Source: Okamejei kenojei
Taxonomy: Eukaryota
Length of the DNA stretch: 64,000 nucleotides
Direction of reading: 5' to 3'
NCBI GenBank assembly: GCA_035221665.1
Contig: CM069165.1
Span: forward strand, 19,964,001-20,028,000
Part shown: positions 1 to 64,000 of the stretch, piece after piece
Layout: every line of letters starts with the position of its first letter
Numbering within the stretch: the first letter of the stretch is position 1
Notes under the pieces: model-generated
The model's input: only the letters and a program-made list of their open reading frames with translations
The model's database searches: none
Told to the model about the DNA's origin: nothing
Made by a program: the position numbers and the translations under genes

Positions 1-261
1 CTTGTTATAATGAAGGCTAAGGTGTAGATGTTGAAGTTTTTACTATTAACGGCATCACCTTATTTTACATCACTTTAATGAATTCTGTAATGTTGGTTAA
101 ATATTTCTAAGCATTTTGGTATCCTTTCCTGCTCTTTTTAACAATGTTCTCTATCTCTATTTACCCTCCGATATTTTCATCCTGTGCAGAATTTAACATC
201 TTTCTACCATTGACATTATGATGGTCAATCCATATTTCCAGGGTTTAGTTTATCTCAGAGA

Positions 262-645
262 CTCAAAGTCTGAGACGGATCCTGACCCGAAACATTGCCG
301 ATCCATTCCCTCCACAAATACTGCCTGACCTGCTGAGTTACTGCCGTACAATGTGTTTTGCTTTAGATAATAAATGAAGGTGTGAGGCAGGTTTGTTGAG
401 TTGGAAATGTAAATGTAAATCCAGAGGGAGGAAAGTAGCAGGAGAGGGTGGGGTGGTGGATGGAAGAGGGAAATAGGTGGGAGTCTAGGTGGGACAAAGC
501 GGGGGGCAAGGGAAATGGGGAAAGGGTTGTTGTGAGGGGTTACCTAAAAGTGGAGAATGCAATATTCATATGCTTGGTTGCAAGCTGCACAAATGGAATA
601 TGAGATGTTGTTCCTCCAGTTTGCATGTGGCCTCATTTGGCACAC
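262..645. mobile_element. Decayed Penelope-like element remnants (+ 3' tail at ~262-362, - body at ~363-645)
   Basis: gacccgaaacattgcc...ctgcctgacctgctgagttac tail. The minus strand carries a degenerate match to the PLE C-terminal 'KLEEQHLIF' region. Confidence 0.65.
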
Positions 646-794
646 ATCATCTTGACTGAATGATTTACATTTCCAATTCAGACATTATGGTAAGAAACAA
701 GTTACATTTGTTTCATGATTAAAATGAAAAGGAACCCTTCCATTGCTCTGATTAATCTTGTTTGATTCCAAGATATACAAGCACTAACACCAAC

Positions 795-987
795 CTTCCT
801 TCTGCATTGACTGAGTAAACCTAACCCCACGAGGGTTAACATAGTCCATATCATGTACTTCATGGATTGAAGCAGTGTCAGATATTTCTGTGAGGGAGTC
901 ACGATCTTCTAACACTTCTGGAATAGATTCCACCGATGTGAATTGAGCCTTCTCTTCCTTCGGCAAAAATTCATCTAATCTTCCGCC
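795..987 (-). CDS. GBF1: GBF1 coding exon (exon 11 equivalent)
   Basis: 193 bp, ttttgttttgaag|GGC...G|gttggt. Translates GGRLDEF...SVESIPEVLE...HDMDYVNPRGVRFTQSMQKE, a hallmark GBF1 motif. Confidence 0.94.
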
Positions 988-1601
988 CTTCAAAACAAAA
1001 TTAGCAAGCTTCAATTCAATTAACTTACTTAAACCCAAAGAAACACTGTAATAATAATTTAGAACAATGTTCAAACTTTCTACATATAGAGTCATAGAAA
1101 CATGATCTTCAGCCACGTGGACCATCAAACACCCATGTTTTTATTCTCCTCACATGCATATTAACTCCAAGATCGTACCACTAACTTGCACACTCAGGCA
1201 ATTTACAGTGGTTAATGACTCTACCAATAAGATGATGGGAAACGTTATCTGTCACAATCACACAGGATGTCTTTAATAGCTTTCTTCTCCTTCCACGTAA
1301 CCTGACAGAAGAGATTAAACAAGTTCTGGATTAGGGAGCTGAGGTTTCGAAGGATAGTGAAAAGATTCCTTGTTCAAAGAAGTGGGTAATGTATGCAATG
1401 TTATGACATGAAAATATATTGGCTGAACTGATATGCATTTTGCTTTTACACTCTAAGAAAATTCCAATATTTGCACCATAATAAACTGCTCCAAACAAGA
1501 TTAAAACAATGAAGTACACACCAGAAGGAATCAGAATAATAATTGAACAGGATGTAAAATAATAAAAATTGCTCAAAATTTCTTAATGCAATGGCATTTA
1601 C

Positions 1602-1840
1602 CTGAAACTCTTGCTGAGCAAGCGACTCCATAATTTTCTCTTCTGCTGGTTCACCGGAAGGGGTGCTTGCTGGAGTGAGTTGATCAAGATCAGTGAGGTC
1701 TTCTTTTGATGCTGTCTTTGAAGAAAATTCCACACCACTGTCTGTGGCAGGGCTTAAGATAATTGATGCATTTTCAGAAATAGTCGTTGAACCTGCACTG
1801 CTCACAGGTATCACCGAATGTTCCAGGAAGGATGGCTCAC
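1602..1840 (-). CDS. GBF1: GBF1 coding exon (exon 10 equivalent), linker
   Basis: 239 bp, ctaaag|GT...CAG|gtaaat. Translates (G)EPSFLEHSVIPVSS...SPATDSGVEFSSKTASKEDLTDLDQ...QEFQ. Confidence 0.92.
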
Positions 1841-2376
1841 CTTTAGACCAATAAATATATCAAACATTGAGATGACAAGATTAGTCTTTATTATCTATTT
1901 GTTCTTTCAACTCCCAATATGCAATATTGTCTTAATGTTTAAATTATGGATATGGGCTACTTTTCATTCATATATGTTAAGGTACCATTCAATACAGGTT
2001 TTCAATTTCTTATCGCTATTTTCCGGGTTACTCGAGTGTTGTTACTGCTGCATTACCAGACAATTCCAAAACAAGATCCAGCCTCCTCAACAAACATATA
2101 ACCCATTATAGGTTGAACTTATGCACAAATTAATCAAACATTTATAAATGAATTTTTGCCTGCATTTTCACCCCTGCATATAAATTTAGTGTTCTTTCAA
2201 ACTCACTTGATGCTATATCTCAAAGCTAATGTTCTTGCAGAATAGTAGTGCTGAAGAAAAATTATCTCTTTTTTTGAAAGGCTAATATTTTTAAACTTAA
2301 ATTCGCTGAGCCTTTCCCCAGAAAAATTGTTTGCAAGATTTTCTTTCTCAGGAACAATGAGCCAAACAAAACATAC

Positions 2377-2554
2377 CTGGGTGATTGTTCAAGAGTTGAG
2401 GTACGGAACCGATTGAACCATGCAAGACCTGGCCAGGAACTGACTGCTGATCGGACGAAAGTGCAAGTTTGTTGGCGTGACGAGAAGGTCGTGGTGATTT
2501 CTTCTGCTTTTTCCACTTGGATGAGTCACTCATTCCCCCAGCCCTCATTTTAAG
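2377..2554 (-). CDS. GBF1: GBF1 coding exon (exon 9 equivalent), linker
   Basis: 178 bp, ttgcag|CTT...G|gtatg. Translates LKMRAGGMSDSSKWKKQKKSPRPSRH...NNHP. Confidence 0.96.
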
Positions 2555-4296
2555 CTGCAAGTTGAATGTGAACATATTCTAATGCAAGGTCTTCTTTAAA
2601 ATACTCAGATTAAAATCCAGAGAATTATATTTCTGTTTGCAAACTTCCCTGTTCAGTTTATCACTTCGAGTGATGCTCACCGCATAAAATGAAAAACAAA
2701 ATGGCCACTTATTTATTCATACTAAACCAATATTAAGGAATTAAATTTACCCCATGCCGAAACAACAATTAATAACAATGATGAGGTACAAAACTGACAT
2801 GGAAGTGATCAAAAGGTTATGTTCATTTTTAAATGCTTTGATGTGGTTCTGAAAACTAAATTCTCTGTCTGCTGCTAATTATGAAGGAAATTCCTGCAAC
2901 AGATTTTCACTCGTTAATATTTTTAACACATTAAATGTATGCCCGGACATTCTTGTTTGCAATCTGAAGGTGAAATATTATTTATCCAGTAGGGCTTATT
3001 CACATCATCATTAAGAGCATTCCAAAGCCAACAATGGAATCTTGGCTAGGTTAATTAGTTCTGGATAAACGCTAAGCATACATGGGGGGAAAAAAGCAGG
3101 GCACTACAGACAGAAATAACACAACTTAGGCTAGTGCACCAATTCATTTTGATCCAAAGCAAAACTGAAAGTAAACAGTCATTTAACTGATCACCCCCAC
3201 CACCTCCCTCGCAAAATCTTTACCAAGCTGCACAGGTCAGATCCTGGTTAGAGGATAAAAATTACGAAAAATTAACGACCAAAGTTACAAATATCTTTCT
3301 TTGCTGCACGTCGCTGCAGTAGTAAATCACAATGCAGATGGAGGAATGATAGGAAAAGATTTCTGAAAGATCCATCAATAATGGTGCTATGCAGGGATGC
3401 CACCAAATACAGCAGAAGTGAAATTATCAGGAATACCCCATATTCTTTAAATTAGCTGTTTGGTAAAATTATGGAAATAAAAGGCATTCAAGATAGAAAT
3501 GAGGATTTCAGTAATATTTCAGTAATATTGATGTACACAAACACGTAAACTGATCCTCTTTGCAAATACATAAAAATCAAATTTGATATCGACAATGGAA
3601 GACCAGTTAAATTACAACAGCAAAGGATCATAATGCTTATAATATGTTCAACAAATGCACAATGGAAGAACCAAACTTATATTTTGAATAGTTCACAATA
3701 TACTGAAGGTCTGATTTGTTGGCATAGTATGGTATAGTAGCTGTGAACAAACCAAACTCCATCTACATACTGTTGCTTGTCAGAAATTCTAATAAGAAAC
3801 ATCAGATTTCAAGTTGCCAAATCTACTAGTGTATAGAAAGGGAGGTATCATACAATCAGTTCACAGTGCAACCAACAATCATTTCAAGTGACCAGCATCT
3901 GTTGCTCAAGGACCCACTATGTGCATATTAGGTAACTCCAATCATTACATATATTGATAATTACAACTGACACCCTGAAAAAATAGTTTTCTTAATAGGG
4001 AAATGGCACAAGAGCTCGTTAATTTGATGGAAAATATGTATTCTACCTCTCCCCAATAATTAATTTTTGAATTTATGGGAGAAAACAACAGGACATTTTC
4101 ACCTATGTGTTTGAATTACTTTTTTTTTAAATTCTAAATAAAATTGTTTTTTAAATTATTTCATTACAAGATTGTAAATGTTATTTGATGAAATTACAGA
4201 TAGCCAGGATCCCAACTCCCCTACTAGTGTGAACAGCATTCAGACTTTGGGACCTTCCTTCCACTGACAAAGCTTGCATCAGTCTAATATCCTTAC

Positions 4297-4332
4297 CTGC
4301 ACTCGTTTGTTTTTCCACATGATAGTGTAAGC
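4297..4332 (-). CDS. GBF1: Candidate alternatively spliced 36-nt GBF1 cassette exon (AYTIMWKNKRVQ)
   Basis: ttttttccccctgag|GCT...CAG|gtaagg. Phase 0/0, no stop codon, fits between ...MKK and LKMRAGG.... The acceptor is GAG rather than YAG. Confidence 0.65.
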
Positions 4333-4983
4333 CTCAGGGGGAAAAAATGTTGCCAGTAAATAGTAAATTAAAAAGTTGTAAAATTATTGTGATAAGGGAT
4401 TGAAAAAAATCTCAATTAAACTTTCAACTACTTCTTAATTATTTCACATTTGAACGCATACAAAACTACGGATCCTCTTTATAAATATAGCCATGTATGA
4501 ATTTTAAGACACAAATTCATGCCTTAGGATGTCCATCTAAACCATTTGTAGGAGGAACTTCAAAACATGACCATCACCTCATGCAGTGCTTGATGCGAAC
4601 CATGCAACATAATCAAATACTTTAGAATGAGGACACTTAGATAACTTCAGAGTCTACAGATTTATTTGGATTTACTAATTACCTGCATTCCAACAAGCCA
4701 AACATCAAAATGTTTTAAATGGGCATGTTTTGGTTATGGTATTTTGCCAAAAAAAGTATTTGCATTTCCGCATATCCATTTCTTGCACTGCTTGACAGCC
4801 ATGTATTCAACCTTCACAGGGAGAAGCTCGCTCATTACTCCTGATTACTAGCCACCTTACACATACGCCAAACTTCTTAAACGTTTTCAGCATGCACACA
4901 CTTCCATTTTAAAAAAATCCCACTTTATTTTGTATTTATCGATAGGAAAGATGATTTATTCAAAGGCAGGTATTCCGTACAAC

Positions 4984-5175
4984 AGCAAAACAAAGTGCTG
5001 GAGGAACTCAGCTGGTCAGGCAACGTCTATGAAGGGAAATGGACAGGCAATGTTTCAGGTTTGGACCCTTCCAGACGCCTGTCCATTTCCCTTCACAAAT
5101 GTTGCCCGACCCACTGAGTTCCTCGAGCACTTAGAGTTTTGCTCAAGGTTCCCACATCTGCAGTTCCTGTGTTTC
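4984..5175. mobile_element. PLE-derived inverted-repeat (hairpin) element with a degenerate hammerhead core at the apex
   Basis: Arms 4984-5048 and 5077-5143 are imperfect reverse complements. The spacer on the - strand reads gtctggaagggtccaaacctgaaacatt. Confidence 0.75.
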
Positions 5176-6555
5176 TTTTGTGTCACAATTTTGTGAAGGA
5201 CTCAGAACATAATAATGATGCACGTGCCCCTTTGGTTAAAGTATACCTCCATGATCTTCGTATTAAAAACTTTTTTTTAAAGATTAAACAAACCTGACAA
5301 CATTGGGATGGAAACCAGCGAAGTCAATTGTATGAGAGATAGGTAAATCTACTGGCAGCAGGTTAATATGCTCAGATAATTAACACCACAGTGAAAGAAG
5401 ATTTAAGATGTCCAGTCAACATCAGCCTGAACTTGACAATATTGTTCTTGACTCTGACTAGTGGCCTTTGTTGGAGGTATTGAATTAATGTCCTAAATCA
5501 TGGATCTATCTCTCCGAAAACAAATAAAAGGTACATGTGTGCATTTGAGAAATTGTGTAAAACAAACACAGTGAGGCAGTGAGGACAAAAGAAACAGTGT
5601 TTTTCAAAATAGTTTAAAGATTTCTGTGAACTGCATTTATTTCTTGCTTACTTAGTCAATGTCTTTAAATATAACAAAAGTGTCCAGAAGCACAAAGTTC
5701 CAACATCAAATATATAATTTGAAAATAAATGCAGCTGAACTTTCAGGGGCAGGCAGCAATGGAATTTAAAATGCAAAAGGTCGACTTCAAAGGCTCCCAA
5801 GATGTCTCACAATGCTCTGCTAATGCAAACCAAATCAGTCAGTTTAGCAGGAACAGACTAAGCCAAAGTAGATGAACGGTTGCCCATATTCCTTCCATAC
5901 TTCACTTAACATATTCCCAATCTTAAAACAACTCAAACCTTAAATACAGAATTGTCAGCAACTTAAAACTGTCATCTCACTTTCCCATTCTATGTGGGAT
6001 CACTGACCCAAAACTTTGATTAGGTTTCTCCCTCCATAGATGATGCCTGGCCTGCTGAATGTTTCTACAGAGTTCGGTTTTTGTTTCAGATTTTCAGCAT
6101 CTGCAGTTGTTTTAATATTTCGAGAACAATAAAGGAGATTGATCTTCTGTGTAGCACTTACACCAGTACTCGGACAGACTTTCTCAAAAGTGCAGAAAGT
6201 AAGTAAACTACTGGATGCCCAAATAAATTGTTAAGACAGTGCAAATGACAGTTTACCCATTTATAAAAGGGGCGTTTTCCATATATTGGGAAAATTCCAA
6301 AAGAACACTCAAGCCTCAATTTCCTGTCAAATAATGATTTAGTGTCATTGCAAACTTTTAAATGTTTTTATTTAAAATTCTGAACTCTTTGAGAAACATT
6401 AATTAAGCGTTGCCAGGCGCAAAGCAGTCAAAACAAGATCATAATGCATACAAGCAAAGAAAACACACAAAAACAGGATGAAGTAAATTAAACACACAGC
6501 CCTATTTAAGCTAAAAGCCACCATGGAATCAACGGAAAATAAAATATCAGTCTAC

Positions 6556-6610
6556 CTTCTTCATACTGGTTCCCACAAAACTTTTGGCTTCTTCTTTAAA
6601 TTGAGGTAAC
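6556..6610 (-). CDS. GBF1: GBF1 coding exon (exon 8 equivalent)
   Basis: 55 bp, ctgcag|G...AAG|gtaga. Translates (R)LPQFKEEAKSFVGTSMKK. Confidence 0.96.
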
Positions 6611-8632
6611 CTGCAGAACATTAACAAATGATAGAAAGTATAAAAGTAAAATCCACAGAATAGTTTCAGCAATAAGAGGCATAGATAAGTGAACGGTCAC
6701 AACCTTTTTCCAGAGTAGAGGCTAGAAATAGAGGAATTTGGCCGAATGCAGGCAAATGGGATTAGCATCGATTGCATTTTGTCAGCATGGACGAGTTGAG
6801 CCACAGAGCCTGCTTTTCGTGCCGCACAAGTCTAGTAATACATAGACTTATGAAAACACACAAGATAAATTACTTAGCAATATATACACCAATGTTAAAA
6901 ACCACATGAAGTAGATTATTAGGCAAACAGAGCAGGTGCTAGATCATGCAATCCATGCATTACTGCTCAAGTTTCATATTCCTTTAAGGAGTAAAGCTGA
7001 GGGACTGAGTGTCTTTGTAATAAAGTGCAGCTGCCTTAAAATGAACCATGCAATATCGGAAAAATAAAGCAGAGTTTTGGACAGACAAAATATACAATAT
7101 TAAATTGTATATTAAAACCAATTTAAGATTACAAAAGAGAGAATGGACAAAACTCTCTGGGCAAACTAAAGATACCAGTTTCTTCTCACAATTCATTGAA
7201 TATCTGACGATAATCAGACTTTTTAAAGTAATAGTTTATCTTTTAAATGCTGCGCGCCTACTGTCATTCCCCACTGCTTTCTAAGATTTCTGTCCAAACA
7301 GCAGACATGACTCCACTTCTTCTAGTAATTTATAGACATTTGAAACCATATCTGTTCACCTGAACAGAAATCTTATTGACAGTGTGCATGCAACATTTTA
7401 AGAGAAAGAATACTATATATATATTTTTTTTAAGTACACAAAAAAATGACACAGGAACAAATATATTACAGGACTACAGCTGCATGCTAAAGAGGCATAT
7501 CATGCCTGTAAAACCTTTTTTTTTCCCTGTGGCCGCAAAAGGAAGATAGATACTCCTTCACTGGGACAGAGAAAAAACACAAAGGGGGCCAATGTATAGC
7601 AGAGACTGTGGATAAGCATTTACAATGGACAACATTTGAAATGCAGATCAATTTTTTGATCTTCAATATCAAAAGTATTACTTGCATTGGACACAAAATA
7701 ATAGTGTCACTGGAAAAAAACAGCAACTAATTTGTGTGGAATGAAACATATATAGAGAGCTGGGTGGATCAGCTGGGCAGTAGCTACATCAAATGACCCT
7801 GCCAGCATAGTGCAGGCAATTCCAAATCCACTTGGTCACGAACTTGCTAAGTCGCTCTCCAGATGGTCATCTTGGTGTGCAAAGGGTACAATGCAACAGT
7901 ATCACATTCTGCCACAATTAACATAGAAACTTAAATATGAGACTCAGAATGAGTTGCAGAAGGAGCTGCAGATGAGATACTGGCTTACCCCCAGCTGATC
8001 CCAAGAATGAGGGTTAAGTTGCCCGGTTTATTGTGCTTTGAATAGATTAGGCAGCTGCTTTGAACTGACAAAATACCTGTGGATATCCAGTCCATTAAAG
8101 TCAGCTTACATTGTTCATACATATATAAACCACTGTGTCAGAGGACAAAATTGACCCAATGCTAGTATATACAGCCTAATGGCTGGCTCAGTAATCTGGG
8201 AAGCAGAGGAGCTACGTGTCAGTTCAACTAGTGTAAAGCCAGAGAGAATGGAAGGAGGAAATGTGAAGCTGTGAAATTCTGTGATAGAAGGCTAGGATGA
8301 TAAAACTGTTACTGAACAAAAACTCGGATTCAAACAAACCAAATAATATGTTCAAAAGGCAACCGCACAGATCTTCAAAGCATTTCACACCACCATAAAC
8401 AAGAAAAAAATAACTCAATTCCAAATAATTATAGCTTGACAATACGACTGTTCAATTGAAAATTTAAGAGACCATTTTAGATCAATAGAAGTTTTATATT
8501 TGCACTGATGAAATCTAAACAATAATAATGAAACAAGTCCACTTTTTTGATATTAAGGTATCAACACACAAAATAGTTGCCCTTGGCTAGCCCCAAAGGA
8601 GAACTATGACAGGTTAATCTCAGTATTTCTAC

Positions 8633-8693
8633 CTTGAGAACAGCAGCTGCACCATGTCTACCAGTGTGTGTTCAGCAGATTTCCTCAATAACT
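8633..8693 (-). CDS. GBF1: GBF1 coding exon (exon 7 equivalent)
   Basis: 61 bp, ctgcag|AG...AG|gtaga. Translates (E)LLRKSAEHTLVDMVQLLFS(R). Confidence 0.96.
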
Positions 8694-10542
8694 CTGCAGA
8701 GAGAAAAAACAAATAGCACAGGTGTCATTATGCATTGTGATATTATCAAGAGGCTCCAACAAGTAGACCTCCCTCCTAGTTTTGTTTACTAAGGATTAAG
8801 CAGAGCTTATTAAACCATTTTAAATTAAACTCAATGCATTTGTCAGACACAAACAGAAGGAAGATGGCACTGCAGCACTGTCAGTCCTTGCGAGCAGCTG
8901 TCTGTTTATCCCTTTACAGCACAAGATACCCTTTTACGGCTTTTAATATAAGGCACTTTTCTGAACACACGTCCATTACTTATATAGTACTAACAGACAC
9001 AGATAAAGTCAAATCTTGATGAAATACAAAGCCATTTCTAATCTCGAATTTCTAAGACGTTAAAGTGAAGAAATGTTCTATCACAGAGGGTTAAATCTTC
9101 TACAGGCAGCTAGAATGGAAAACCTGGATCGTCATGATGCTGCAAAGGTCCTTTAATGGCCTGTGTGGAACGCAACCAAACACTACACACCACCAACCAG
9201 CAATGCACCTTTTATACAAAATATTTCTTACGCCAACCACATTGCAGGTTAGTTAAATATCATGAAACAAATATTCCTAACATGCGGCACTATGAATTTG
9301 TTCCACTTGAGCTTAGTAATTTACCAGCGGCACACTCACTCAACTTAAACTTAGTTATTTATATTTCCAAACACTATGCCTTTTATGAACCTAGTGGGAT
9401 AAAAGTGCATACATTAAATCCAGCTGCAATAAAATCTACTTTGCAACTGATTTTGCAAGAACTCCAAGAATTTAACATGGTTCCTCAAAAAAACAGCAAA
9501 CAGCTAAACTGAGCAAATGAACTGCATAAAAAGTGGTGACACCAAAGGCTAGACCTTTATAAAGCACAAATGGGATGGGCAAAGGATGAAGAGTTACCAT
9601 GGGAAAACACAAAATGTCCTGCCAGAATTCCAACGTAGCTTTAAGAATTCAGTCTGAGCAGTTAAGTGGGAACAAGTAGTTTGAGAGTCATTTAAGGGGG
9701 TAGATTGTCTGACCTGCAGTAACTAGTACTCCCCTCCCCTATCACCACCACCCTTCATGTGTGAAGGCAACATTGAATCTACCATCGAGTCAGCCTACAA
9801 ACCTGGAAGGAATTTCAACGGGACTGAATGGGACATTTCTTGCTGGTGCAGTCACAACTAGAAGTTGAGTGCTGGTGTGTTAGGTTGTATGATCCAGCCC
9901 ATGAAATAAGTCTATCTGCCATTCAGTTGCAGATTTAGTATTTTTCCAATTAAGAAAAACAAACTACTTACTCGGATTAGTTTAATGTTGCTACTGTAAT
10001 GTTGCAAACTACCTGCTCTGATCAGTCTAACTGTTAATTAAATAGCGTTTTGTCCCAGTTTTATGCTTAGATTCTTTCAATTCAGTAAAACTACCAGCAA
10101 GAACAACTGATCACTCTCGTCTTTCCCACAAAATAATTATTGATTGTGGAATGTCCTTGCAGCTTCAATCAAAGACTGCAATAAAGTTCCATGTGTAATA
10201 CTTAACATATGTTTCTCCTCTAATTCATGATTGAGACTGGTTTTATTCAAATAATTGTATCTGGATTTTATCACAAACTGTATGGTAAGAGTGAAGGACA
10301 CAGCATATCATCAGTACCTATCTATATAAAAATCATTACAATTGTTTGGCACTATATACTCTTAAACTGTGGGCTACTTATGGTGATGGACCCGGTTTGG
10401 TGCCGCATAGATATACAAATCGAACATTTTTTAAAGGGGTGGATCTTCCAGTGAATTCAATCTGCACAGCTAAGGAGGGAATAGGAAGCAAGCCACCAGG
10501 TATCAGATCAACATAAAAAGTGATTCAGTTGTTAACCCACTG

Positions 10543-10820
10543 TGGATGGTATAGTCAAGCATCGGTAGAGCTGCTGCCTTACAGTGCCAGGGACCCGGGT
10601 TTGATTCTGACTGCGGGTGTTATCTGGATGGAGTTTGCACGTCCTCCCTGTGACCGTGTGGGTTTCCTCCGGGTGCTCCGGTTTGTAGATTAATTGGCCT
10701 CTGTAAATTGTCCCTAGTGTGTGGGATAGAACTAGTGTAGGGGATGATCGCTGGTCGGCGTGTACTCAGTGGATCGAAGGGCCTGTGTCCACTGTACATC
10801 TAGACTAAAAACGAAACTAA
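10543..10820 (+). mobile_element. tRNA-derived V-domain SINE (HE1-like)
   Basis: A/B-box-like head (ggtagagctgctgcc...cccgggtttgattc), V-domain ggagtttgcacgtcctccctgtgaccgtgtgggtttcctccggg, CR1-type tail gaagggcctg...actaaa. Confidence 0.85.
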
Positions 10821-10985
10821 AGAGAACACCAGAAGAAATGGGGAAGGTTCGCAAAGTGTATGGATTCACATCCCGGGTCTTCATGCAGTCACACCTCACT
10901 CATCAACAAGACAGAGCACACTCCAAGTTGAGAGCAGGCTTTAAGATTGAAATTAGACTCCTGGGTTTTCTCTATTGGAAGCTTT

Positions 10986-11252
10986 TGCCCCTGTCCCACT
11001 TAGGAAACCTGAACGGAAACCTCTAGAGACTTTGCGCCCCACCCAAGGTCTCCGTGCGGTTCCCTGAGGTTTGTGTCAGTCTCCCTAATGGTCAAAAGTG
11101 GTTTCCGGTAATTTTTTAGTCAAAGCCGGTTGCGATGCTAGTTGAAGGTGGTTGCCAGAGGACATAAGCCTCTGGGAATCGCACAGAAACCTTGGGTGAG
11201 ACGCAAAGTCTCCAGAGTTATCCGTTCATGTTTCCTAAGTGGGACAGGGGCA
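10986..11252. mobile_element. MITE with ~85-bp TIRs (PIF/Harbinger-like)
   Basis: TGCCCCTGTCCCACTTAGGAAAC... / ...GTTTCCTAAGTGGGACAGGGGCA. Flanks are ttt/tta; no coding capacity. Confidence 0.85.
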
Positions 11253-11572
11253 TTACATCAATCCAATGGGCCAAATAGTCTCCTTCCATACTATATCACA
11301 AAACACCATTCTCAAACACCTCAATAACACTTGACAGGCTTTTTAAATATTTTTAAGTGTCACTGATAGGGACATTCATAAACTATGTATATAGATACAA
11401 ATTATTTAAAAAAAATCAAAAGTCGATTAAAAATAAATCAATCTGTGTGGGATAAACTGCATGTGTGATCTGGTAAAGTTGCCAATTAATTACTTAATTT
11501 AGTCATCATAAAACAAGAATACAAAAGTTAAAAAGATAATAGGGAAACAGGCACACAGCCAAGAAAACTCAC

Positions 11573-11681
11573 CACTGAGCCTCATTTCGAAGCATATTCG
11601 AAAACATGACTGCATAATTTCACAAACAGATTCATTAGTCAGGTGAGCACCAACAGGAGTAAGGAGTAAGGTTCTCAAGAC
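11573..11681 (-). CDS. GBF1: GBF1 coding exon (exon 6 equivalent)
   Basis: 109 bp, tttttag|GTC...G|gtgag. Translates [36 protein letters not shown]. Confidence 0.97.
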
Positions 11682-11907
11682 CTAAAAATGATAAAGCAAA
11701 ATGTTCATGTTTCAATCCATGTAGCCAATCAATGCAAAACTTTTTCAGAAATAAACAAATGTTTAATTCAAGAATTATGCATGCTTTATCCTACACTGTA
11801 TTAAAATAGATCAATCGGAATCCTTTGTTAATTTTAAAAACCTGTGATAGCTCATCAACAAGCCAATTTTAAAAGTGAAGATCAATATACAATGTATTTT
11901 CAATTGA

Positions 11908-12559
11908 CCCTTTGAGCCATTCAATATGATCATGGCTGATCATCCAAAATCAGTACCTTGTTCCTGCTTTTTCCCCATATCCCTCGATTCCTTTAGCCCT
12001 AAGAGCTAAATCTAACTCTCTTGAAAACATCCAGTGAATTGTCGTCCACTGCCTTCTGTGGCAGAATATTCCACAGATTCACAACTCTCTGGGTGAAATA
12101 GCTTTTCCTCATCTCAGTCCGAAATGGCTTACCCCTTATTCTTAAACTGTGACCCCTGGTTCTGGTCTCCCCCAACATCGGGAACATTTTTCCTGCATCT
12201 AGCCTGTCCAATCCTTTAAGAATTTTATATGTTTCTCTAAGATCCCGTCTTATCCTTCCAAATTCCAGTGGATACAAGCCCAGTCGACCCATTCTTTCAT
12301 CATATGTCAGTCCCGACATCCCGGCAATTAACCTGGTGAACCTATGCTGCACTCCCTCAATAGCAACAATGTCCTTCCTCAAATTAGGAGACCAAAATAG
12401 CACACAATACTCCAGGTGCGGTCTCACCAAGGCCCTGTACAACTGCAGTCGGCCCTCCTTGCTCCTAAACTCAAATCCTCTCGCAATGAAGACCAACATG
12501 CTATTAGCTTTCTTCACTGTCTGCTGTATCTGTATGCTTACTTTCAGTGACTGATGTAC
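11908..12559 (-). mobile_element. CR1 LINE 3' end (ORF2 C-terminus and 3'UTR)
   Basis: ORF 11999-12517: LYRALVRPHLEYCVLFWSP...TRGHSLRI...FTQRVVNLWN. Confidence 0.93.
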
Positions 12560-13014
12560 TCTTGTCTGCCTCTATTGCCACTTGCAGGGTACCTCTACCT
12601 CAAGGTCTCTTCACTCTGTGTTTTTGGAAGCTGAAAGAGATGCTCATTTTGTATTCACTTTTGTGTTCATGTGGCTACCCTTTTAACTAATGTTCCAAGC
12701 AAAAGATGTAGAATCCGTTTTGTTGTGAGTAAGAGATAGTTAGGAATATGAAGTCACCGATGTAAATCATATATCGGTACCCTAACAGTATTTACAGTGA
12801 AGGATGAATTTTTTAAAAATGGAGAGTTGACAAATGTAACCTTTAGGACAAATTTGTCGATATTTGCTACAGCTACAACAATAATACTGTGAGGAACCAA
12901 CCAGAATCAGACGATTTGATATCTATTATTGTGTAGTCAGACAGGATTAATTTATCTTTAGCAGAAAATCTCCTCGGAATGAGGAATGATGTTGAGTTTC
13001 AAATTCAGTTTATG

Positions 13015-13806
13015 TCCAGTAAGACTAACTGGTCAAAATTTCCCCATTTTTTTTCTCCCTCCTTTCTTAAAAAGTGGAGTTACATTGGCTACCCTCCGTC
13101 CACAGGAACTGATCCAGTCGAGAGAACATTGGAAAATGATCACCAATGCATCCACGATTTCTAGGGTCACCTCCTTGAGTATTCTGGGATGCAGATCATC
13201 AGGCCCGGAGAATTTATCTGCCTTTAGTCACTACAATTTACCTAACACCATTTCCTGAATAATGTGGATACCCTTCAGTTCCCGCCCTCCCCGTAATATT
13301 TCTGGGAAGTTGTTTGTGTCTTCCTTAGTGAAGACACAAATAACTTCATTTAACTGCTATGTCATTTCCTTGTTTCCCATTATAAATTCACCTGTCTCTG
13401 ATTGTAAGGGACCTACATTTGCCTTCACTAATCTTTACCTTTTTACATGTATCGAAAGATACATATTCCCCGCAAGCTTTCTTTCATGCTCTTCCCCCCC
13501 CCCCTCCCCTCCTAATTAACCCCTTTGTCCTCCTCTGTTGAGTTCTAAATTTCTCCCAGTCCTCTGGTTTGCTGCTTCCTCTGGCCAATTTATATGCCTC
13601 TTGGATTTAACACAATCCTTGACTTCCCTCGTTAGCCACGGTTGAGCCGCCTTCCCCGTTTTATTTTTTCGCCAGACAGGGATGAACCATTTTCGTTAAA
13701 TCTTTGCCACTGCATCTCCACCGTCAACCCTTCAAGTATAATTTGCCCGTCTATCCTAGCCAATTCCTGTCTCATATCTTCAAAGTCTCCTTTCTTTAAG
13801 TTCAGA
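13015..13806 (-). mobile_element. CR1 LINE ORF2 fragment (decayed)
   Basis: LNLKKGDFEDMRQELARID and minus-strand 'GPDDLHPRILKEV'-type motifs, with frameshifts. Confidence 0.8.
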
Positions 13807-14881
13807 TACCCCAATATTGCAATAGTTTTAAAGAGCAGTTTCAATCAAAAGCTGAAATGTATTTTGTTAGTACTTTGGTTATATGTAAACTTAATTTCAG
13901 TTTAAGCTCTTTTTAAATTATTTTATTCCTTTTGCTCAACACACATCATTCCAAGAGAAAGTTTATGCCTCTATTCCCAGTCTAAGAGAGCCTTTCATGG
14001 ACCATGGGTAGTATACAAGAATATTTCCAATTTCCCTTTTTCTCCTACTATTGAAATTGTTCAAAATAAAACAAACAGAAATTTTGAATTCATCACAAAC
14101 CAATGTAGCCCAAACCACTCAGGGCCCAAAGTTAAAAGTGGCGCTTGCAAAAAATAACCCCAATTCTCAGTAAATTCAAGACTAGAAATGCAAAATGTTA
14201 CTTAAATTCAGCACTAATTAGATCCAAAAAGTTGTCATGATGCAGATTACTCTTCTCAGGTTGGTGTATATTGTTCATGGTATAGTTGTTCATGGAGAAA
14301 AAAAAAATTCACTCCACGCTATATTTGCAACTCAAAAACACACATAATTTAAATAAATGGAAAATGTTAGCAGTTTGCATATTCATGCAGAAGTGACTGA
14401 ATCAAAAACAATTTAAACAAGATGACAAAGGTCATCCATATTTCAGCCATGGTGAAGCACCATGCATTACATAAATATTTGTGCTCGTCATTATGCTCCA
14501 TTCCTGGACCACATAGAATCCATTGGCAGAGTCCAGCTTGCTCAAAGTTTTCTCGGGTTTGCTGGGGAAAATTAAATTAGTCTTGCTGTTCTTGTTCAAG
14601 CCAAACATACTTATCCTAAAGTTATAATGATGCCTTAAAGCCTTATCCTAAAGTTATAATGATGCAGATGATGATCATTTGACTTGTCAGGTCCATGTCA
14701 GCACCCAGGGGAGTAATCCCATTTTAACATTCCTGCGCTCATTATTTCCCAATGGCCCTACAACTTATTCCCTTTCACATACGCCATCAATTCCCCTAGG
14801 TTCTTTTTTGCAACTAAGAGTAGTTTACAGTAGCGAATTAACCAACCAACATGTCCTACATGTTCACATGATGTGATATCA

Positions 14882-15421
14882 TGTGTCGGAAAGAACTGCA
14901 GATGCTGGTTTAAATCGAACGTAGACACAAAATGCTGGAGTAACTCAGCGGGACAGGCAGCATTTCTGGAGAGAAGGAATGGGTGATGTTTTGGGTCGAG
15001 GCCCTTCTTCAGACTGATGTCAGGGGATTGGGTGGAACAGAGATGGAATGTAGTCGGAGACAGTAAGACTGGTGGAAGAACTGGGAAAGGGGAGGGGATA
15101 GAGAGAGAGGGAAAGCAAGGACTGTTTGAAGCTAGATAAGTCAACGTTCATATCGCTGGGGTGTAAGCAACCCGAGCAAAATATGAGGTGTTGTTTGTCC
15201 AATTAGCACTGGGCCTCACTCTGACAATGGAGGAGGCCTAGGACAGAAAGGTCAGATTTGGAATGGGAGGAGTTAAAGTGCTGAGCAACCGGGAGATCAG
15301 GTAGGTTAAGGCAGACTGAGCGGAGGTGTTCAGCGAAACAATCGCCGAGCCTGTGCTTGACCTCGCCGGTGTACACAAGTTGACAACTGGAACAGCGGAT
15401 ACAGTAGATGAGGTTGGAGGA
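14882..15421 (-). mobile_element. Penelope-like element 3' fragment (GIY-YIG C-terminus, 3' tail, mutated hammerhead at 14985-15012)
   Basis: Minus strand encodes SNLIYCIRCS...DCFAEHLRSV...QHLIF. Its tail is shared with the other PLE copies. Confidence 0.88.
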
Positions 15422-15900
15422 GCTGGATGGTGGGTGTTCAGAGAGGATGGGGGTGCAAGAGGATTATTGTATGGCCACCATATCATGCCATGTGATATCA
15501 CGCAAGTGATATCATGCCATGTATTGTATGATGTGCCCATTGTAAACAGACTTCCATCAATTATACATTTACAATGCCAAGCAAATGGCTGAAGTATGGA
15601 ATCCATTGTGCCCATGTAACTTATTAGGAGGAGAGAGGAAGAATTTACCAAAAAGACAAAGTAAACAGAAGACAAGAGAAGGAATTAATCGGAACAATGT
15701 AGAGTACTATGTAATCCCCTGGTTCACAACAGAGACAAAGGAGAAATCCTGAAGCCAAAACATGGAATCCCCACATGGATTTGAATGAAATTGGATACAT
15801 CATTACTCTAATTACTGGCCAAGTAACCAGATTTCATTTTAATACCAGTAACTAATTGGTTCCGCTGTTTTTCTTTACATTAACTAACAGGCAGCATTAC

Positions 15901-16019
15901 CTGCAGGATTTTCATTAGGACAACTTCGTCACTCGCAGGGTCTGTGCCCACAAAACGAGCATGTGTGACAGCATCAGCCATATTTTCAATTCCCTCTGCT
16001 GCACCTTCATGATTAGGGT
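15901..16019 (-). CDS. GBF1: GBF1 coding exon (exon 5 equivalent)
   Basis: 119 bp, ttttgcag|AC...CAG|gtaat. Translates DPNHEGAAEGIENMADAVTHARFVGTDPASDEVVLMKILQ; phase matches the flanking exons. Confidence 0.97.
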
Positions 16020-17893
16020 CTGCAAAAAAAAACACTTCAGTATTAACATCCCTAAACTTTTAATTAACAATATTGAGCAAATTAAGGCTACTTCTAATTA
16101 GTCCACTTAAAATTTGCACTATAGAGGTTTCAGAGTTTAATGGTGTTAATAAAACCAATGATCCACCATCATTTCTTTGCAACATAAGAGTGATTCAGGG
16201 TTAATTTCATTATTGGTCAATGTGCACTGGCATTTTTATTTATTTTGTAATCAACTCCTGGAACAAACCTAAAATAGGGTTAAGCATAGAGACTGTAGCT
16301 TTTGGACACTTTTGTCATGGACTTTTCACAACCTCATGGCCTTAGTAGGAAATATAATCTTCTGACTGGGATGAAACAAACTGGCAATATTGTGGTCTAG
16401 GTCCTGGGGTTTTAACCAAACAGGGACTACCAAATGCCACTGTGCATCTTCAACATCAATGTATTCTTCACTTTCCTCCTAAGTACATAGACTTTACATA
16501 ATCTTTCAAATTATCCGTCCATAGCGTGTGGATGAGGAATAGTTTAAGATGCTGCAGTCAAGTACCTTAGCAATGGCAATAATTAGCTGTGTACTCTGTG
16601 GATATATACATCAAGACAAAATGGTCAACTTAGAAAGCTTAGACAAAGGGAGAATTGGCTGAATAAAAGGTTTTAGATTACATCAGTGAAAATACCAGAC
16701 TAATGAATCTTACTGCTTCAACAGCATTGAGCTTCCTGAAATTCAAGTTATTTATTGAAAAATATAGACAATTACAGTTACAGGTTGGAAAGCTGAAGCA
16801 TAACTTTACAATGACAGAACTGAAAAACAAAAAAATTCACACTACTTCACTGTCACATAAGGCCTAATTGATTCAAGTAATTGCCATTGATAAGGAAGGA
16901 ATCGTTTAATCGAGAATAGTAGAGCAAAGTAAAATAAATTTTCATGCTGGCTGGAAGCAGAACAGAGGTTTTGTTTTGACTTAGTTGAGTGGCTAAAAGG
17001 AAATGTAATGTTGTTTGCCCAAGTTAAAAGCTGCTACACGTCTCAGCTGTGAGGAGATATTGAGCACTGCATTACATAGTTAAACTGCACAGAATGTAAC
17101 TAACTTCCTCAAAAGGAAATGCAATACTAACATGTTGTGATATAATGACAGTTCAAAGTTGAACACTTCCCATTGCCACGGATGATGTTCGCCACAACTT
17201 TTACACAAAGGCACTGGCAATGACCACAACAGCGAAGCGAACAGCAAAACTCACAGCACCAAGGATGGACCACAGTAATATCGGAGATGCCATTGATTTT
17301 TTTCCATTATTGATTTTAGTACATATAAAAGATGGGAATAAATTACTACATATAGACAGGGGGCAGGTGATCATTTTCTACCAGTAGCATAACCCCCCCA
17401 AATAAGCTACTTTCTTGAAGTTTAGTAACAATTTGGCACAACTCCAGGCAGTAATCTGATCCAAGGGTTCTGCCCCAACTCATGCTGGCAACAATGCCAT
17501 CATTTATTGCCGTTCATGTTTAGATAATTATTATAGCAGTACTCCAATGGAAGGACATAATGTATCTATTTGTCGCAGGACACTTATTACTAAGAAATCT
17601 AAATCTGGCAGCAAGTGAAGACATGAATAAAAATACCAAGATATAGTTTATAAATCAGATTCACATACATAGCAGCTGGTTGGGATCTTGTAGTTCAAAA
17701 CTGTACCATTCTCTAAACCAGCTAAAACTTTGCCCTTTTCTGTAAAGTGCAGTCGTTCCAGCTGCTGGCACAATTATTAGCAACTTCCTTGCTGAAATTT
17801 ATACCAAAAGTACAAAGGGAATTAAAATTTTGATTTTGCATGCTGAAAATACATTCCTCACTTGGGCAAACTACTTATGTGACTACTGAACAA

Positions 17894-18022
17894 GTCTGAA
17901 GAAGGGTCTCGACCCGAAACGTCGCCTATCTCCTTCGCTCCTTAGATGCTGCTGCACCCACTGAGTTTCTCCAGCCTTTTGTGTACCCTCGATTCTCCAG
18001 CATCTGTAGTTCCTTCTTTAAC
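17894..18022 (+). mobile_element. 129-bp non-autonomous PLE-derived insertion starting at the hammerhead core; 9-bp TSD
   Basis: actgaacaa at 17885-17893 and 18023-18031. The body matches the 3' end of the PLE at 27001-27130. Confidence 0.88.
17896..17923 (+). ncRNA. Minimal type I hammerhead ribozyme motif
   Basis: CUGAAGA-A-GGGU-CUCG-ACCC-GAAA-CG-UC; core intact, stem I weak. Confidence 0.7.
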
Positions 18023-18975
18023 ACTGAACAATACTAACCTGATTCCACTACTCACTATCTTTACAAACTATTTTATCTGTATCTTATTGAAGCTTTAAGT
18101 TCACTCAACAGCATCTCCATCAATGAGCAATTGTAATCACTGAGATCCAACAAACACGTTGATAACTGGGTCAACTTATTTTTTAAATGGTACTTTCAGA
18201 TATCTTCTTCAAACATAAAGGACTGAACTCAAAAACAATTCTGTGCACTCATTTTTGTTATGTCATATACATTCATCAATTAATACAGCATAATGAAACT
18301 GGTGCCCATAGCAAATGTAATCATGCTTGCAGGTCTGGACTAGGTTTCCTGACTGGGGTCAGAGTAGGCGTTGTCTTCCCTGGACTATGCATTTATGGTA
18401 TAAATGTAACTAAGGGAATGCATAGTTAACATGCGTTATGTTGGCAGTTTTCCAAGCTTGAGGCCAGTCAAATTTCAAAAGATTTGCAAGCCGCCTTATT
18501 GAAACTGTATTGCGAATCCACGAACACAAATGCAATACAATATGAAAAGGCTTTACTTCCTTTCCCGAGTATTTCTTTTACCACATTGGAGACCATTTGG
18601 CCCATCCATGTTAGTTCTCTGAGCAAACCCATTAATCCCATTTGCCACACATTTCACTGTAACCTATTCTCCCTCATGTGGCTGTCAATTCCCCTGGTCA
18701 GTAACCACTAACCTGCACTAAGAAATACTTTTACAAAACAGAGCATCATTATAAAATTATTACTGTTATGACTACTTTACAATTATTAAATCTAGTTAAA
18801 TTAAAATGAATTATCACCTGCAACAGTAAACACTGATATTTTATGCCAATTTTCAACATTAATTCAGAGCAGGTTTCCAGTTCTCTTCCAAGGACATAAT
18901 TAAACGGAAAATTTGCAATTCATAATGTAACATTGCTCCTCTTCATTTGTCAATTAATTTATTTATTAATTTTCA

Positions 18976-19900
18976 TGTGTAAGAAGGAACTGCAGATGCT
19001 GGTTTAAATCAAAGGTAGACATGAAGTGCAGGAGTAACTCCGCAGGACAGGCAGCATCTCTGGTGAGCAGGAATGGGCGACATTTCAGGTTGAGACCCTT
19101 CTTCAGACTGATGTCAGTGGAGTAGGCGGGACAAAGATAGAATGTAGTCGCAGACAGTAAGACTGGTGGGAGAACTGGGAAGGGGGAGGGGATGGAGAGA
19201 GAGGGGAGGCAAGGGCTAGTTGAAGTTAGAGAACTCTATGTTTATACTCAGGGGTGTAAACTACCCAAGCGAAATATGAGGTGCTGTTCCTCCAATTTGC
19301 ACTGGGCCTCACTCTGACAATGGAGGAAACCCAGGACAGAAAGGTCAGATTGGGAATGGGAGGGGGAGTTGAAGTGCTGAGCAACCAGAGATCAGGTAAG
19401 TTAAGACGGACTGAGCAGAGGTGTTCAGCGAAACAATCACCAAGCCTGCACTTGGTCTCGCCGAAGTAGAGAAGATGATACCTGGAACAGCAGATACAGC
19501 AGATGAGGTTGGAGGAGGTGCAAGTGAACCTCTGCCTCACCTTGAAAGACCGTTAGGATCCTCGGATGGAGTCGAGGGTGGAGGTAAAGGGACAGGTGGT
19601 GCATCTCCTGCAGTTGCAGGGGAAAGTACCTGGGGAGGGGGTGGTTTGGTTGGGAAGGGTCAAGTTGGCCAGGGTGTTTGAGGGAACAGTCTCTGTGGAA
19701 AGCAGAAAGGGATGGGGATGGGAAGATGTGGCCAGAGGTGGGATCACGTTAGAGGTGGCGAAAATGTTGGAGGAAAATGGTGGAGGATTATATGCTGTAT
19801 GCGACGGCTGATGGGGTGGAAGGTGAGGACAAGGGGGACTCTGTCCTTGTTACGAATGTGGGAGGGGGAGCAAGAGCGGAACGCCAGGATATCGAGGAAG
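18976..19900 (-). mobile_element. Penelope-like element 3' fragment (GIY-YIG region, hammerhead at 19079-19106)
   Basis: PGTFPCNCRRCTTCPF / RQRFTCTSSNLICCICCSR..LYFGETKCRLGDCFAEHL. Confidence 0.92.
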
Positions 19901-20859
19901 TTCCTTTTGGAGTAAATACCAGACTGGAGAAATGCTGTGAGCAGCAAAGCAATGTATGAGCTTCATATTTTCCATTCAATTGGAGACTTGCTAAAAATTA
20001 CTACGGCATTGGACACCTAAAGATACACCAAATCTAAGGAAACATTTTCAGATGCTGAACATGAACAATATTAAGAACAAAAGTCACAAAAACAAAAAGG
20101 TTACTTTTCTTGATTGCAGAGATGATCCGAATACACAATTTGATAACTAAAATCACCAAATCTAACTTACCAGCTATCAGCAATGTAACAGAAATGTCCC
20201 CTTGGTTATTTGACCTAATCTGCTAATCATTTCTCATGTGCACAGGAACTGTATCCAAGTATTTATATACCTATTCAAATTATTTTGTTAAATCAGAGAA
20301 GATTGAAATTACAACAAACATTAAAAATGAAATTCAGATTAACTAGAAAATTCAAAGAACCAATGTGGTGCAGCAACATATTTTGCCTCTAGCAGTACAT
20401 CACCTTGGAATATTGATTATGTTCATTAAAATGAAAATTATGCTTGTAACCACTGTCAAAAACATTGAGTAAATGTTCAAAGACCACCTCAAAAAATGTC
20501 CTCGCACCCAGATTCAACCGAAAATGGATGAATTAACTCATGCCACTGTCATCGGCTCATTTTCACAAAGAAAAATCATTGCAAGAAGCACTTAGATATT
20601 GACATATATTGGCATAATGTATTCAAAGTGCATGGATCTTTTTCAACTTCCATGTCACTGATCGGCTAAACTCTGCCCAAGTATAAAGCAAATACAGGAA
20701 ACAAAAAATACATTAATCAATAGAAATAACATTTATATTACTATAATTTACATATATACAACACATATTATATTAAAACATCAACCCATTTTGTAGAAAC
20801 GATACAAAACAAACCAATTTCACAATTAAATTAAGTTGAACCGATGATCAAAAGGATTG

Positions 20860-21190
20860 AGGCCCAGAAAGGCAATTCAAAAGCCTCAGACTTGGGTGAC
20901 TGAAGGCACAGTTGGCAGTGATACGGTCATAAAATTCTGGTTGAACGAAAGGCCAGAAAAGGATGAGAGACTTGGTCAGGGAGCCTACAAAAATAAAGTG
21001 GGGGGGGAAAGGAGAGAGGTGAGAACATGGTGGTGTCTAGAAACAAGAATGAGAATATTAAATTCTAAATATTGCAGGACCGGAAACCAATGTATGCCTG
21101 GAATTCACTTGTTGGTTAAAGTGCAGGGATCTGTATTTTGTACGAACTCAATTCATTGAAGATGCAAGATTATCTTGCTGTCCATTGAAA
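20860..21190 (-). mobile_element. Ancient L2-like LINE fragment
   Basis: gaaacaagaatgagaatattaaatt...ggaccggaaaccaatgta resembles antisense L2 ORF2 C-terminus as I recall it; highly diverged. Confidence 0.4.
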
Positions 21191-24100
21191 ATGAAGAATG
21201 AAAATTTGCTAAGCATTACTGTAATTGCAAAGAGAGAGTCATATTATCGAGACAAAAAAAAGTTCTGAAGCAATGTCATATTTTAACCGTCGCCATTAAA
21301 GTGGGTACAGGTAATCTTTTCCCCATCTTGTATTTGAATGCACATCAGTTAGCCAGTGAACAAAGACAGTATCAATGATAATATTGCAAAATGCAGCAAA
21401 ACTTTCAGAGGTTTTTTTAATTCATTCATCTTTTCTCAAAGGATGAACATCTCAAGTAATAGACTTAAACGTTTCAAATCTTACTGCATTTGAAGGTTGG
21501 TTCCTGCTGAGTTCAACAAACATCTTGCTACGGGACATTCATATATTTTTCCTGCAGCCTTTAGATTTAAATTGCGAAAGACTTTTTTATAATCCTGAGA
21601 TTTGGTTAAAGTGTGACATCTCAACCAAATTGCTTCAAACAAACGGGGGGGGGGGATCACATTTTGCTCACTCAGCAAATGCTTATTTTTCTTTCATTTA
21701 TTTTTTTTAATTTTATTTAAATTTTATTTTTTTAATACGCACACTTGCATTCTGATACTGATTAATTCCAAAATTACCTCAGCATTATTTTCCAAATTAT
21801 GTAATACTGGAAATTAATGTCCATTTTTTACTTCCATTTAATGGCAATCAAACAAGAACTGTGAGCCCTGTCATTACCATTTCCTTTGCTTCCTCATGCT
21901 ATTTAGCTATATTTCAAGCCCATAGCATGCATTTTGATATTCATTTTATTTCAGCGACTTTTAAAGCACTTTTGTATTTTACACAACACTTTAACATTTA
22001 GTAAACTCTATAAACCACTATTGTACAAGTATTTTCTATTCATTCTGAACTACCCTTGTTCCCTATATAATTAACTAGTTCAAACATATCTTTTTTTTAA
22101 ACAAGCTAGATGCACCAGAATAGAGCACTTAGAAAATTATTTATTCCGTATTAGTGTCCCCAATAAGCCAGTATTTTTTTCTACTGAAAGCCATCGACAT
22201 TGCATCCGAAACAGAAATGTTCACTGATATAGTCTAGGAATAGGCTGCAGTCTTTGGCAAGTTTGTGTGAACAAGGAAATCAGAGCTGATCGGCATTGTA
22301 ACTTCACATTCTTGCCCTTTCCTTTAGTGCTGATTTGAATGACTTTGCAACAAGGGCCAATGGCAAAAGACGAAACTACAAAAAAATTTAATTGCCCTCT
22401 TCATGTAAAAATGTTTCCTAAGTTCAAACTTGAATAACCTGCATCCATTAATTTTTACTACATTGCCCAAATGCAGGACACCCTCCTACAGAAATAGCTC
22501 CTCCCCATCTACCTTACCAATATCATATCTTAGCAGTTCTAACATCCATTAGATGCAGCTCTAGTTTCTGTAATACTTAATTTAACCCTCAAATCCGGGT
22601 ATTATTTCTCCAAACCCGAGTGGAGAGATTACTTCTGGGCAAACACTTTTCAATGTGTGCTCATTGTAATGCAGGGATTTAAATAGCTGGAGCATGATTT
22701 TTACCCCACTAGAGTTGAGATTCTCTACAATAATGACCAGCAATCTTTTTGACTATTTCTACCCCTGTTCATAATCTTTGTGCATGGTTCCTCAAGTTTA
22801 TTTCGATTCCTAATGCATGATCCTACTGAACACCGCTCTATGCTTTTGAAGTTCAAAATATATAACATCATATTTGCCCATGCCAAAATCCTTTTCTTTT
22901 CTTTTTAAATCAATATATCTTCGTAATTTAATAGTTAAAGCTATGTTGCTTGCAATGCAGACATCCTTTGAGTTTTCAGCAAATTATTTGTGTTGTTCTT
23001 TTCTTTCCCTGCTTTCTAAATCATTTTGAAATACGGTGACTGATTGTGTTCCAATGTACACCCTTGCAGTATTAGTCATGCCCTATCAACTTGGGTATCT
23101 GCAACTGTTTACTCCTACTGTCCTTTCATCCTTTTTCCAATTTTATCTTCAGGTCAGTAATTTACTTTCACTTTATAACTTTCTACTTTAGCTAAAAGTC
23201 CAAAGAATAATATATGAAATAATAATACTGAAACTATATGATCATAATACAGATATAACATTTGTGGGAAATCAGACAATTTCATTTATTTACACAAATA
23301 TTTTCTAAAATGTAAAATATTAATAACTACACAACACTTTACAAATTTATCTTTAAATTGTTCTAACTTCATACGAGGTATCCAAATAAATATTAAAATG
23401 TAATAGTGTTTAAATATTAATTGTTTCAAAATTGTTAATATGTCCAAATAAAAACACTTATGTAATCATTTAATCCAGGATGGAACTTCATTTCACTTTA
23501 TATTTAAATCAAATCAATGATGCATCTTCAGTAAAAATTCCAGTTAACCTATAGGTGGCACTATATACAAGCATGGACAATATGCTTCACAAAATGACTT
23601 GTAATTTTTTCAAAAAGTATCACAAAATTAAATCATCAATAAAGGATATCATGCATTAATCGCACATCCAAAAAAGCTCAAATTCTTAAAATAGCTACCT
23701 CACTATATCCCCAAACAAGATCTAATCATGCCGAATCTTCGTATTAAATTATGGTATTTAATATATATTCTGTGAGAAACCCGCACCTTTAGATTTGACA
23801 AAATGTAAAACTGAGCATTTTATTCCATCCTTGATCTTGATTTATCTCTCAGTAACAATTCATTTAAGAACAAATTTCGAATTTATCAGAGGCTGATTTT
23901 CCTTTCTGTAAAAGTAGCGACTCATTGATAAATTATTTGTGTTTTTGTATGAAACTTCTGTTCCATAAGAAAAACAACAATTCATAAGAAATGCATCAAA
24001 ATTCCAGAATTATAACCTTCTCATCAAACAGTTAAGCTTACTAACCATGCAGAATTATAACCTATTTAGCTCATGGACTATCAAACCTCATGAGAAGCAC

Positions 24101-26568
24101 GTGTAGCTTCAGTACAAACACCGTGCACGCCACAAAAACACGGTCCTGTGTAAAATGATCATTGTGTTGAATAAATAGGTTAGGAAGCCAATGGGTTTAA
24201 GTAATGTGTTCACAGACATTTTTAATTTTCCAAGTCAAGTCTGTTTGTTTAGCCACATCTCCATAGAGACTTTAATTGAAATTTATGAGGTCAGACATTT
24301 TGATTTGAAGCTATGCATGCGAGTGTGGAAACAAGCAAAGTCAAGTTGTTGGTTCACTGTGTAAAAAAAAATAGCCTGCTTTATTCAGAGTTCCATTCTT
24401 TTTTAAATGAACAATATAAAGATATGGGTTTATATCATTATATCTGGGCTGAAGAGTGGAAAGTCAAAGAATAGCACCGGCAATCATTGTAGATTTCAGA
24501 CTTAGTGGGTGTTGCACAAAGCATAAAGTGTAAGGAATGCGTTTGCAGGTAAAGAAATGGAAGGTGGCGGAAATGACAACAGAAATAAGGCTTTAAACAA
24601 AACTCTACGTCTAAGAAATATATCCCTCACAGAACTATTCTGTTACAAAATATCTGGTTGTTACTTAACCTCAAGTATAATCTTTCACATGCTTTGACCA
24701 CATGTTAGCTCTGTGCATATTTGGATAAATTGCACTCATCGGGAGATAAATTATCTTGGAATTTTTCTAAGTCTACTTCTTTTACAGTTAACATGTTTTA
24801 AACTCTTCCACAATGCAACTCAGAGTGGACATCGCCTTCTGCAGAGATCCCCAAGAGCAGACACTGAGACAGCTCAAAGTAACAAAGCAATTTGTTGATT
24901 CTATATGGAAGAATCATCATGTCAGGTTTAAAAAGATAAGCAAGATAGGAGCTTTCTGGGTCAAGCTTAAACTTCAATCAAATAACAATAATTGATTCAA
25001 GCGATTTGTGGAAAGCTCTATGTACATATGACTATAACAAAACATGTCAGGTTTCCAGGGTCCTAATCCTTCAGGCCAGTTTGGAATATTACAGCCACAA
25101 AGGATGCTTAATCTGCTATGTCAGCAATTCTCAGTAGAATCAGTGCTCTCGTCCATGTTGCTCTGAAGCTTTCAAGCAATGACCAAAACAACAACTCTGC
25201 ATGGATCAATAGACACGAGAAAATTATGCTATTTCTCACTTTCCTTGGGATCAGCAATGACTTCCCTGCGTTCCAGTTCTGTGTATTCATAGGTGGTTTG
25301 TGGTGCTAATTGAATCAGAGTCTCATAGACAAAGAAACAGGCCCTTCATCCCAGCATGTCCAACCCATTTAGACCATCTACACCTCTCCGATTTGACCAC
25401 GTTGGGTCAACATTCTTCTCTACCTTGCATATCAAATATGTGAATAAATGTCTCCTAAAATAAGTGATTGTATCCGATTCCACCAAACCTTGTGGAAACC
25501 TGATAAGATTAGCAGGTGGGTAATTTGGGAAGGGATGCACATCCTCAATTAGGTTTCTGCAGGCATCAAATGTATTGGCTCAAGGATTTAAATGCCACCC
25601 CAAGTGCTCCTCCATTTCAAGTGGTCCTAACCAGTATATGGGAGCGTTTCACTTCAAAGATTTATTGAATCTTTCTCTGTCCATGATTTAATTTCATTGG
25701 CAAGTTCTTCTTAAATTATGCAAAGGAGTCCATGTTTTCCTGAGTTGGTCTTTATAATTGGAGTGCAGCATTGCACAGCGGGACAGGTTGACTATTTTCT
25801 TTTGTGAAAGTTTTCATCAAAGCCGATTCTCTCACATGAGTCAACGTTGAGATGGTGACAACTTGGGGTCAGTTCATGTTGTCTGTGTACTGCAACTCCA
25901 TGACTAATGTTGAGGTGACATCACTTCTGGAGTAAAGATGATTGAAGTTGAATAGTCTTCATTAGCCCTATTCCAGTAGATTAGCTCTGCTCCAGTAGGA
26001 AGGAATGCAGCAACATTGGAACTGTTGGTTAAGGTTACATCCCACATCAATGTCTGTTTGCAGCCAAAATTTGAGAAACTTGTTCAACAGTCCCCTTCAT
26101 TGGCAGAATGAAAGGCTTTTGTCTCGTGGTTCTTGCAGCTCCCTCGATTTCTCATGGAGTTGTCACACAGTGAAAATCATGTCCCAGGCCACCAAAATGA
26201 GGTTATTATTCACAGGCCTCAACTGATTAAAAAAAGCCACCTGTCAAGATTTAAGATGGCTGGGTCAGGGCGAATAATCCTACCGTGGAAATTGAGGAAT
26301 TTCAATTCAGTTTAACTATTTGTGCAATTTCTTCTATTTTGGGATATGTAACCTGAGGTCTGCCCTGCATAATGTATCAATAAATCATCCTGCTCACTTT
26401 TATGTATTTGTCTATACAAGGATTTGTGGTTCTGAGGCCTTTCAACATACCACAAAGTGAGGAAGGAAATCATTAAAAATGCCTTACTACTTGTATACCA
26501 ATTCCATCATGTTCATGCCTCACCACTGTAGCAGGCAAAAAGTGTGAAACATCACCGAAACAAGATCA

Positions 26569-26679
26569 AAATGTCATCTATTCCTTTTCTCCAGAGGTGC
26601 TGCCTGTCCCGCTGAGTCACTCCAGCTTTTTGTGTCTGTCTTCATTTTAAACCAGCATCTGCGGTTCCTCCCGACACAT
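26569..26679 (+). mobile_element. Short PLE 3'-tail insertion
   Basis: aaaatgtcatctattcc...gctgcctgtcccgctgagtcactccagc...cagcatctgcggttcc. Begins at about the GAAA half of the hammerhead. Confidence 0.8.
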
Positions 26680-27000
26680 TGATAAAAATCTCCATTTGTA
26701 TTCTGAAAAAACTTCTGTAAAAATATCAACAAGCAAACTCAAAAGGGTGAGTCGAGGCAACAATCAAGGCCCTGGTGCCACACCATTTTCATGCTGTAGG
26801 GCATATTTGTTATATTTTATCTGTGTTTCTGGATAATTGGTTTTCCTACAGTGAGCCTTTAAAGGGAAGTGGTTATATTTAAAGATCTATGGGTCTATCT
26901 ATCTTCAATAAGTGCAAAATATTGCTGTTCAGTTACTTCTCAGTACAATTGCTTTGAATATTTCTTTTTGAAAGCCACCAACAAACAATATCATCATCAT

Positions 27001-28700
27001 GTTAAAGAAGGAACTGCAGATGCTGGAGAATCGAGGGTATACAAAAGGCTGGAGAAACTCAGTGGGTGCAGCAGCATATAAGAAGCGAAGGAGATAGGCA
27101 ATGTTTCGGGTCGAGACCCTTCTTCAGACTGGTCAGGGATCAGGGAAACGAGAGATATAGACGGTGATGTGGAGAGATAAAGAACAATGAATGAAAGATA
27201 TGCAAAAAAGTATCGATGATAAAGGGAACAAGCCATTGTAAGCTGTTTGTGGTGTGAAAATGAGAAGCTAATGCGACTAGGGTGGGGGAGAGATAGAGAG
27301 AGAGGGAATGCCAAGGCCCGAGGGCTGAGGGAAAGGTGGGAAGGGGAGGAGACAGCAAGGGTTAACAGAATTGAGAAAATTCAATATTCAAGCCCAGAGG
27401 ATGCAGACTCCCCAATGCGGAATATAAGGTGCTGTTCCTCCAACTTGCGGTGTTGCTCACTCTGGCCGTGGAGGAGGCCCAGGACCGAGAGGTCGGATAC
27501 GGAATAGGAGGGGGAGTTGAAGTGCTGAGCCACCGGGAGGTCGGGTTGGTTATTGCGGACCGAGCGGAGGTGTTCGGTGAAACGATCGGCAAGCCTCCGC
27601 TTGGTCGCACCGATATAGATCATCTGGCATCTGGAGCAGCGGATGCAGTAGATGAGGTTGGAGGAGGTGCAGGTGAACCTCTGTCGGACCTGGAAGGACT
27701 GCTTGGTTCCCTGAAAGGAGTGGAGGGGGGAGGTGAAGGGACAAGTAGCATTTCTTGCGGTTGCAAGGGAAAGTGCCTGGGGAAGGGGTAGAGCGGGAGG
27801 GAAGGGAAGAATTGACAAGGGAGTTGCGGAGGGAGCGGTCTGTGCGGAAGGCAGACGGGGAATAGGGGATGGAGTCCTTACAGGAAGCAGGGTGGGAGGA
27901 ACAGTAGTCCAGGTAGCTGTGGGAGTCAGTTGGTTTGTAGTGGATGTCGGTCAGGAGTGTATCACCTGCAATAGAGATGGTGAGGTCAAGGAATGGTAGG
28001 GAAATGTCGGAAATGGTCCAAGTGTATTTGAGTGCCGGATGGAAGTTGGTGGTGAAATGGATGAAGTCAGTCAGTTGTGTGTGGGTGCAGGAGGTGACAC
28101 CAAAGCAACGGAGGTAGAGGTCGGGGATGGGGCCCTGGTACGTCAAGAACAAGGATTGTTCGACGTACCCGACAAAGAGGCAAGCGTAACTGGGGCCCCA
28201 TACGTGTGCCCATAGCTACGCCTTGTGTTTGGAGGAAATGGGAGGAGTCAAAACAGAAGTTATTGAGGGTAAGGACCAACTCCCCTAGGCGGAGGAGGGT
28301 GTCAGTGGACAGGTATGGGTTGCTCCTCTGGTCGAGGAAGAACCGGAGGGCTTTGAGACCGTCCTGGTGGGGGATGGAGGTGTAGAGTGACTGGACGTCC
28401 ATGGTAAAGATGAGAGGATGGGGGCCTGGAGAATGGAATGCGCGGAGCCGACGGAGAGTGTCTGAGGTGTCTTGAACATAGGTGGGGAGGGATTTAACAA
28501 AGGGGAAAGGATGGAGTCAAGGTAAGTGGAAATGTGTTCGGTGGGGCACGAACAGGCAGAGACAATGGGTCTGCCAGGGCAGTCGGGTTTGTGGATTTTG
28601 GGGAGAAGGTAAAATCGGGCCGTGCGGGGCTGGGAAACGATGAGGTTGGAGGCTCGGGAGGGTTAACATAGGTGGGGAGGGATTTAACAAAGGGGGATAG
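27001..28700 (-). mobile_element. 5'-truncated Penelope-like retroelement (RT plus GIY-YIG endonuclease, frameshifted and internally deleted)
   Basis: RT motifs MDVQSLYTSIPH...GVAMGTRMGP, LPFLDL, YKPTDSHSYL. EN motifs NLIYCIRCSRCQMIYIGATKRRLADRFTEH...KLEEQHLIF. TSD-like aatatcatcatcat at 26987-27000 and 28703-28716. Hammerhead at 27100-27127. Confidence 0.95.
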
Positions 28701-31700
28701 CAAATATCATCATCATCATCATCATCTGCTTTGAGTAACTATAAAGCACGCGTCTCCATTCTTTGAAACCTCGCTGTCCAGAGGGAATGAATCTCACCTC
28801 TCCTCACGATTAGTCACTAACGAATCAACCCAGTGTCAGATATTCACGAAAACAGCTATCACATGACTGCAAAGAAAATGATCAACGTCATTTCCTGTTC
28901 ATGTGGCAATTGAAAGAACCACAAAGAACTAAATCCAAAGTTCAAATAAGAACAGCTGTCAACCCACAGAAATAATCACACTGAACTGTTTCTTTATCAA
29001 ATTCACGTTCAGGGCAGTCAGTTGACATACCCTACTCTAAACATAAAAGATCATCTCTATTCTCAAAGAAACCCATTCTAATTCCAAATAACAAAAAGAA
29101 CAATCAATAGTAAATAAAACTGGACTTTTCCAAGACATTAGGATCAAACATTTTGCTTTTAAAGCAATGGTTAATTCCATTTGAAGGAAATACAAAAACA
29201 TACCAAGAGCATCCATGTGAAATTAGAATTAAATTGGTATGAAATGTTACAGTGGAACTCCAAAGATTTAACTGTGGAACTCCAAAGATTATCCTCCTTA
29301 TGTCAAAAACCGGGATATAAGGAAGTTAAAGAGATGCAGATGAATTAAATGAATGGTAAAAAAAAAAATAAAAAAAAAAACTGGTAAATGATCAACCAAA
29401 TGATTCAACCCATTCTAGAGTATCCTTCGGTGCCAATTATTTTAAAGTTGGTTAATTGGACGTGCCCTCTTTTTTTAACCAAAAAAATTATGTTCCTTGC
29501 AGTCCTTCGTTTGCAAAATTAATTGCTTCCGTTTAATAAAGTCTGAGTCCCGCCCCAAACTAAATCTTTCAATTGGCGTCCAACCACCGCTTTGAAACTA
29601 ACAGGGTCTGCAATGGCAACCTCTAATAGCAGAATGGGAAATAAAATACATCTCAAGCACATTTTGTTCAAATAGGAATAAAAGTCAATTAACCAATTTC
29701 TTTCAGTAATGATGCCTGAATTGAATCCAAGATCTTTCATAATTTATATAAACTAAACAGACTTGAGTAAACAGCCAACTTTTAATGTTCTTGCTCAAAA
29801 GGCACATAAAGACAGCAAATGTTCTTTCTCTCTCGCTCCGTCTCTCTAATACACACACAATTTTACTTAAAAATGGAATTGGGACTTCACCAGTGCACAT
29901 CCTTCAAAAAGGATTACTGATGGCTGGCAACAATGTTCTATCTATTATCCTTCAACAAACGAGCCCCAAGTGGCTCAATCTGAAGGAGATAGCCCCAGCC
30001 ATATTATGTTGAAATACCATCACCAAAGCTGTAGAATAACCACTGCAAGTAAAATTAAAAATCAATGTTTTCACTGCAGACACACATCTCGGCAACAATT
30101 ATATTCTCAGAGCCAACGTAGCACTAAGAGTTAACACTGAATTGTTAAGGACCAATGTTTTTGGAGGGCATATTGAAGAAAATGCAAGGCAGTTTATTGC
30201 ATATGCTCGTTGGAAAATTACATTAATTCCAAGCTAAAAATCTGCCCCTTCAAAAACAATTAGAATCAGATTGATCCTATGATTTTGTAGAATCAAGTAA
30301 ATTAACAGCACAGTAAGCAGGATCTGGACCAAGATTGTCACAAGAGCTAATTAGGAGCGACCCAATTTAATCCCAGTTCCCATCTCTTGCTCTGTAGCCT
30401 TGTCGATCTCATGAAGAAACTCACTTTGGCAACAAATTAAAGTCACCCAATACCACTGAAGGAATTTTATTCAATCTCTCACTCTTCCTTCTCTAATTAT
30501 CTAATTGTTTACTGACCTCTCTACCAGGGGAAACCAATCCTTCCTATTTCATCCAAATAAATCTCTCAATTGTATACAACTTAACTAATATCCCCAACTC
30601 ACCTCAAACCATCTCCGTTCAAAACAAAACAGCATCTTTCTTCAAAATTAACAACTTTAAACTTGGTAACATCCTTGTGTGGTTCCATTCCTTCTTTTAC
30701 ACTGTAACATGCATCTTGACCTGCGGTGACCTAACAACGACTACATACAGATCATGGGTTATTTCCCTTCTCTTCCTTTGTGTGCCTCAGCCAATAGACC
30801 TGAAATAAATTCCACCCCGAAGACAAATACAAGAAGGCTATGTATTAAAAAGGCTACTTTAATGAGAAAACTCTTTTTAACTTGATTGATGTCACAGAAG
30901 ATATGCAATGGTTTTAGAGCAAGTGAGTGAGAATACAAACCTACGCATCTGAATGCGTTCCTATGCACGTCTACACTTGCACAGGCGTAAAAAACTCAGA
31001 CATTTTGAATATTTCAGAATGGATCCTTTGACTCACTTCTAGATTTGCACAAACTTAAAGATTTTCATACTAGTTCAAGCTCAACTTGTTGGTATTCAAA
31101 GATTTTAAATTAAAACAGCACCTGTCAAAGCTGATATGAGAACGCAATGCTGCAGATACCCACTGTGCAAACAGCAATGCAAAGTCACAGAAGATCATTA
31201 CTGTTATGCTGTTGGCTGGGAGTCAGAGTTAGACTCAACAACTGCGACTGCTGAACAACATGAAGAGGACACTGTGCCCACTTACCATGAGAGAGTTGTG
31301 CTTTTGCAGATATATCAGTCCACCTCCCAAGTCTGATATATTAACCTTTAAACAGCATCTTCATTTTAATGCAGAGATTCAGTATGTGCTTCACTCATTT
31401 AAGCTATAAAAAGAGGATTCAAGAAAAAATGTAAAACTCCTCATACCCCCTTGCATTTTCACTATTTTCCCCCATAGAGACTCATTTATAAAAGGATTCA
31501 CTTGATTTCCCTGTGCCTCTTTAAAAAAAAAATCCCAGATCTGTCAAGGGTTGTGGCCCTTAAAAAAAAATACATGGCCATGAAACTAAATGTACAAAAC
31601 TGTGATTGCAATGAATCACATTCTTAAAGCCACATCAATTCTAATACGAAAGTACAAGAATATTTTTTTTAATTTCAAAAATTATAAAATTTAATCTTTA

Positions 31701-32008
31701 CATATACTCTCAGCCATTAGTACTTGTTTTCGTATTCAATGAAAAATAGGCTCGGATGTGAAGTTTTATAACTCCAAATTAGGCAGACCAACTCATTTTG
31801 GATGAACAACAAATGTAATCTAATTCAGGTCACCATTAACTTTCTGACCCCTTTCACAGATATCATTGCAGGTTTAATTTTAAACATTCAGTTTCCCTTT
31901 TACATTATGAAAGAATTATATTCAGTCTAAGTGGCTGAGCTATTTATTTAAAATAGGTGAGGGAGGACAGGGTAAAACAACTACAGAACTGGGTTAGATG
32001 AGATCAGG

Positions 32009-32203
32009 TGTTAAAGAAGGAACTGCAGATGCTGGAGAATCGAGGGTACACAAAAGGCTGGAGAAACTCAGCGGGTGCAGCAGCATCTAAGGAGCAAAGG
32101 AGGGTCTGAAGAAGGGTCTCGACCCGAAACGTCACCTATTTCCTTCACTCCTTAGATGCTGCTGCACCCGCTGAGTTTCTCCAGCCTTTTGTGCACCCTC
32201 GAT
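32009..32203. mobile_element. PLE-derived hairpin element with an intact hammerhead core at the apex; 12-bp TSD
   Basis: Arms ~32039-32101 and ~32141-32203 are near-perfect inverted repeats. gatgagatcagg at 31997-32008 and 32201-32212. Confidence 0.9.
32102..32137 (+). ncRNA. Minimal type I hammerhead ribozyme motif
   Basis: gggu-CUGAAGA-A-GGGU-CUCG-ACCC-GAAA-CG-UC-accu. Stem I is gggu/accu; predicted cleavage after C32133. Confidence 0.75.
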
Positions 32204-32722
32204 GAGATCAGGACCTATTTCTTTTCAAACAATGGAACAAGCAAGCAGCTTAGACAGGTTTCAGCTCATTGTAAACACTGATAAGTATGTCAAATGAGTT
32301 TCTCTCACATGCATTTCTCACTCTATAGAATCAAATGTGTTCTGTTACATGGGGGTGCAGGACATTCAAGGAAGGGGTAGGTTGCACCTTGAGAGCTTGG
32401 AACAGATTGGATGGGCTTTTCCTTCTTTGCATCTGAGAATTTGAATATCATATGATTCTCTCCTAATTCACTACACCTACCATAGTGAGTCAAAATATTA
32501 AAGTGCACGACAGAAATTCTTCAGGAAATATTATGTGCAATCACCCAGGCACTCCTGCAGAATGTTTATTCATCACTTCGTTGGTATTGCAGTCAAATAA
32601 ATTAGGGTTTGCCCTTCTCATCAAAATTCTCTTCCAGGATTCCATGAATCGTGCTTTGTTTGCCAATAATATCGGCTTTCTGACACAGAGCCTTAAACAC
32701 AGCACTTGTATATTATATAAAA

Positions 32723-32742
32723 TACACACACACACCCGCGCG

Positions 32743-32778
<36 letters not shown>
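32723..32778. repeat. Interrupted (CA)n microsatellite
   Basis: Directly visible. Confidence 0.95.
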
Positions 32779-32780
<2 letters not shown>

Positions 32781-33412
32781 TAACACATAGACTGGCAATT
32801 AAGAAAATCCAAATTTCTTTCACTGACAAGGTATGGTTAAAGAATGGTTAATTCCCCATCTGGGGGCTGTGCAACTGATGAAAAGAAAAATACACAAAGA
32901 TAAGTAAATGTCATTGCAAATTGAAATAGCCCTGTGCAAATTTATAAAAAAATGTTCTATGACAATTAAAACCCACACTAAGACATTCAAGAAAAGAAAA
33001 ATGTATAATTCAAATGTAATACTTTTCTCTCGTTTATTATATTGTTACAGTGTACTATGTTTACATATTCTGTTGTGCTGCAGCAAGTAAGAATTGCATT
33101 TTTCAATCTCGGACATATGACAATAAAACACTCTTGACCTCACTATTCTCATAATTCTCCCCTAAAAACTGGTACATACAGTCATTTATTTGCAGAGCAA
33201 GTTGTTCGTCTTCCACTTCAATAATGGTCTAAGCTACCAGCTAAATCAGATTTACTAAAATGCTGCAGAAAACTCCATATTAAACCACAAACACTTGTTA
33301 TCCACTATCAAATTGTTTAATTGACAACGTCTACTGGCAGAGATAACCCCAAAACCTATTTTAGAGATACTGGGAAACTTATCTTCAGCAATAATATGCA
33401 TTATTTTTTTGT

Positions 33413-33998
33413 TCCAATCCAATTCAAATTTAATGTCATTGCACAGATACAAGTATGGGTACAACGAAATGCAGTTTAGTGTCAGTACGTAGTGATAGCA
33501 ATGTTTAGATAAATGCAGATAAATAAATACAGATGTGGGAATCTATCGGCGGGACTCCGAGTTCAGCAGTGCGATCGTGTTATTGTAGAAGCTACTCCTC
33601 ATCCTGCTGGTGCGGGACCTGAGGCTCCTGTACCGCCTCCCCGATGGTAGGAGGGAAAACAGTCCATGGTTAGGGTGGGAGGGGTCCTTGATGATCTTCC
33701 CAGCCCGTCTCAGACACCGTTTCCGGTGGAGGGCATCCAAAGCAGGGAGCGGGGCACCGATGATGTGCTGGGCGGTTTTCACCACCCGTTGTAGTGCCTT
33801 CCTGTCTGCTACGGTGCAACTGCTGTACCATACCGTAAAGCAGGTGGTCAGGATGCTTTCGATGGTACAGCGGTAGAAGTTGGTCAGGATCTGGGGGGAC
33901 AGATGGGCTTTTTTGAGCCTCCTCAGGAAATAAAGGCGCTGCTGCGCCTTTTTGACCAGCTTGGAGGTGTTGAGGGACCAGGACAGATCCTCCGAGAT
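33413..33998 (-). mobile_element. Rex1/Babar-type non-LTR retrotransposon 3' end
   Basis: KKAQQRLYFLRRLKK...FYRCTIESILT...VKTAQHIIG...DPSHPNHGLFSLLPSGRRYRS. Tail ...tgcaatgacattaaatttgaa. Confidence 0.9.
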
Positions 33999-34449
33999 GT
34001 GTTCCCTTTTCCCTTATTTTTTTCTGTTCGCGCCTCAAACAGATATGGAAGCGCAGCCATTGCCAATTGGAGAAGGATCAAATGCATACAACTAAAATGA
34101 TAGTAATATCAAAATAAACACAAAATAAAAGAAACCACCAAGATTTCAATCAAAATCCCAACACCAGCAATCTGCTCATCGGGAGTTGAAGAAGGGCCAG
34201 AAATGTCTGCACAAGTCGAACAAGACCACATGGGCTAGTTTCGCTTTGGCAAAATAATAAAATATGCTAACAGCAACTAGCCTATTTTGCCATTACAATG
34301 ATAAAATCTAAACCTTGGGCCTTATTTCCAAAATAGACACTGATAATTACATTTTGAAAAATTGTAATCAGCCATAACTTCATGATGGCATGGTACCCTG
34401 CTTGCTCAAAGAGAGTTAAGTTCATAATTTAGTGCCAAACTACACTTAC

Positions 34450-34581
34450 CTATCAATCCATAAGAGAGGAACTTGTTAACAGACGTTAGTGCCAACCCTG
34501 TGATAGGTCCAGTTGTATCTTCTGATCTGATCACCTCCAGAAAAGGTCGAAGAAATATATTTGGTTCAATCGCTGAGATCT
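34450..34581 (-). CDS. GBF1: GBF1 coding exon (human exon 4 equivalent), DCB domain
   Basis: 132-bp exon, cttgtag|AG...G|gtaagt. Translates (E)ISAIEPNIFLRPFLEVIRSEDTTGPITGLALTSVNKFLSYGLI, nearly identical to the vertebrate GBF1 N-terminus. Confidence 0.97.
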
Positions 34582-35049
34582 CTACAAGAGAAAAAGAAAA
34601 AGTTCCAAATAATCAAACTCAAGCAACATTTATTAAAGGATGATTATTAAAAATCATACTTTTGTTGTAATGATTTTCCAATATCTGCTTTCAAATGCCT
34701 ATTACACTTATAATGTATTTTGCATGGCACTTACTATTCTTTCTAGAATACATTGGTGCACCCATACACCTAAAGCATCTTAACGCATCTTTAACAAAAC
34801 AATGGGTTTTCACAAAAAAACAACTATTATTGTGGGGGAAAATACAGCGATCATTCTTCACGCAGCAAGAACCACAACCAACAATGCAATGGATGACCAC
34901 TTGTTGTTAAATGGGAAAATGGATCAAAGTATGTCTTGCTCTTCAATTAATACCTCAATTGCTGAAAGAGACAAAATGGGACTCAATTTATTGTCCCATT
35001 TGGAGAATTCCCACTTTGGTCTCGAACCCGAGCTGGAACTCGTATAAAA

Positions 35050-35222
35050 CATTTCCTTGAGCATCGTCTGCTTTGATCTGTCCTTTTCACACCTCACATG
35101 CACTTTGACCCCTTCTATATCTCTAGTTTCCCTCTCCCTTTGACTCAGTCTGAAGAAGGGACTTGACCTGAAACATCACCCATTCCTGCATCCTGCTGAG
35201 TTAGTCCAGTATTTTGTGTCTT
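35050..35222 (+). mobile_element. PLE-type 3' tail with hammerhead-like core (35150-35177)
   Basis: cagtctgaagaagggacttgacctgaaacatcacccattcc...ctgctgagttagtccag. Confidence 0.75.
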
Positions 35223-35926
35223 TTAGTTTAAATGTTACTTGTTTCTGCCATTTGTAATGAAAGAAGAAAAAAAAGATACTTAAATAGTTAATATTCACAA
35301 CCTGGGAGTGACACCTTTTAAGATCATAACAAACAAAATAAATGCAACAATTATTTTGGCACAAGTTCAGCATGCAGGAAATGAAAATCTTTTTTTACAT
35401 CAGAAAAATTGGAAAGGGCACATTTTTTTTGCAATCGTCTGTTTAAAGCACAGAATGAAATAAGATAGACAATTTCATTGAATTCAAGCAATATTGCAAT
35501 GTAAACTATGCTTTATTTTCCCCTGATGGATTACTGGCATTTACATTTGGAGATGTCTGCCAGTCATGGGGTTTGGACATAACTGTAGTGAACCTCATTG
35601 CCGTGCAGCACTGGAGTGAAAAACAGATGTGTCTGGCCCATTAATGAGTGTGGCATTTAAAGTGGCCACATACCATCATTCGCAATTTGCTGTACCCAAA
35701 CAAACCGCAACCATGTAACACGCACTATCACACTTGATCAAAATTAGATGGAATCCCAGTTACATTACAGGCCCATGGCTGTTGTCAGATGTCACTTAAA
35801 CCGTCTTGTCACCTCTTATTCAAGTTTCTACAGGAGTACAGGATATATTACAGGGGCAAGTACAGACCCTTAAAATAGCTGAGTAAGCACTGCAGATTGG
35901 CATAATCTGAAGCTTCAATTAAATGC

Positions 35927-36021
35927 TCAGTCTGAAGGGTCTCGACCCGAAACGTCTCCCATTCATTCTCTCCAGAGATGCTGCCTGTCCCGCTGAGTTA
36001 CTCCAGCATTTTATATCTATC
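35927..36021 (+). mobile_element. Short PLE 3'-tail insertion starting at the hammerhead (core has a 3-nt deletion)
   Basis: cagtctgaagggtctcgacccgaaacgtctcccattc...gctgagttactccagcatttt. Confidence 0.8.
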
Positions 36022-36154
36022 ATTCATATGAAAAACTAGACAGTCATGGTTTAAGTCTCCCAAGTGATAGCATGTACTTGTACGATAGACATACTACATT
36101 TACTTCAAAATGGAGGAAAGAAAGATCTTTATTCAAACAATGCACATCTCAGAA

Positions 36155-36491
36155 CAAGCTAGATGCAGGAAACATGTTCCCAATGTTGGGCGAGTCCAGA
36201 ACCAGGGGCCACAGTTTAAGAATAATGTGTATGCCATTTAAAACTGAGATGAGGAAAAACATTTTCACACAGTGAATTGTGAATTTGTGGAATTCCCTGC
36301 CACAGAAGGCAGTGGAGGCCGATTCACTGGTTGCATTCAAAAGAGAATTAGATAGGGCTCTTAGGGGTAAGGAATCAAGGGATATGGGGAGAAGGCAGGA
36401 ATGGAGTACAGATGTGGATGTTCAGCCATGATCACATTGAATTGAGGTGCCGGCTCGATGGGCCTACTCCTGCACCTATTGTTTATGTATC
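36155..36491 (+). mobile_element. CR1 LINE 3' end
   Basis: LDAGNMFPMLGESRTRGHSLRI...; same subfamily as 11908-12559, in the opposite orientation. Confidence 0.9.
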
Positions 36492-37972
36492 TCCCTCATA
36501 ATTAAATTTCAAAATGCCATCTGAAGGCTAATCATGGCGACGCTGTGGAAAACACAACCAAAGTGCTGATCGAGCTGCTGCAAAGAACCATGTGATGATA
36601 ACCAAATATCCCAATTTTAGCAGAGGTGAAAGACAAAGAGTTAAATGGTGCAGATGACAGATAGAGCCAACTGCTTTATTCCAGAAAAAAGTGAGAGAGA
36701 GAGGCAAGCAATCCGAAGAGAAAAAACATCCATTCAAAGAAAATGGTGAGATCAGCGCAATGAAAAATCCACAGTGATAAAAAAACATCTGAAATACAAA
36801 TGTTCAGAGGAGCAAAAAGTTAAAAGTCAGTAAAGAACAAAAACATATCCCATGGCATCATCATAATTCAACTGTGAAATAAAAGAGTATGACCAATTAA
36901 TGCAAATGTGCTAATACATAAAGGGTTAAGATGCCGGCTGAAAACGTAGAGATTTCATACTCTGATGCACATTCAGCAACACCAGATCTTCCTTTCACCT
37001 GGTTCAATGGAATGAAATGCATTATCAATAATTAACTTTCAAGCAATAAATACATTTACAGTAAACAAGTAGACAGGGTATTTCCCCCCTCCAGTCTAAC
37101 TTTCCAGGTATGCTTATTAATGGACGCTCTGGCAGATTGTCCCACTGTGAATAGCTGAAACCTGTAAATTTCAACAAATGCAATCCCCTTAGGAATAAAA
37201 CACTTCACATACAGTAACAATTTCTGACTGAAACAGAATTCAAGGCCTACATTTTTCTGCTGAAGGCTCCTCCCCGCCCCCAAGAGCTTGATAATTATTG
37301 TGCTGTATGGGAATATACTCTGTCAAAGCACTGAAAAGTTCAATTTTTACAGTAATCATTTCCCTCCATCAATTTTATTGACTGTCTTTTACTACAACCT
37401 CTGTTCTGTTACTAAATACAAGGCCAGCCACCAGTCATTTTAGTAAATTAACATGTGAAAAAATTGAGCCACAGCATCAAGCAGCAAATGAAGGCCTAAT
37501 TATTTAGAGAATGTTTGTAGTCAAATCAAATTTGATCCACATACTAACTCACCCTTTATGCATCTCCGGGTCATAACACCTCTCAAAATATGTTACACAA
37601 ACAAGTTGGATCTCCGAGAAGGAAGTCTTGTGGCTGTAAAGAGCTTGGTTAGTTGACACTTACCTTTGATTACTGCATCCGAGTAAATGCTTACTTGCCT
37701 TGTAAGCCTGGCAAAGTGGATTTGCTAGACAGATTCATTTGATTAAGTGATGTTCAATGAACAAAATTTGAGTACTGAGGCCAATACTCAGAAGAGGTTA
37801 GAAAAATGAGAGGTGATCTCAGAAGAATGTAAGTCTCTAAAAGGAGGACGTTAAAGGGCTATTTCTCCACTGCAAAGTCTAGTACTTGAGTGCATAATCT
37901 CACCATAACACATCAGCCTTTTACACAAGATGAGAATTTTTTAACATACAGAAAATACCAAATTCTGATATT

Positions 37973-38103
37973 TGTTTAAGAAAGAACTGCAGATGCTGGA
38001 AAAATCAAAGGTAGACAAAAATGCTGGAGATACTCAGCGGGTGAGGCAGCATCTATGGAGTGAAGGAACAGGTGACGTTTCGGGTCGAGACCCTTCTTCA
38101 GAC
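37973..38103 (-). mobile_element. ~130-bp non-autonomous PLE-derived element with an intact hammerhead core (38074-38101)
   Basis: Minus strand gtctgaagaagggtctcgacccgaaacgtcacc...cagcatctgcagttctttcttaaaca. Matches the 3' end of the PLE at 58700-59730. Confidence 0.88.
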
Positions 38104-38639
38104 ATGTGGTATTTGTCACATTATTCAGGTCATGGACAGTCAATTGTTACATTGAAAGTTATGATCAATACATATTTAGAGAGAATAGAAGGAAGTTTGA
38201 AATACTGAGATTGCTTTCCTTTGCACAGGAAGGTTAGGGCAACATTTGATAGACGTCTTCAAAGCTATTAGGATATGATGATGAAGAAACAGCTTCTGTT
38301 GAGGGATTGATGAGCACAAATTTACAATAACGGCCAGTGTAATATCAGGACATATTATTTATTTATTTGTTCTTGTCTTTGTACTATATATTTGTTGTTT
38401 TAATATATTGAACTATGTGTCGTTTATTATGATGTCATCCAAGTATTATGTTTACATATCTGTTGTGCTGCTGCAAGTGAGAATTTTGTTGTTCCATTTC
38501 AGCACGAGACAATAAAACACTCCAGATTCTTGACATTGTGAAGAGTCATGCACTACCCGAGGCTCTGGTGAAAGATTATCTATATTGTACTACATATGTA
38601 CACTTCACACTGCCTTGGGAAAGCAGGGACCTTTTTCAA

Positions 38640-38760
38640 CCTGGTCATTCTCTCTGCACCCATCCCACGTCAGAAGGTACAAAAGCTTGAAAGCACATAC
38701 TACCAGATTCAAGAACAACATTTTCCTCGCTGTTATAAGATTATTGAATGCTCCTCTGAT
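38640..38760 (+). mobile_element. Rex1-like LINE fragment
   Basis: RRYKSLKAHTTRFKNNIFLAVIRLLN. It is followed by the MITE at 38833. Confidence 0.7.
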
Positions 38761-38832
38761 AAGCCAATCTACCATATTGCAGCCCTTGCATGTTTTTTAA
38801 TCTGCGCATTCTCTATTGCTGTAAATGTATAA

Positions 38833-39425
38833 AGGGCATGTCCCACCTGGCCGTCATTCGCGCGACCTGCTAGCGCGTGGGTAGCGTGGGACGGGCACAT
38901 GGAGTGGTGTGGAGGAGAGTGGCGTGGCATGGAGGAGTGTGGATTTCTTCCCGCACTAAATCTTTGCGTGCCACTGGCCTGTCGCCAAACTGACGGCCAG
39001 AAGTGGGACAGGCCCAAGATCCTGGCGCGGCGCAACGATCGCCGAGATCGGCCTGGGGCTCGGCCGTTGCGGATCCGGATCCGCCCCCACTCCTAATCCC
39101 AGAGTGGGGACAAGACGATTGGAGATATACACAAAATGTTGCAGGAACTCAGCGGGACCCGCAGCATCTCTGGAGAGAAGCAATGGATGACGTTTCAGGT
39201 CGAAACCCTCCTTCAGACTGAAGGAGTCTCGACCCGAAACATCATCCATTCCTTCTCTCAAGAGATGCTGCCGGTCCCGCTGAGTTACTCCTGCATGTTG
39301 TGTCTATCTTCAAATGACGTCATGCGCTCCAGACGGCTGTGTGGACGCATGATGTCGCATGCGACCGTCACGCATCAGTCACTACCGGCCTGTCGCCTAA
39401 ATGACTGCCAAGTGGGACAGGCCCT
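38833..39425. mobile_element. Harbinger-like MITE with TAA TSD and a nested PLE hairpin
   Basis: TAA-AGGGCATGTCCCAC ... GTGGGACAGGCCCT-TAA; CpG-rich; a second internal TIR copy at ~39003-39015. Confidence 0.85.
39123..39309. mobile_element. Head-to-head PLE-tail palindrome with two degenerate hammerhead cores
   Basis: Arms are reverse complements meeting at cttcagactgaagg (39211-39224). Confidence 0.85.
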
Positions 39426-39441
39426 TAACACTGTAACACTA

Positions 39442-39620
39442 GGACAGGTAGCATCTCTGGAGAAAAGGAATGAACGATCTTTCGGGTCGAGACCCTTCTT
39501 CAGACCCGACCCGAAACGTCACCCATTCCTTCTCTCCAGAGATGCTGCCTGTCCCGCTGAGTTACTTCAGCATTTTGTGTCTACCTTCGATTTAAACCAG
39601 CATCTGCAGTTCTTTCCAAC
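39442..39620. mobile_element. PLE-tail insertion with partial 5' inversion; 14-bp TSD
   Basis: acactgtaacacta at 39428-39441 and 39621-39634. Inversion junction is cttcagac|ccgacccgaaacgtc. Confidence 0.88.
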
Positions 39621-39889
39621 ACACTGTAACACTATAATCTGCATGCTAACATGTTTTCCCCTTGACTGCCAGTAGTATTTGTGTTTGATCATACTCATGT
39701 ATAGCATGATTTGACTGGATCTCAGTGCACTTTACAATAATAAACCAATAACAATACTTTAAATATCAGAACATTACAGGGAATTAACAAATATCTAACA
39801 ATGACTTCACACTACAGTGACAGCAATAGGGATGCAATCCTCCAAGCTAAATTGAGTTAAGTAGGTCATCTCACTTTATGCTCATCCTA

Positions 39890-40218
39890 TCCAGCAAGCG
39901 AGCGGGTAAGATCATCTCTGACCCCTCTCACCCTGGCCACAAACTCTTTGAATCATTTCCCTCTGGAAGGAGACTCCGGACTGTCAAAATGCCACAGCCA
40001 GACATAAAAACAGCTTTTTTCCATGAGTAGCAGCTCTACTCAACGACCAAAATCTGTAGCCTCCTTTTGCTCTGGTATTTTATTTAATTCACATGATTAA
40101 TCAATAATATTTTATTATTAATGTTTAATGTGTCATTCTTAACTGTCACTGTATGTCATGTTGTCACTTGCGGGCATTGTATGTGCATACTTGGCCAATA
40201 AACTTATTCATTCATTCA
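39890..40218 (+). mobile_element. Rex1-like LINE 3' end
   Basis: Encodes KIISDPSHPGHKLFESFPSGRRLRTVK...RHKNSFFP; ends aataaacttattcattcattca. Confidence 0.8.
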
Positions 40219-40594
40219 ATTCTCTTCCACAAGTCAAGCCCGAATGTGCAGGGAACAATCTGGTGAATTTCTTCTGCACTTTGTCCAACTTAATGACACC
40301 TTCCTATAGTTGGGAGACCCAAACTGCAAGCAGTACTCCATGTGTGGTCTCACCAACAATGTGCACAGCTATAGAGTTACTGCAGTCTTTCATCCCAGAC
40401 TACAACTATGCATGCTTAATATTTAATCAAGGTTGAACCTACTTCAAGCAATTGCCAAATTCCCTGTGTTAATTATAACTGAAACTCTTCAGTAAAATCT
40501 CTGAGAGAATAAAACATTTATCCAAGCAACATTTGAAGAAATAACTAAAAGCATCTTGTGCTTTTAAGCAGCTATGTGTATTTTGAATTGGAAA

Positions 40595-41720
40595 GTCAGC
40601 GTTATACAACCTGGAAACAGGCCCTTCAGCTTAATTTGACATGGCGAGCAAATTAGCATTTTGAGCTTGTCGCATTTGCCTGTATTTGGCATTTATTCCT
40701 CAAAACCTTTACTCCCCATATATCTGTCCAAATGTCTTTTGAAAGTCGCAATAATATCCGTTTCTTTACGGGCGGTGCTGGGTTTAAACACCGCGGAGCC
40801 TGGGATCTTTCACCGAGATCGCCAGTGTTGGTCCCAACCAGCGCAGCCTGTGGACTTCGGGAGCCGCGGTCTCCGGGGAGGAAGTGGCCATTCCAGACAC
40901 AGAGTGTTCTCCCGATGCCAGAATTCCATCATCCGGTGAGAGGGCCTGTAACATCGGGCCACCGTCAGGCGACTGCAGAGGCCTCAATAGGCCCGACCAT
41001 GAGTGAACAAGAGGAAGAGGACTGGACTTTGTTGCCTTCCCTCACAGTGGGAACCATTGTGGGGGGATGTTTTTATGTTCAATGTTAAATTCTTTAATGT
41101 TGTGTTTTATTTTTATTGGTGTGCTGCAAATGGCAACTCAAATGTCACTACACCAATTGGTGTATGTGACAATAAATGTCCTTTGTCTTCGTCCTCTGGC
41201 AGCTCGTTCCAGTTTCAGACTTTCCTCGGAGTGAAAATGTTGCCCAAAGGTACCTCTTAAATCTTTCCTCTCCAACACGCTTTTTCAATAAACTCTCTCC
41301 AGTTTTAATATCCTCTATTCTGGATGAAAGGCTGAGTGTACACTTTATCCATGCTCTTCATAATTCTGTACGCTCAATAAGGCCACTCCTTAGTTTCCAA
41401 CACTCCAAAGAAAAAAAGTGGGTGACTCGAACTGCATGCAATACTCCAAGTATGGTCTCACCAACGACTTTTACAGCTGCATCATTACGCCCTAACTTTT
41501 GTTCTCAATACCCATCCCAATGAAGGCAAGCATGCCAAATGCCTTCTTCACTAACCTGTCCATCTGGCTTTCAGGGAGCCATGCACCTGTACTCCCAGAT
41601 CTCTCCGTTCCACAGCAGTCTCCAGTGCTCTAACATTTACTGTGCAACTCCTGCCCTGGTTTAGCATACCAAAGTGCAAAACCTCATACTTGTCAGAGTT
41701 AAATTACGTTTTCCTCTTCC
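40595..41720 (-). mobile_element. Decayed CR1 LINE 3' region, interrupted by an insertion at ~40767-41186
   Basis: ggaaacaggcccttcagc 3'UTR and aatactccaagtatggtctcaccaa (antisense VRPYLEY) motifs. Confidence 0.7.
40767..41186 (+). mobile_element. CpG-rich SINE-like insertion with a Rex/RTE-type 3' tail
   Basis: GC-rich block ending aaatgtcactacaccaattggtgtatgtgacaataaa; it splits the CR1 3' region. Confidence 0.55.
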
Positions 41721-41739
41721 ATGGTCCACCTGCCCAAAT

Positions 41740-42738
41740 AACATATAACATATAACATATAACAATTACAGCATGGAAACAGGCCCCCTCGGCCCTTCCA
41801 GTGCGTGCCGAACATTTATTTCCCCTAGTCCCATCTACCTGCACTCAGACCCTAGCCCTCCATTCCCTTCCCGTCCATATACCTATCCACTTTACCTTTA
41901 AATGTTAAAATCGATCCTGCCTCCACCACTTCTGTTGGAAGCTGATTCCACGCAGCCACCACTCTCTGAGTAAAGAAGTTCCCCCTCATGTTACCCCTAA
42001 ACCTTCTGTCCCTTAATTCTCATGTCATACCCGCTTGTTTGAATTTTTCCTACCCTCAATGGGAAAAGCTTATCCACGTCAACTCTGTCTATCCCTTTCA
42101 TCATTTTAAAGACCTCAATCAAGTCCCCCCTTAATCTTCTGCGCTCCAAAGAATAAAGACCTAACTTGTTCAACCTTTCTCTGTAACTTAGATGCTGGAA
42201 CCCAGGCAACATTCTAGTAAATCTCCTCTGTACTCTCTCTATTTTGTTGACATCCTTCCTACAATTAGGCGACCAAAATTGTACACCTTACTCCAGAATT
42301 GGTCTCATGAATGTCTTGTACAATTTTAACATTACTTCCCTACTCCTATATTCAATGCTCTGATTCATAAAGGCCAGCACACCAAAAGCTTTCTTTACTA
42401 CCCTATCTACATGCGATTCCACCTTCAGGGAACTATGCACAGTTATTCCTAGATCCCTCTGTTCCACAGCATTGCTCAATTCCCTACCATTTACCATGTA
42501 CGTCCTATTTTGATTTGTCCTGCCAAGATGTAGCACCTCACACTTATCAGCATTAAACTCCATCGGCCATCTTTCAGCTCACTCTTCCAAATGGCCCAAA
42601 TCTCTCTGTAGACTGAAAATCTACTTCATTATCCACACCACCACCTATCTTAGTATAATCTGCATACTTACTTATCCAATTTTCCACCCCATCATCCAGA
42701 TCATTGATGTACATGACAAACAACAATGGACCCAACAC
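41740..42738 (-). mobile_element. CR1 LINE 3' part (RT C-terminus and 3'UTR with short tandem-repeat tail)
   Basis: KFADYTKIG, MEFNADKCEVLHLG, LYSLERRRLRGDLIEVFK; (acatata)n tail at 41740-41763. Confidence 0.93.
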
Positions 42739-45335
42739 AATCTAGATCATGTTGTAAACTTAGATAAGCTTCCTCGCTGAATGACATTTCCGAGCAATGT
42801 CAGGTAATGTCATTCAAATTATTAATGCAGATAACAGTGGACCCAGCACCACTGGTTACAGCAGAACAGCCATCCTTCCTCCAAACAATTTTTGAATCCA
42901 ACAGGCTAATACATCCTGGATTCCATGCGATCTAACCTCCCAAACTAGGCAATGTCACAAGACCTTGTTAAATATCTTGCTATAGTCTATATAGACAATG
43001 GTCCAATTCCTCTTTCTTTTTCCAGTAATAAATCTCCTGCCGTGTTGATTCATTGTGGCCTGAAATTAATGTTCATGTATAATGATCTGAAAAAAGTTAC
43101 TGTAGTCAATTACTGCGATAGAGTGTGGAAAAAGGCTCTGGCCCAATTTGCCCACACCGGCCAACATTTCCCAGCTACACTAGTGTCACCTGCCTGCATT
43201 TGGTCCATATCCTTCCAAATCTGTCCTTAACTACAGTGATGTCCTGATCATTTCAGATCTAGTGTTCCGAATTTTATGTGCTGTAACCAGATTATCCATG
43301 TAACTGGGCTTTCTTAGAAACTTCTGAACTTAACTGTAAATTAGTTGTCAGGATCTTAAACTGAAATTAAAAGAGGGATAAAAAAAATAAAACGAAGATT
43401 TCATCTTAACAATATTGTTGTAAAATTTCATGCAAAATAATGGAAGCTTTTGTTATATTAGAAGTACAATATTTTGATTTGCATGGTTTTGCTTTAGATG
43501 CTTTACAACAGGTTCTGCATTGAGGTTGCAACAAACATTTTGGACTTCTGCAACATCTAAGATATTATTGAAAAATAAGATACTGAAAACAGTCAGGTTA
43601 AGGAGCATCTCTGGAAAGAGTTATTGTTTCAAGTCTAAGTACTTTTATCAGAACTTTCTTCGTTTGGATGAAGGGTCTTTCACCCAAACTATCATCTTCA
43701 TTTCTCTTTCCACAGACGTTGCCTGCCAAGTGTTCCAGGCATTAATATATTTTTACATACAGTTGGCTTTGAAGGACTCGAGAGAAATTATATTATAGAT
43801 GTTTAAAAGTAAGCACACATTGCAACATGAAGAACTTTACACAACAGAAGCAGAATAGAGCCTCCGATCAATGAAGGTGCCCGACCACGACCTCTGCTCA
43901 AACGTGACAAATACAAAGGAAGATCCAAGTTGCTCATTTATTAACAAAGTACTGGAAAATGCTGTCAATAAAAAAGGTGATTTGGAAGAGTGGCACTAAT
44001 GATGCGATTTTTTTCCCTTTCTTACCAAAGCCCGTCATAAATGTTCTAAATCGATGTCAACATTAAGAAAATAAATGGATATTCACATATTCTTTTCTAC
44101 AACAAGTCAGAAAATAGCCCTCTAAAGTTTGTAGTAACTTTGCTTATAACCACTCCTTTTTTTCTCTCGCTGCTTTTCAGTTTATAGCAAAGATTTATGT
44201 TGATTTTTATGTCAAAATAATTGTCACTCGTTTGTGTGAATGATTTGATAAATCCTTTCATTTTACTTTTAGTAAGCTACATTAAGCAGGCTCTATTTAA
44301 TTTGATGAAAAATATCTTGGGGCTATCGGCTACTAATAACAGCCATTTAATGAAAACAGCTAAAGTGCACAGAAAAATATAAAACAGGTATGAACAACAT
44401 TCAAGAATTTTGAAAGTCACGAATCACTGATTGACCTGATCCAGCTTCACACAGAAAGACTGCAAACAGAAAGAAATGAACCCATTAGAAGCCATAAATA
44501 GCTTAATTATGCCATGATGCAATAAGAGACTTCAAAGGCTAACCTGACCCTCCTGTGCCAAAGAATTTAAAACTGAACACAAAGCACATTTTCATCAACA
44601 GACTCAATTTGTCTACTGGAAACTGGTGGGCCTTTACCACCTTATTATGACATTATTAATTTGGCCTCTCACTCAACAGACATAGAATCCAGTTAACAAT
44701 ATAACTGTGATATAGCTTCACGTGAACAAAGAATTTCATTGCACTTTGGCGCATGTGACCATAACTAATCTGAAATCTGCAGAAAGTATAAAATAAACTA
44801 TCCTATAGAAGTAAAGCATTTTCTGTAGAGCATTTTGTAAAGCATTGGATGACATCTAAATGCAAACTATTTTAAACAAAATAAGACGCTTCTGAAATGA
44901 AAATTGAAATTTATTATTGCGTTACGTTTTCAGGATTGCACAAATCTATAAATGTAGGGCAGACAATTCATCGATAACTGCATATCATGAAAAGCATATA
45001 AAAATCCATCAAACAATAATATAAAAATCCAATCTCTCTGGGACCTCTCTGCTTTATTTGGTGGCTGATTTATTAAATAGGCTTATTGCACTTTTGTGCA
45101 TTTAGTCAAGTAGAAGATGCAGTCATCAATGAACCCATTATCAATCATTCTGTAAATCGGACGTAAAAACAAAATCAACATTTATCCAAGTTGTGTTCTG
45201 CCTAATTAAAAAAAGTTGTATTAATTTCCAACTTCCTTAGCCAACGTTTGTGGGTATCTACATAACCGCCTAATTACAAAATAAATTCAAACTGGGAGTA
45301 TATTGGCAAGAACCCCCAAGTAGCTTGTCACTGAA

Positions 45336-46390
45336 CATAGAACAGTTCAGCACAGGAATAGGCCCATTGACCCACAATGTCCAGGTGGACCATGATACCA
45401 AGTTAAACTACATTAACCTGCATGTGATCCATAACCCTCCATTCGCTGCATATCCACGTGCTTATCCAAAAGCTTCTTAAATACCACTGTTGCATCTGCC
45501 TGCACTACCACTCCAGGCAGTGTGCACCAGGCATCCATCATTATGTCTGAACACTTGCTCTGCATATCTCATTTAAACTTTCCCCCTCTCATGCTAAAGC
45601 TATGCCCTCTAGTCTGTGACATTCCTGCCCTGGGAAAACTATTCCCTTATATTCGACCTCCCAAAGTGCAACATCTCACACTTGCTCAGATTAAACTCCA
45701 TCTGCAATTTCTCCACCCATTTCTATAGTGGAAATATATCCCACTGTATACTTTATCAGCCTTCCTCGCTGTCCACTACTCCACTAATTTTGGTGCCGTC
45801 TGCTAACTTACTAATCAACCTGTCTAATTTAATATCAAAGTAATTTACATCTCTCACAAACAATGGAGATCCCAGCACAATTCCCTGCAGAACTCCATTG
45901 GTCACAACCCTCCAGCCAGAACACCACCTTCCATCGTAATCCTCCATCTTCTGTGAGTAAGTCAGTTCTGAATCCCAAACAACTGATTCACCATGGATCC
46001 TCTATATTTTAATCTTCTGGAGGAATCTACTAAGAGGGGCTTTATCAAATGCCTCACCAAAATCTATGCAAACAACATCCATGGCCTTACCTTCATCGGT
46101 CATCTTCGTCACTGCCTTATGTTCACAAGACTTGTCCCACCATGGGCAAAATCATACCGACTCTTGCAAATTAGCTCATTCCCTTCCTCAAGCGAGTCAA
46201 TCCGATCGCAAAGAATTATTTCCAATAGCTTCCTCGCCACTGACATGAGGCTCATTGCTATAATTTCCTGTATTATCTCTTCTTAAACAAAGGAACAACA
46301 TTGATTATTCTCCAGTTCTTCTGGACTTTGCCTGTGGCTTGAGAAGATACAAAGATCTTCATCAATCCGCCTGCAATCCCCTCCCTTGTC
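45336..46390 (-). mobile_element. Decayed CR1 LINE
   Basis: WRVVTNGVLQGIVLGSPLF...KLADGTKISG; acatagaacag...ggcccatt 3' end. Confidence 0.8.
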
Positions 46391-46671
46391 TCAACAGTCG
46401 ACAGAGAGTCAAGAGTGTTTTAATGTCATATTTCCCGAAACAGAACAATTACATTCCTATTTACAGCAGCACAACAGATATGTAAATGTAGTACTTTGTG
46501 AACAACCTGGAATATATCTTATGGACAATTTCAGATTTGCATTTAGCTGATATATGATTGGCACACATTGTTAAATGTTCTCCATTTTAAAATCCAGGCC
46601 GAGCTATCCAAGGACAATTCTGAGCATTAAGTTTCAAAGTGAGACACTACAGAGCTCGTGGTCTCTTTCCG

Positions 46672-46879
46672 TCTCTGTCTGCGTGCATTTTCTGTCTGTC
46701 TCTGTGTGCGCGTCTCTGTGTGCGTGCGTCTGTCAGTCTCTGTGAGTGTGTCAGCTTGTGTGCGTGCGTGTCTGTCTGTCTTTGTGTCCATGCATGTGTT
46801 TCTCTGTATATATGCACCTTTCTGCATGTGCGTCTCTCTGCATGTGTTAATCTCTGTGTGTGCGCATGCATGCATGTGT
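46672..46879. repeat. Degenerate (TG/TC)n low-complexity tract
   Basis: Directly visible; it explains several spurious ORFs. Confidence 0.9.
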
Positions 46880-47544
46880 AGTGGTGAGGAAGAAACTGGT
46901 GACAAATGGAGGTGGTGATGTCGGAGGTTGAGAATGGGTGGAGAAAAAACTGTTAACGATAGATAATGAAGAGCTCATCAAAGATCAACACCTATTAAGT
47001 ATCAAAATTCAGGAGAAGAAAAACAAAAAATTGGCCACACTATGTGTCGATGAGATATGAAACGATTTCTACTATATTGATCCACTACCCAGGATCACTT
47101 TCAGTAGGCTGCCTCTAACAACCTCCCAATCTTCTTCAATATTGGCAGAATAAGACACTATACTTAAAATCAATTTTCAATACCACAGAAAAGAACGAAA
47201 TTCAGCAAGACAAACAAGCTAACAATGAGAAAGAGCTTTCAAATTCTTAAGGTCAAACACAATGACCTGTGTACAACATTCCGAATGATTTAACGGTCTA
47301 CTATGAAGCAATTGCTTCACTGCACTTCTGGAGCGGATTGTCCTGTAAACTTGCCACCCTGTCATTTCAGAGACTTTTTTTATGGCTCTGTTGAAGGAAC
47401 TCTGCAAATACATATGATCAAACTTTGATTTATCAAATAACGGTGACATGAATGTTATGTATCATAATTTAATTTATTTTTAAATCACAGACACTGAGTG
47501 GTACAGCAATTTGTTCTTCTTGAATTACAAGTACTCATCAATTG

Positions 47545-47584
47545 TAAGAAGGAACTGCAGATGCTGGTTTAAACCAAAGAGATA
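47545..47584 (-). mobile_element. ~40-bp PLE terminal fragment with 9-bp TSD
   Basis: catcaattg at 47536-47544 and 47585-47593, flanking taagaaggaactgcagatgctggtttaaacc. Confidence 0.75.
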
Positions 47585-47789
47585 CATCAATTGCCTTTCC
47601 CTTTATAGTCAGCTCATTTAATTGGACTTGTGCCAAGGAGGGCAGGGTGGAAGTGCGAACAATAACCAGACCCAACACATGAACACAAATGCCAAGGTGA
47701 ATGCCCCCAATGGCTATTGAGAGAGTGCTGCAGTCAGATGCATCATCTTTCACATCGTAAATGGAGGTCCTGCCTGCGCAAGTTTTTGA

Positions 47790-47975
47790 AAAAAGCAACC
47801 CCGAGCTTTCAGTCATTGGTCACATTTAAGTTTCTGCCAAACTCTGCACTCATTGTCTTAGGCCTCCACTCCTACCTCCATCAGTATGCACTGTGAGCTC
47901 AAGGAACAACATCTCATCTTCTCTCTGGGAATGTTCCATCCCTTGGAGTTCAATACTGAATTTAACAATTCGGGG
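47790..47975 (+). mobile_element. Ancient PLE GIY-YIG C-terminal fragment
   Basis: gagctcaaggaacaacatctcatcttctctctgggaatg...ttcaatactgaatttaac encodes ELKEQHLIFSLG...FNTEFN. Confidence 0.65.
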
Positions 47976-48015
47976 AAGATAATTTTTCCTTTTTCTCCTC
48001 CCTCCACAGACCAAT

Positions 48016-48140
48016 GCCCCTGTCCCACTTAGGAAACCTTAACGGAAATATCTGGAGACTTTGCGCCCCACCCAAGGTTTCCGTGCAGTTCCCGGAGGTT
48101 TTTGTCAGTCTCCCTAATGGTCGAAAATGGTTTCCGCTTC
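48016..48140. mobile_element. Left half of the 10986-type MITE
   Basis: tgcccctgtcccacttaggaaac...ctccctaatggtcgaaaatggtttcc closely matches 10986-11107. Confidence 0.85.
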
Positions 48141-48142
48141 TT

Positions 48143-48344
48143 CAAATGCCCTGAAATTGGGGGACGATGTATAAACACTGCTGTAATTTCATGGTGAAAC
48201 CAAAATGTATAAAAGTTGCCTTTATTAAAATCTGACAATGCTTTAACCACATGTAATTTTTTCTATTACAGATCTCAAATTGTTGGATACAGGGGCAAAT
48301 AAATAAATGATGGGTCTTTGTCCCAAACATTATGGAGGGCACTG
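48143..48344. mobile_element. Tc1/mariner terminal fragment
   Basis: Ends ...gtctttgtcccaaacattatggagggcactg-TA, i.e. TIR CAGTGCCCTCCATAATG with a TA site. Confidence 0.7.
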
Positions 48345-49551
48345 TATAGTTTAATGTGGAGAAATACAGTGACCAAACTGCAGTAACTATTGTGCAATTA
48401 TATCCATTTAAGGGATTAGATTACAATAAAAATTGGTAAAGTCAATTGGTGAACAGCACAAGCACTAGAGACTGAGCAAAAAAACAAAAGCAAGATCTAA
48501 AAAGATGAAACTAGAGTTTTAGGAAGTAAGAAGAGGGTACACAAAGGATGGGTGCAACCCACTTGTAAATCAAACACGTCTCATGACTTTCTTCCATCAT
48601 GTCAATATTTCAGAATGTACATTGGCTACAACAGCCAGTGGTCACCGGATTGTACAACATTTCAGAAATCTTAAGATTAAAGGTTAAAAGGATCTTAACA
48701 GTAATGACTTAACTAACTTACACAAAGTGGAATCAATATGTGTACCAGACTATGAGCAGCCAAGGCAACTGACAGTTCTTGTAAATTCAAGACAAACTTG
48801 CAGTTAAAAGTTGATGAGATTGAGGAGAGCAGCAAACAACTTGCACGAACAATTTTATATTGATTTGCTTTGCCGTTCATCCATGTGTAGTATTCCACAA
48901 CTATATTGTAACTCAGTACTCCAGTGTTCAATACACCAGCATTTTACTCTCCAATATGGAGTTTTACTTTCTATAATTAGGCACACATTACATCCTACTA
49001 TTTTCATAAGAACAGTGATTTCTGATTAATACCAGAATATCCAATTCATACCAGAATATCCCTAAAATGAAGATTGGGAGAGGGGGGTTGGGGGTGTGGG
49101 AAAAGTATCTATAGCTTGGGACTTGCCTAAATGAGTACTGAGATGGATTATCATTCCACACCAAATGTCTTAGACAACAATACCTTTTATGCAATTATCA
49201 CAACATTATGCTGGATATGGATCAACGGACTATGTACGGTACATGCTTGTAAAACAAATGTTCTTCTTTAAGTACTGTTGTTTCTGGGATGGGGTGACTG
49301 ATTACAAATAACCTACATTCTATATTTTTGTCATAATGTGGCTGAAACAATGGCATATTTTGTGATATTTATTGAGATAGAAAGATACAACTGAGTTTGG
49401 GCAAAATATTACCTTGCAACATTCTGTATGTCTGATAGATATTGTGAAATGGAACTCAGAAATTATGAGAGGATTACATAAAACTACAATTCAAAGGTAA
49501 TGAATATACTGAGTATTCGTATTTCCATCATGAACATACAATAGTGATATA

Positions 49552-49839
49552 GGACACCGGGTCCTACTACGGTAAACTCACGAGCTACTACGGTATAACT
49601 AAGTGTTAAAAAGTATCATATTTTTACATCCCGCGTATATTTTACTCGTGGACATTTTTTAAATCATGTTGAAAAATCTTCACGAGTTACTACGTTTCCC
49701 GAGTAACTGCCATTAGTGCTAAAAGACGTCCCGAGCTCCGACGTACCCGCTGCATTCATTCTATGTGCTTACCACGAGTTTGATTTTTTTTTTTAACTCC
49801 GGAGAGCTCTTGGGTGAACTCGCACAGTGGGACAGGGCT
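49552..49839. mobile_element. One-ended Harbinger-like MITE fragment
   Basis: CpG-rich with repeated cacgag/ctacg motifs; ends cagtgggacagggct, a TIR like the other MITEs. Confidence 0.6.
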
Positions 49840-52179
49840 TTTATCATCAAAAAGTAAATCCATTCAAATTGATAATATGGAATAGTCATATGCAGGCACA
49901 AGGTTAGAGAAACTTTATGGGGAAAATAGGATCCTAAACATATTTTATGTGTTACTGAGCAAGATAGTAGGATACAGAAATAAGACAGTTTGAGTTTTTT
50001 GCGTGTGCAGTGACAATAATGCAACAGTTGTTTGAACCTATATCAAGGAGCTACCTAAGCCCAAGTGATTAGGAATTACATTTAAAATGTTTCTAAAGCT
50101 TTAACTGACGTGCAATTAGCAAGGGGACATATTTTGAGGGCCCCAGCTCAGAACAGAGGGCACTAAAACTGAACAGTTGTGATTTTGCATGAGAAGGCTT
50201 AAGGTCACCAGGAGAAGGATTAAATAACTTTACAGCAGCCAGTTCATGCCTCAGATACTTCCCAAGTGAACATACTTGGGAAGTATTTAAGCACAACATT
50301 AAACATGATGTGTAATTATGATGTGGTACTGCAATTTCAAAATAGTACTTGATAAACTGATTTTAGTTTTATCTGATTGCCACGGTTGTGTTGTAGCTGT
50401 AATATATGTAAATATAACATGGCAGGTTGAAAAGATCTTAGATACCCCAGATTGAACTGATACCGAGACTCTAGGCTTCGTTGCCTTTGCCCTTCGTGGG
50501 ACCAATCACGAGAATCCCAGTTACTTCAGACTCAATACGAAATTACTAAATAAAACTAAATCAAAGTAAAGCAGTCACCCCATGACAAATTCATTGGTCC
50601 AAAACCAAACACTGATAGATATTGATCTCTAGCTCCATTGTGAATTTAAGTCAGGTTCTGAAACACACTTCTAATGCATAGAAGAACTGGTTAACAAGGT
50701 TGGCTAGACTAAATAAAATCCAGAGAGAATTTCAATTCACCAGCAAAAGTCTGGAGGACATTCAGATCCATCTGTCTTATAACCGAGAACTTTGATGCAT
50801 GTCAACTTTAAGCACTCTGTCTAAAGGAAATTGGCACTTGTCAAACAAAGCAATTAGATTGCCGGCTTGTTCACATGTTATAGTGCTCTGCAATATATGG
50901 TTATGCTGCACATCTGACTATGCTATTTTATCTATGCTTCCAAAAGTCCTCACCAGACTAAGTAGCAACATTGAACAAAACTAGCAATTTAAAAACCCTT
51001 GGGAAATTAAACCTTTTTGCCAGTGCCTTCAATAGCCTTGTTACAGTAGTTAGGGTATTATCCCAAAGTTTTGACCAAATGCAATTTAAAGTAATTCACA
51101 TTTGTGCACAGCTAATGTGCAGCATGCAGCATTGAATAATATTCAGCAGTTTGAAGTCTCAATGATTTTTGTGTCAGAAAAAACAGTAATTTTCTTCTAA
51201 CATCACAGTAAGCACCTAAATATCAAATTTAAAGGCAGCTTCTTTGTGGAACTGAACATTATTTGTGTACTTAAACTGTAAAATACAATACAGAAATTTA
51301 AAAATATTTGCCAGTGAATGATTACAACAATATTGTTTTTAAATCAGGAGGAGCTGAGCAGACAGGTACATTGTCCTGCATAATACTTAGCCATAAAAAC
51401 CAAGATGGTCACAATTCCTACGGTGCAGAAATTAGTTATTGGAAGGCAGGCCAGTGATAGGAACATTATAATTGGTCTCAAGATCCCAGAGTATAAAAAT
51501 ATATATAGAAGCATATTCGGCATATAGTATTACTGCCATCATTTATATGGAGGACATAGACTAACATGAACCAATTGTCTGTTAGCCCCTGTTTCCACAT
51601 CACAGTTTTAATGCATTCCTTATAACAATCAGATTACTCCTGCTGGAAGTTGAATACCCACAGACATTAGGTGAAAATATAGCTTACTTTGGTATGATGC
51701 CTTGATCAAAGGTCTACGGAAACAAGTATTATAATTTGGACTTAAATTCCCACCTGGACAAAATGAGTGTGACAACAGCCACCACCTTCGGAAGAGATGG
51801 GGACAATACTGGTCTGGATGGGATAACTGACATTCCCTCTGCTTGCAATGATGTGACCTTGCATTATGTTTCTCACATCAAAAGATTTTATTATACAAAT
51901 TACATGCTTCAGCTTGAACCAACACTCAGATCAGTGGAAATGAGAAAAATAAAGCTTACGTTTTTAAACATTCTTGCAATATTTTAAAATGGTAACATCT
52001 GTAACTGGCTAATTTACCAACAACCGTACCTCTTGTTTCCAAACTTACATCATATTAATAGCATATTTTGCACAATCAAAAGAGTGGGCAGGAAAGCTAG
52101 ACAAAAAAAAAATATAATGTTTTCTTTCTGATTCGTTCACAGAAACTAGCACAAAAAAAAATCACAAAGATAATGTGAG

Positions 52180-52206
52180 ACACACACACACACACACACA
52201 CACACA
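52180..52206. repeat. (CA)n microsatellite
   Basis: Directly visible. Confidence 0.95.
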
Positions 52207-52435
52207 GCTGCCGGCTTTTGCCGAACACCGTAAAAAGGTTATTTATACGGCGAATCCGGGACACTTGGCATCTCTGCGTATCACATCACGATTTATACAT
52301 AAACAACAACCAGAATTTTATTAGCACGATTAAACATCTAAAGATACTGCAAATTTAAATACAAACATATAGGGAGAAATTAGATCAGCAAAAGGTAGGT
52401 TTTAATGAATGCCTCACAGTGGAAAGATTAGTAGT

Positions 52436-52717
52436 TGGACAACAGCACCTCATATTTCACTTGAATAGCTTACACCCCAGCGATATGAACATTGATTAAC
52501 CTAACTTCAAATAGCCCTTGCTTTCCCTCTCTCTCCATCCCCCTCCCCCTTCCCAGTTCTTCCACCAGTCTTACTGTCTCCAACTGCATTCTATCTCTGT
52601 CCCACACACTCCCCGGACATCAGTCTGAAGAAGGGTCTTGGCCTGAAACGTCACCCATTCCTTCTCTCCAAAGATGCTGCCTGTCCCGCTGAGTTACTCC
52701 AGCATGTTGTGTCTACC
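52436..52717 (+). mobile_element. PLE 3' fragment with hammerhead core (52625-52652)
   Basis: QQHLIFHLNSLHPSDMNID followed by the tail. Near-TSD tagtagttgga (52429) / tagcagttgga (52718). Confidence 0.88.
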
Positions 52718-53283
52718 TAGCAGTTGGATTCCAGACTAGGCAATGCAAGATTCCTACCCTAAAATGAATGGCAGAATACAACATTTTATTTTACAGTTTC
52801 AAATAATGCATCATGCTTTTGGTGTTAATTTTGTAGAAAATTAATGGCAACTTTTCAGTTGGTGCAAATATTATTCTTTGTACATTAATCCAGGTACTTG
52901 GGGTTCCACAAGAAAAACAAATGTAAGCACATCAGGAAGCATGCATTTTTGGAGGAAGCAAAGGATGCTTTTAGCGATAATAATATGGGAAATATTATTT
53001 TTCCTGTTTTGCGATAATAGGAGAAAGCTTAAATAATGCATTTGCACCCTCCTTTGGAAAAATGCTGGAAGTTTTAAAGAGACCACCCCCAATAACATGA
53101 AAAGATTGGCCTCCACGCTTCCTGAGCACAGAGGCCATATATCTATACATGAATGTCATGTAACATTGGCCTCATCAAGGCCAATGTTATTTTAAGATGA
53201 CCTTTTAAATCTGATGCTTAAATCTTTTAATGGTTCAATGGTGCTTTATTCTTATTGCAACAAAGCCAACACACTTATCCAGG

Positions 53284-53414
53284 TGTGCAGGAGGGAACTG
53301 CAGATGCTAGTTTAAACCAAAGATAGACACAAAAAGCTGGAGTAACAGCAGGTCAGACAGTATCGCTGGAGAAAAGGAATAGGTAATGTTTCAGATCGGG
53401 ACCCTTCTTCAGAC
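53284..53414 (-). mobile_element. ~130-bp PLE-derived element bounded at the hammerhead core; short TSD ccaggt
   Basis: ...aatgtttcagatcgggacccttcttcagac; ccaggt at 53279 and 53414. Confidence 0.82.
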
Positions 53415-56400
53415 CAGGTATTCTCAGAGTCCAACAGGATAGCACAATATTTCAGAACTTCTAAGCTCTCAGAAAGAGATGTCTATTTGGTGAACCTATT
53501 CTAGGCTAAAGCTGGCGGTTAGTTGCAGAGTTTAAGACAATGACTCTTAATCCTAAAACGTTAATCCTGCTTTTTCCACAAATACTGCCTGACCTGATGA
53601 ATGTTTCCACCATTTAACTGCGTTTAGTTGATTTTTACTGCATGGTTATTTTATAGAAAAAGAGCGAATATTATTTCTAAGATTTTAACAATAGATTTTA
53701 TTTTCTTCAAATGGCTGAAAACATCATCTTTGACATTAATAAACAATCAGTGCCACTGATTCTTCTGACAAATTGGTGATCCTAAGGTCAAGGCCTCACC
53801 AGTTCTGCGATTGTAGAAGGCTCACTGTACCAAGAGGGCCATGTACAGCAGTGGGTCATGCAGGTCTGCCAGACCAAGACTGTACAGTGGCCAAACTGAA
53901 ACTAGTAATGTTACCCAGGTTCAGGCAGAGAATGATTTGTACCACCATTTAAACAAAATATAATGTACAGTTCAGGTGGATCTGGGTATCTTTGTGCATG
54001 CAGGTACACAGAAAATAATTAGGAAAACTATCTGCGGGAAACTTGTATAAGGATTTAGGAATGTTAACACAATTGATTCCTGATATGAATAGTTGATTGT
54101 GTGTAACAATTGTGGGGTCAGGTCTGTACATTTAAGTTAAGAAGAATGAGTGATGATCTCACTGATGCTGCATGGATTGGTGATGAGAGAGGAGGTTTTC
54201 CCTCAGAGGCATCTTGTTCAATAGGACATAATAATAATAATAATCATTTAGACCTACCATCAAGGGTTTAGGGATCTTATCAGTTTTCTATATCAGAGGT
54301 GCGAAGGCCAAGTCACTGAATACACTCAAGACTCAAAGATATTTGGACTTCAGGGGAATGAATGTCATGGAAAATAGTTAGGAAATTAGAGCTCAGCAAT
54401 GAGATAATGGAATGAAGAAACTGGAGCCCACGTCTGCTCCTATTTTGCTCAACATTCAGCAGCCATAACGTTGACACAATCAAACATCACTGTTGAGCAA
54501 TGAGAAATGATTTAACTTGTGCACACGGAGTTCTCATAAACAAGAAAATAATAATGGCCAGATAATTTGTTTTAATGATGCTGATTGAAGAAGAATCTTG
54601 ACACTAATGCAACTCCACCACACCGTGTTTGAAATGTTGTAATTGAATCTTTATGATGTTTGAAGACTTCCAATGTCATAGAAACATTTATACATCTCTC
54701 TTTTAGTGTCTCAGTTAAAAGCTGTACATCTAACAGTGTAGCTCTCATTTGGTATTGCACCCAAGTGACAGGTCTGATGTACTGGTAAGTTTCTGCAAGA
54801 GGACTTAAAATTAACACATGTTGAAATGCATTACTTTCATTATCGGAAACGCTATGAAAGGAAAATTGTCGTTAAAAATGTCTTAGTGATAAATTTAAAA
54901 CAAGAAAGTCATAATTCTGTGATCCCAATACTTTTAAACAGCATTAAAAGAAACAAGGCCGTAGAGCAATTTAACAACAAATAAAACTTATTTCTATGAT
55001 TTTGGTGACAACAAAATATTTAATTGACATGGAAAATATAATTTGCAGCAGAAATATTGGAAATCCATGAACTCTTAGTGAGGATCAATTCTTGTTGGAA
55101 CTATTTAATTGAGCCAGATCTCTTCCAGCCTTCCCACCACCCCCTAATCTCAACAGGCTACAGCCTGAAGCCAGCAAGGATGAAAAATAATAATGAAATT
55201 CCTGCAGAGAGTGTTATTTGGGCTAACAAACTGTGCTGGAAATGACATTAGAGTCCAAATAATTTTATCAGAACTAGGAAAAGTTAAAAGATACCAAGTT
55301 TTACGAGAGCGAGAAAGGGAGAGGAGAGTAAAGGAAGAAATCAAGGTTTATGACATCAAGGAAAGCAAACTAGGTAGCAGAGAGGACCCTCAATTTACAT
55401 GGGGTTTGCATTTCTAGAAAACAGTGCTTATTACAAAAGGAAATGAGAGTTGAATAATAAATTGTATTTACTTTTTGTTCCCTCTTTAAAAATTCCATGA
55501 GAGTGAATTTCATTACACATCTCAAATTTTTGGATAGCAATTTGTGAATTCTGGATGGCCAGTTTTCTTAACCCAAATAGCCAAATCGTAGGCATCACCT
55601 GTAAATAAGTAGGGTAAAAATGCAAAGTGGCCACAGTCCAGAATAGGTGAACATGCAGGGAAGGTTCTAAAATTACTGAAGGAAGGATCTTTGGAATAAA
55701 AGTGATGGAAGACCGATTATTTAAAACTGTTGAACTGAATATTAAGTTTGAAAGATTGTGTGTGGTGCTTCCAGTCAGAAGACGAGCTGCTACTGAGTTT
55801 CACTGGAATGTTGCAGGATGCTGAAGACCACATGGCTGGCGTGTCAATAAAATGGACATAAATTGGACCTTCGATCCAATTGACTGCTTGCAAATCTTTG
55901 TTTTAAACACATTAAACCATGTTTCTCAGAACATCAATACCCAAGCTAATATATCAAAGGTCTTAACGTCCAAGGTATTTTACTGATCTCCAGCCTTCCA
56001 GTATATTCAGTATTTCATGTTTTCTTGCATCATGAAAAAAAAACATTGATAAAAAATTTAGAGAAAACAAATGCACTTGAGACAACCGATTCTCAGCACA
56101 ACATATTTTACCTTACAAACAATGACAAATAACCACACAAATAGTTTGCGCATCACGTATAAAAGAAGATCAAGATATCAAGACTGCCACATGTGCTCTA
56201 TGAAGCAGGTAACCAGTGATTATTTATCAGTCACCTTGGCTGTATTGCAAAATAAGTAAACCTTTAGATCAAGTTTTGAACAGCCAGGTTATGTGCGATT
56301 ATCAACTAATCAATCTTTCAGGAAATGACAAGGTCATTGCACTAGAATCCAAACTTTAGCAAGTAGCTTGAAGTGGGTTCTATCAGTATGTGTGATCTGC

Positions 56401-58704
56401 CTGACATTTGGAGTGGTCATTAATGCTTAAAAGATGATATTTTTTTCTTATTATCCTCACAGTCATTAAACCAACTGCTCAACACCCTCCGTGAGATTGC
56501 CTTGGTTACTCTTCTGGGTGACCTTGTTCACGCTCTTAATAATGCTGTTATTTGTTGGACAAACCACAATCAAATCTGACCTAAAAGTGACAACACAGCA
56601 TAAGCTCCAACTAGATAAACAGCAGCTGTTTAATCAGTTTGGTCTCTCTCCGTCTATGCAATTGACATGCACAATACCTCAATCAGTTCTCTCAGGTCAC
56701 TATATTATATAACCTATAATTTTGTGTGCAATACCTCTACAAAATAAAGCACATTTATGCCATAGAACACACGTCTTAGTTGCACAATATTTCAGACCTG
56801 AATGATAAAGGATATCTGAATTTGAAAACCAACAAATCAAACCAATGAGTAGAGTTGCAACATGCTGATGATTCAGTGACATCAACTGGTCCTTTATTGT
56901 ATTGAAAATGGGTATGTCTGGAATATAGACCAGGTGTTGTTGAAACTCTGGTGGTTTACTTATTACTTTTCCATTGCAAAATGGCACGACGGATGCCAAT
57001 TTAAAAAAAAACAGCACAATTAAAATGCACGCTAAGACTTAAATTTGCCTGTTGATACTTTGTAGCAAGCACGAATGAGGTTTTTTTAAAATTATATAAA
57101 AACCATTAAAAATACAAAACTTCAAAAGATATTTTTGTATTAATATTAAAATTTTCTGTCAAATGCCATAAGAAAGAAAAATCATTGGTATGGCACAATC
57201 ATTGTGTGCCATACCAGAGTAGATATAAAATATAGATTTCAATAATTTTGTGATCCTGGTCAAAATACAAGTAATTATAACATTTTATTGCTAAATGTTA
57301 TGATGGCAATCAGTTCACAGCTAAATGGGCAGCAAAATTGCAACTTTAATCCAAAGTTAATAGTCAAATTAACAACCTCAAGTTTGAATTCCTCTTGAAT
57401 AAGGCCACTTGGCCTCTCACACACTATTCCAGCATGTCCCTGCTATAATCATCCCACCATACTCCACAATTCACTGGAACTAATCCTTTGGACTCTACTC
57501 GATTAAGAACCACTATATATATGTTTTCCTTTGGTATCCCATTGCAAGATTACTACAATTTCATGAAAACCATATTGCCACGCAAAAAGTCCAAAACATA
57601 AAAATAGAGACAGAAGCAACAATTGGGCATAAACATTTCTAGACCCGAGCAAGAGCTTGAATTTCTAAAATCAAGTTACAAAAGAAGCACAATGAACTTG
57701 CGCAATGAAGGCAATTTAGGCAACCGGAAAAGAATATCTAAATTTCAAGGGATAAGAAGCAGCCCACATTTTCTTCAGTGTTTTGTCTTTGATTATGATG
57801 TTACACAGAGGGAGCTGCTAAGTCGGGGACTATCTTGCAGACATTGAATGCGAGGTCCATCCTCACACAGATTTCAGTTGAAGACGGCTTGGAACCGAGT
57901 TGTGCAATGTCAACTCAGATCCCATGGAACCAGAGTGGAATTAGCTATCTGCTTACATCCATGATGATGATGGCAACAAGTGAAATAATAATCAAGGAAG
58001 CGATAAAATGTATTGCTGAAGGTTTCGGCAACAGATAACTGAGGCAAATGAAAGAAGTGGCCAGTGGTGCAACGCTGTCTTTATAAACAGAGAGGACATG
58101 GAAATGTAATCTCAGTGACCAAAAAAGGTCGAGTATAGGTGGCTAATCAAAATAACAAAATTGGTAATAATGAAATAAAGCCTCCGAAGGTTTTTTACAA
58201 CAAAAATATTCCTCTTATTCAAGAGAAAGAACCTGCAGCTTGCCCGAAACCAGAATGGATTGGATAGATCGACCAATATCAGAGGGGTTGCAATAGATAG
58301 AGCTGGAAGTCATGAGCGGCAGGTACAACCTGAAATCAGGTGAGAAATTAGAAGACTTAGGAAAAATCTTCAAAGTGATGGCACTGATACGGGAGGGAGT
58401 GGTGGTCAGTGGTAGTAACAAAAAAAGTTAAGCAAATTGCATTTTTCATGGGCCGAATGGCCTAATTCTGCCCCTACAACATGAAATGGTGGATATTTAC
58501 CAATGATCTTGCTTTCCAAGATTGGCAACCTGGCACCATCTACAGGGAACATGTGGAACATAGGAATAGCAAAGTCACGGAACTAATTTGGTTAAAGATC
58601 CCTCATGGAGAGAAAACAAGTAGATAGCGTGATTTTTTTTTTACATTTTACAGAAGGCAAACTAAAACTTGGGATACAATAAAGATAAAAACATTTATCA
58701 GTGC

Positions 58705-59730
58705 GTTCTACTGCAAACCCACTGACTCCCACGGCTATCTGGACTACACTGCTTCCCACCCTTGCTCCCAGTAAGGACGCTATCCTCTACTCACAATTCC
58801 TCCGTCTACGCTGCATCTGCACCCGCACCCAGGATGAGGTGTTCCAAACCAGGGAATCGGAGATGTCCTCATTCTTTAGGGAACGGGGGTTCCCCTCTTC
58901 TGCTATGGATGAGGCTCTCACCAGGGTCTCCTCTATATCCCGCAGCTCCGCTCTCACTCCCCATCCCCCCACTCGCAACAAGGATCCAACAGGATCCCAC
59001 CACTGGCCACATCTTCCCATCTCCTCCCCTTCCTGCTTTTCGCAGAGACAGCTCCCTCCGTAACTCCCTGGTCAATTTGTCCCTTCCCACCCAAACCACC
59101 CCCGCCCCGGTACTTTCCCTTGCAACCGCAGTAAATGCTACATTTGTCGCTTTACCTCCCGCCTCGAGGTGAGACAGAGGTTCATCTGCACCTCCTCCAA
59201 CCTCATCTACTGCATTCGCTGTATCAGGTGTCAACTGCTCTACATCGGTGAGACCAAGCGCAGGCTTGGTGATCGCTTCGCTCAACACCTCTGCTCAGTT
59301 CCGCAATAACCAGCCTGATCTGCCGGTGGCTCAGCAATTTAACCCCTCCTCACATTCCGTATCCGACCTTTCTGTCCTGGGCCTCCTCCATAGCCAGAGT
59401 TAGGCCCACTGCAAACTGGAGGAACAGCATCTCATATTTCGCTTGGGTAGTTTACACCCCAGTGGTATGAACATTGATTTCTCCAATTTTAGGTAGTCCT
59501 TGCTTTCTGCCTCATTTCCCTCCCCTTCCTAGCTCTCCCGCAGCCTACTGTCTCCGCCTCTTCCTTTATTTTTCCTGTGCCCCCCCCCCCCCGACATTAG
59601 TCTGGGGAAGGGTCTCGACCTGAAACGTTGCCTATTCCTTCGCTCCATAGATGCTGGCTCACCCGCTGAGTTTCTCCAGCTTTTTTGTCTACCTTCGATT
59701 TTTCCAGCATCTGCAGTTCTTTCTTAAACA
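58705..59730 (+). mobile_element. Penelope-like element 3' part (RT thumb, GIY-YIG, tail with mutated hammerhead at 59602-59629)
   Basis: CKPTDSHGYLDY, YSQFLRLRCIC, NLIYCIRCIRCQLLYIGETKRRLGDRFAQH, KLEEQHLIF. Confidence 0.93.
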
Positions 59731-62700
59731 TAACATTTACTGCAGTAATTTATGGAATGAACCCACACAAAATGATTTGACCAAAACCTGAAAGGTTGTT
59801 TAATTACAATTAGAGACTTGGTGCAATCTATTAAATTTAACATGTTCAGCACTGATATCACAGTGATAGAAGCACCTAATCTGAAATTCAAAACCAGCGA
59901 TTGCACCTGCCAAGACTATGTAGACATATAGGTGCACATGCAAATCCTACATGTCGCCAATTTTATAAAGAATTTTGGCAGTATTGCCATTGTCACAATC
60001 ACAGGTTTAATAAAGTTCCAAGCTTTCCGCCCATTGCTCATGACGTAAAATCAAATATAAAGGTTTTGATTCCAATATCCTCTAAACCTGAGATGCATCA
60101 TGCAAGATGGTAAAAACTGAGAACCCAGTTTGTCGCCGCATGGATGGGTGGGGGGGAAGGAGAAAATATGTGAGGTGCAAGGATCTCCTGGTGCCTAGTT
60201 AGGGTGATTTGTGATCATGTGAATACAAGATATGCATGAACCTGTCATAATTTGACAGTCACTATTCAATGCTACTTCACCTTCAATGAAGTCATGGCCA
60301 ATATGTCCCAAATACATTCGACCAGTCTTGGCCATGTAACCCTCAACACACTTGCTGAGCCAAAAAAAAACGTTTCAATCTCATTACTGAAGGTTGTTTT
60401 GGAAGCATTTTTAAAAAAAAGTAGATTTTTCATACTTTGTGCATTCCCGACATCACCTCTTGATACCAGCCTAGAGGTCAAGTAAATAACGGGAGAAAAT
60501 CTGCATGTACTAATTCTGCAAGAAACAGAGCGCCAGAAGAGGGCAAGGGATGTAACATTTCATGGATTGACCAAAGATCTGTGATTTGTTCTACACAGCA
60601 CACAATATTTCACACTTGTACACACACAGTACCATTGGCTGGGGAAATATAACATTTTGCCATCTGGGCTATTGATTTCCCTCACACATTTTACAAATAG
60701 CAATTTGATTTTGAAGGGATTGTTCAACATCGCAGAAATCTGCTATGCAAAGTCAAATGTGCAAGTAAAAATAGCCACTCTGACAGATGTAATTTATAAA
60801 ACAACTATCCAACCTGCCCACTGTGTATTTAATTACATGAATATGGTCTTGACTATTCTGCATAATAGTGAATATTTCATTCACAAAATGTGGAAAAGCT
60901 TTATAGAATATATTTTGGCAGCTCCTTTGCCAAGTCTTTTCAACAAATTATGTTCAGAGACGAGGCAGAATGTGTGGGGATAAGGAAATATTTTTAATGT
61001 TCTGGATATTTATTGTCAGAGTATAAAGACTTCTATATTGCAAGCTATATTAAAGAAAACTGACAAGGGTGAAATTATATGGGAACTGAAACTAACTGCA
61101 GTTTGCAGGCTTGAAAAAGAATGTTGTCATTCGGACAGGAAACATCATGTGCCTTTGACAAGTACAAAGAAAGCCTGTAACTAATATTTATATCTTGCCT
61201 TAAATGTAGGAAGCATTCCAATGTATTTCTTTATTAATTTAAAAGCATAAAATAGATAAGACATGCAAATATTTCAGCACTTGGCATTAGAATTAAGAGT
61301 TAATGGGACCCCCTTAATGTGCAGAATGATTCATACATTCAAAAATTTCCAAACTTGGTCTTTAAACAAACAGCAGAACCTCCAGCAGTAAGGCATGGTT
61401 TCTTTATGCCCCAAGATTAATAGTTTAAAGGTCAAGATCATATATTTCACCGTTAACCAACAAAATCGCAGCATTTCTCCAGAAAACAAACTGCTTTTGT
61501 TTGCACACTGAAGCAAGAAATACTCTAGAATTGGTTTTAAATAATCTGTTCGATACAATTGGGTGGAATCAAATATTTTTTATTCCATTGCCGAAAGGTA
61601 CACCTACAGACATTTCAGGAATGTGGAACTATAAAACATGCTGTGGGTGAAAATTGGCCATTCCCCACACTACTACCACGTTAGCCCACACTTCTTATAC
61701 TATCATGGCTATATTCAAATCTCAGAAAATCACACCAAGAGACACCTACGCACGTCACAATAATCAATTACAAAGTAATCCAATTCCTCATGAACGGACT
61801 GCTGAACTATTTGGGTAGGACACCTAAGAACCAGCAAAAGATTGCGAAGCACACTGCAGAAGCAGCACAAAGGATGTGAAACGCAAACTGAGGGAAGAAA
61901 AAGAGGGAAAAGAATATTATGCTGCAAACCACCACCTGTTTTTTTCTTGCACACTGGATTCATTTTTTATGCTGCATACTTGAAACAGAAGCTATATTAT
62001 TCTAACGGATTAAAGTGTCAGGCAAACCATACAGTTAATGCCTTTTGCAGGCCTCCATTCATTTTTTTTATAATGCAGTATTTTATGCTTCAGCAACTTA
62101 CAAATAACTGATGCCTTATCACACAAAGTGGAGAAACAAGCAGCAGCAACCAGAGCAATTCCCAGTGCTATTCATGTTCTCACTTAACCACAGCTGGTGT
62201 GTAGTTTGCATAGAAAATCCCCACATGCTCCAGCTCTGACAACATTTCACACCAGTCCTGATAAGTTCCAGTATCCACAACTGTGCAATAACCTCCTCCT
62301 TATTTGTTTCACCTGCTCAGTCCCTTCAGGCCCACTAATGGCATGCCTGTGGGATTGTGAGAATCCTCAACCACGCACAGCAGACTTATTTGTAGACAGC
62401 ATTTCTGCATTAGAAACGAGCAGTAAAAAGCAGTGCACAAATGAGCCGAGCATGGCTGAAACTGTACAGTAAGCTTCATGGTAAGCTCATCTGTATGCTT
62501 TCCCTCCAAGAATCTTGATGCTGGTGCCAGATAGTACAAATTGGCATTGCAATTTAGAGCCTCCTTCAGGTTCATGCAGCAAACTCCAATTTGACAATTT
62601 TACAATGAAATGACCAATTACTCGAAATGTGAAATTTCTTACTTTTATACGGGCAAGTTCATTATTTTCCTTCTGCAGTCAAGACTGTGCAGGATACCGA

Positions 62701-62862
62701 CAAACCAAGTCATCTTCACAGAATACACTTTGTTAGTTATAATACACTTGAGCTTCTACATAAATCCACAGATGTAAAATGCATATTATTCAAGACACCA
62801 GTAAAAATAGAGATGATGGGCACATTTATTTGATGCCCATTCATACAAAGCTGTATTATGGG

Positions 62863-63063
62863 TAATCTGCTATGTGTATTTAATAAATCATCCTGGTTAG
62901 GTGGGCAGGATTAGTTACAAGTCACCTAATGACTATATTATGAGCAGCAGTATTAAAAGGATTAATATTAATCTGAGTTGTTTCAGCTAACTGGTGCAGA
63001 TTGTCCACAGTGCTGACAGCAACAGCAGCACCACAAGTAATCCAAAACTGAAGCAAAAGATTA
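62863..63063. promoter_or_regulatory. Candidate intronic enhancer: cluster of K50 homeodomain (TAATCY) sites
   Basis: Six TAATCC/TAATCT sites in 200 bp of apparently repeat-free sequence. Confidence 0.4.
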
Positions 63064-63703
63064 ATGAGAGCTTTAGCATTCCGCCTGCGAGTTTTAATTT
63101 ACCAAATGAAACAGTAAAGCCCAGTGTATATTGCAATTCAGTCCATGAATAAACACACAGCAAGTCTCAGATAGCTGATCCTTGTATTAGCCATTCATTC
63201 ACAATATTCCTCCTGTTACCAATATGACTGAAGCCGCCATGGAATTCCTGCAAGAAGCCAGTTCAATCTTATCTTCCTCACTTAATCATACCAAATGATG
63301 CCAGTTTAAGTCAATCGCTCTGCACTGAAAAGGTAGAGCAGTCTGACCGAAGAATAGGACCAGTTCCTCTACCAACTGACCCCAAAACATTTTGTGGCAA
63401 GTTCACCCATGTCCCAACTAATTCCTCAGCCAACTTCACTAATCCAGTATTCGATCATTCGTCTCATTGCTGTTAATCAGTGTGCACAAATTGACTCCCA
63501 TATGTCCCTTATTACAATGATCAACCGTCAAAAAAATATTCTCAAACAAGTGAGAACTCATACGAGTTGGTGGAAAGTATAATAGCTTTACCTTTACATG
63601 AAAGATAAATGAAGAAAATTAAGATAAACTGAATAGCGTCTCAGGAAACCATAAAACAATTCTTCCCCTTTCTATAGCTGTGAACTGAATATATTTCAAC
63701 TAT

Positions 63704-63990
63704 GCACGGTGGCGCAGCGATAGAGTTGCTGCCTTACAAAGCCAGAGACCAGTGTTCAATCCTGACTACAGGTGCTTTCAGTAGAGAGGTGGTGCGTTTC
63801 CCCCGTGACCTAGGTGGATTTTCTCATAGAGCTCTGGTTTCCTCCCACTCCAAAGACGTATAGGTTTGTAGGTTAATTTGCTCGATAAAATAGTCCCTAC
63901 TGTGTGTAGGATAGCGCGGGGATCGCTGGCCGGTGTGGATTTAGTGAGCCGAAGACCCTGTTTCCGTGTTGTATCTCTATACTAAACTAT
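63704..63990 (+). mobile_element. tRNA-derived V-domain SINE (HE1-like)
   Basis: gcacggtggcgcagcgatagagttgctgcc (A box), gttcaatcc (B box), V-domain-like core, tail gccgaagaccctgtttccgtgttgtatctctatactaaac. Confidence 0.85.
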
Positions 63991-64000
63991 TGACTGCTCA

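Follow-up and report, generated by a model that had tools for sequence, protein, structure and literature searches.

Short hammerhead-bearing copies in the genome of Okamejei kenojei as probable end-pieces of a Neptune/Nematis-type PLE

A hammerhead-plus-tail segment is dispersed over the window, i.e., the whole stretch of 64,000 nucleotides of the Okamejei kenojei genome under analysis, in which a profile built from the window copies recovered 23 pieces. Signed positions are given hereafter relative to the hammerhead C3, the cut site lying at about +27 to +29. All the sites (16/16) listed in a preliminary description of this DNA turned out to be copies of this one segment, correctly placed and oriented; at four of them, i.e., 17896, 32106, 52625, and 38074, the core is still complete, with CUGANGA, at least 4 bp in stem II, and GAAACGUH.

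Some copies are joined to the remains of a coding element. The longest PLE of the window, belonging to subfamily B (26997-28700, minus strand), comprises a broken RT, a GIY-YIG endonuclease, the pLTR, the hammerhead, and the tail. Three 5'-truncated PLEs of subfamily A are located at 14879-15425 (minus; ORF end, pLTR, broken hammerhead, and tail), 18973-19900 (minus), and 52432-52718 (plus; intact core and short 3' end), and one of subfamily C at 58705-59731 (plus; broken ORF, pLTR, broken hammerhead, and tail). An isolated fragment of the 3' end of a PLE ORF lies at 541-635 (minus), and the copy at 35111-35221 (plus) carries about 90 nt of upstream D-type pLTR with an internal deletion.

The short solos include a young one at 17893-18024 (plus), with a B module and an intact core, which starts at -3, reaches the tail end, and is flanked by a target duplication of about 9 bp (flanks read by eye). 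Two others start at -2 and reach the tail end, one with a C module and an intact core (37973-38103, minus), the other with a mutated helix III (53284-53414, minus), while the solo at 35927-36027 (plus) has a 3-nt deletion in the core and the short 3' end. An old short copy with a broken core starts about 3 nt before C3 (267-363, plus; profile search and core check). The profile search also disclosed a short copy truncated inside the motif and reaching the tail end (26568-26679, plus), a decayed copy without the 5' part of the core (6004-6110, plus), a tail-only fragment (47543-47594, minus), and a weak old fragment (53552-53623, plus; E 0.004).

In other cases, two copies are arranged head-to-head, thus occupying both strands. 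The pair at 32009-32203 consists of two B arms, one tailed and the other without tail, within a 12-bp target duplication, its plus arm starting at -2 with an intact core; the pair at 39438-39626 has a 14-bp target duplication. The pair at 39118-39315 is the passenger of a non-autonomous DNA element with terminal inverted repeats (38832-39426, both strands), and this composite recurs at loci L102, L147, and L200. Six of the copies listed or implied in the preliminary description are arms of these three pairs, and a fourth, older pair is found at 4989-5168 (4989-5076 minus, 5087-5168 plus). As to the subfamilies, at least three, into which the short copies had been sorted, the assignments to B (17894 and 32009 with 27001) and to C (37973 with 58705) stand; the third group is not attributable to the type of 14882, 18976, and 52436, because three subfamilies share the segment at 98-100%.

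Among reverse transcriptases, that of telomerase is sister to the RT of PLEs. On the basis of its RT, GIY-YIG, and linker motif, the parent element is assigned to the Neptune/Nematis-type PLEs. The RT domain (PF00078) was matched at locus L015 with E 1e-5 and the C-terminal GIY-YIG domain (PF01541) at window positions 27381-27950 with E 4e-4, both below the curated cut-off; the DKG and GIY-YIG motifs are readable in the translations, and the CX4CxxC linker in the translation of locus L016 fits the CX2-5CxxC found between RT and EN in Neptune/Nematis. The pLTR end of the element consists of the hammerhead-plus-tail segment, which doubles as the 5' end of the ORF-bearing unit; in ORF-bearing copies this segment continues into the 5' UTR, the first ORF ATG being located about 160 nt past C3. 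The traits of EN+ PLEs are present, i.e., a partial tandem forming the pLTRs, inverted 5' copies, and a one-sided tail of 30-40 bp. The canonical EN+ unit of Neptune/Nematis (PMC8557442; PMC3846280) is similar in its RT, CX2-5CxxC linker, and C-terminal GIY-YIG, as well as in its partial tandems, inverted 5'-truncated copy, one-ended 30-40 bp tail, and target duplication size; it differs from the present one in that most insertions here have no ORF and end at one fixed point, and in that a class of units here extends past the tail as far as the ORF start and adjoins the next unit. The PLE origin already proposed for the ribozyme-bearing copies is thus supported by RT, endonuclease, and linker.

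A hammerhead descriptor scan gave 80 matches (reversed control 0), whereas an Rfam scan returned no hammerhead match at E<=1 and 12 weak matches, all to other families; those to hairpin families correspond to head-to-head pairs and not to the hammerhead. The identity of the motif is therefore based on the descriptor scan and the literature. The majority segments of all five subfamilies can be read as a minimal type I hammerhead, with CUGANGA, a bulged base, a paired stem II, GAAA, a palindromic helix III, and UH, and helix I amounts to 2 bp by inspection; the assignment made earlier, with its bulged A and ACGU helix III, is accordingly favoured by the sequence. No difference separates the five subfamilies in the 28-nt core or in stem II, for which covariation across the subfamilies of this genome was looked for and not found. 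Among look-alike motifs in metagenome contigs of other organisms, stem II does covary, 11/20 pairing at 4 bp or more vs. 1.2 in shuffles.

The same window-built profile detected 544 pieces in 138 grid-sampled 10-kb stretches (reversed control 0), from which a genome copy number of about 1.1 million is extrapolated; the segment accounts for 3.7% of the genome, i.e., about a million stubs. The exact 28-mer core occurs 48,215 times across the genome (control 0), in keeping with the very large load of ribozyme motifs anticipated from the window. Complete hammerheads number 47 per 1.38 Mb of the grid sample, corresponding to an estimated 94,000 or so intact cores genome-wide. Single copies decay like neutral DNA, the core positions mutating at background or CpG rates. 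Since only 4 of the 16 window cores are intact, genome-wide hammerhead counts in such fishes should be read with caution, as they reflect mostly dead stubs rather than active ribozymes or retrozymes.

The minimal hammerheads of metazoan PLE pLTRs (PMC4209133) share with these copies the core, the bulged base between A9 and G10.1, the palindromic minimal helix III, and the pLTR location. They too occur for the most part singly and dispersed, described as "probably related to truncated PLEs", with some opposite-strand pairs. The present ones are set apart by a 2-bp helix I (as in D. virilis), a stem II of 4-5 bp, and one core in five subfamilies, and the 94,000 or so intact cores exceed the roughly 4,000 of coelacanth and 9,000 of Xenopus (PMC4209133), figures obtained with a different descriptor and so not like for like. 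The literature search returned no relevant paper on hammerheads in cartilaginous fish.

For the analysis of the ends, 332 of the 544 grid copies were kept (identity of at least 85%, an alignment of 40 nt or more, a 3' end no earlier than +60, and a position away from the stretch edges). Instead of the single 3' terminus about 100 nt past the core that had been described, there are two, at about +93 and +130 (53 and 32 short solos, respectively). Their distance of about 35 nt matches that of the two internal start sites of Poseidon, an element of Anolis carolinensis studied in vitro (PMC11167929). At the other side, 130 of the 187 copies reaching position 0 stop at -8 to 0; truncation lengths are thus not smooth, as expected in the preliminary description, and show a sharp peak. 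The density of 5' ends is 0.12 per nt at -8 to 0, against 0.004-0.006 on the upstream side of -21; at +27 to +29 it is 0.001, just 1 of the 332 copies ending there. The peak is stable across identity cut-offs of 0.75-0.95 and is broad rather than one base wide, with raised rates on to +25; B copies end over 0 to -5 (23 non-long grid and window copies) and mixed families over 0 to -7 (100 rows, the first 50 read by eye). The stop is passed by 28/104 and 13/57 copies for the two priming sites, respectively, and the similarity of these rates argues for a site-specific stop. When ORF-bearing B copies reach the upstream hammerhead, 2/12 end there (0 and +4) and 10/12 continue upstream, which differs from the 130/187 first-pass stops (Fisher p 4e-4); a single RNA start at -3 would account for this only if read-through templates were also copied or the RT made a homologous jump.

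A third of the copies belong to head-to-head pairs with one tail, and pairs are head-to-head in 92 cases as opposed to 10 that are tail-to-tail. A tailed arm is combined with a short-ended one in 53 of 65 pairs, the expectation being 32.5, and both arms have the same module type in 25 of the 26 typed pairs. As a point against the reading favoured below, the arms are mostly not mutual closest copies (6/73 in the top 1%). Target duplications flank 10/28 young solos, the shuffled flanks giving 0.24, and 23/86 vs. 1.2, in support of target-primed reverse transcription and, with it, of the mobilisation by PLEs that had been put forward.

Six grid-sample copies carry sequence beyond the tail, of which five stop at +186 to +299, and three of these five adjoin another unit. 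Among all fetched loci, the next unit begins at -8 to 0 in 14 of 21 over-run junctions, most of which were retrieved with one particular junction as the target, so that their positions are biased. The over-run into the ORF start, seen in rare units, together with the adjoining unit, suggests that the 5' end of the ORF-bearing RNA served as template, with the RT jumping there. The spacers at jump junctions are purines in 18/20 nt and end in G in 5/7, a small set in which the final base depends in part on the method. In the tandem junctions seen, the units are unequal. Subfamilies are also mosaic: B and B2 are 95% alike upstream and 79% downstream, while A, D, and B2 are 62-65% alike upstream and 98-100% downstream.

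Judging from the sequence, the short copies are probably end-pieces of PLEs inserted with target duplications, likely arising afresh on each occasion as by-products of an RT primed in the pLTR nearest to the RNA 5' end and then running off, a reading held here with moderate confidence; the fixed 5' stop would likely be the start of the element's RNA. It is known for Poseidon (PMC11167929) that RT starts at two internal sites, that both strands are cut and extended, and that hammerhead cleavage is not needed. By analogy, the protein would cut both strands 9-16 nt apart, and each strand would prime at one or the other internal start site, which fits the one-tailed pairs found here. The pile-up at -8 to 0 would mark transcription starting at the initiator-like YCAGTCT, which is conserved throughout the five subfamilies; a start site inside the pLTR has precedents (PMC2377424, PMC8557442). 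Of 24 sequencing runs, all in the form of contigs, four were compared with the element and show no starts; one run is probably DNA, and the 24 contigs compared from another, recorded as RNA, reveal neither transcription nor ends. The run-off cDNA might then be joined to the target, giving a solo, or to a second cDNA, giving a head-to-head pair, whereas a jump of the RT to a new template might generate tandem units, partial tandems, and subfamily mosaics. The hammerhead does not set the copy ends; single copies of it are predicted to lack activity, and selection on master elements would maintain it. Poseidon belongs to another clade, in which the ORF starts in stem II rather than about 160 nt after C3; the hammerhead cut sets the ends in neither system, and the fixed 5' stop of genomic copies seen here is not reported in the Poseidon passages of PMC11167929.

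Strong-stop DNA of LTR elements is primed by tRNA, and the RT of R2 is able to jump between templates. A more tentative proposal, to which we give rather less than even credit, is that PLEs make a comparable cDNA, primed at the pLTR nearest to the capped RNA 5' end and running off about 3 nt before the core, and that jumps or failed jumps follow. Jumps into the 3' pLTR would give rise to the partial tandem and exchange the hammerhead-tail module among subfamilies, those to the 3' ends of short promoter-proximal transcripts would yield the over-run tandems, and failed jumps would leave the stubs. With priming close to the 5' end of the RNA, followed by run-off and transfer, the process would resemble minus-strand strong-stop DNA and R2 template jumping; in contrast to LTR elements, priming would be by target DNA rather than tRNA, with neither LTR nor integrase, the transfer itself being a proposal. 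The literature search found nothing combining Penelope and strong-stop in this sense, and only PMC3846280 for template jump and pLTR.

In the preliminary description, the short copies were seen as an independent retrozyme/SINE-like family, with its own transcription and mobilised in trans. The fixed 5' boundary, the target duplications, and the very high copy number agree with it, non-autonomous PLE derivatives exist (PMC8557442; bioRxiv 10.64898/2026.07.22.740005), and three composites recur as units; yet two of these three sit between the terminal inverted repeats of DNA elements, and host flank or target duplication directly adjoins the PLE segment, leaving no head sequence. In a tree of 203 of the 567 copies (92 nt, FastTree and Fitch count, with clustered subfamily labels as positive control), short/long labels change 44 times vs. 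47.1 +/- 2.2 in shuffles, i.e., short and long copies are intermixed and the short-only clades looked for are absent, although so short an alignment is compatible with short master copies identical to long ones. A tandem neighbour accompanies 16/567 copies, no array in the window repeats the unit head-to-tail with two or more complete hammerheads in succession, and units running from cut site to cut site were not found (1/332 copies ending at the cut). Animal non-LTR retrozymes (PMC7229834; bioRxiv 10.64898/2026.07.22.740005) are likewise short, non-coding, and PLE pLTR-related, with a type I hammerhead, but consist of 170-400 nt tandem repeats with one hammerhead per unit and circular RNAs, whereas the copies described here are solo or head-to-head, 95-135 nt long, and not cut-to-cut monomers. 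Given the neutral decay of the core as well, such a family appears improbable. Self-cleavage as the source of template ends is still less credible and retains hardly any probability: the identity of the core in five subfamilies and the covariation of stem II elsewhere count in its favour, but the part of the core that precedes the cut is entirely present in the short copies, helix I amounts to 2 bp, and in Anolis no reads ended at the cut (PMC11167929). As the cause of copy ends, hammerhead cleavage is refuted by the end positions, and it may have another role. A type III hammerhead cutting at -4/-3 was also discarded, inspection of subfamily B revealing no UH triplet there and yet the same peak.

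Other explanations concern the fixed end itself. With the same by-product origin, the end might be a structural stop, at which the nascent cDNA folds back, terminates, and self-primes, on the TCAG-N-CTGA palindrome, on stem II, or on a pairing of CUGAAGAAGG with CCUUCUCUCCAG. Many pair junctions do fall on such palindromes or microhomologies, for which self-priming has been proposed (PMC3846280), the predicted fold of all five segments would pair the core region with sequence past the cut site, and end rates are raised at +1 to +25. However, a hairpin should halt the RT on every pass, and 10/12 ORF-bearing copies go through; nor does fold-back explain a second arm ending at the other start site (53/65), solos whose target duplication adjoins -1 to -5, or the spacer bases between two peak-ended arms in some pairs, which makes it rather unlikely. 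Very unlikely is a splice acceptor as the boundary, recognised by a pyrimidine tract, CURAY, and a CAG at -1, with the RT halting at the branch point or copying spliced RNA. It would account for the ORF-bearing copies that pass, and an acceptor-like sequence lies upstream in most subfamilies, a donor-like AAG/GTATG before the ATG, and exact donor-acceptor joins at three loci (L201, L202, and L320); moreover, a D. virilis intron ends at helix I (PMC4209133). Those exact joins, though, belong to a continuum from +155 to +372 and come from a query that selected +160, a 2 nt microhomology merges three registers, and only 1/30 loci of a looser pattern has such a junction. CURAY is only 4-7 nt from the AG, while vertebrate branch points are usually farther away, and solos have no upstream exon. 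A branch-point stop with a family-specific edge was rejected, since B and mixed-family ends are spread without any sharp edge, and the literature search found no lariat or branch point linked to Penelope. Three exact junction sequences at two loci had suggested that the whole ORF might be an intron, an idea dropped because the wider search showed a continuum of junctions; no junction copy with a second donor near the ORF stop is present among the fetched loci.

Both element and ribozyme are of a known kind, so that the discovery value is modest, the interest lying in the mechanism. The way in which the partial tandems, the inverted copies, and the tails at one side only of PLEs are formed is treated as an open question in PMC8557442 and PMC11167929; about a million insertions that share a fixed 5' stop, together with jump junctions that can be read, offer exact predictions, testable in the existing in vitro system, and the stop, if it is the RNA start, offers a test of how PLEs copy themselves. 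The base preceding the ends was also counted. A cap-like G is found in 18/60 grid-sample solos vs. 17.5 expected, i.e., without excess; genome-wide, 3,308 G vs. 3,488 Y precede ends at -2 and 2,143 G vs. 3,663 W precede ends at -3, an excess of G that derives in part from microhomology in head-to-head junctions.

The 16 sites listed in the preliminary description all proved to be copies of one segment, lying where it had placed them, and a complete hammerhead core is retained at only four of them. A profile built from ten window copies was run on the window and on 138 grid stretches of 10 kb each, drawn from 29 contigs of the genome, and matched 23 and 544 pieces, respectively, with none in reversed sequence. 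The grid sample can be considered representative, since its 25 exact matches to the 28-nt core predict ~50,000 genome-wide versus the 48,215 counted in the 2.76-Gb genome; by extrapolation, there are ~1.09 million pieces, corresponding to 3.7% of the DNA, and ~94,000 intact cores.

The segment, a hammerhead plus tail, is the pLTR end of a Penelope-like element (PLE). The CX4CxxC linker present in L016, one of the loci fetched for comparison, agrees with the Neptune/Nematis definition in PMC8557442. In ORF-bearing copies, the segment also occurs upstream of the ORF, continuing via the 5′ UTR to an ATG ~160 nt after C3 (the C of CUGA, position 0); therefore, the 130-nt piece forms an inserted copy's 3′ end as well as the 5′ end of the unit that follows, as in other PLEs (PMC11167929, in part). 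Five subfamilies (A, B, B2, C, and D) were told apart by their upstream sequence. A donor-like AAG|GTATG containing the first ATG of the ORF is kept across subfamilies (L063, at ~+160 from C3; L036, L108, L156, L158, L307, and L312). In the longest PLE copy of the window, ~300 nt present in other B copies are deleted (27860), and a stretch of 31 nt at the 5′ end is duplicated internally (28665-28695 and 28475-28505).

With a family-independent hammerhead descriptor, 80 motifs were detected across 1.44 Mb, whereas the reversed sequence gave none; the motif agrees with the min-HHR of PMC4209133 (in part). The majority sequences of all five subfamilies have an identical core, but the 55 nt upstream are 47-65% alike between subfamilies, apart from one comparison; this indicates selection on the master elements. 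The single copies are not under this selection and decay neutrally: in a set of 224 cores, 9-10% differ at C3 to G5 and up to 29% at CpG positions, with hardly any double compensatory changes. Covariation of stem II was seen only in similar motifs from other organisms, in which the stem pairs in 11 of 20 distinct sequences (vs. 1.2 in shuffles). These look-alike minimal hammerheads, with differing stem II sequences, lie on metagenome contigs (L264-L288) and probably derive from animal DNA in the samples. By inspection, helix I has 2 bp, and in predicted folds the core region pairs with downstream sequence; single hammerheads would be inactive (compare PMC6765202, in part, on dimers and low rates).

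The short copies, i.e., solo segments or arms of head-to-head pairs, had been proposed to be a retrozyme/SINE-like family mobilised in trans by the PLE. No evidence for such an independent family emerged, as short-copy clades and tandem arrays are both lacking. In a 92-nt tree built from 150 short and 53 long copies (203 in all), 44 changes of the short/long label were counted versus 47.1 ± 2.2 in shuffles, of which 117/1,000 gave 44 or fewer; for subfamily labels, there were 8 and 7 changes versus 39 and 32. Tandem arrays of the segment, which retrozymes require according to PMC7229834 and bioRxiv 10.64898/2026.07.22.740005, were found neither in the window nor among the sampled copies.

Target duplications of 9-16 bp flank 10/28 young solos (0.24 in shuffled flanks) and, at a looser cut-off, 23/86 (vs. 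1.2); therefore, the solos are true insertions. Arms of head-to-head pairs account for 185 of the 567 pieces, with 92 pairs head-to-head versus 10 tail-to-tail, and 53/65 pairs combine one tail with one short end, a layout already known (PMC3846280 and PMC8557442, both in part). Three composites recur as units, two of which are clearly carried as passengers by DNA elements, flanked by the terminal inverted repeats of the carrier. The non-autonomous element at 38832-39426 (also L102, L147, and L200), with terminal inverted repeats beside TTAA-like sites, was entered once by a head-to-head pLTR pair, which then multiplied as a passenger; L159 is a carrier of this type without the pair. This carrier resembles Kolobok/T2 MITEs. 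Of the two further composites carrying a head-to-head pair (L254, L255, and L259; L135 and L258), one is enclosed by terminal inverted repeats, shows a target duplication of 8 bp in L259, and is presumably hAT-like; the second lies in another carrier.

The 3′ ends of the copies fall at two sites, ~+93 and ~+130, whose difference is a known optional tail that in Anolis marks two internal RT start sites (PMC11167929, in part). The 5′ ends, located by comparison with 58 long copies, were counted in 332 filtered copies: 145 lie within the segment, 130 at -8..0, and 57 copies continue beyond. Per nt, ends occur at a rate of 0.12 within this peak, compared with 0.004-0.006 farther upstream than -21; the predicted cut site (+28 from C3) has a rate of 0.001, one of the 332 copies ending there. 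The peak persists across identity cut-offs of 0.75-0.95; the 5′ peak is fixed and lies away from the hammerhead cut site.

Sequence beyond the tail, confined to the 5′ end of ORF-bearing units, bears on the nature of the template. Among the six grid-sample copies that contain it, five stop at +186..+299, three of them adjoining another unit. In all fetched loci, 21 such over-run junctions were found, and the next unit begins at -8..0 in 14, in a locus set biased by a junction-directed query. Over-run units, which continue beyond the tail as far as the 5′ UTR or ORF start (+155..+372), are directly followed by the next unit, often after a short A/G-rich spacer (L156, L229, L307, and L321-L348). 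Read in the direction of synthesis, the RT would arrive at the peak, jump to a position beyond the tail, and copy the segment once more. Moreover, B and B2 are 95% alike upstream and 79% downstream, whereas A, D, and B2 are 98-100% alike downstream and 62-65% upstream; judged by these alignments, the subfamilies are mosaics at the peak boundary.

Both over-run junctions and mosaics fit an RNA end at which the RT adds bases and switches template, suggesting that the RNA 5′ end is located at -8..0. The boundary sequence YCAGTCT, which we take to be an initiator-like motif, occurs in all five subfamilies. PLE transcription start sites are situated in the pLTR, according to PMC2377424 and PMC8557442. 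However, 10/12 ORF-bearing B copies pass the upstream hammerhead, which counts against an RNA end at the peak, so that this model additionally needs read-through templates or a homologous jump. As for a cap-G signature, genome-wide counts gave an excess of G before the ends, partly owing to microhomology at head-to-head junctions, and solos of the grid sample gave 18/60 versus 17.5 expected. The main alternative is that a structural stop sets the fixed 5′ end. Splicing appeared attractive at first as the origin of the boundary and failed on a wider junction search. By analogy with Anolis (PMC11167929, in part), priming would take place on both DNA strands and use two start sites, and the RT would jump template at the RNA 5′ end.

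The element class, ribozyme, and copy layout are already published, and thousands of single motifs per genome have been described as probable truncated PLEs (PMC4209133, in part). In the literature searched, largely open papers, neither a fixed 5′ end at the hammerhead nor a PLE family with this segment in cartilaginous fish was found to be described; the supplements of bioRxiv 10.64898/2026.07.22.740005 include families of one cartilaginous fish, which may be relevant to the question of whether the segment family is catalogued. The copies are thus ordinary as a feature and useful as a mechanistic footprint.

The window also harbors other repeats. A 156-aa frame with PF09004 (ALKBH8_N, E 1.5e-20) at 33543-34013 (minus strand) probably belongs to a different LINE family, as its C-terminus, rather than to a host gene. 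Retroelement fragments at 11999-12571 (minus strand), 36154-36345, 40311-40370, 41419-41478, and 42266-42325, without a Pfam match, are presumably CR1-like from the look of their translation. Two copies of a tRNA-like short repeat (10559-10655 and 63714-63810) appear to resemble HER1, a SINE known from sharks and rays, which would fit a skate, ray, or shark as host. A further repeat forms an inverted pair, with arms of 92 nt separated by 83 nt, and occurs in one more copy (10986-11252 and 48013-48136).
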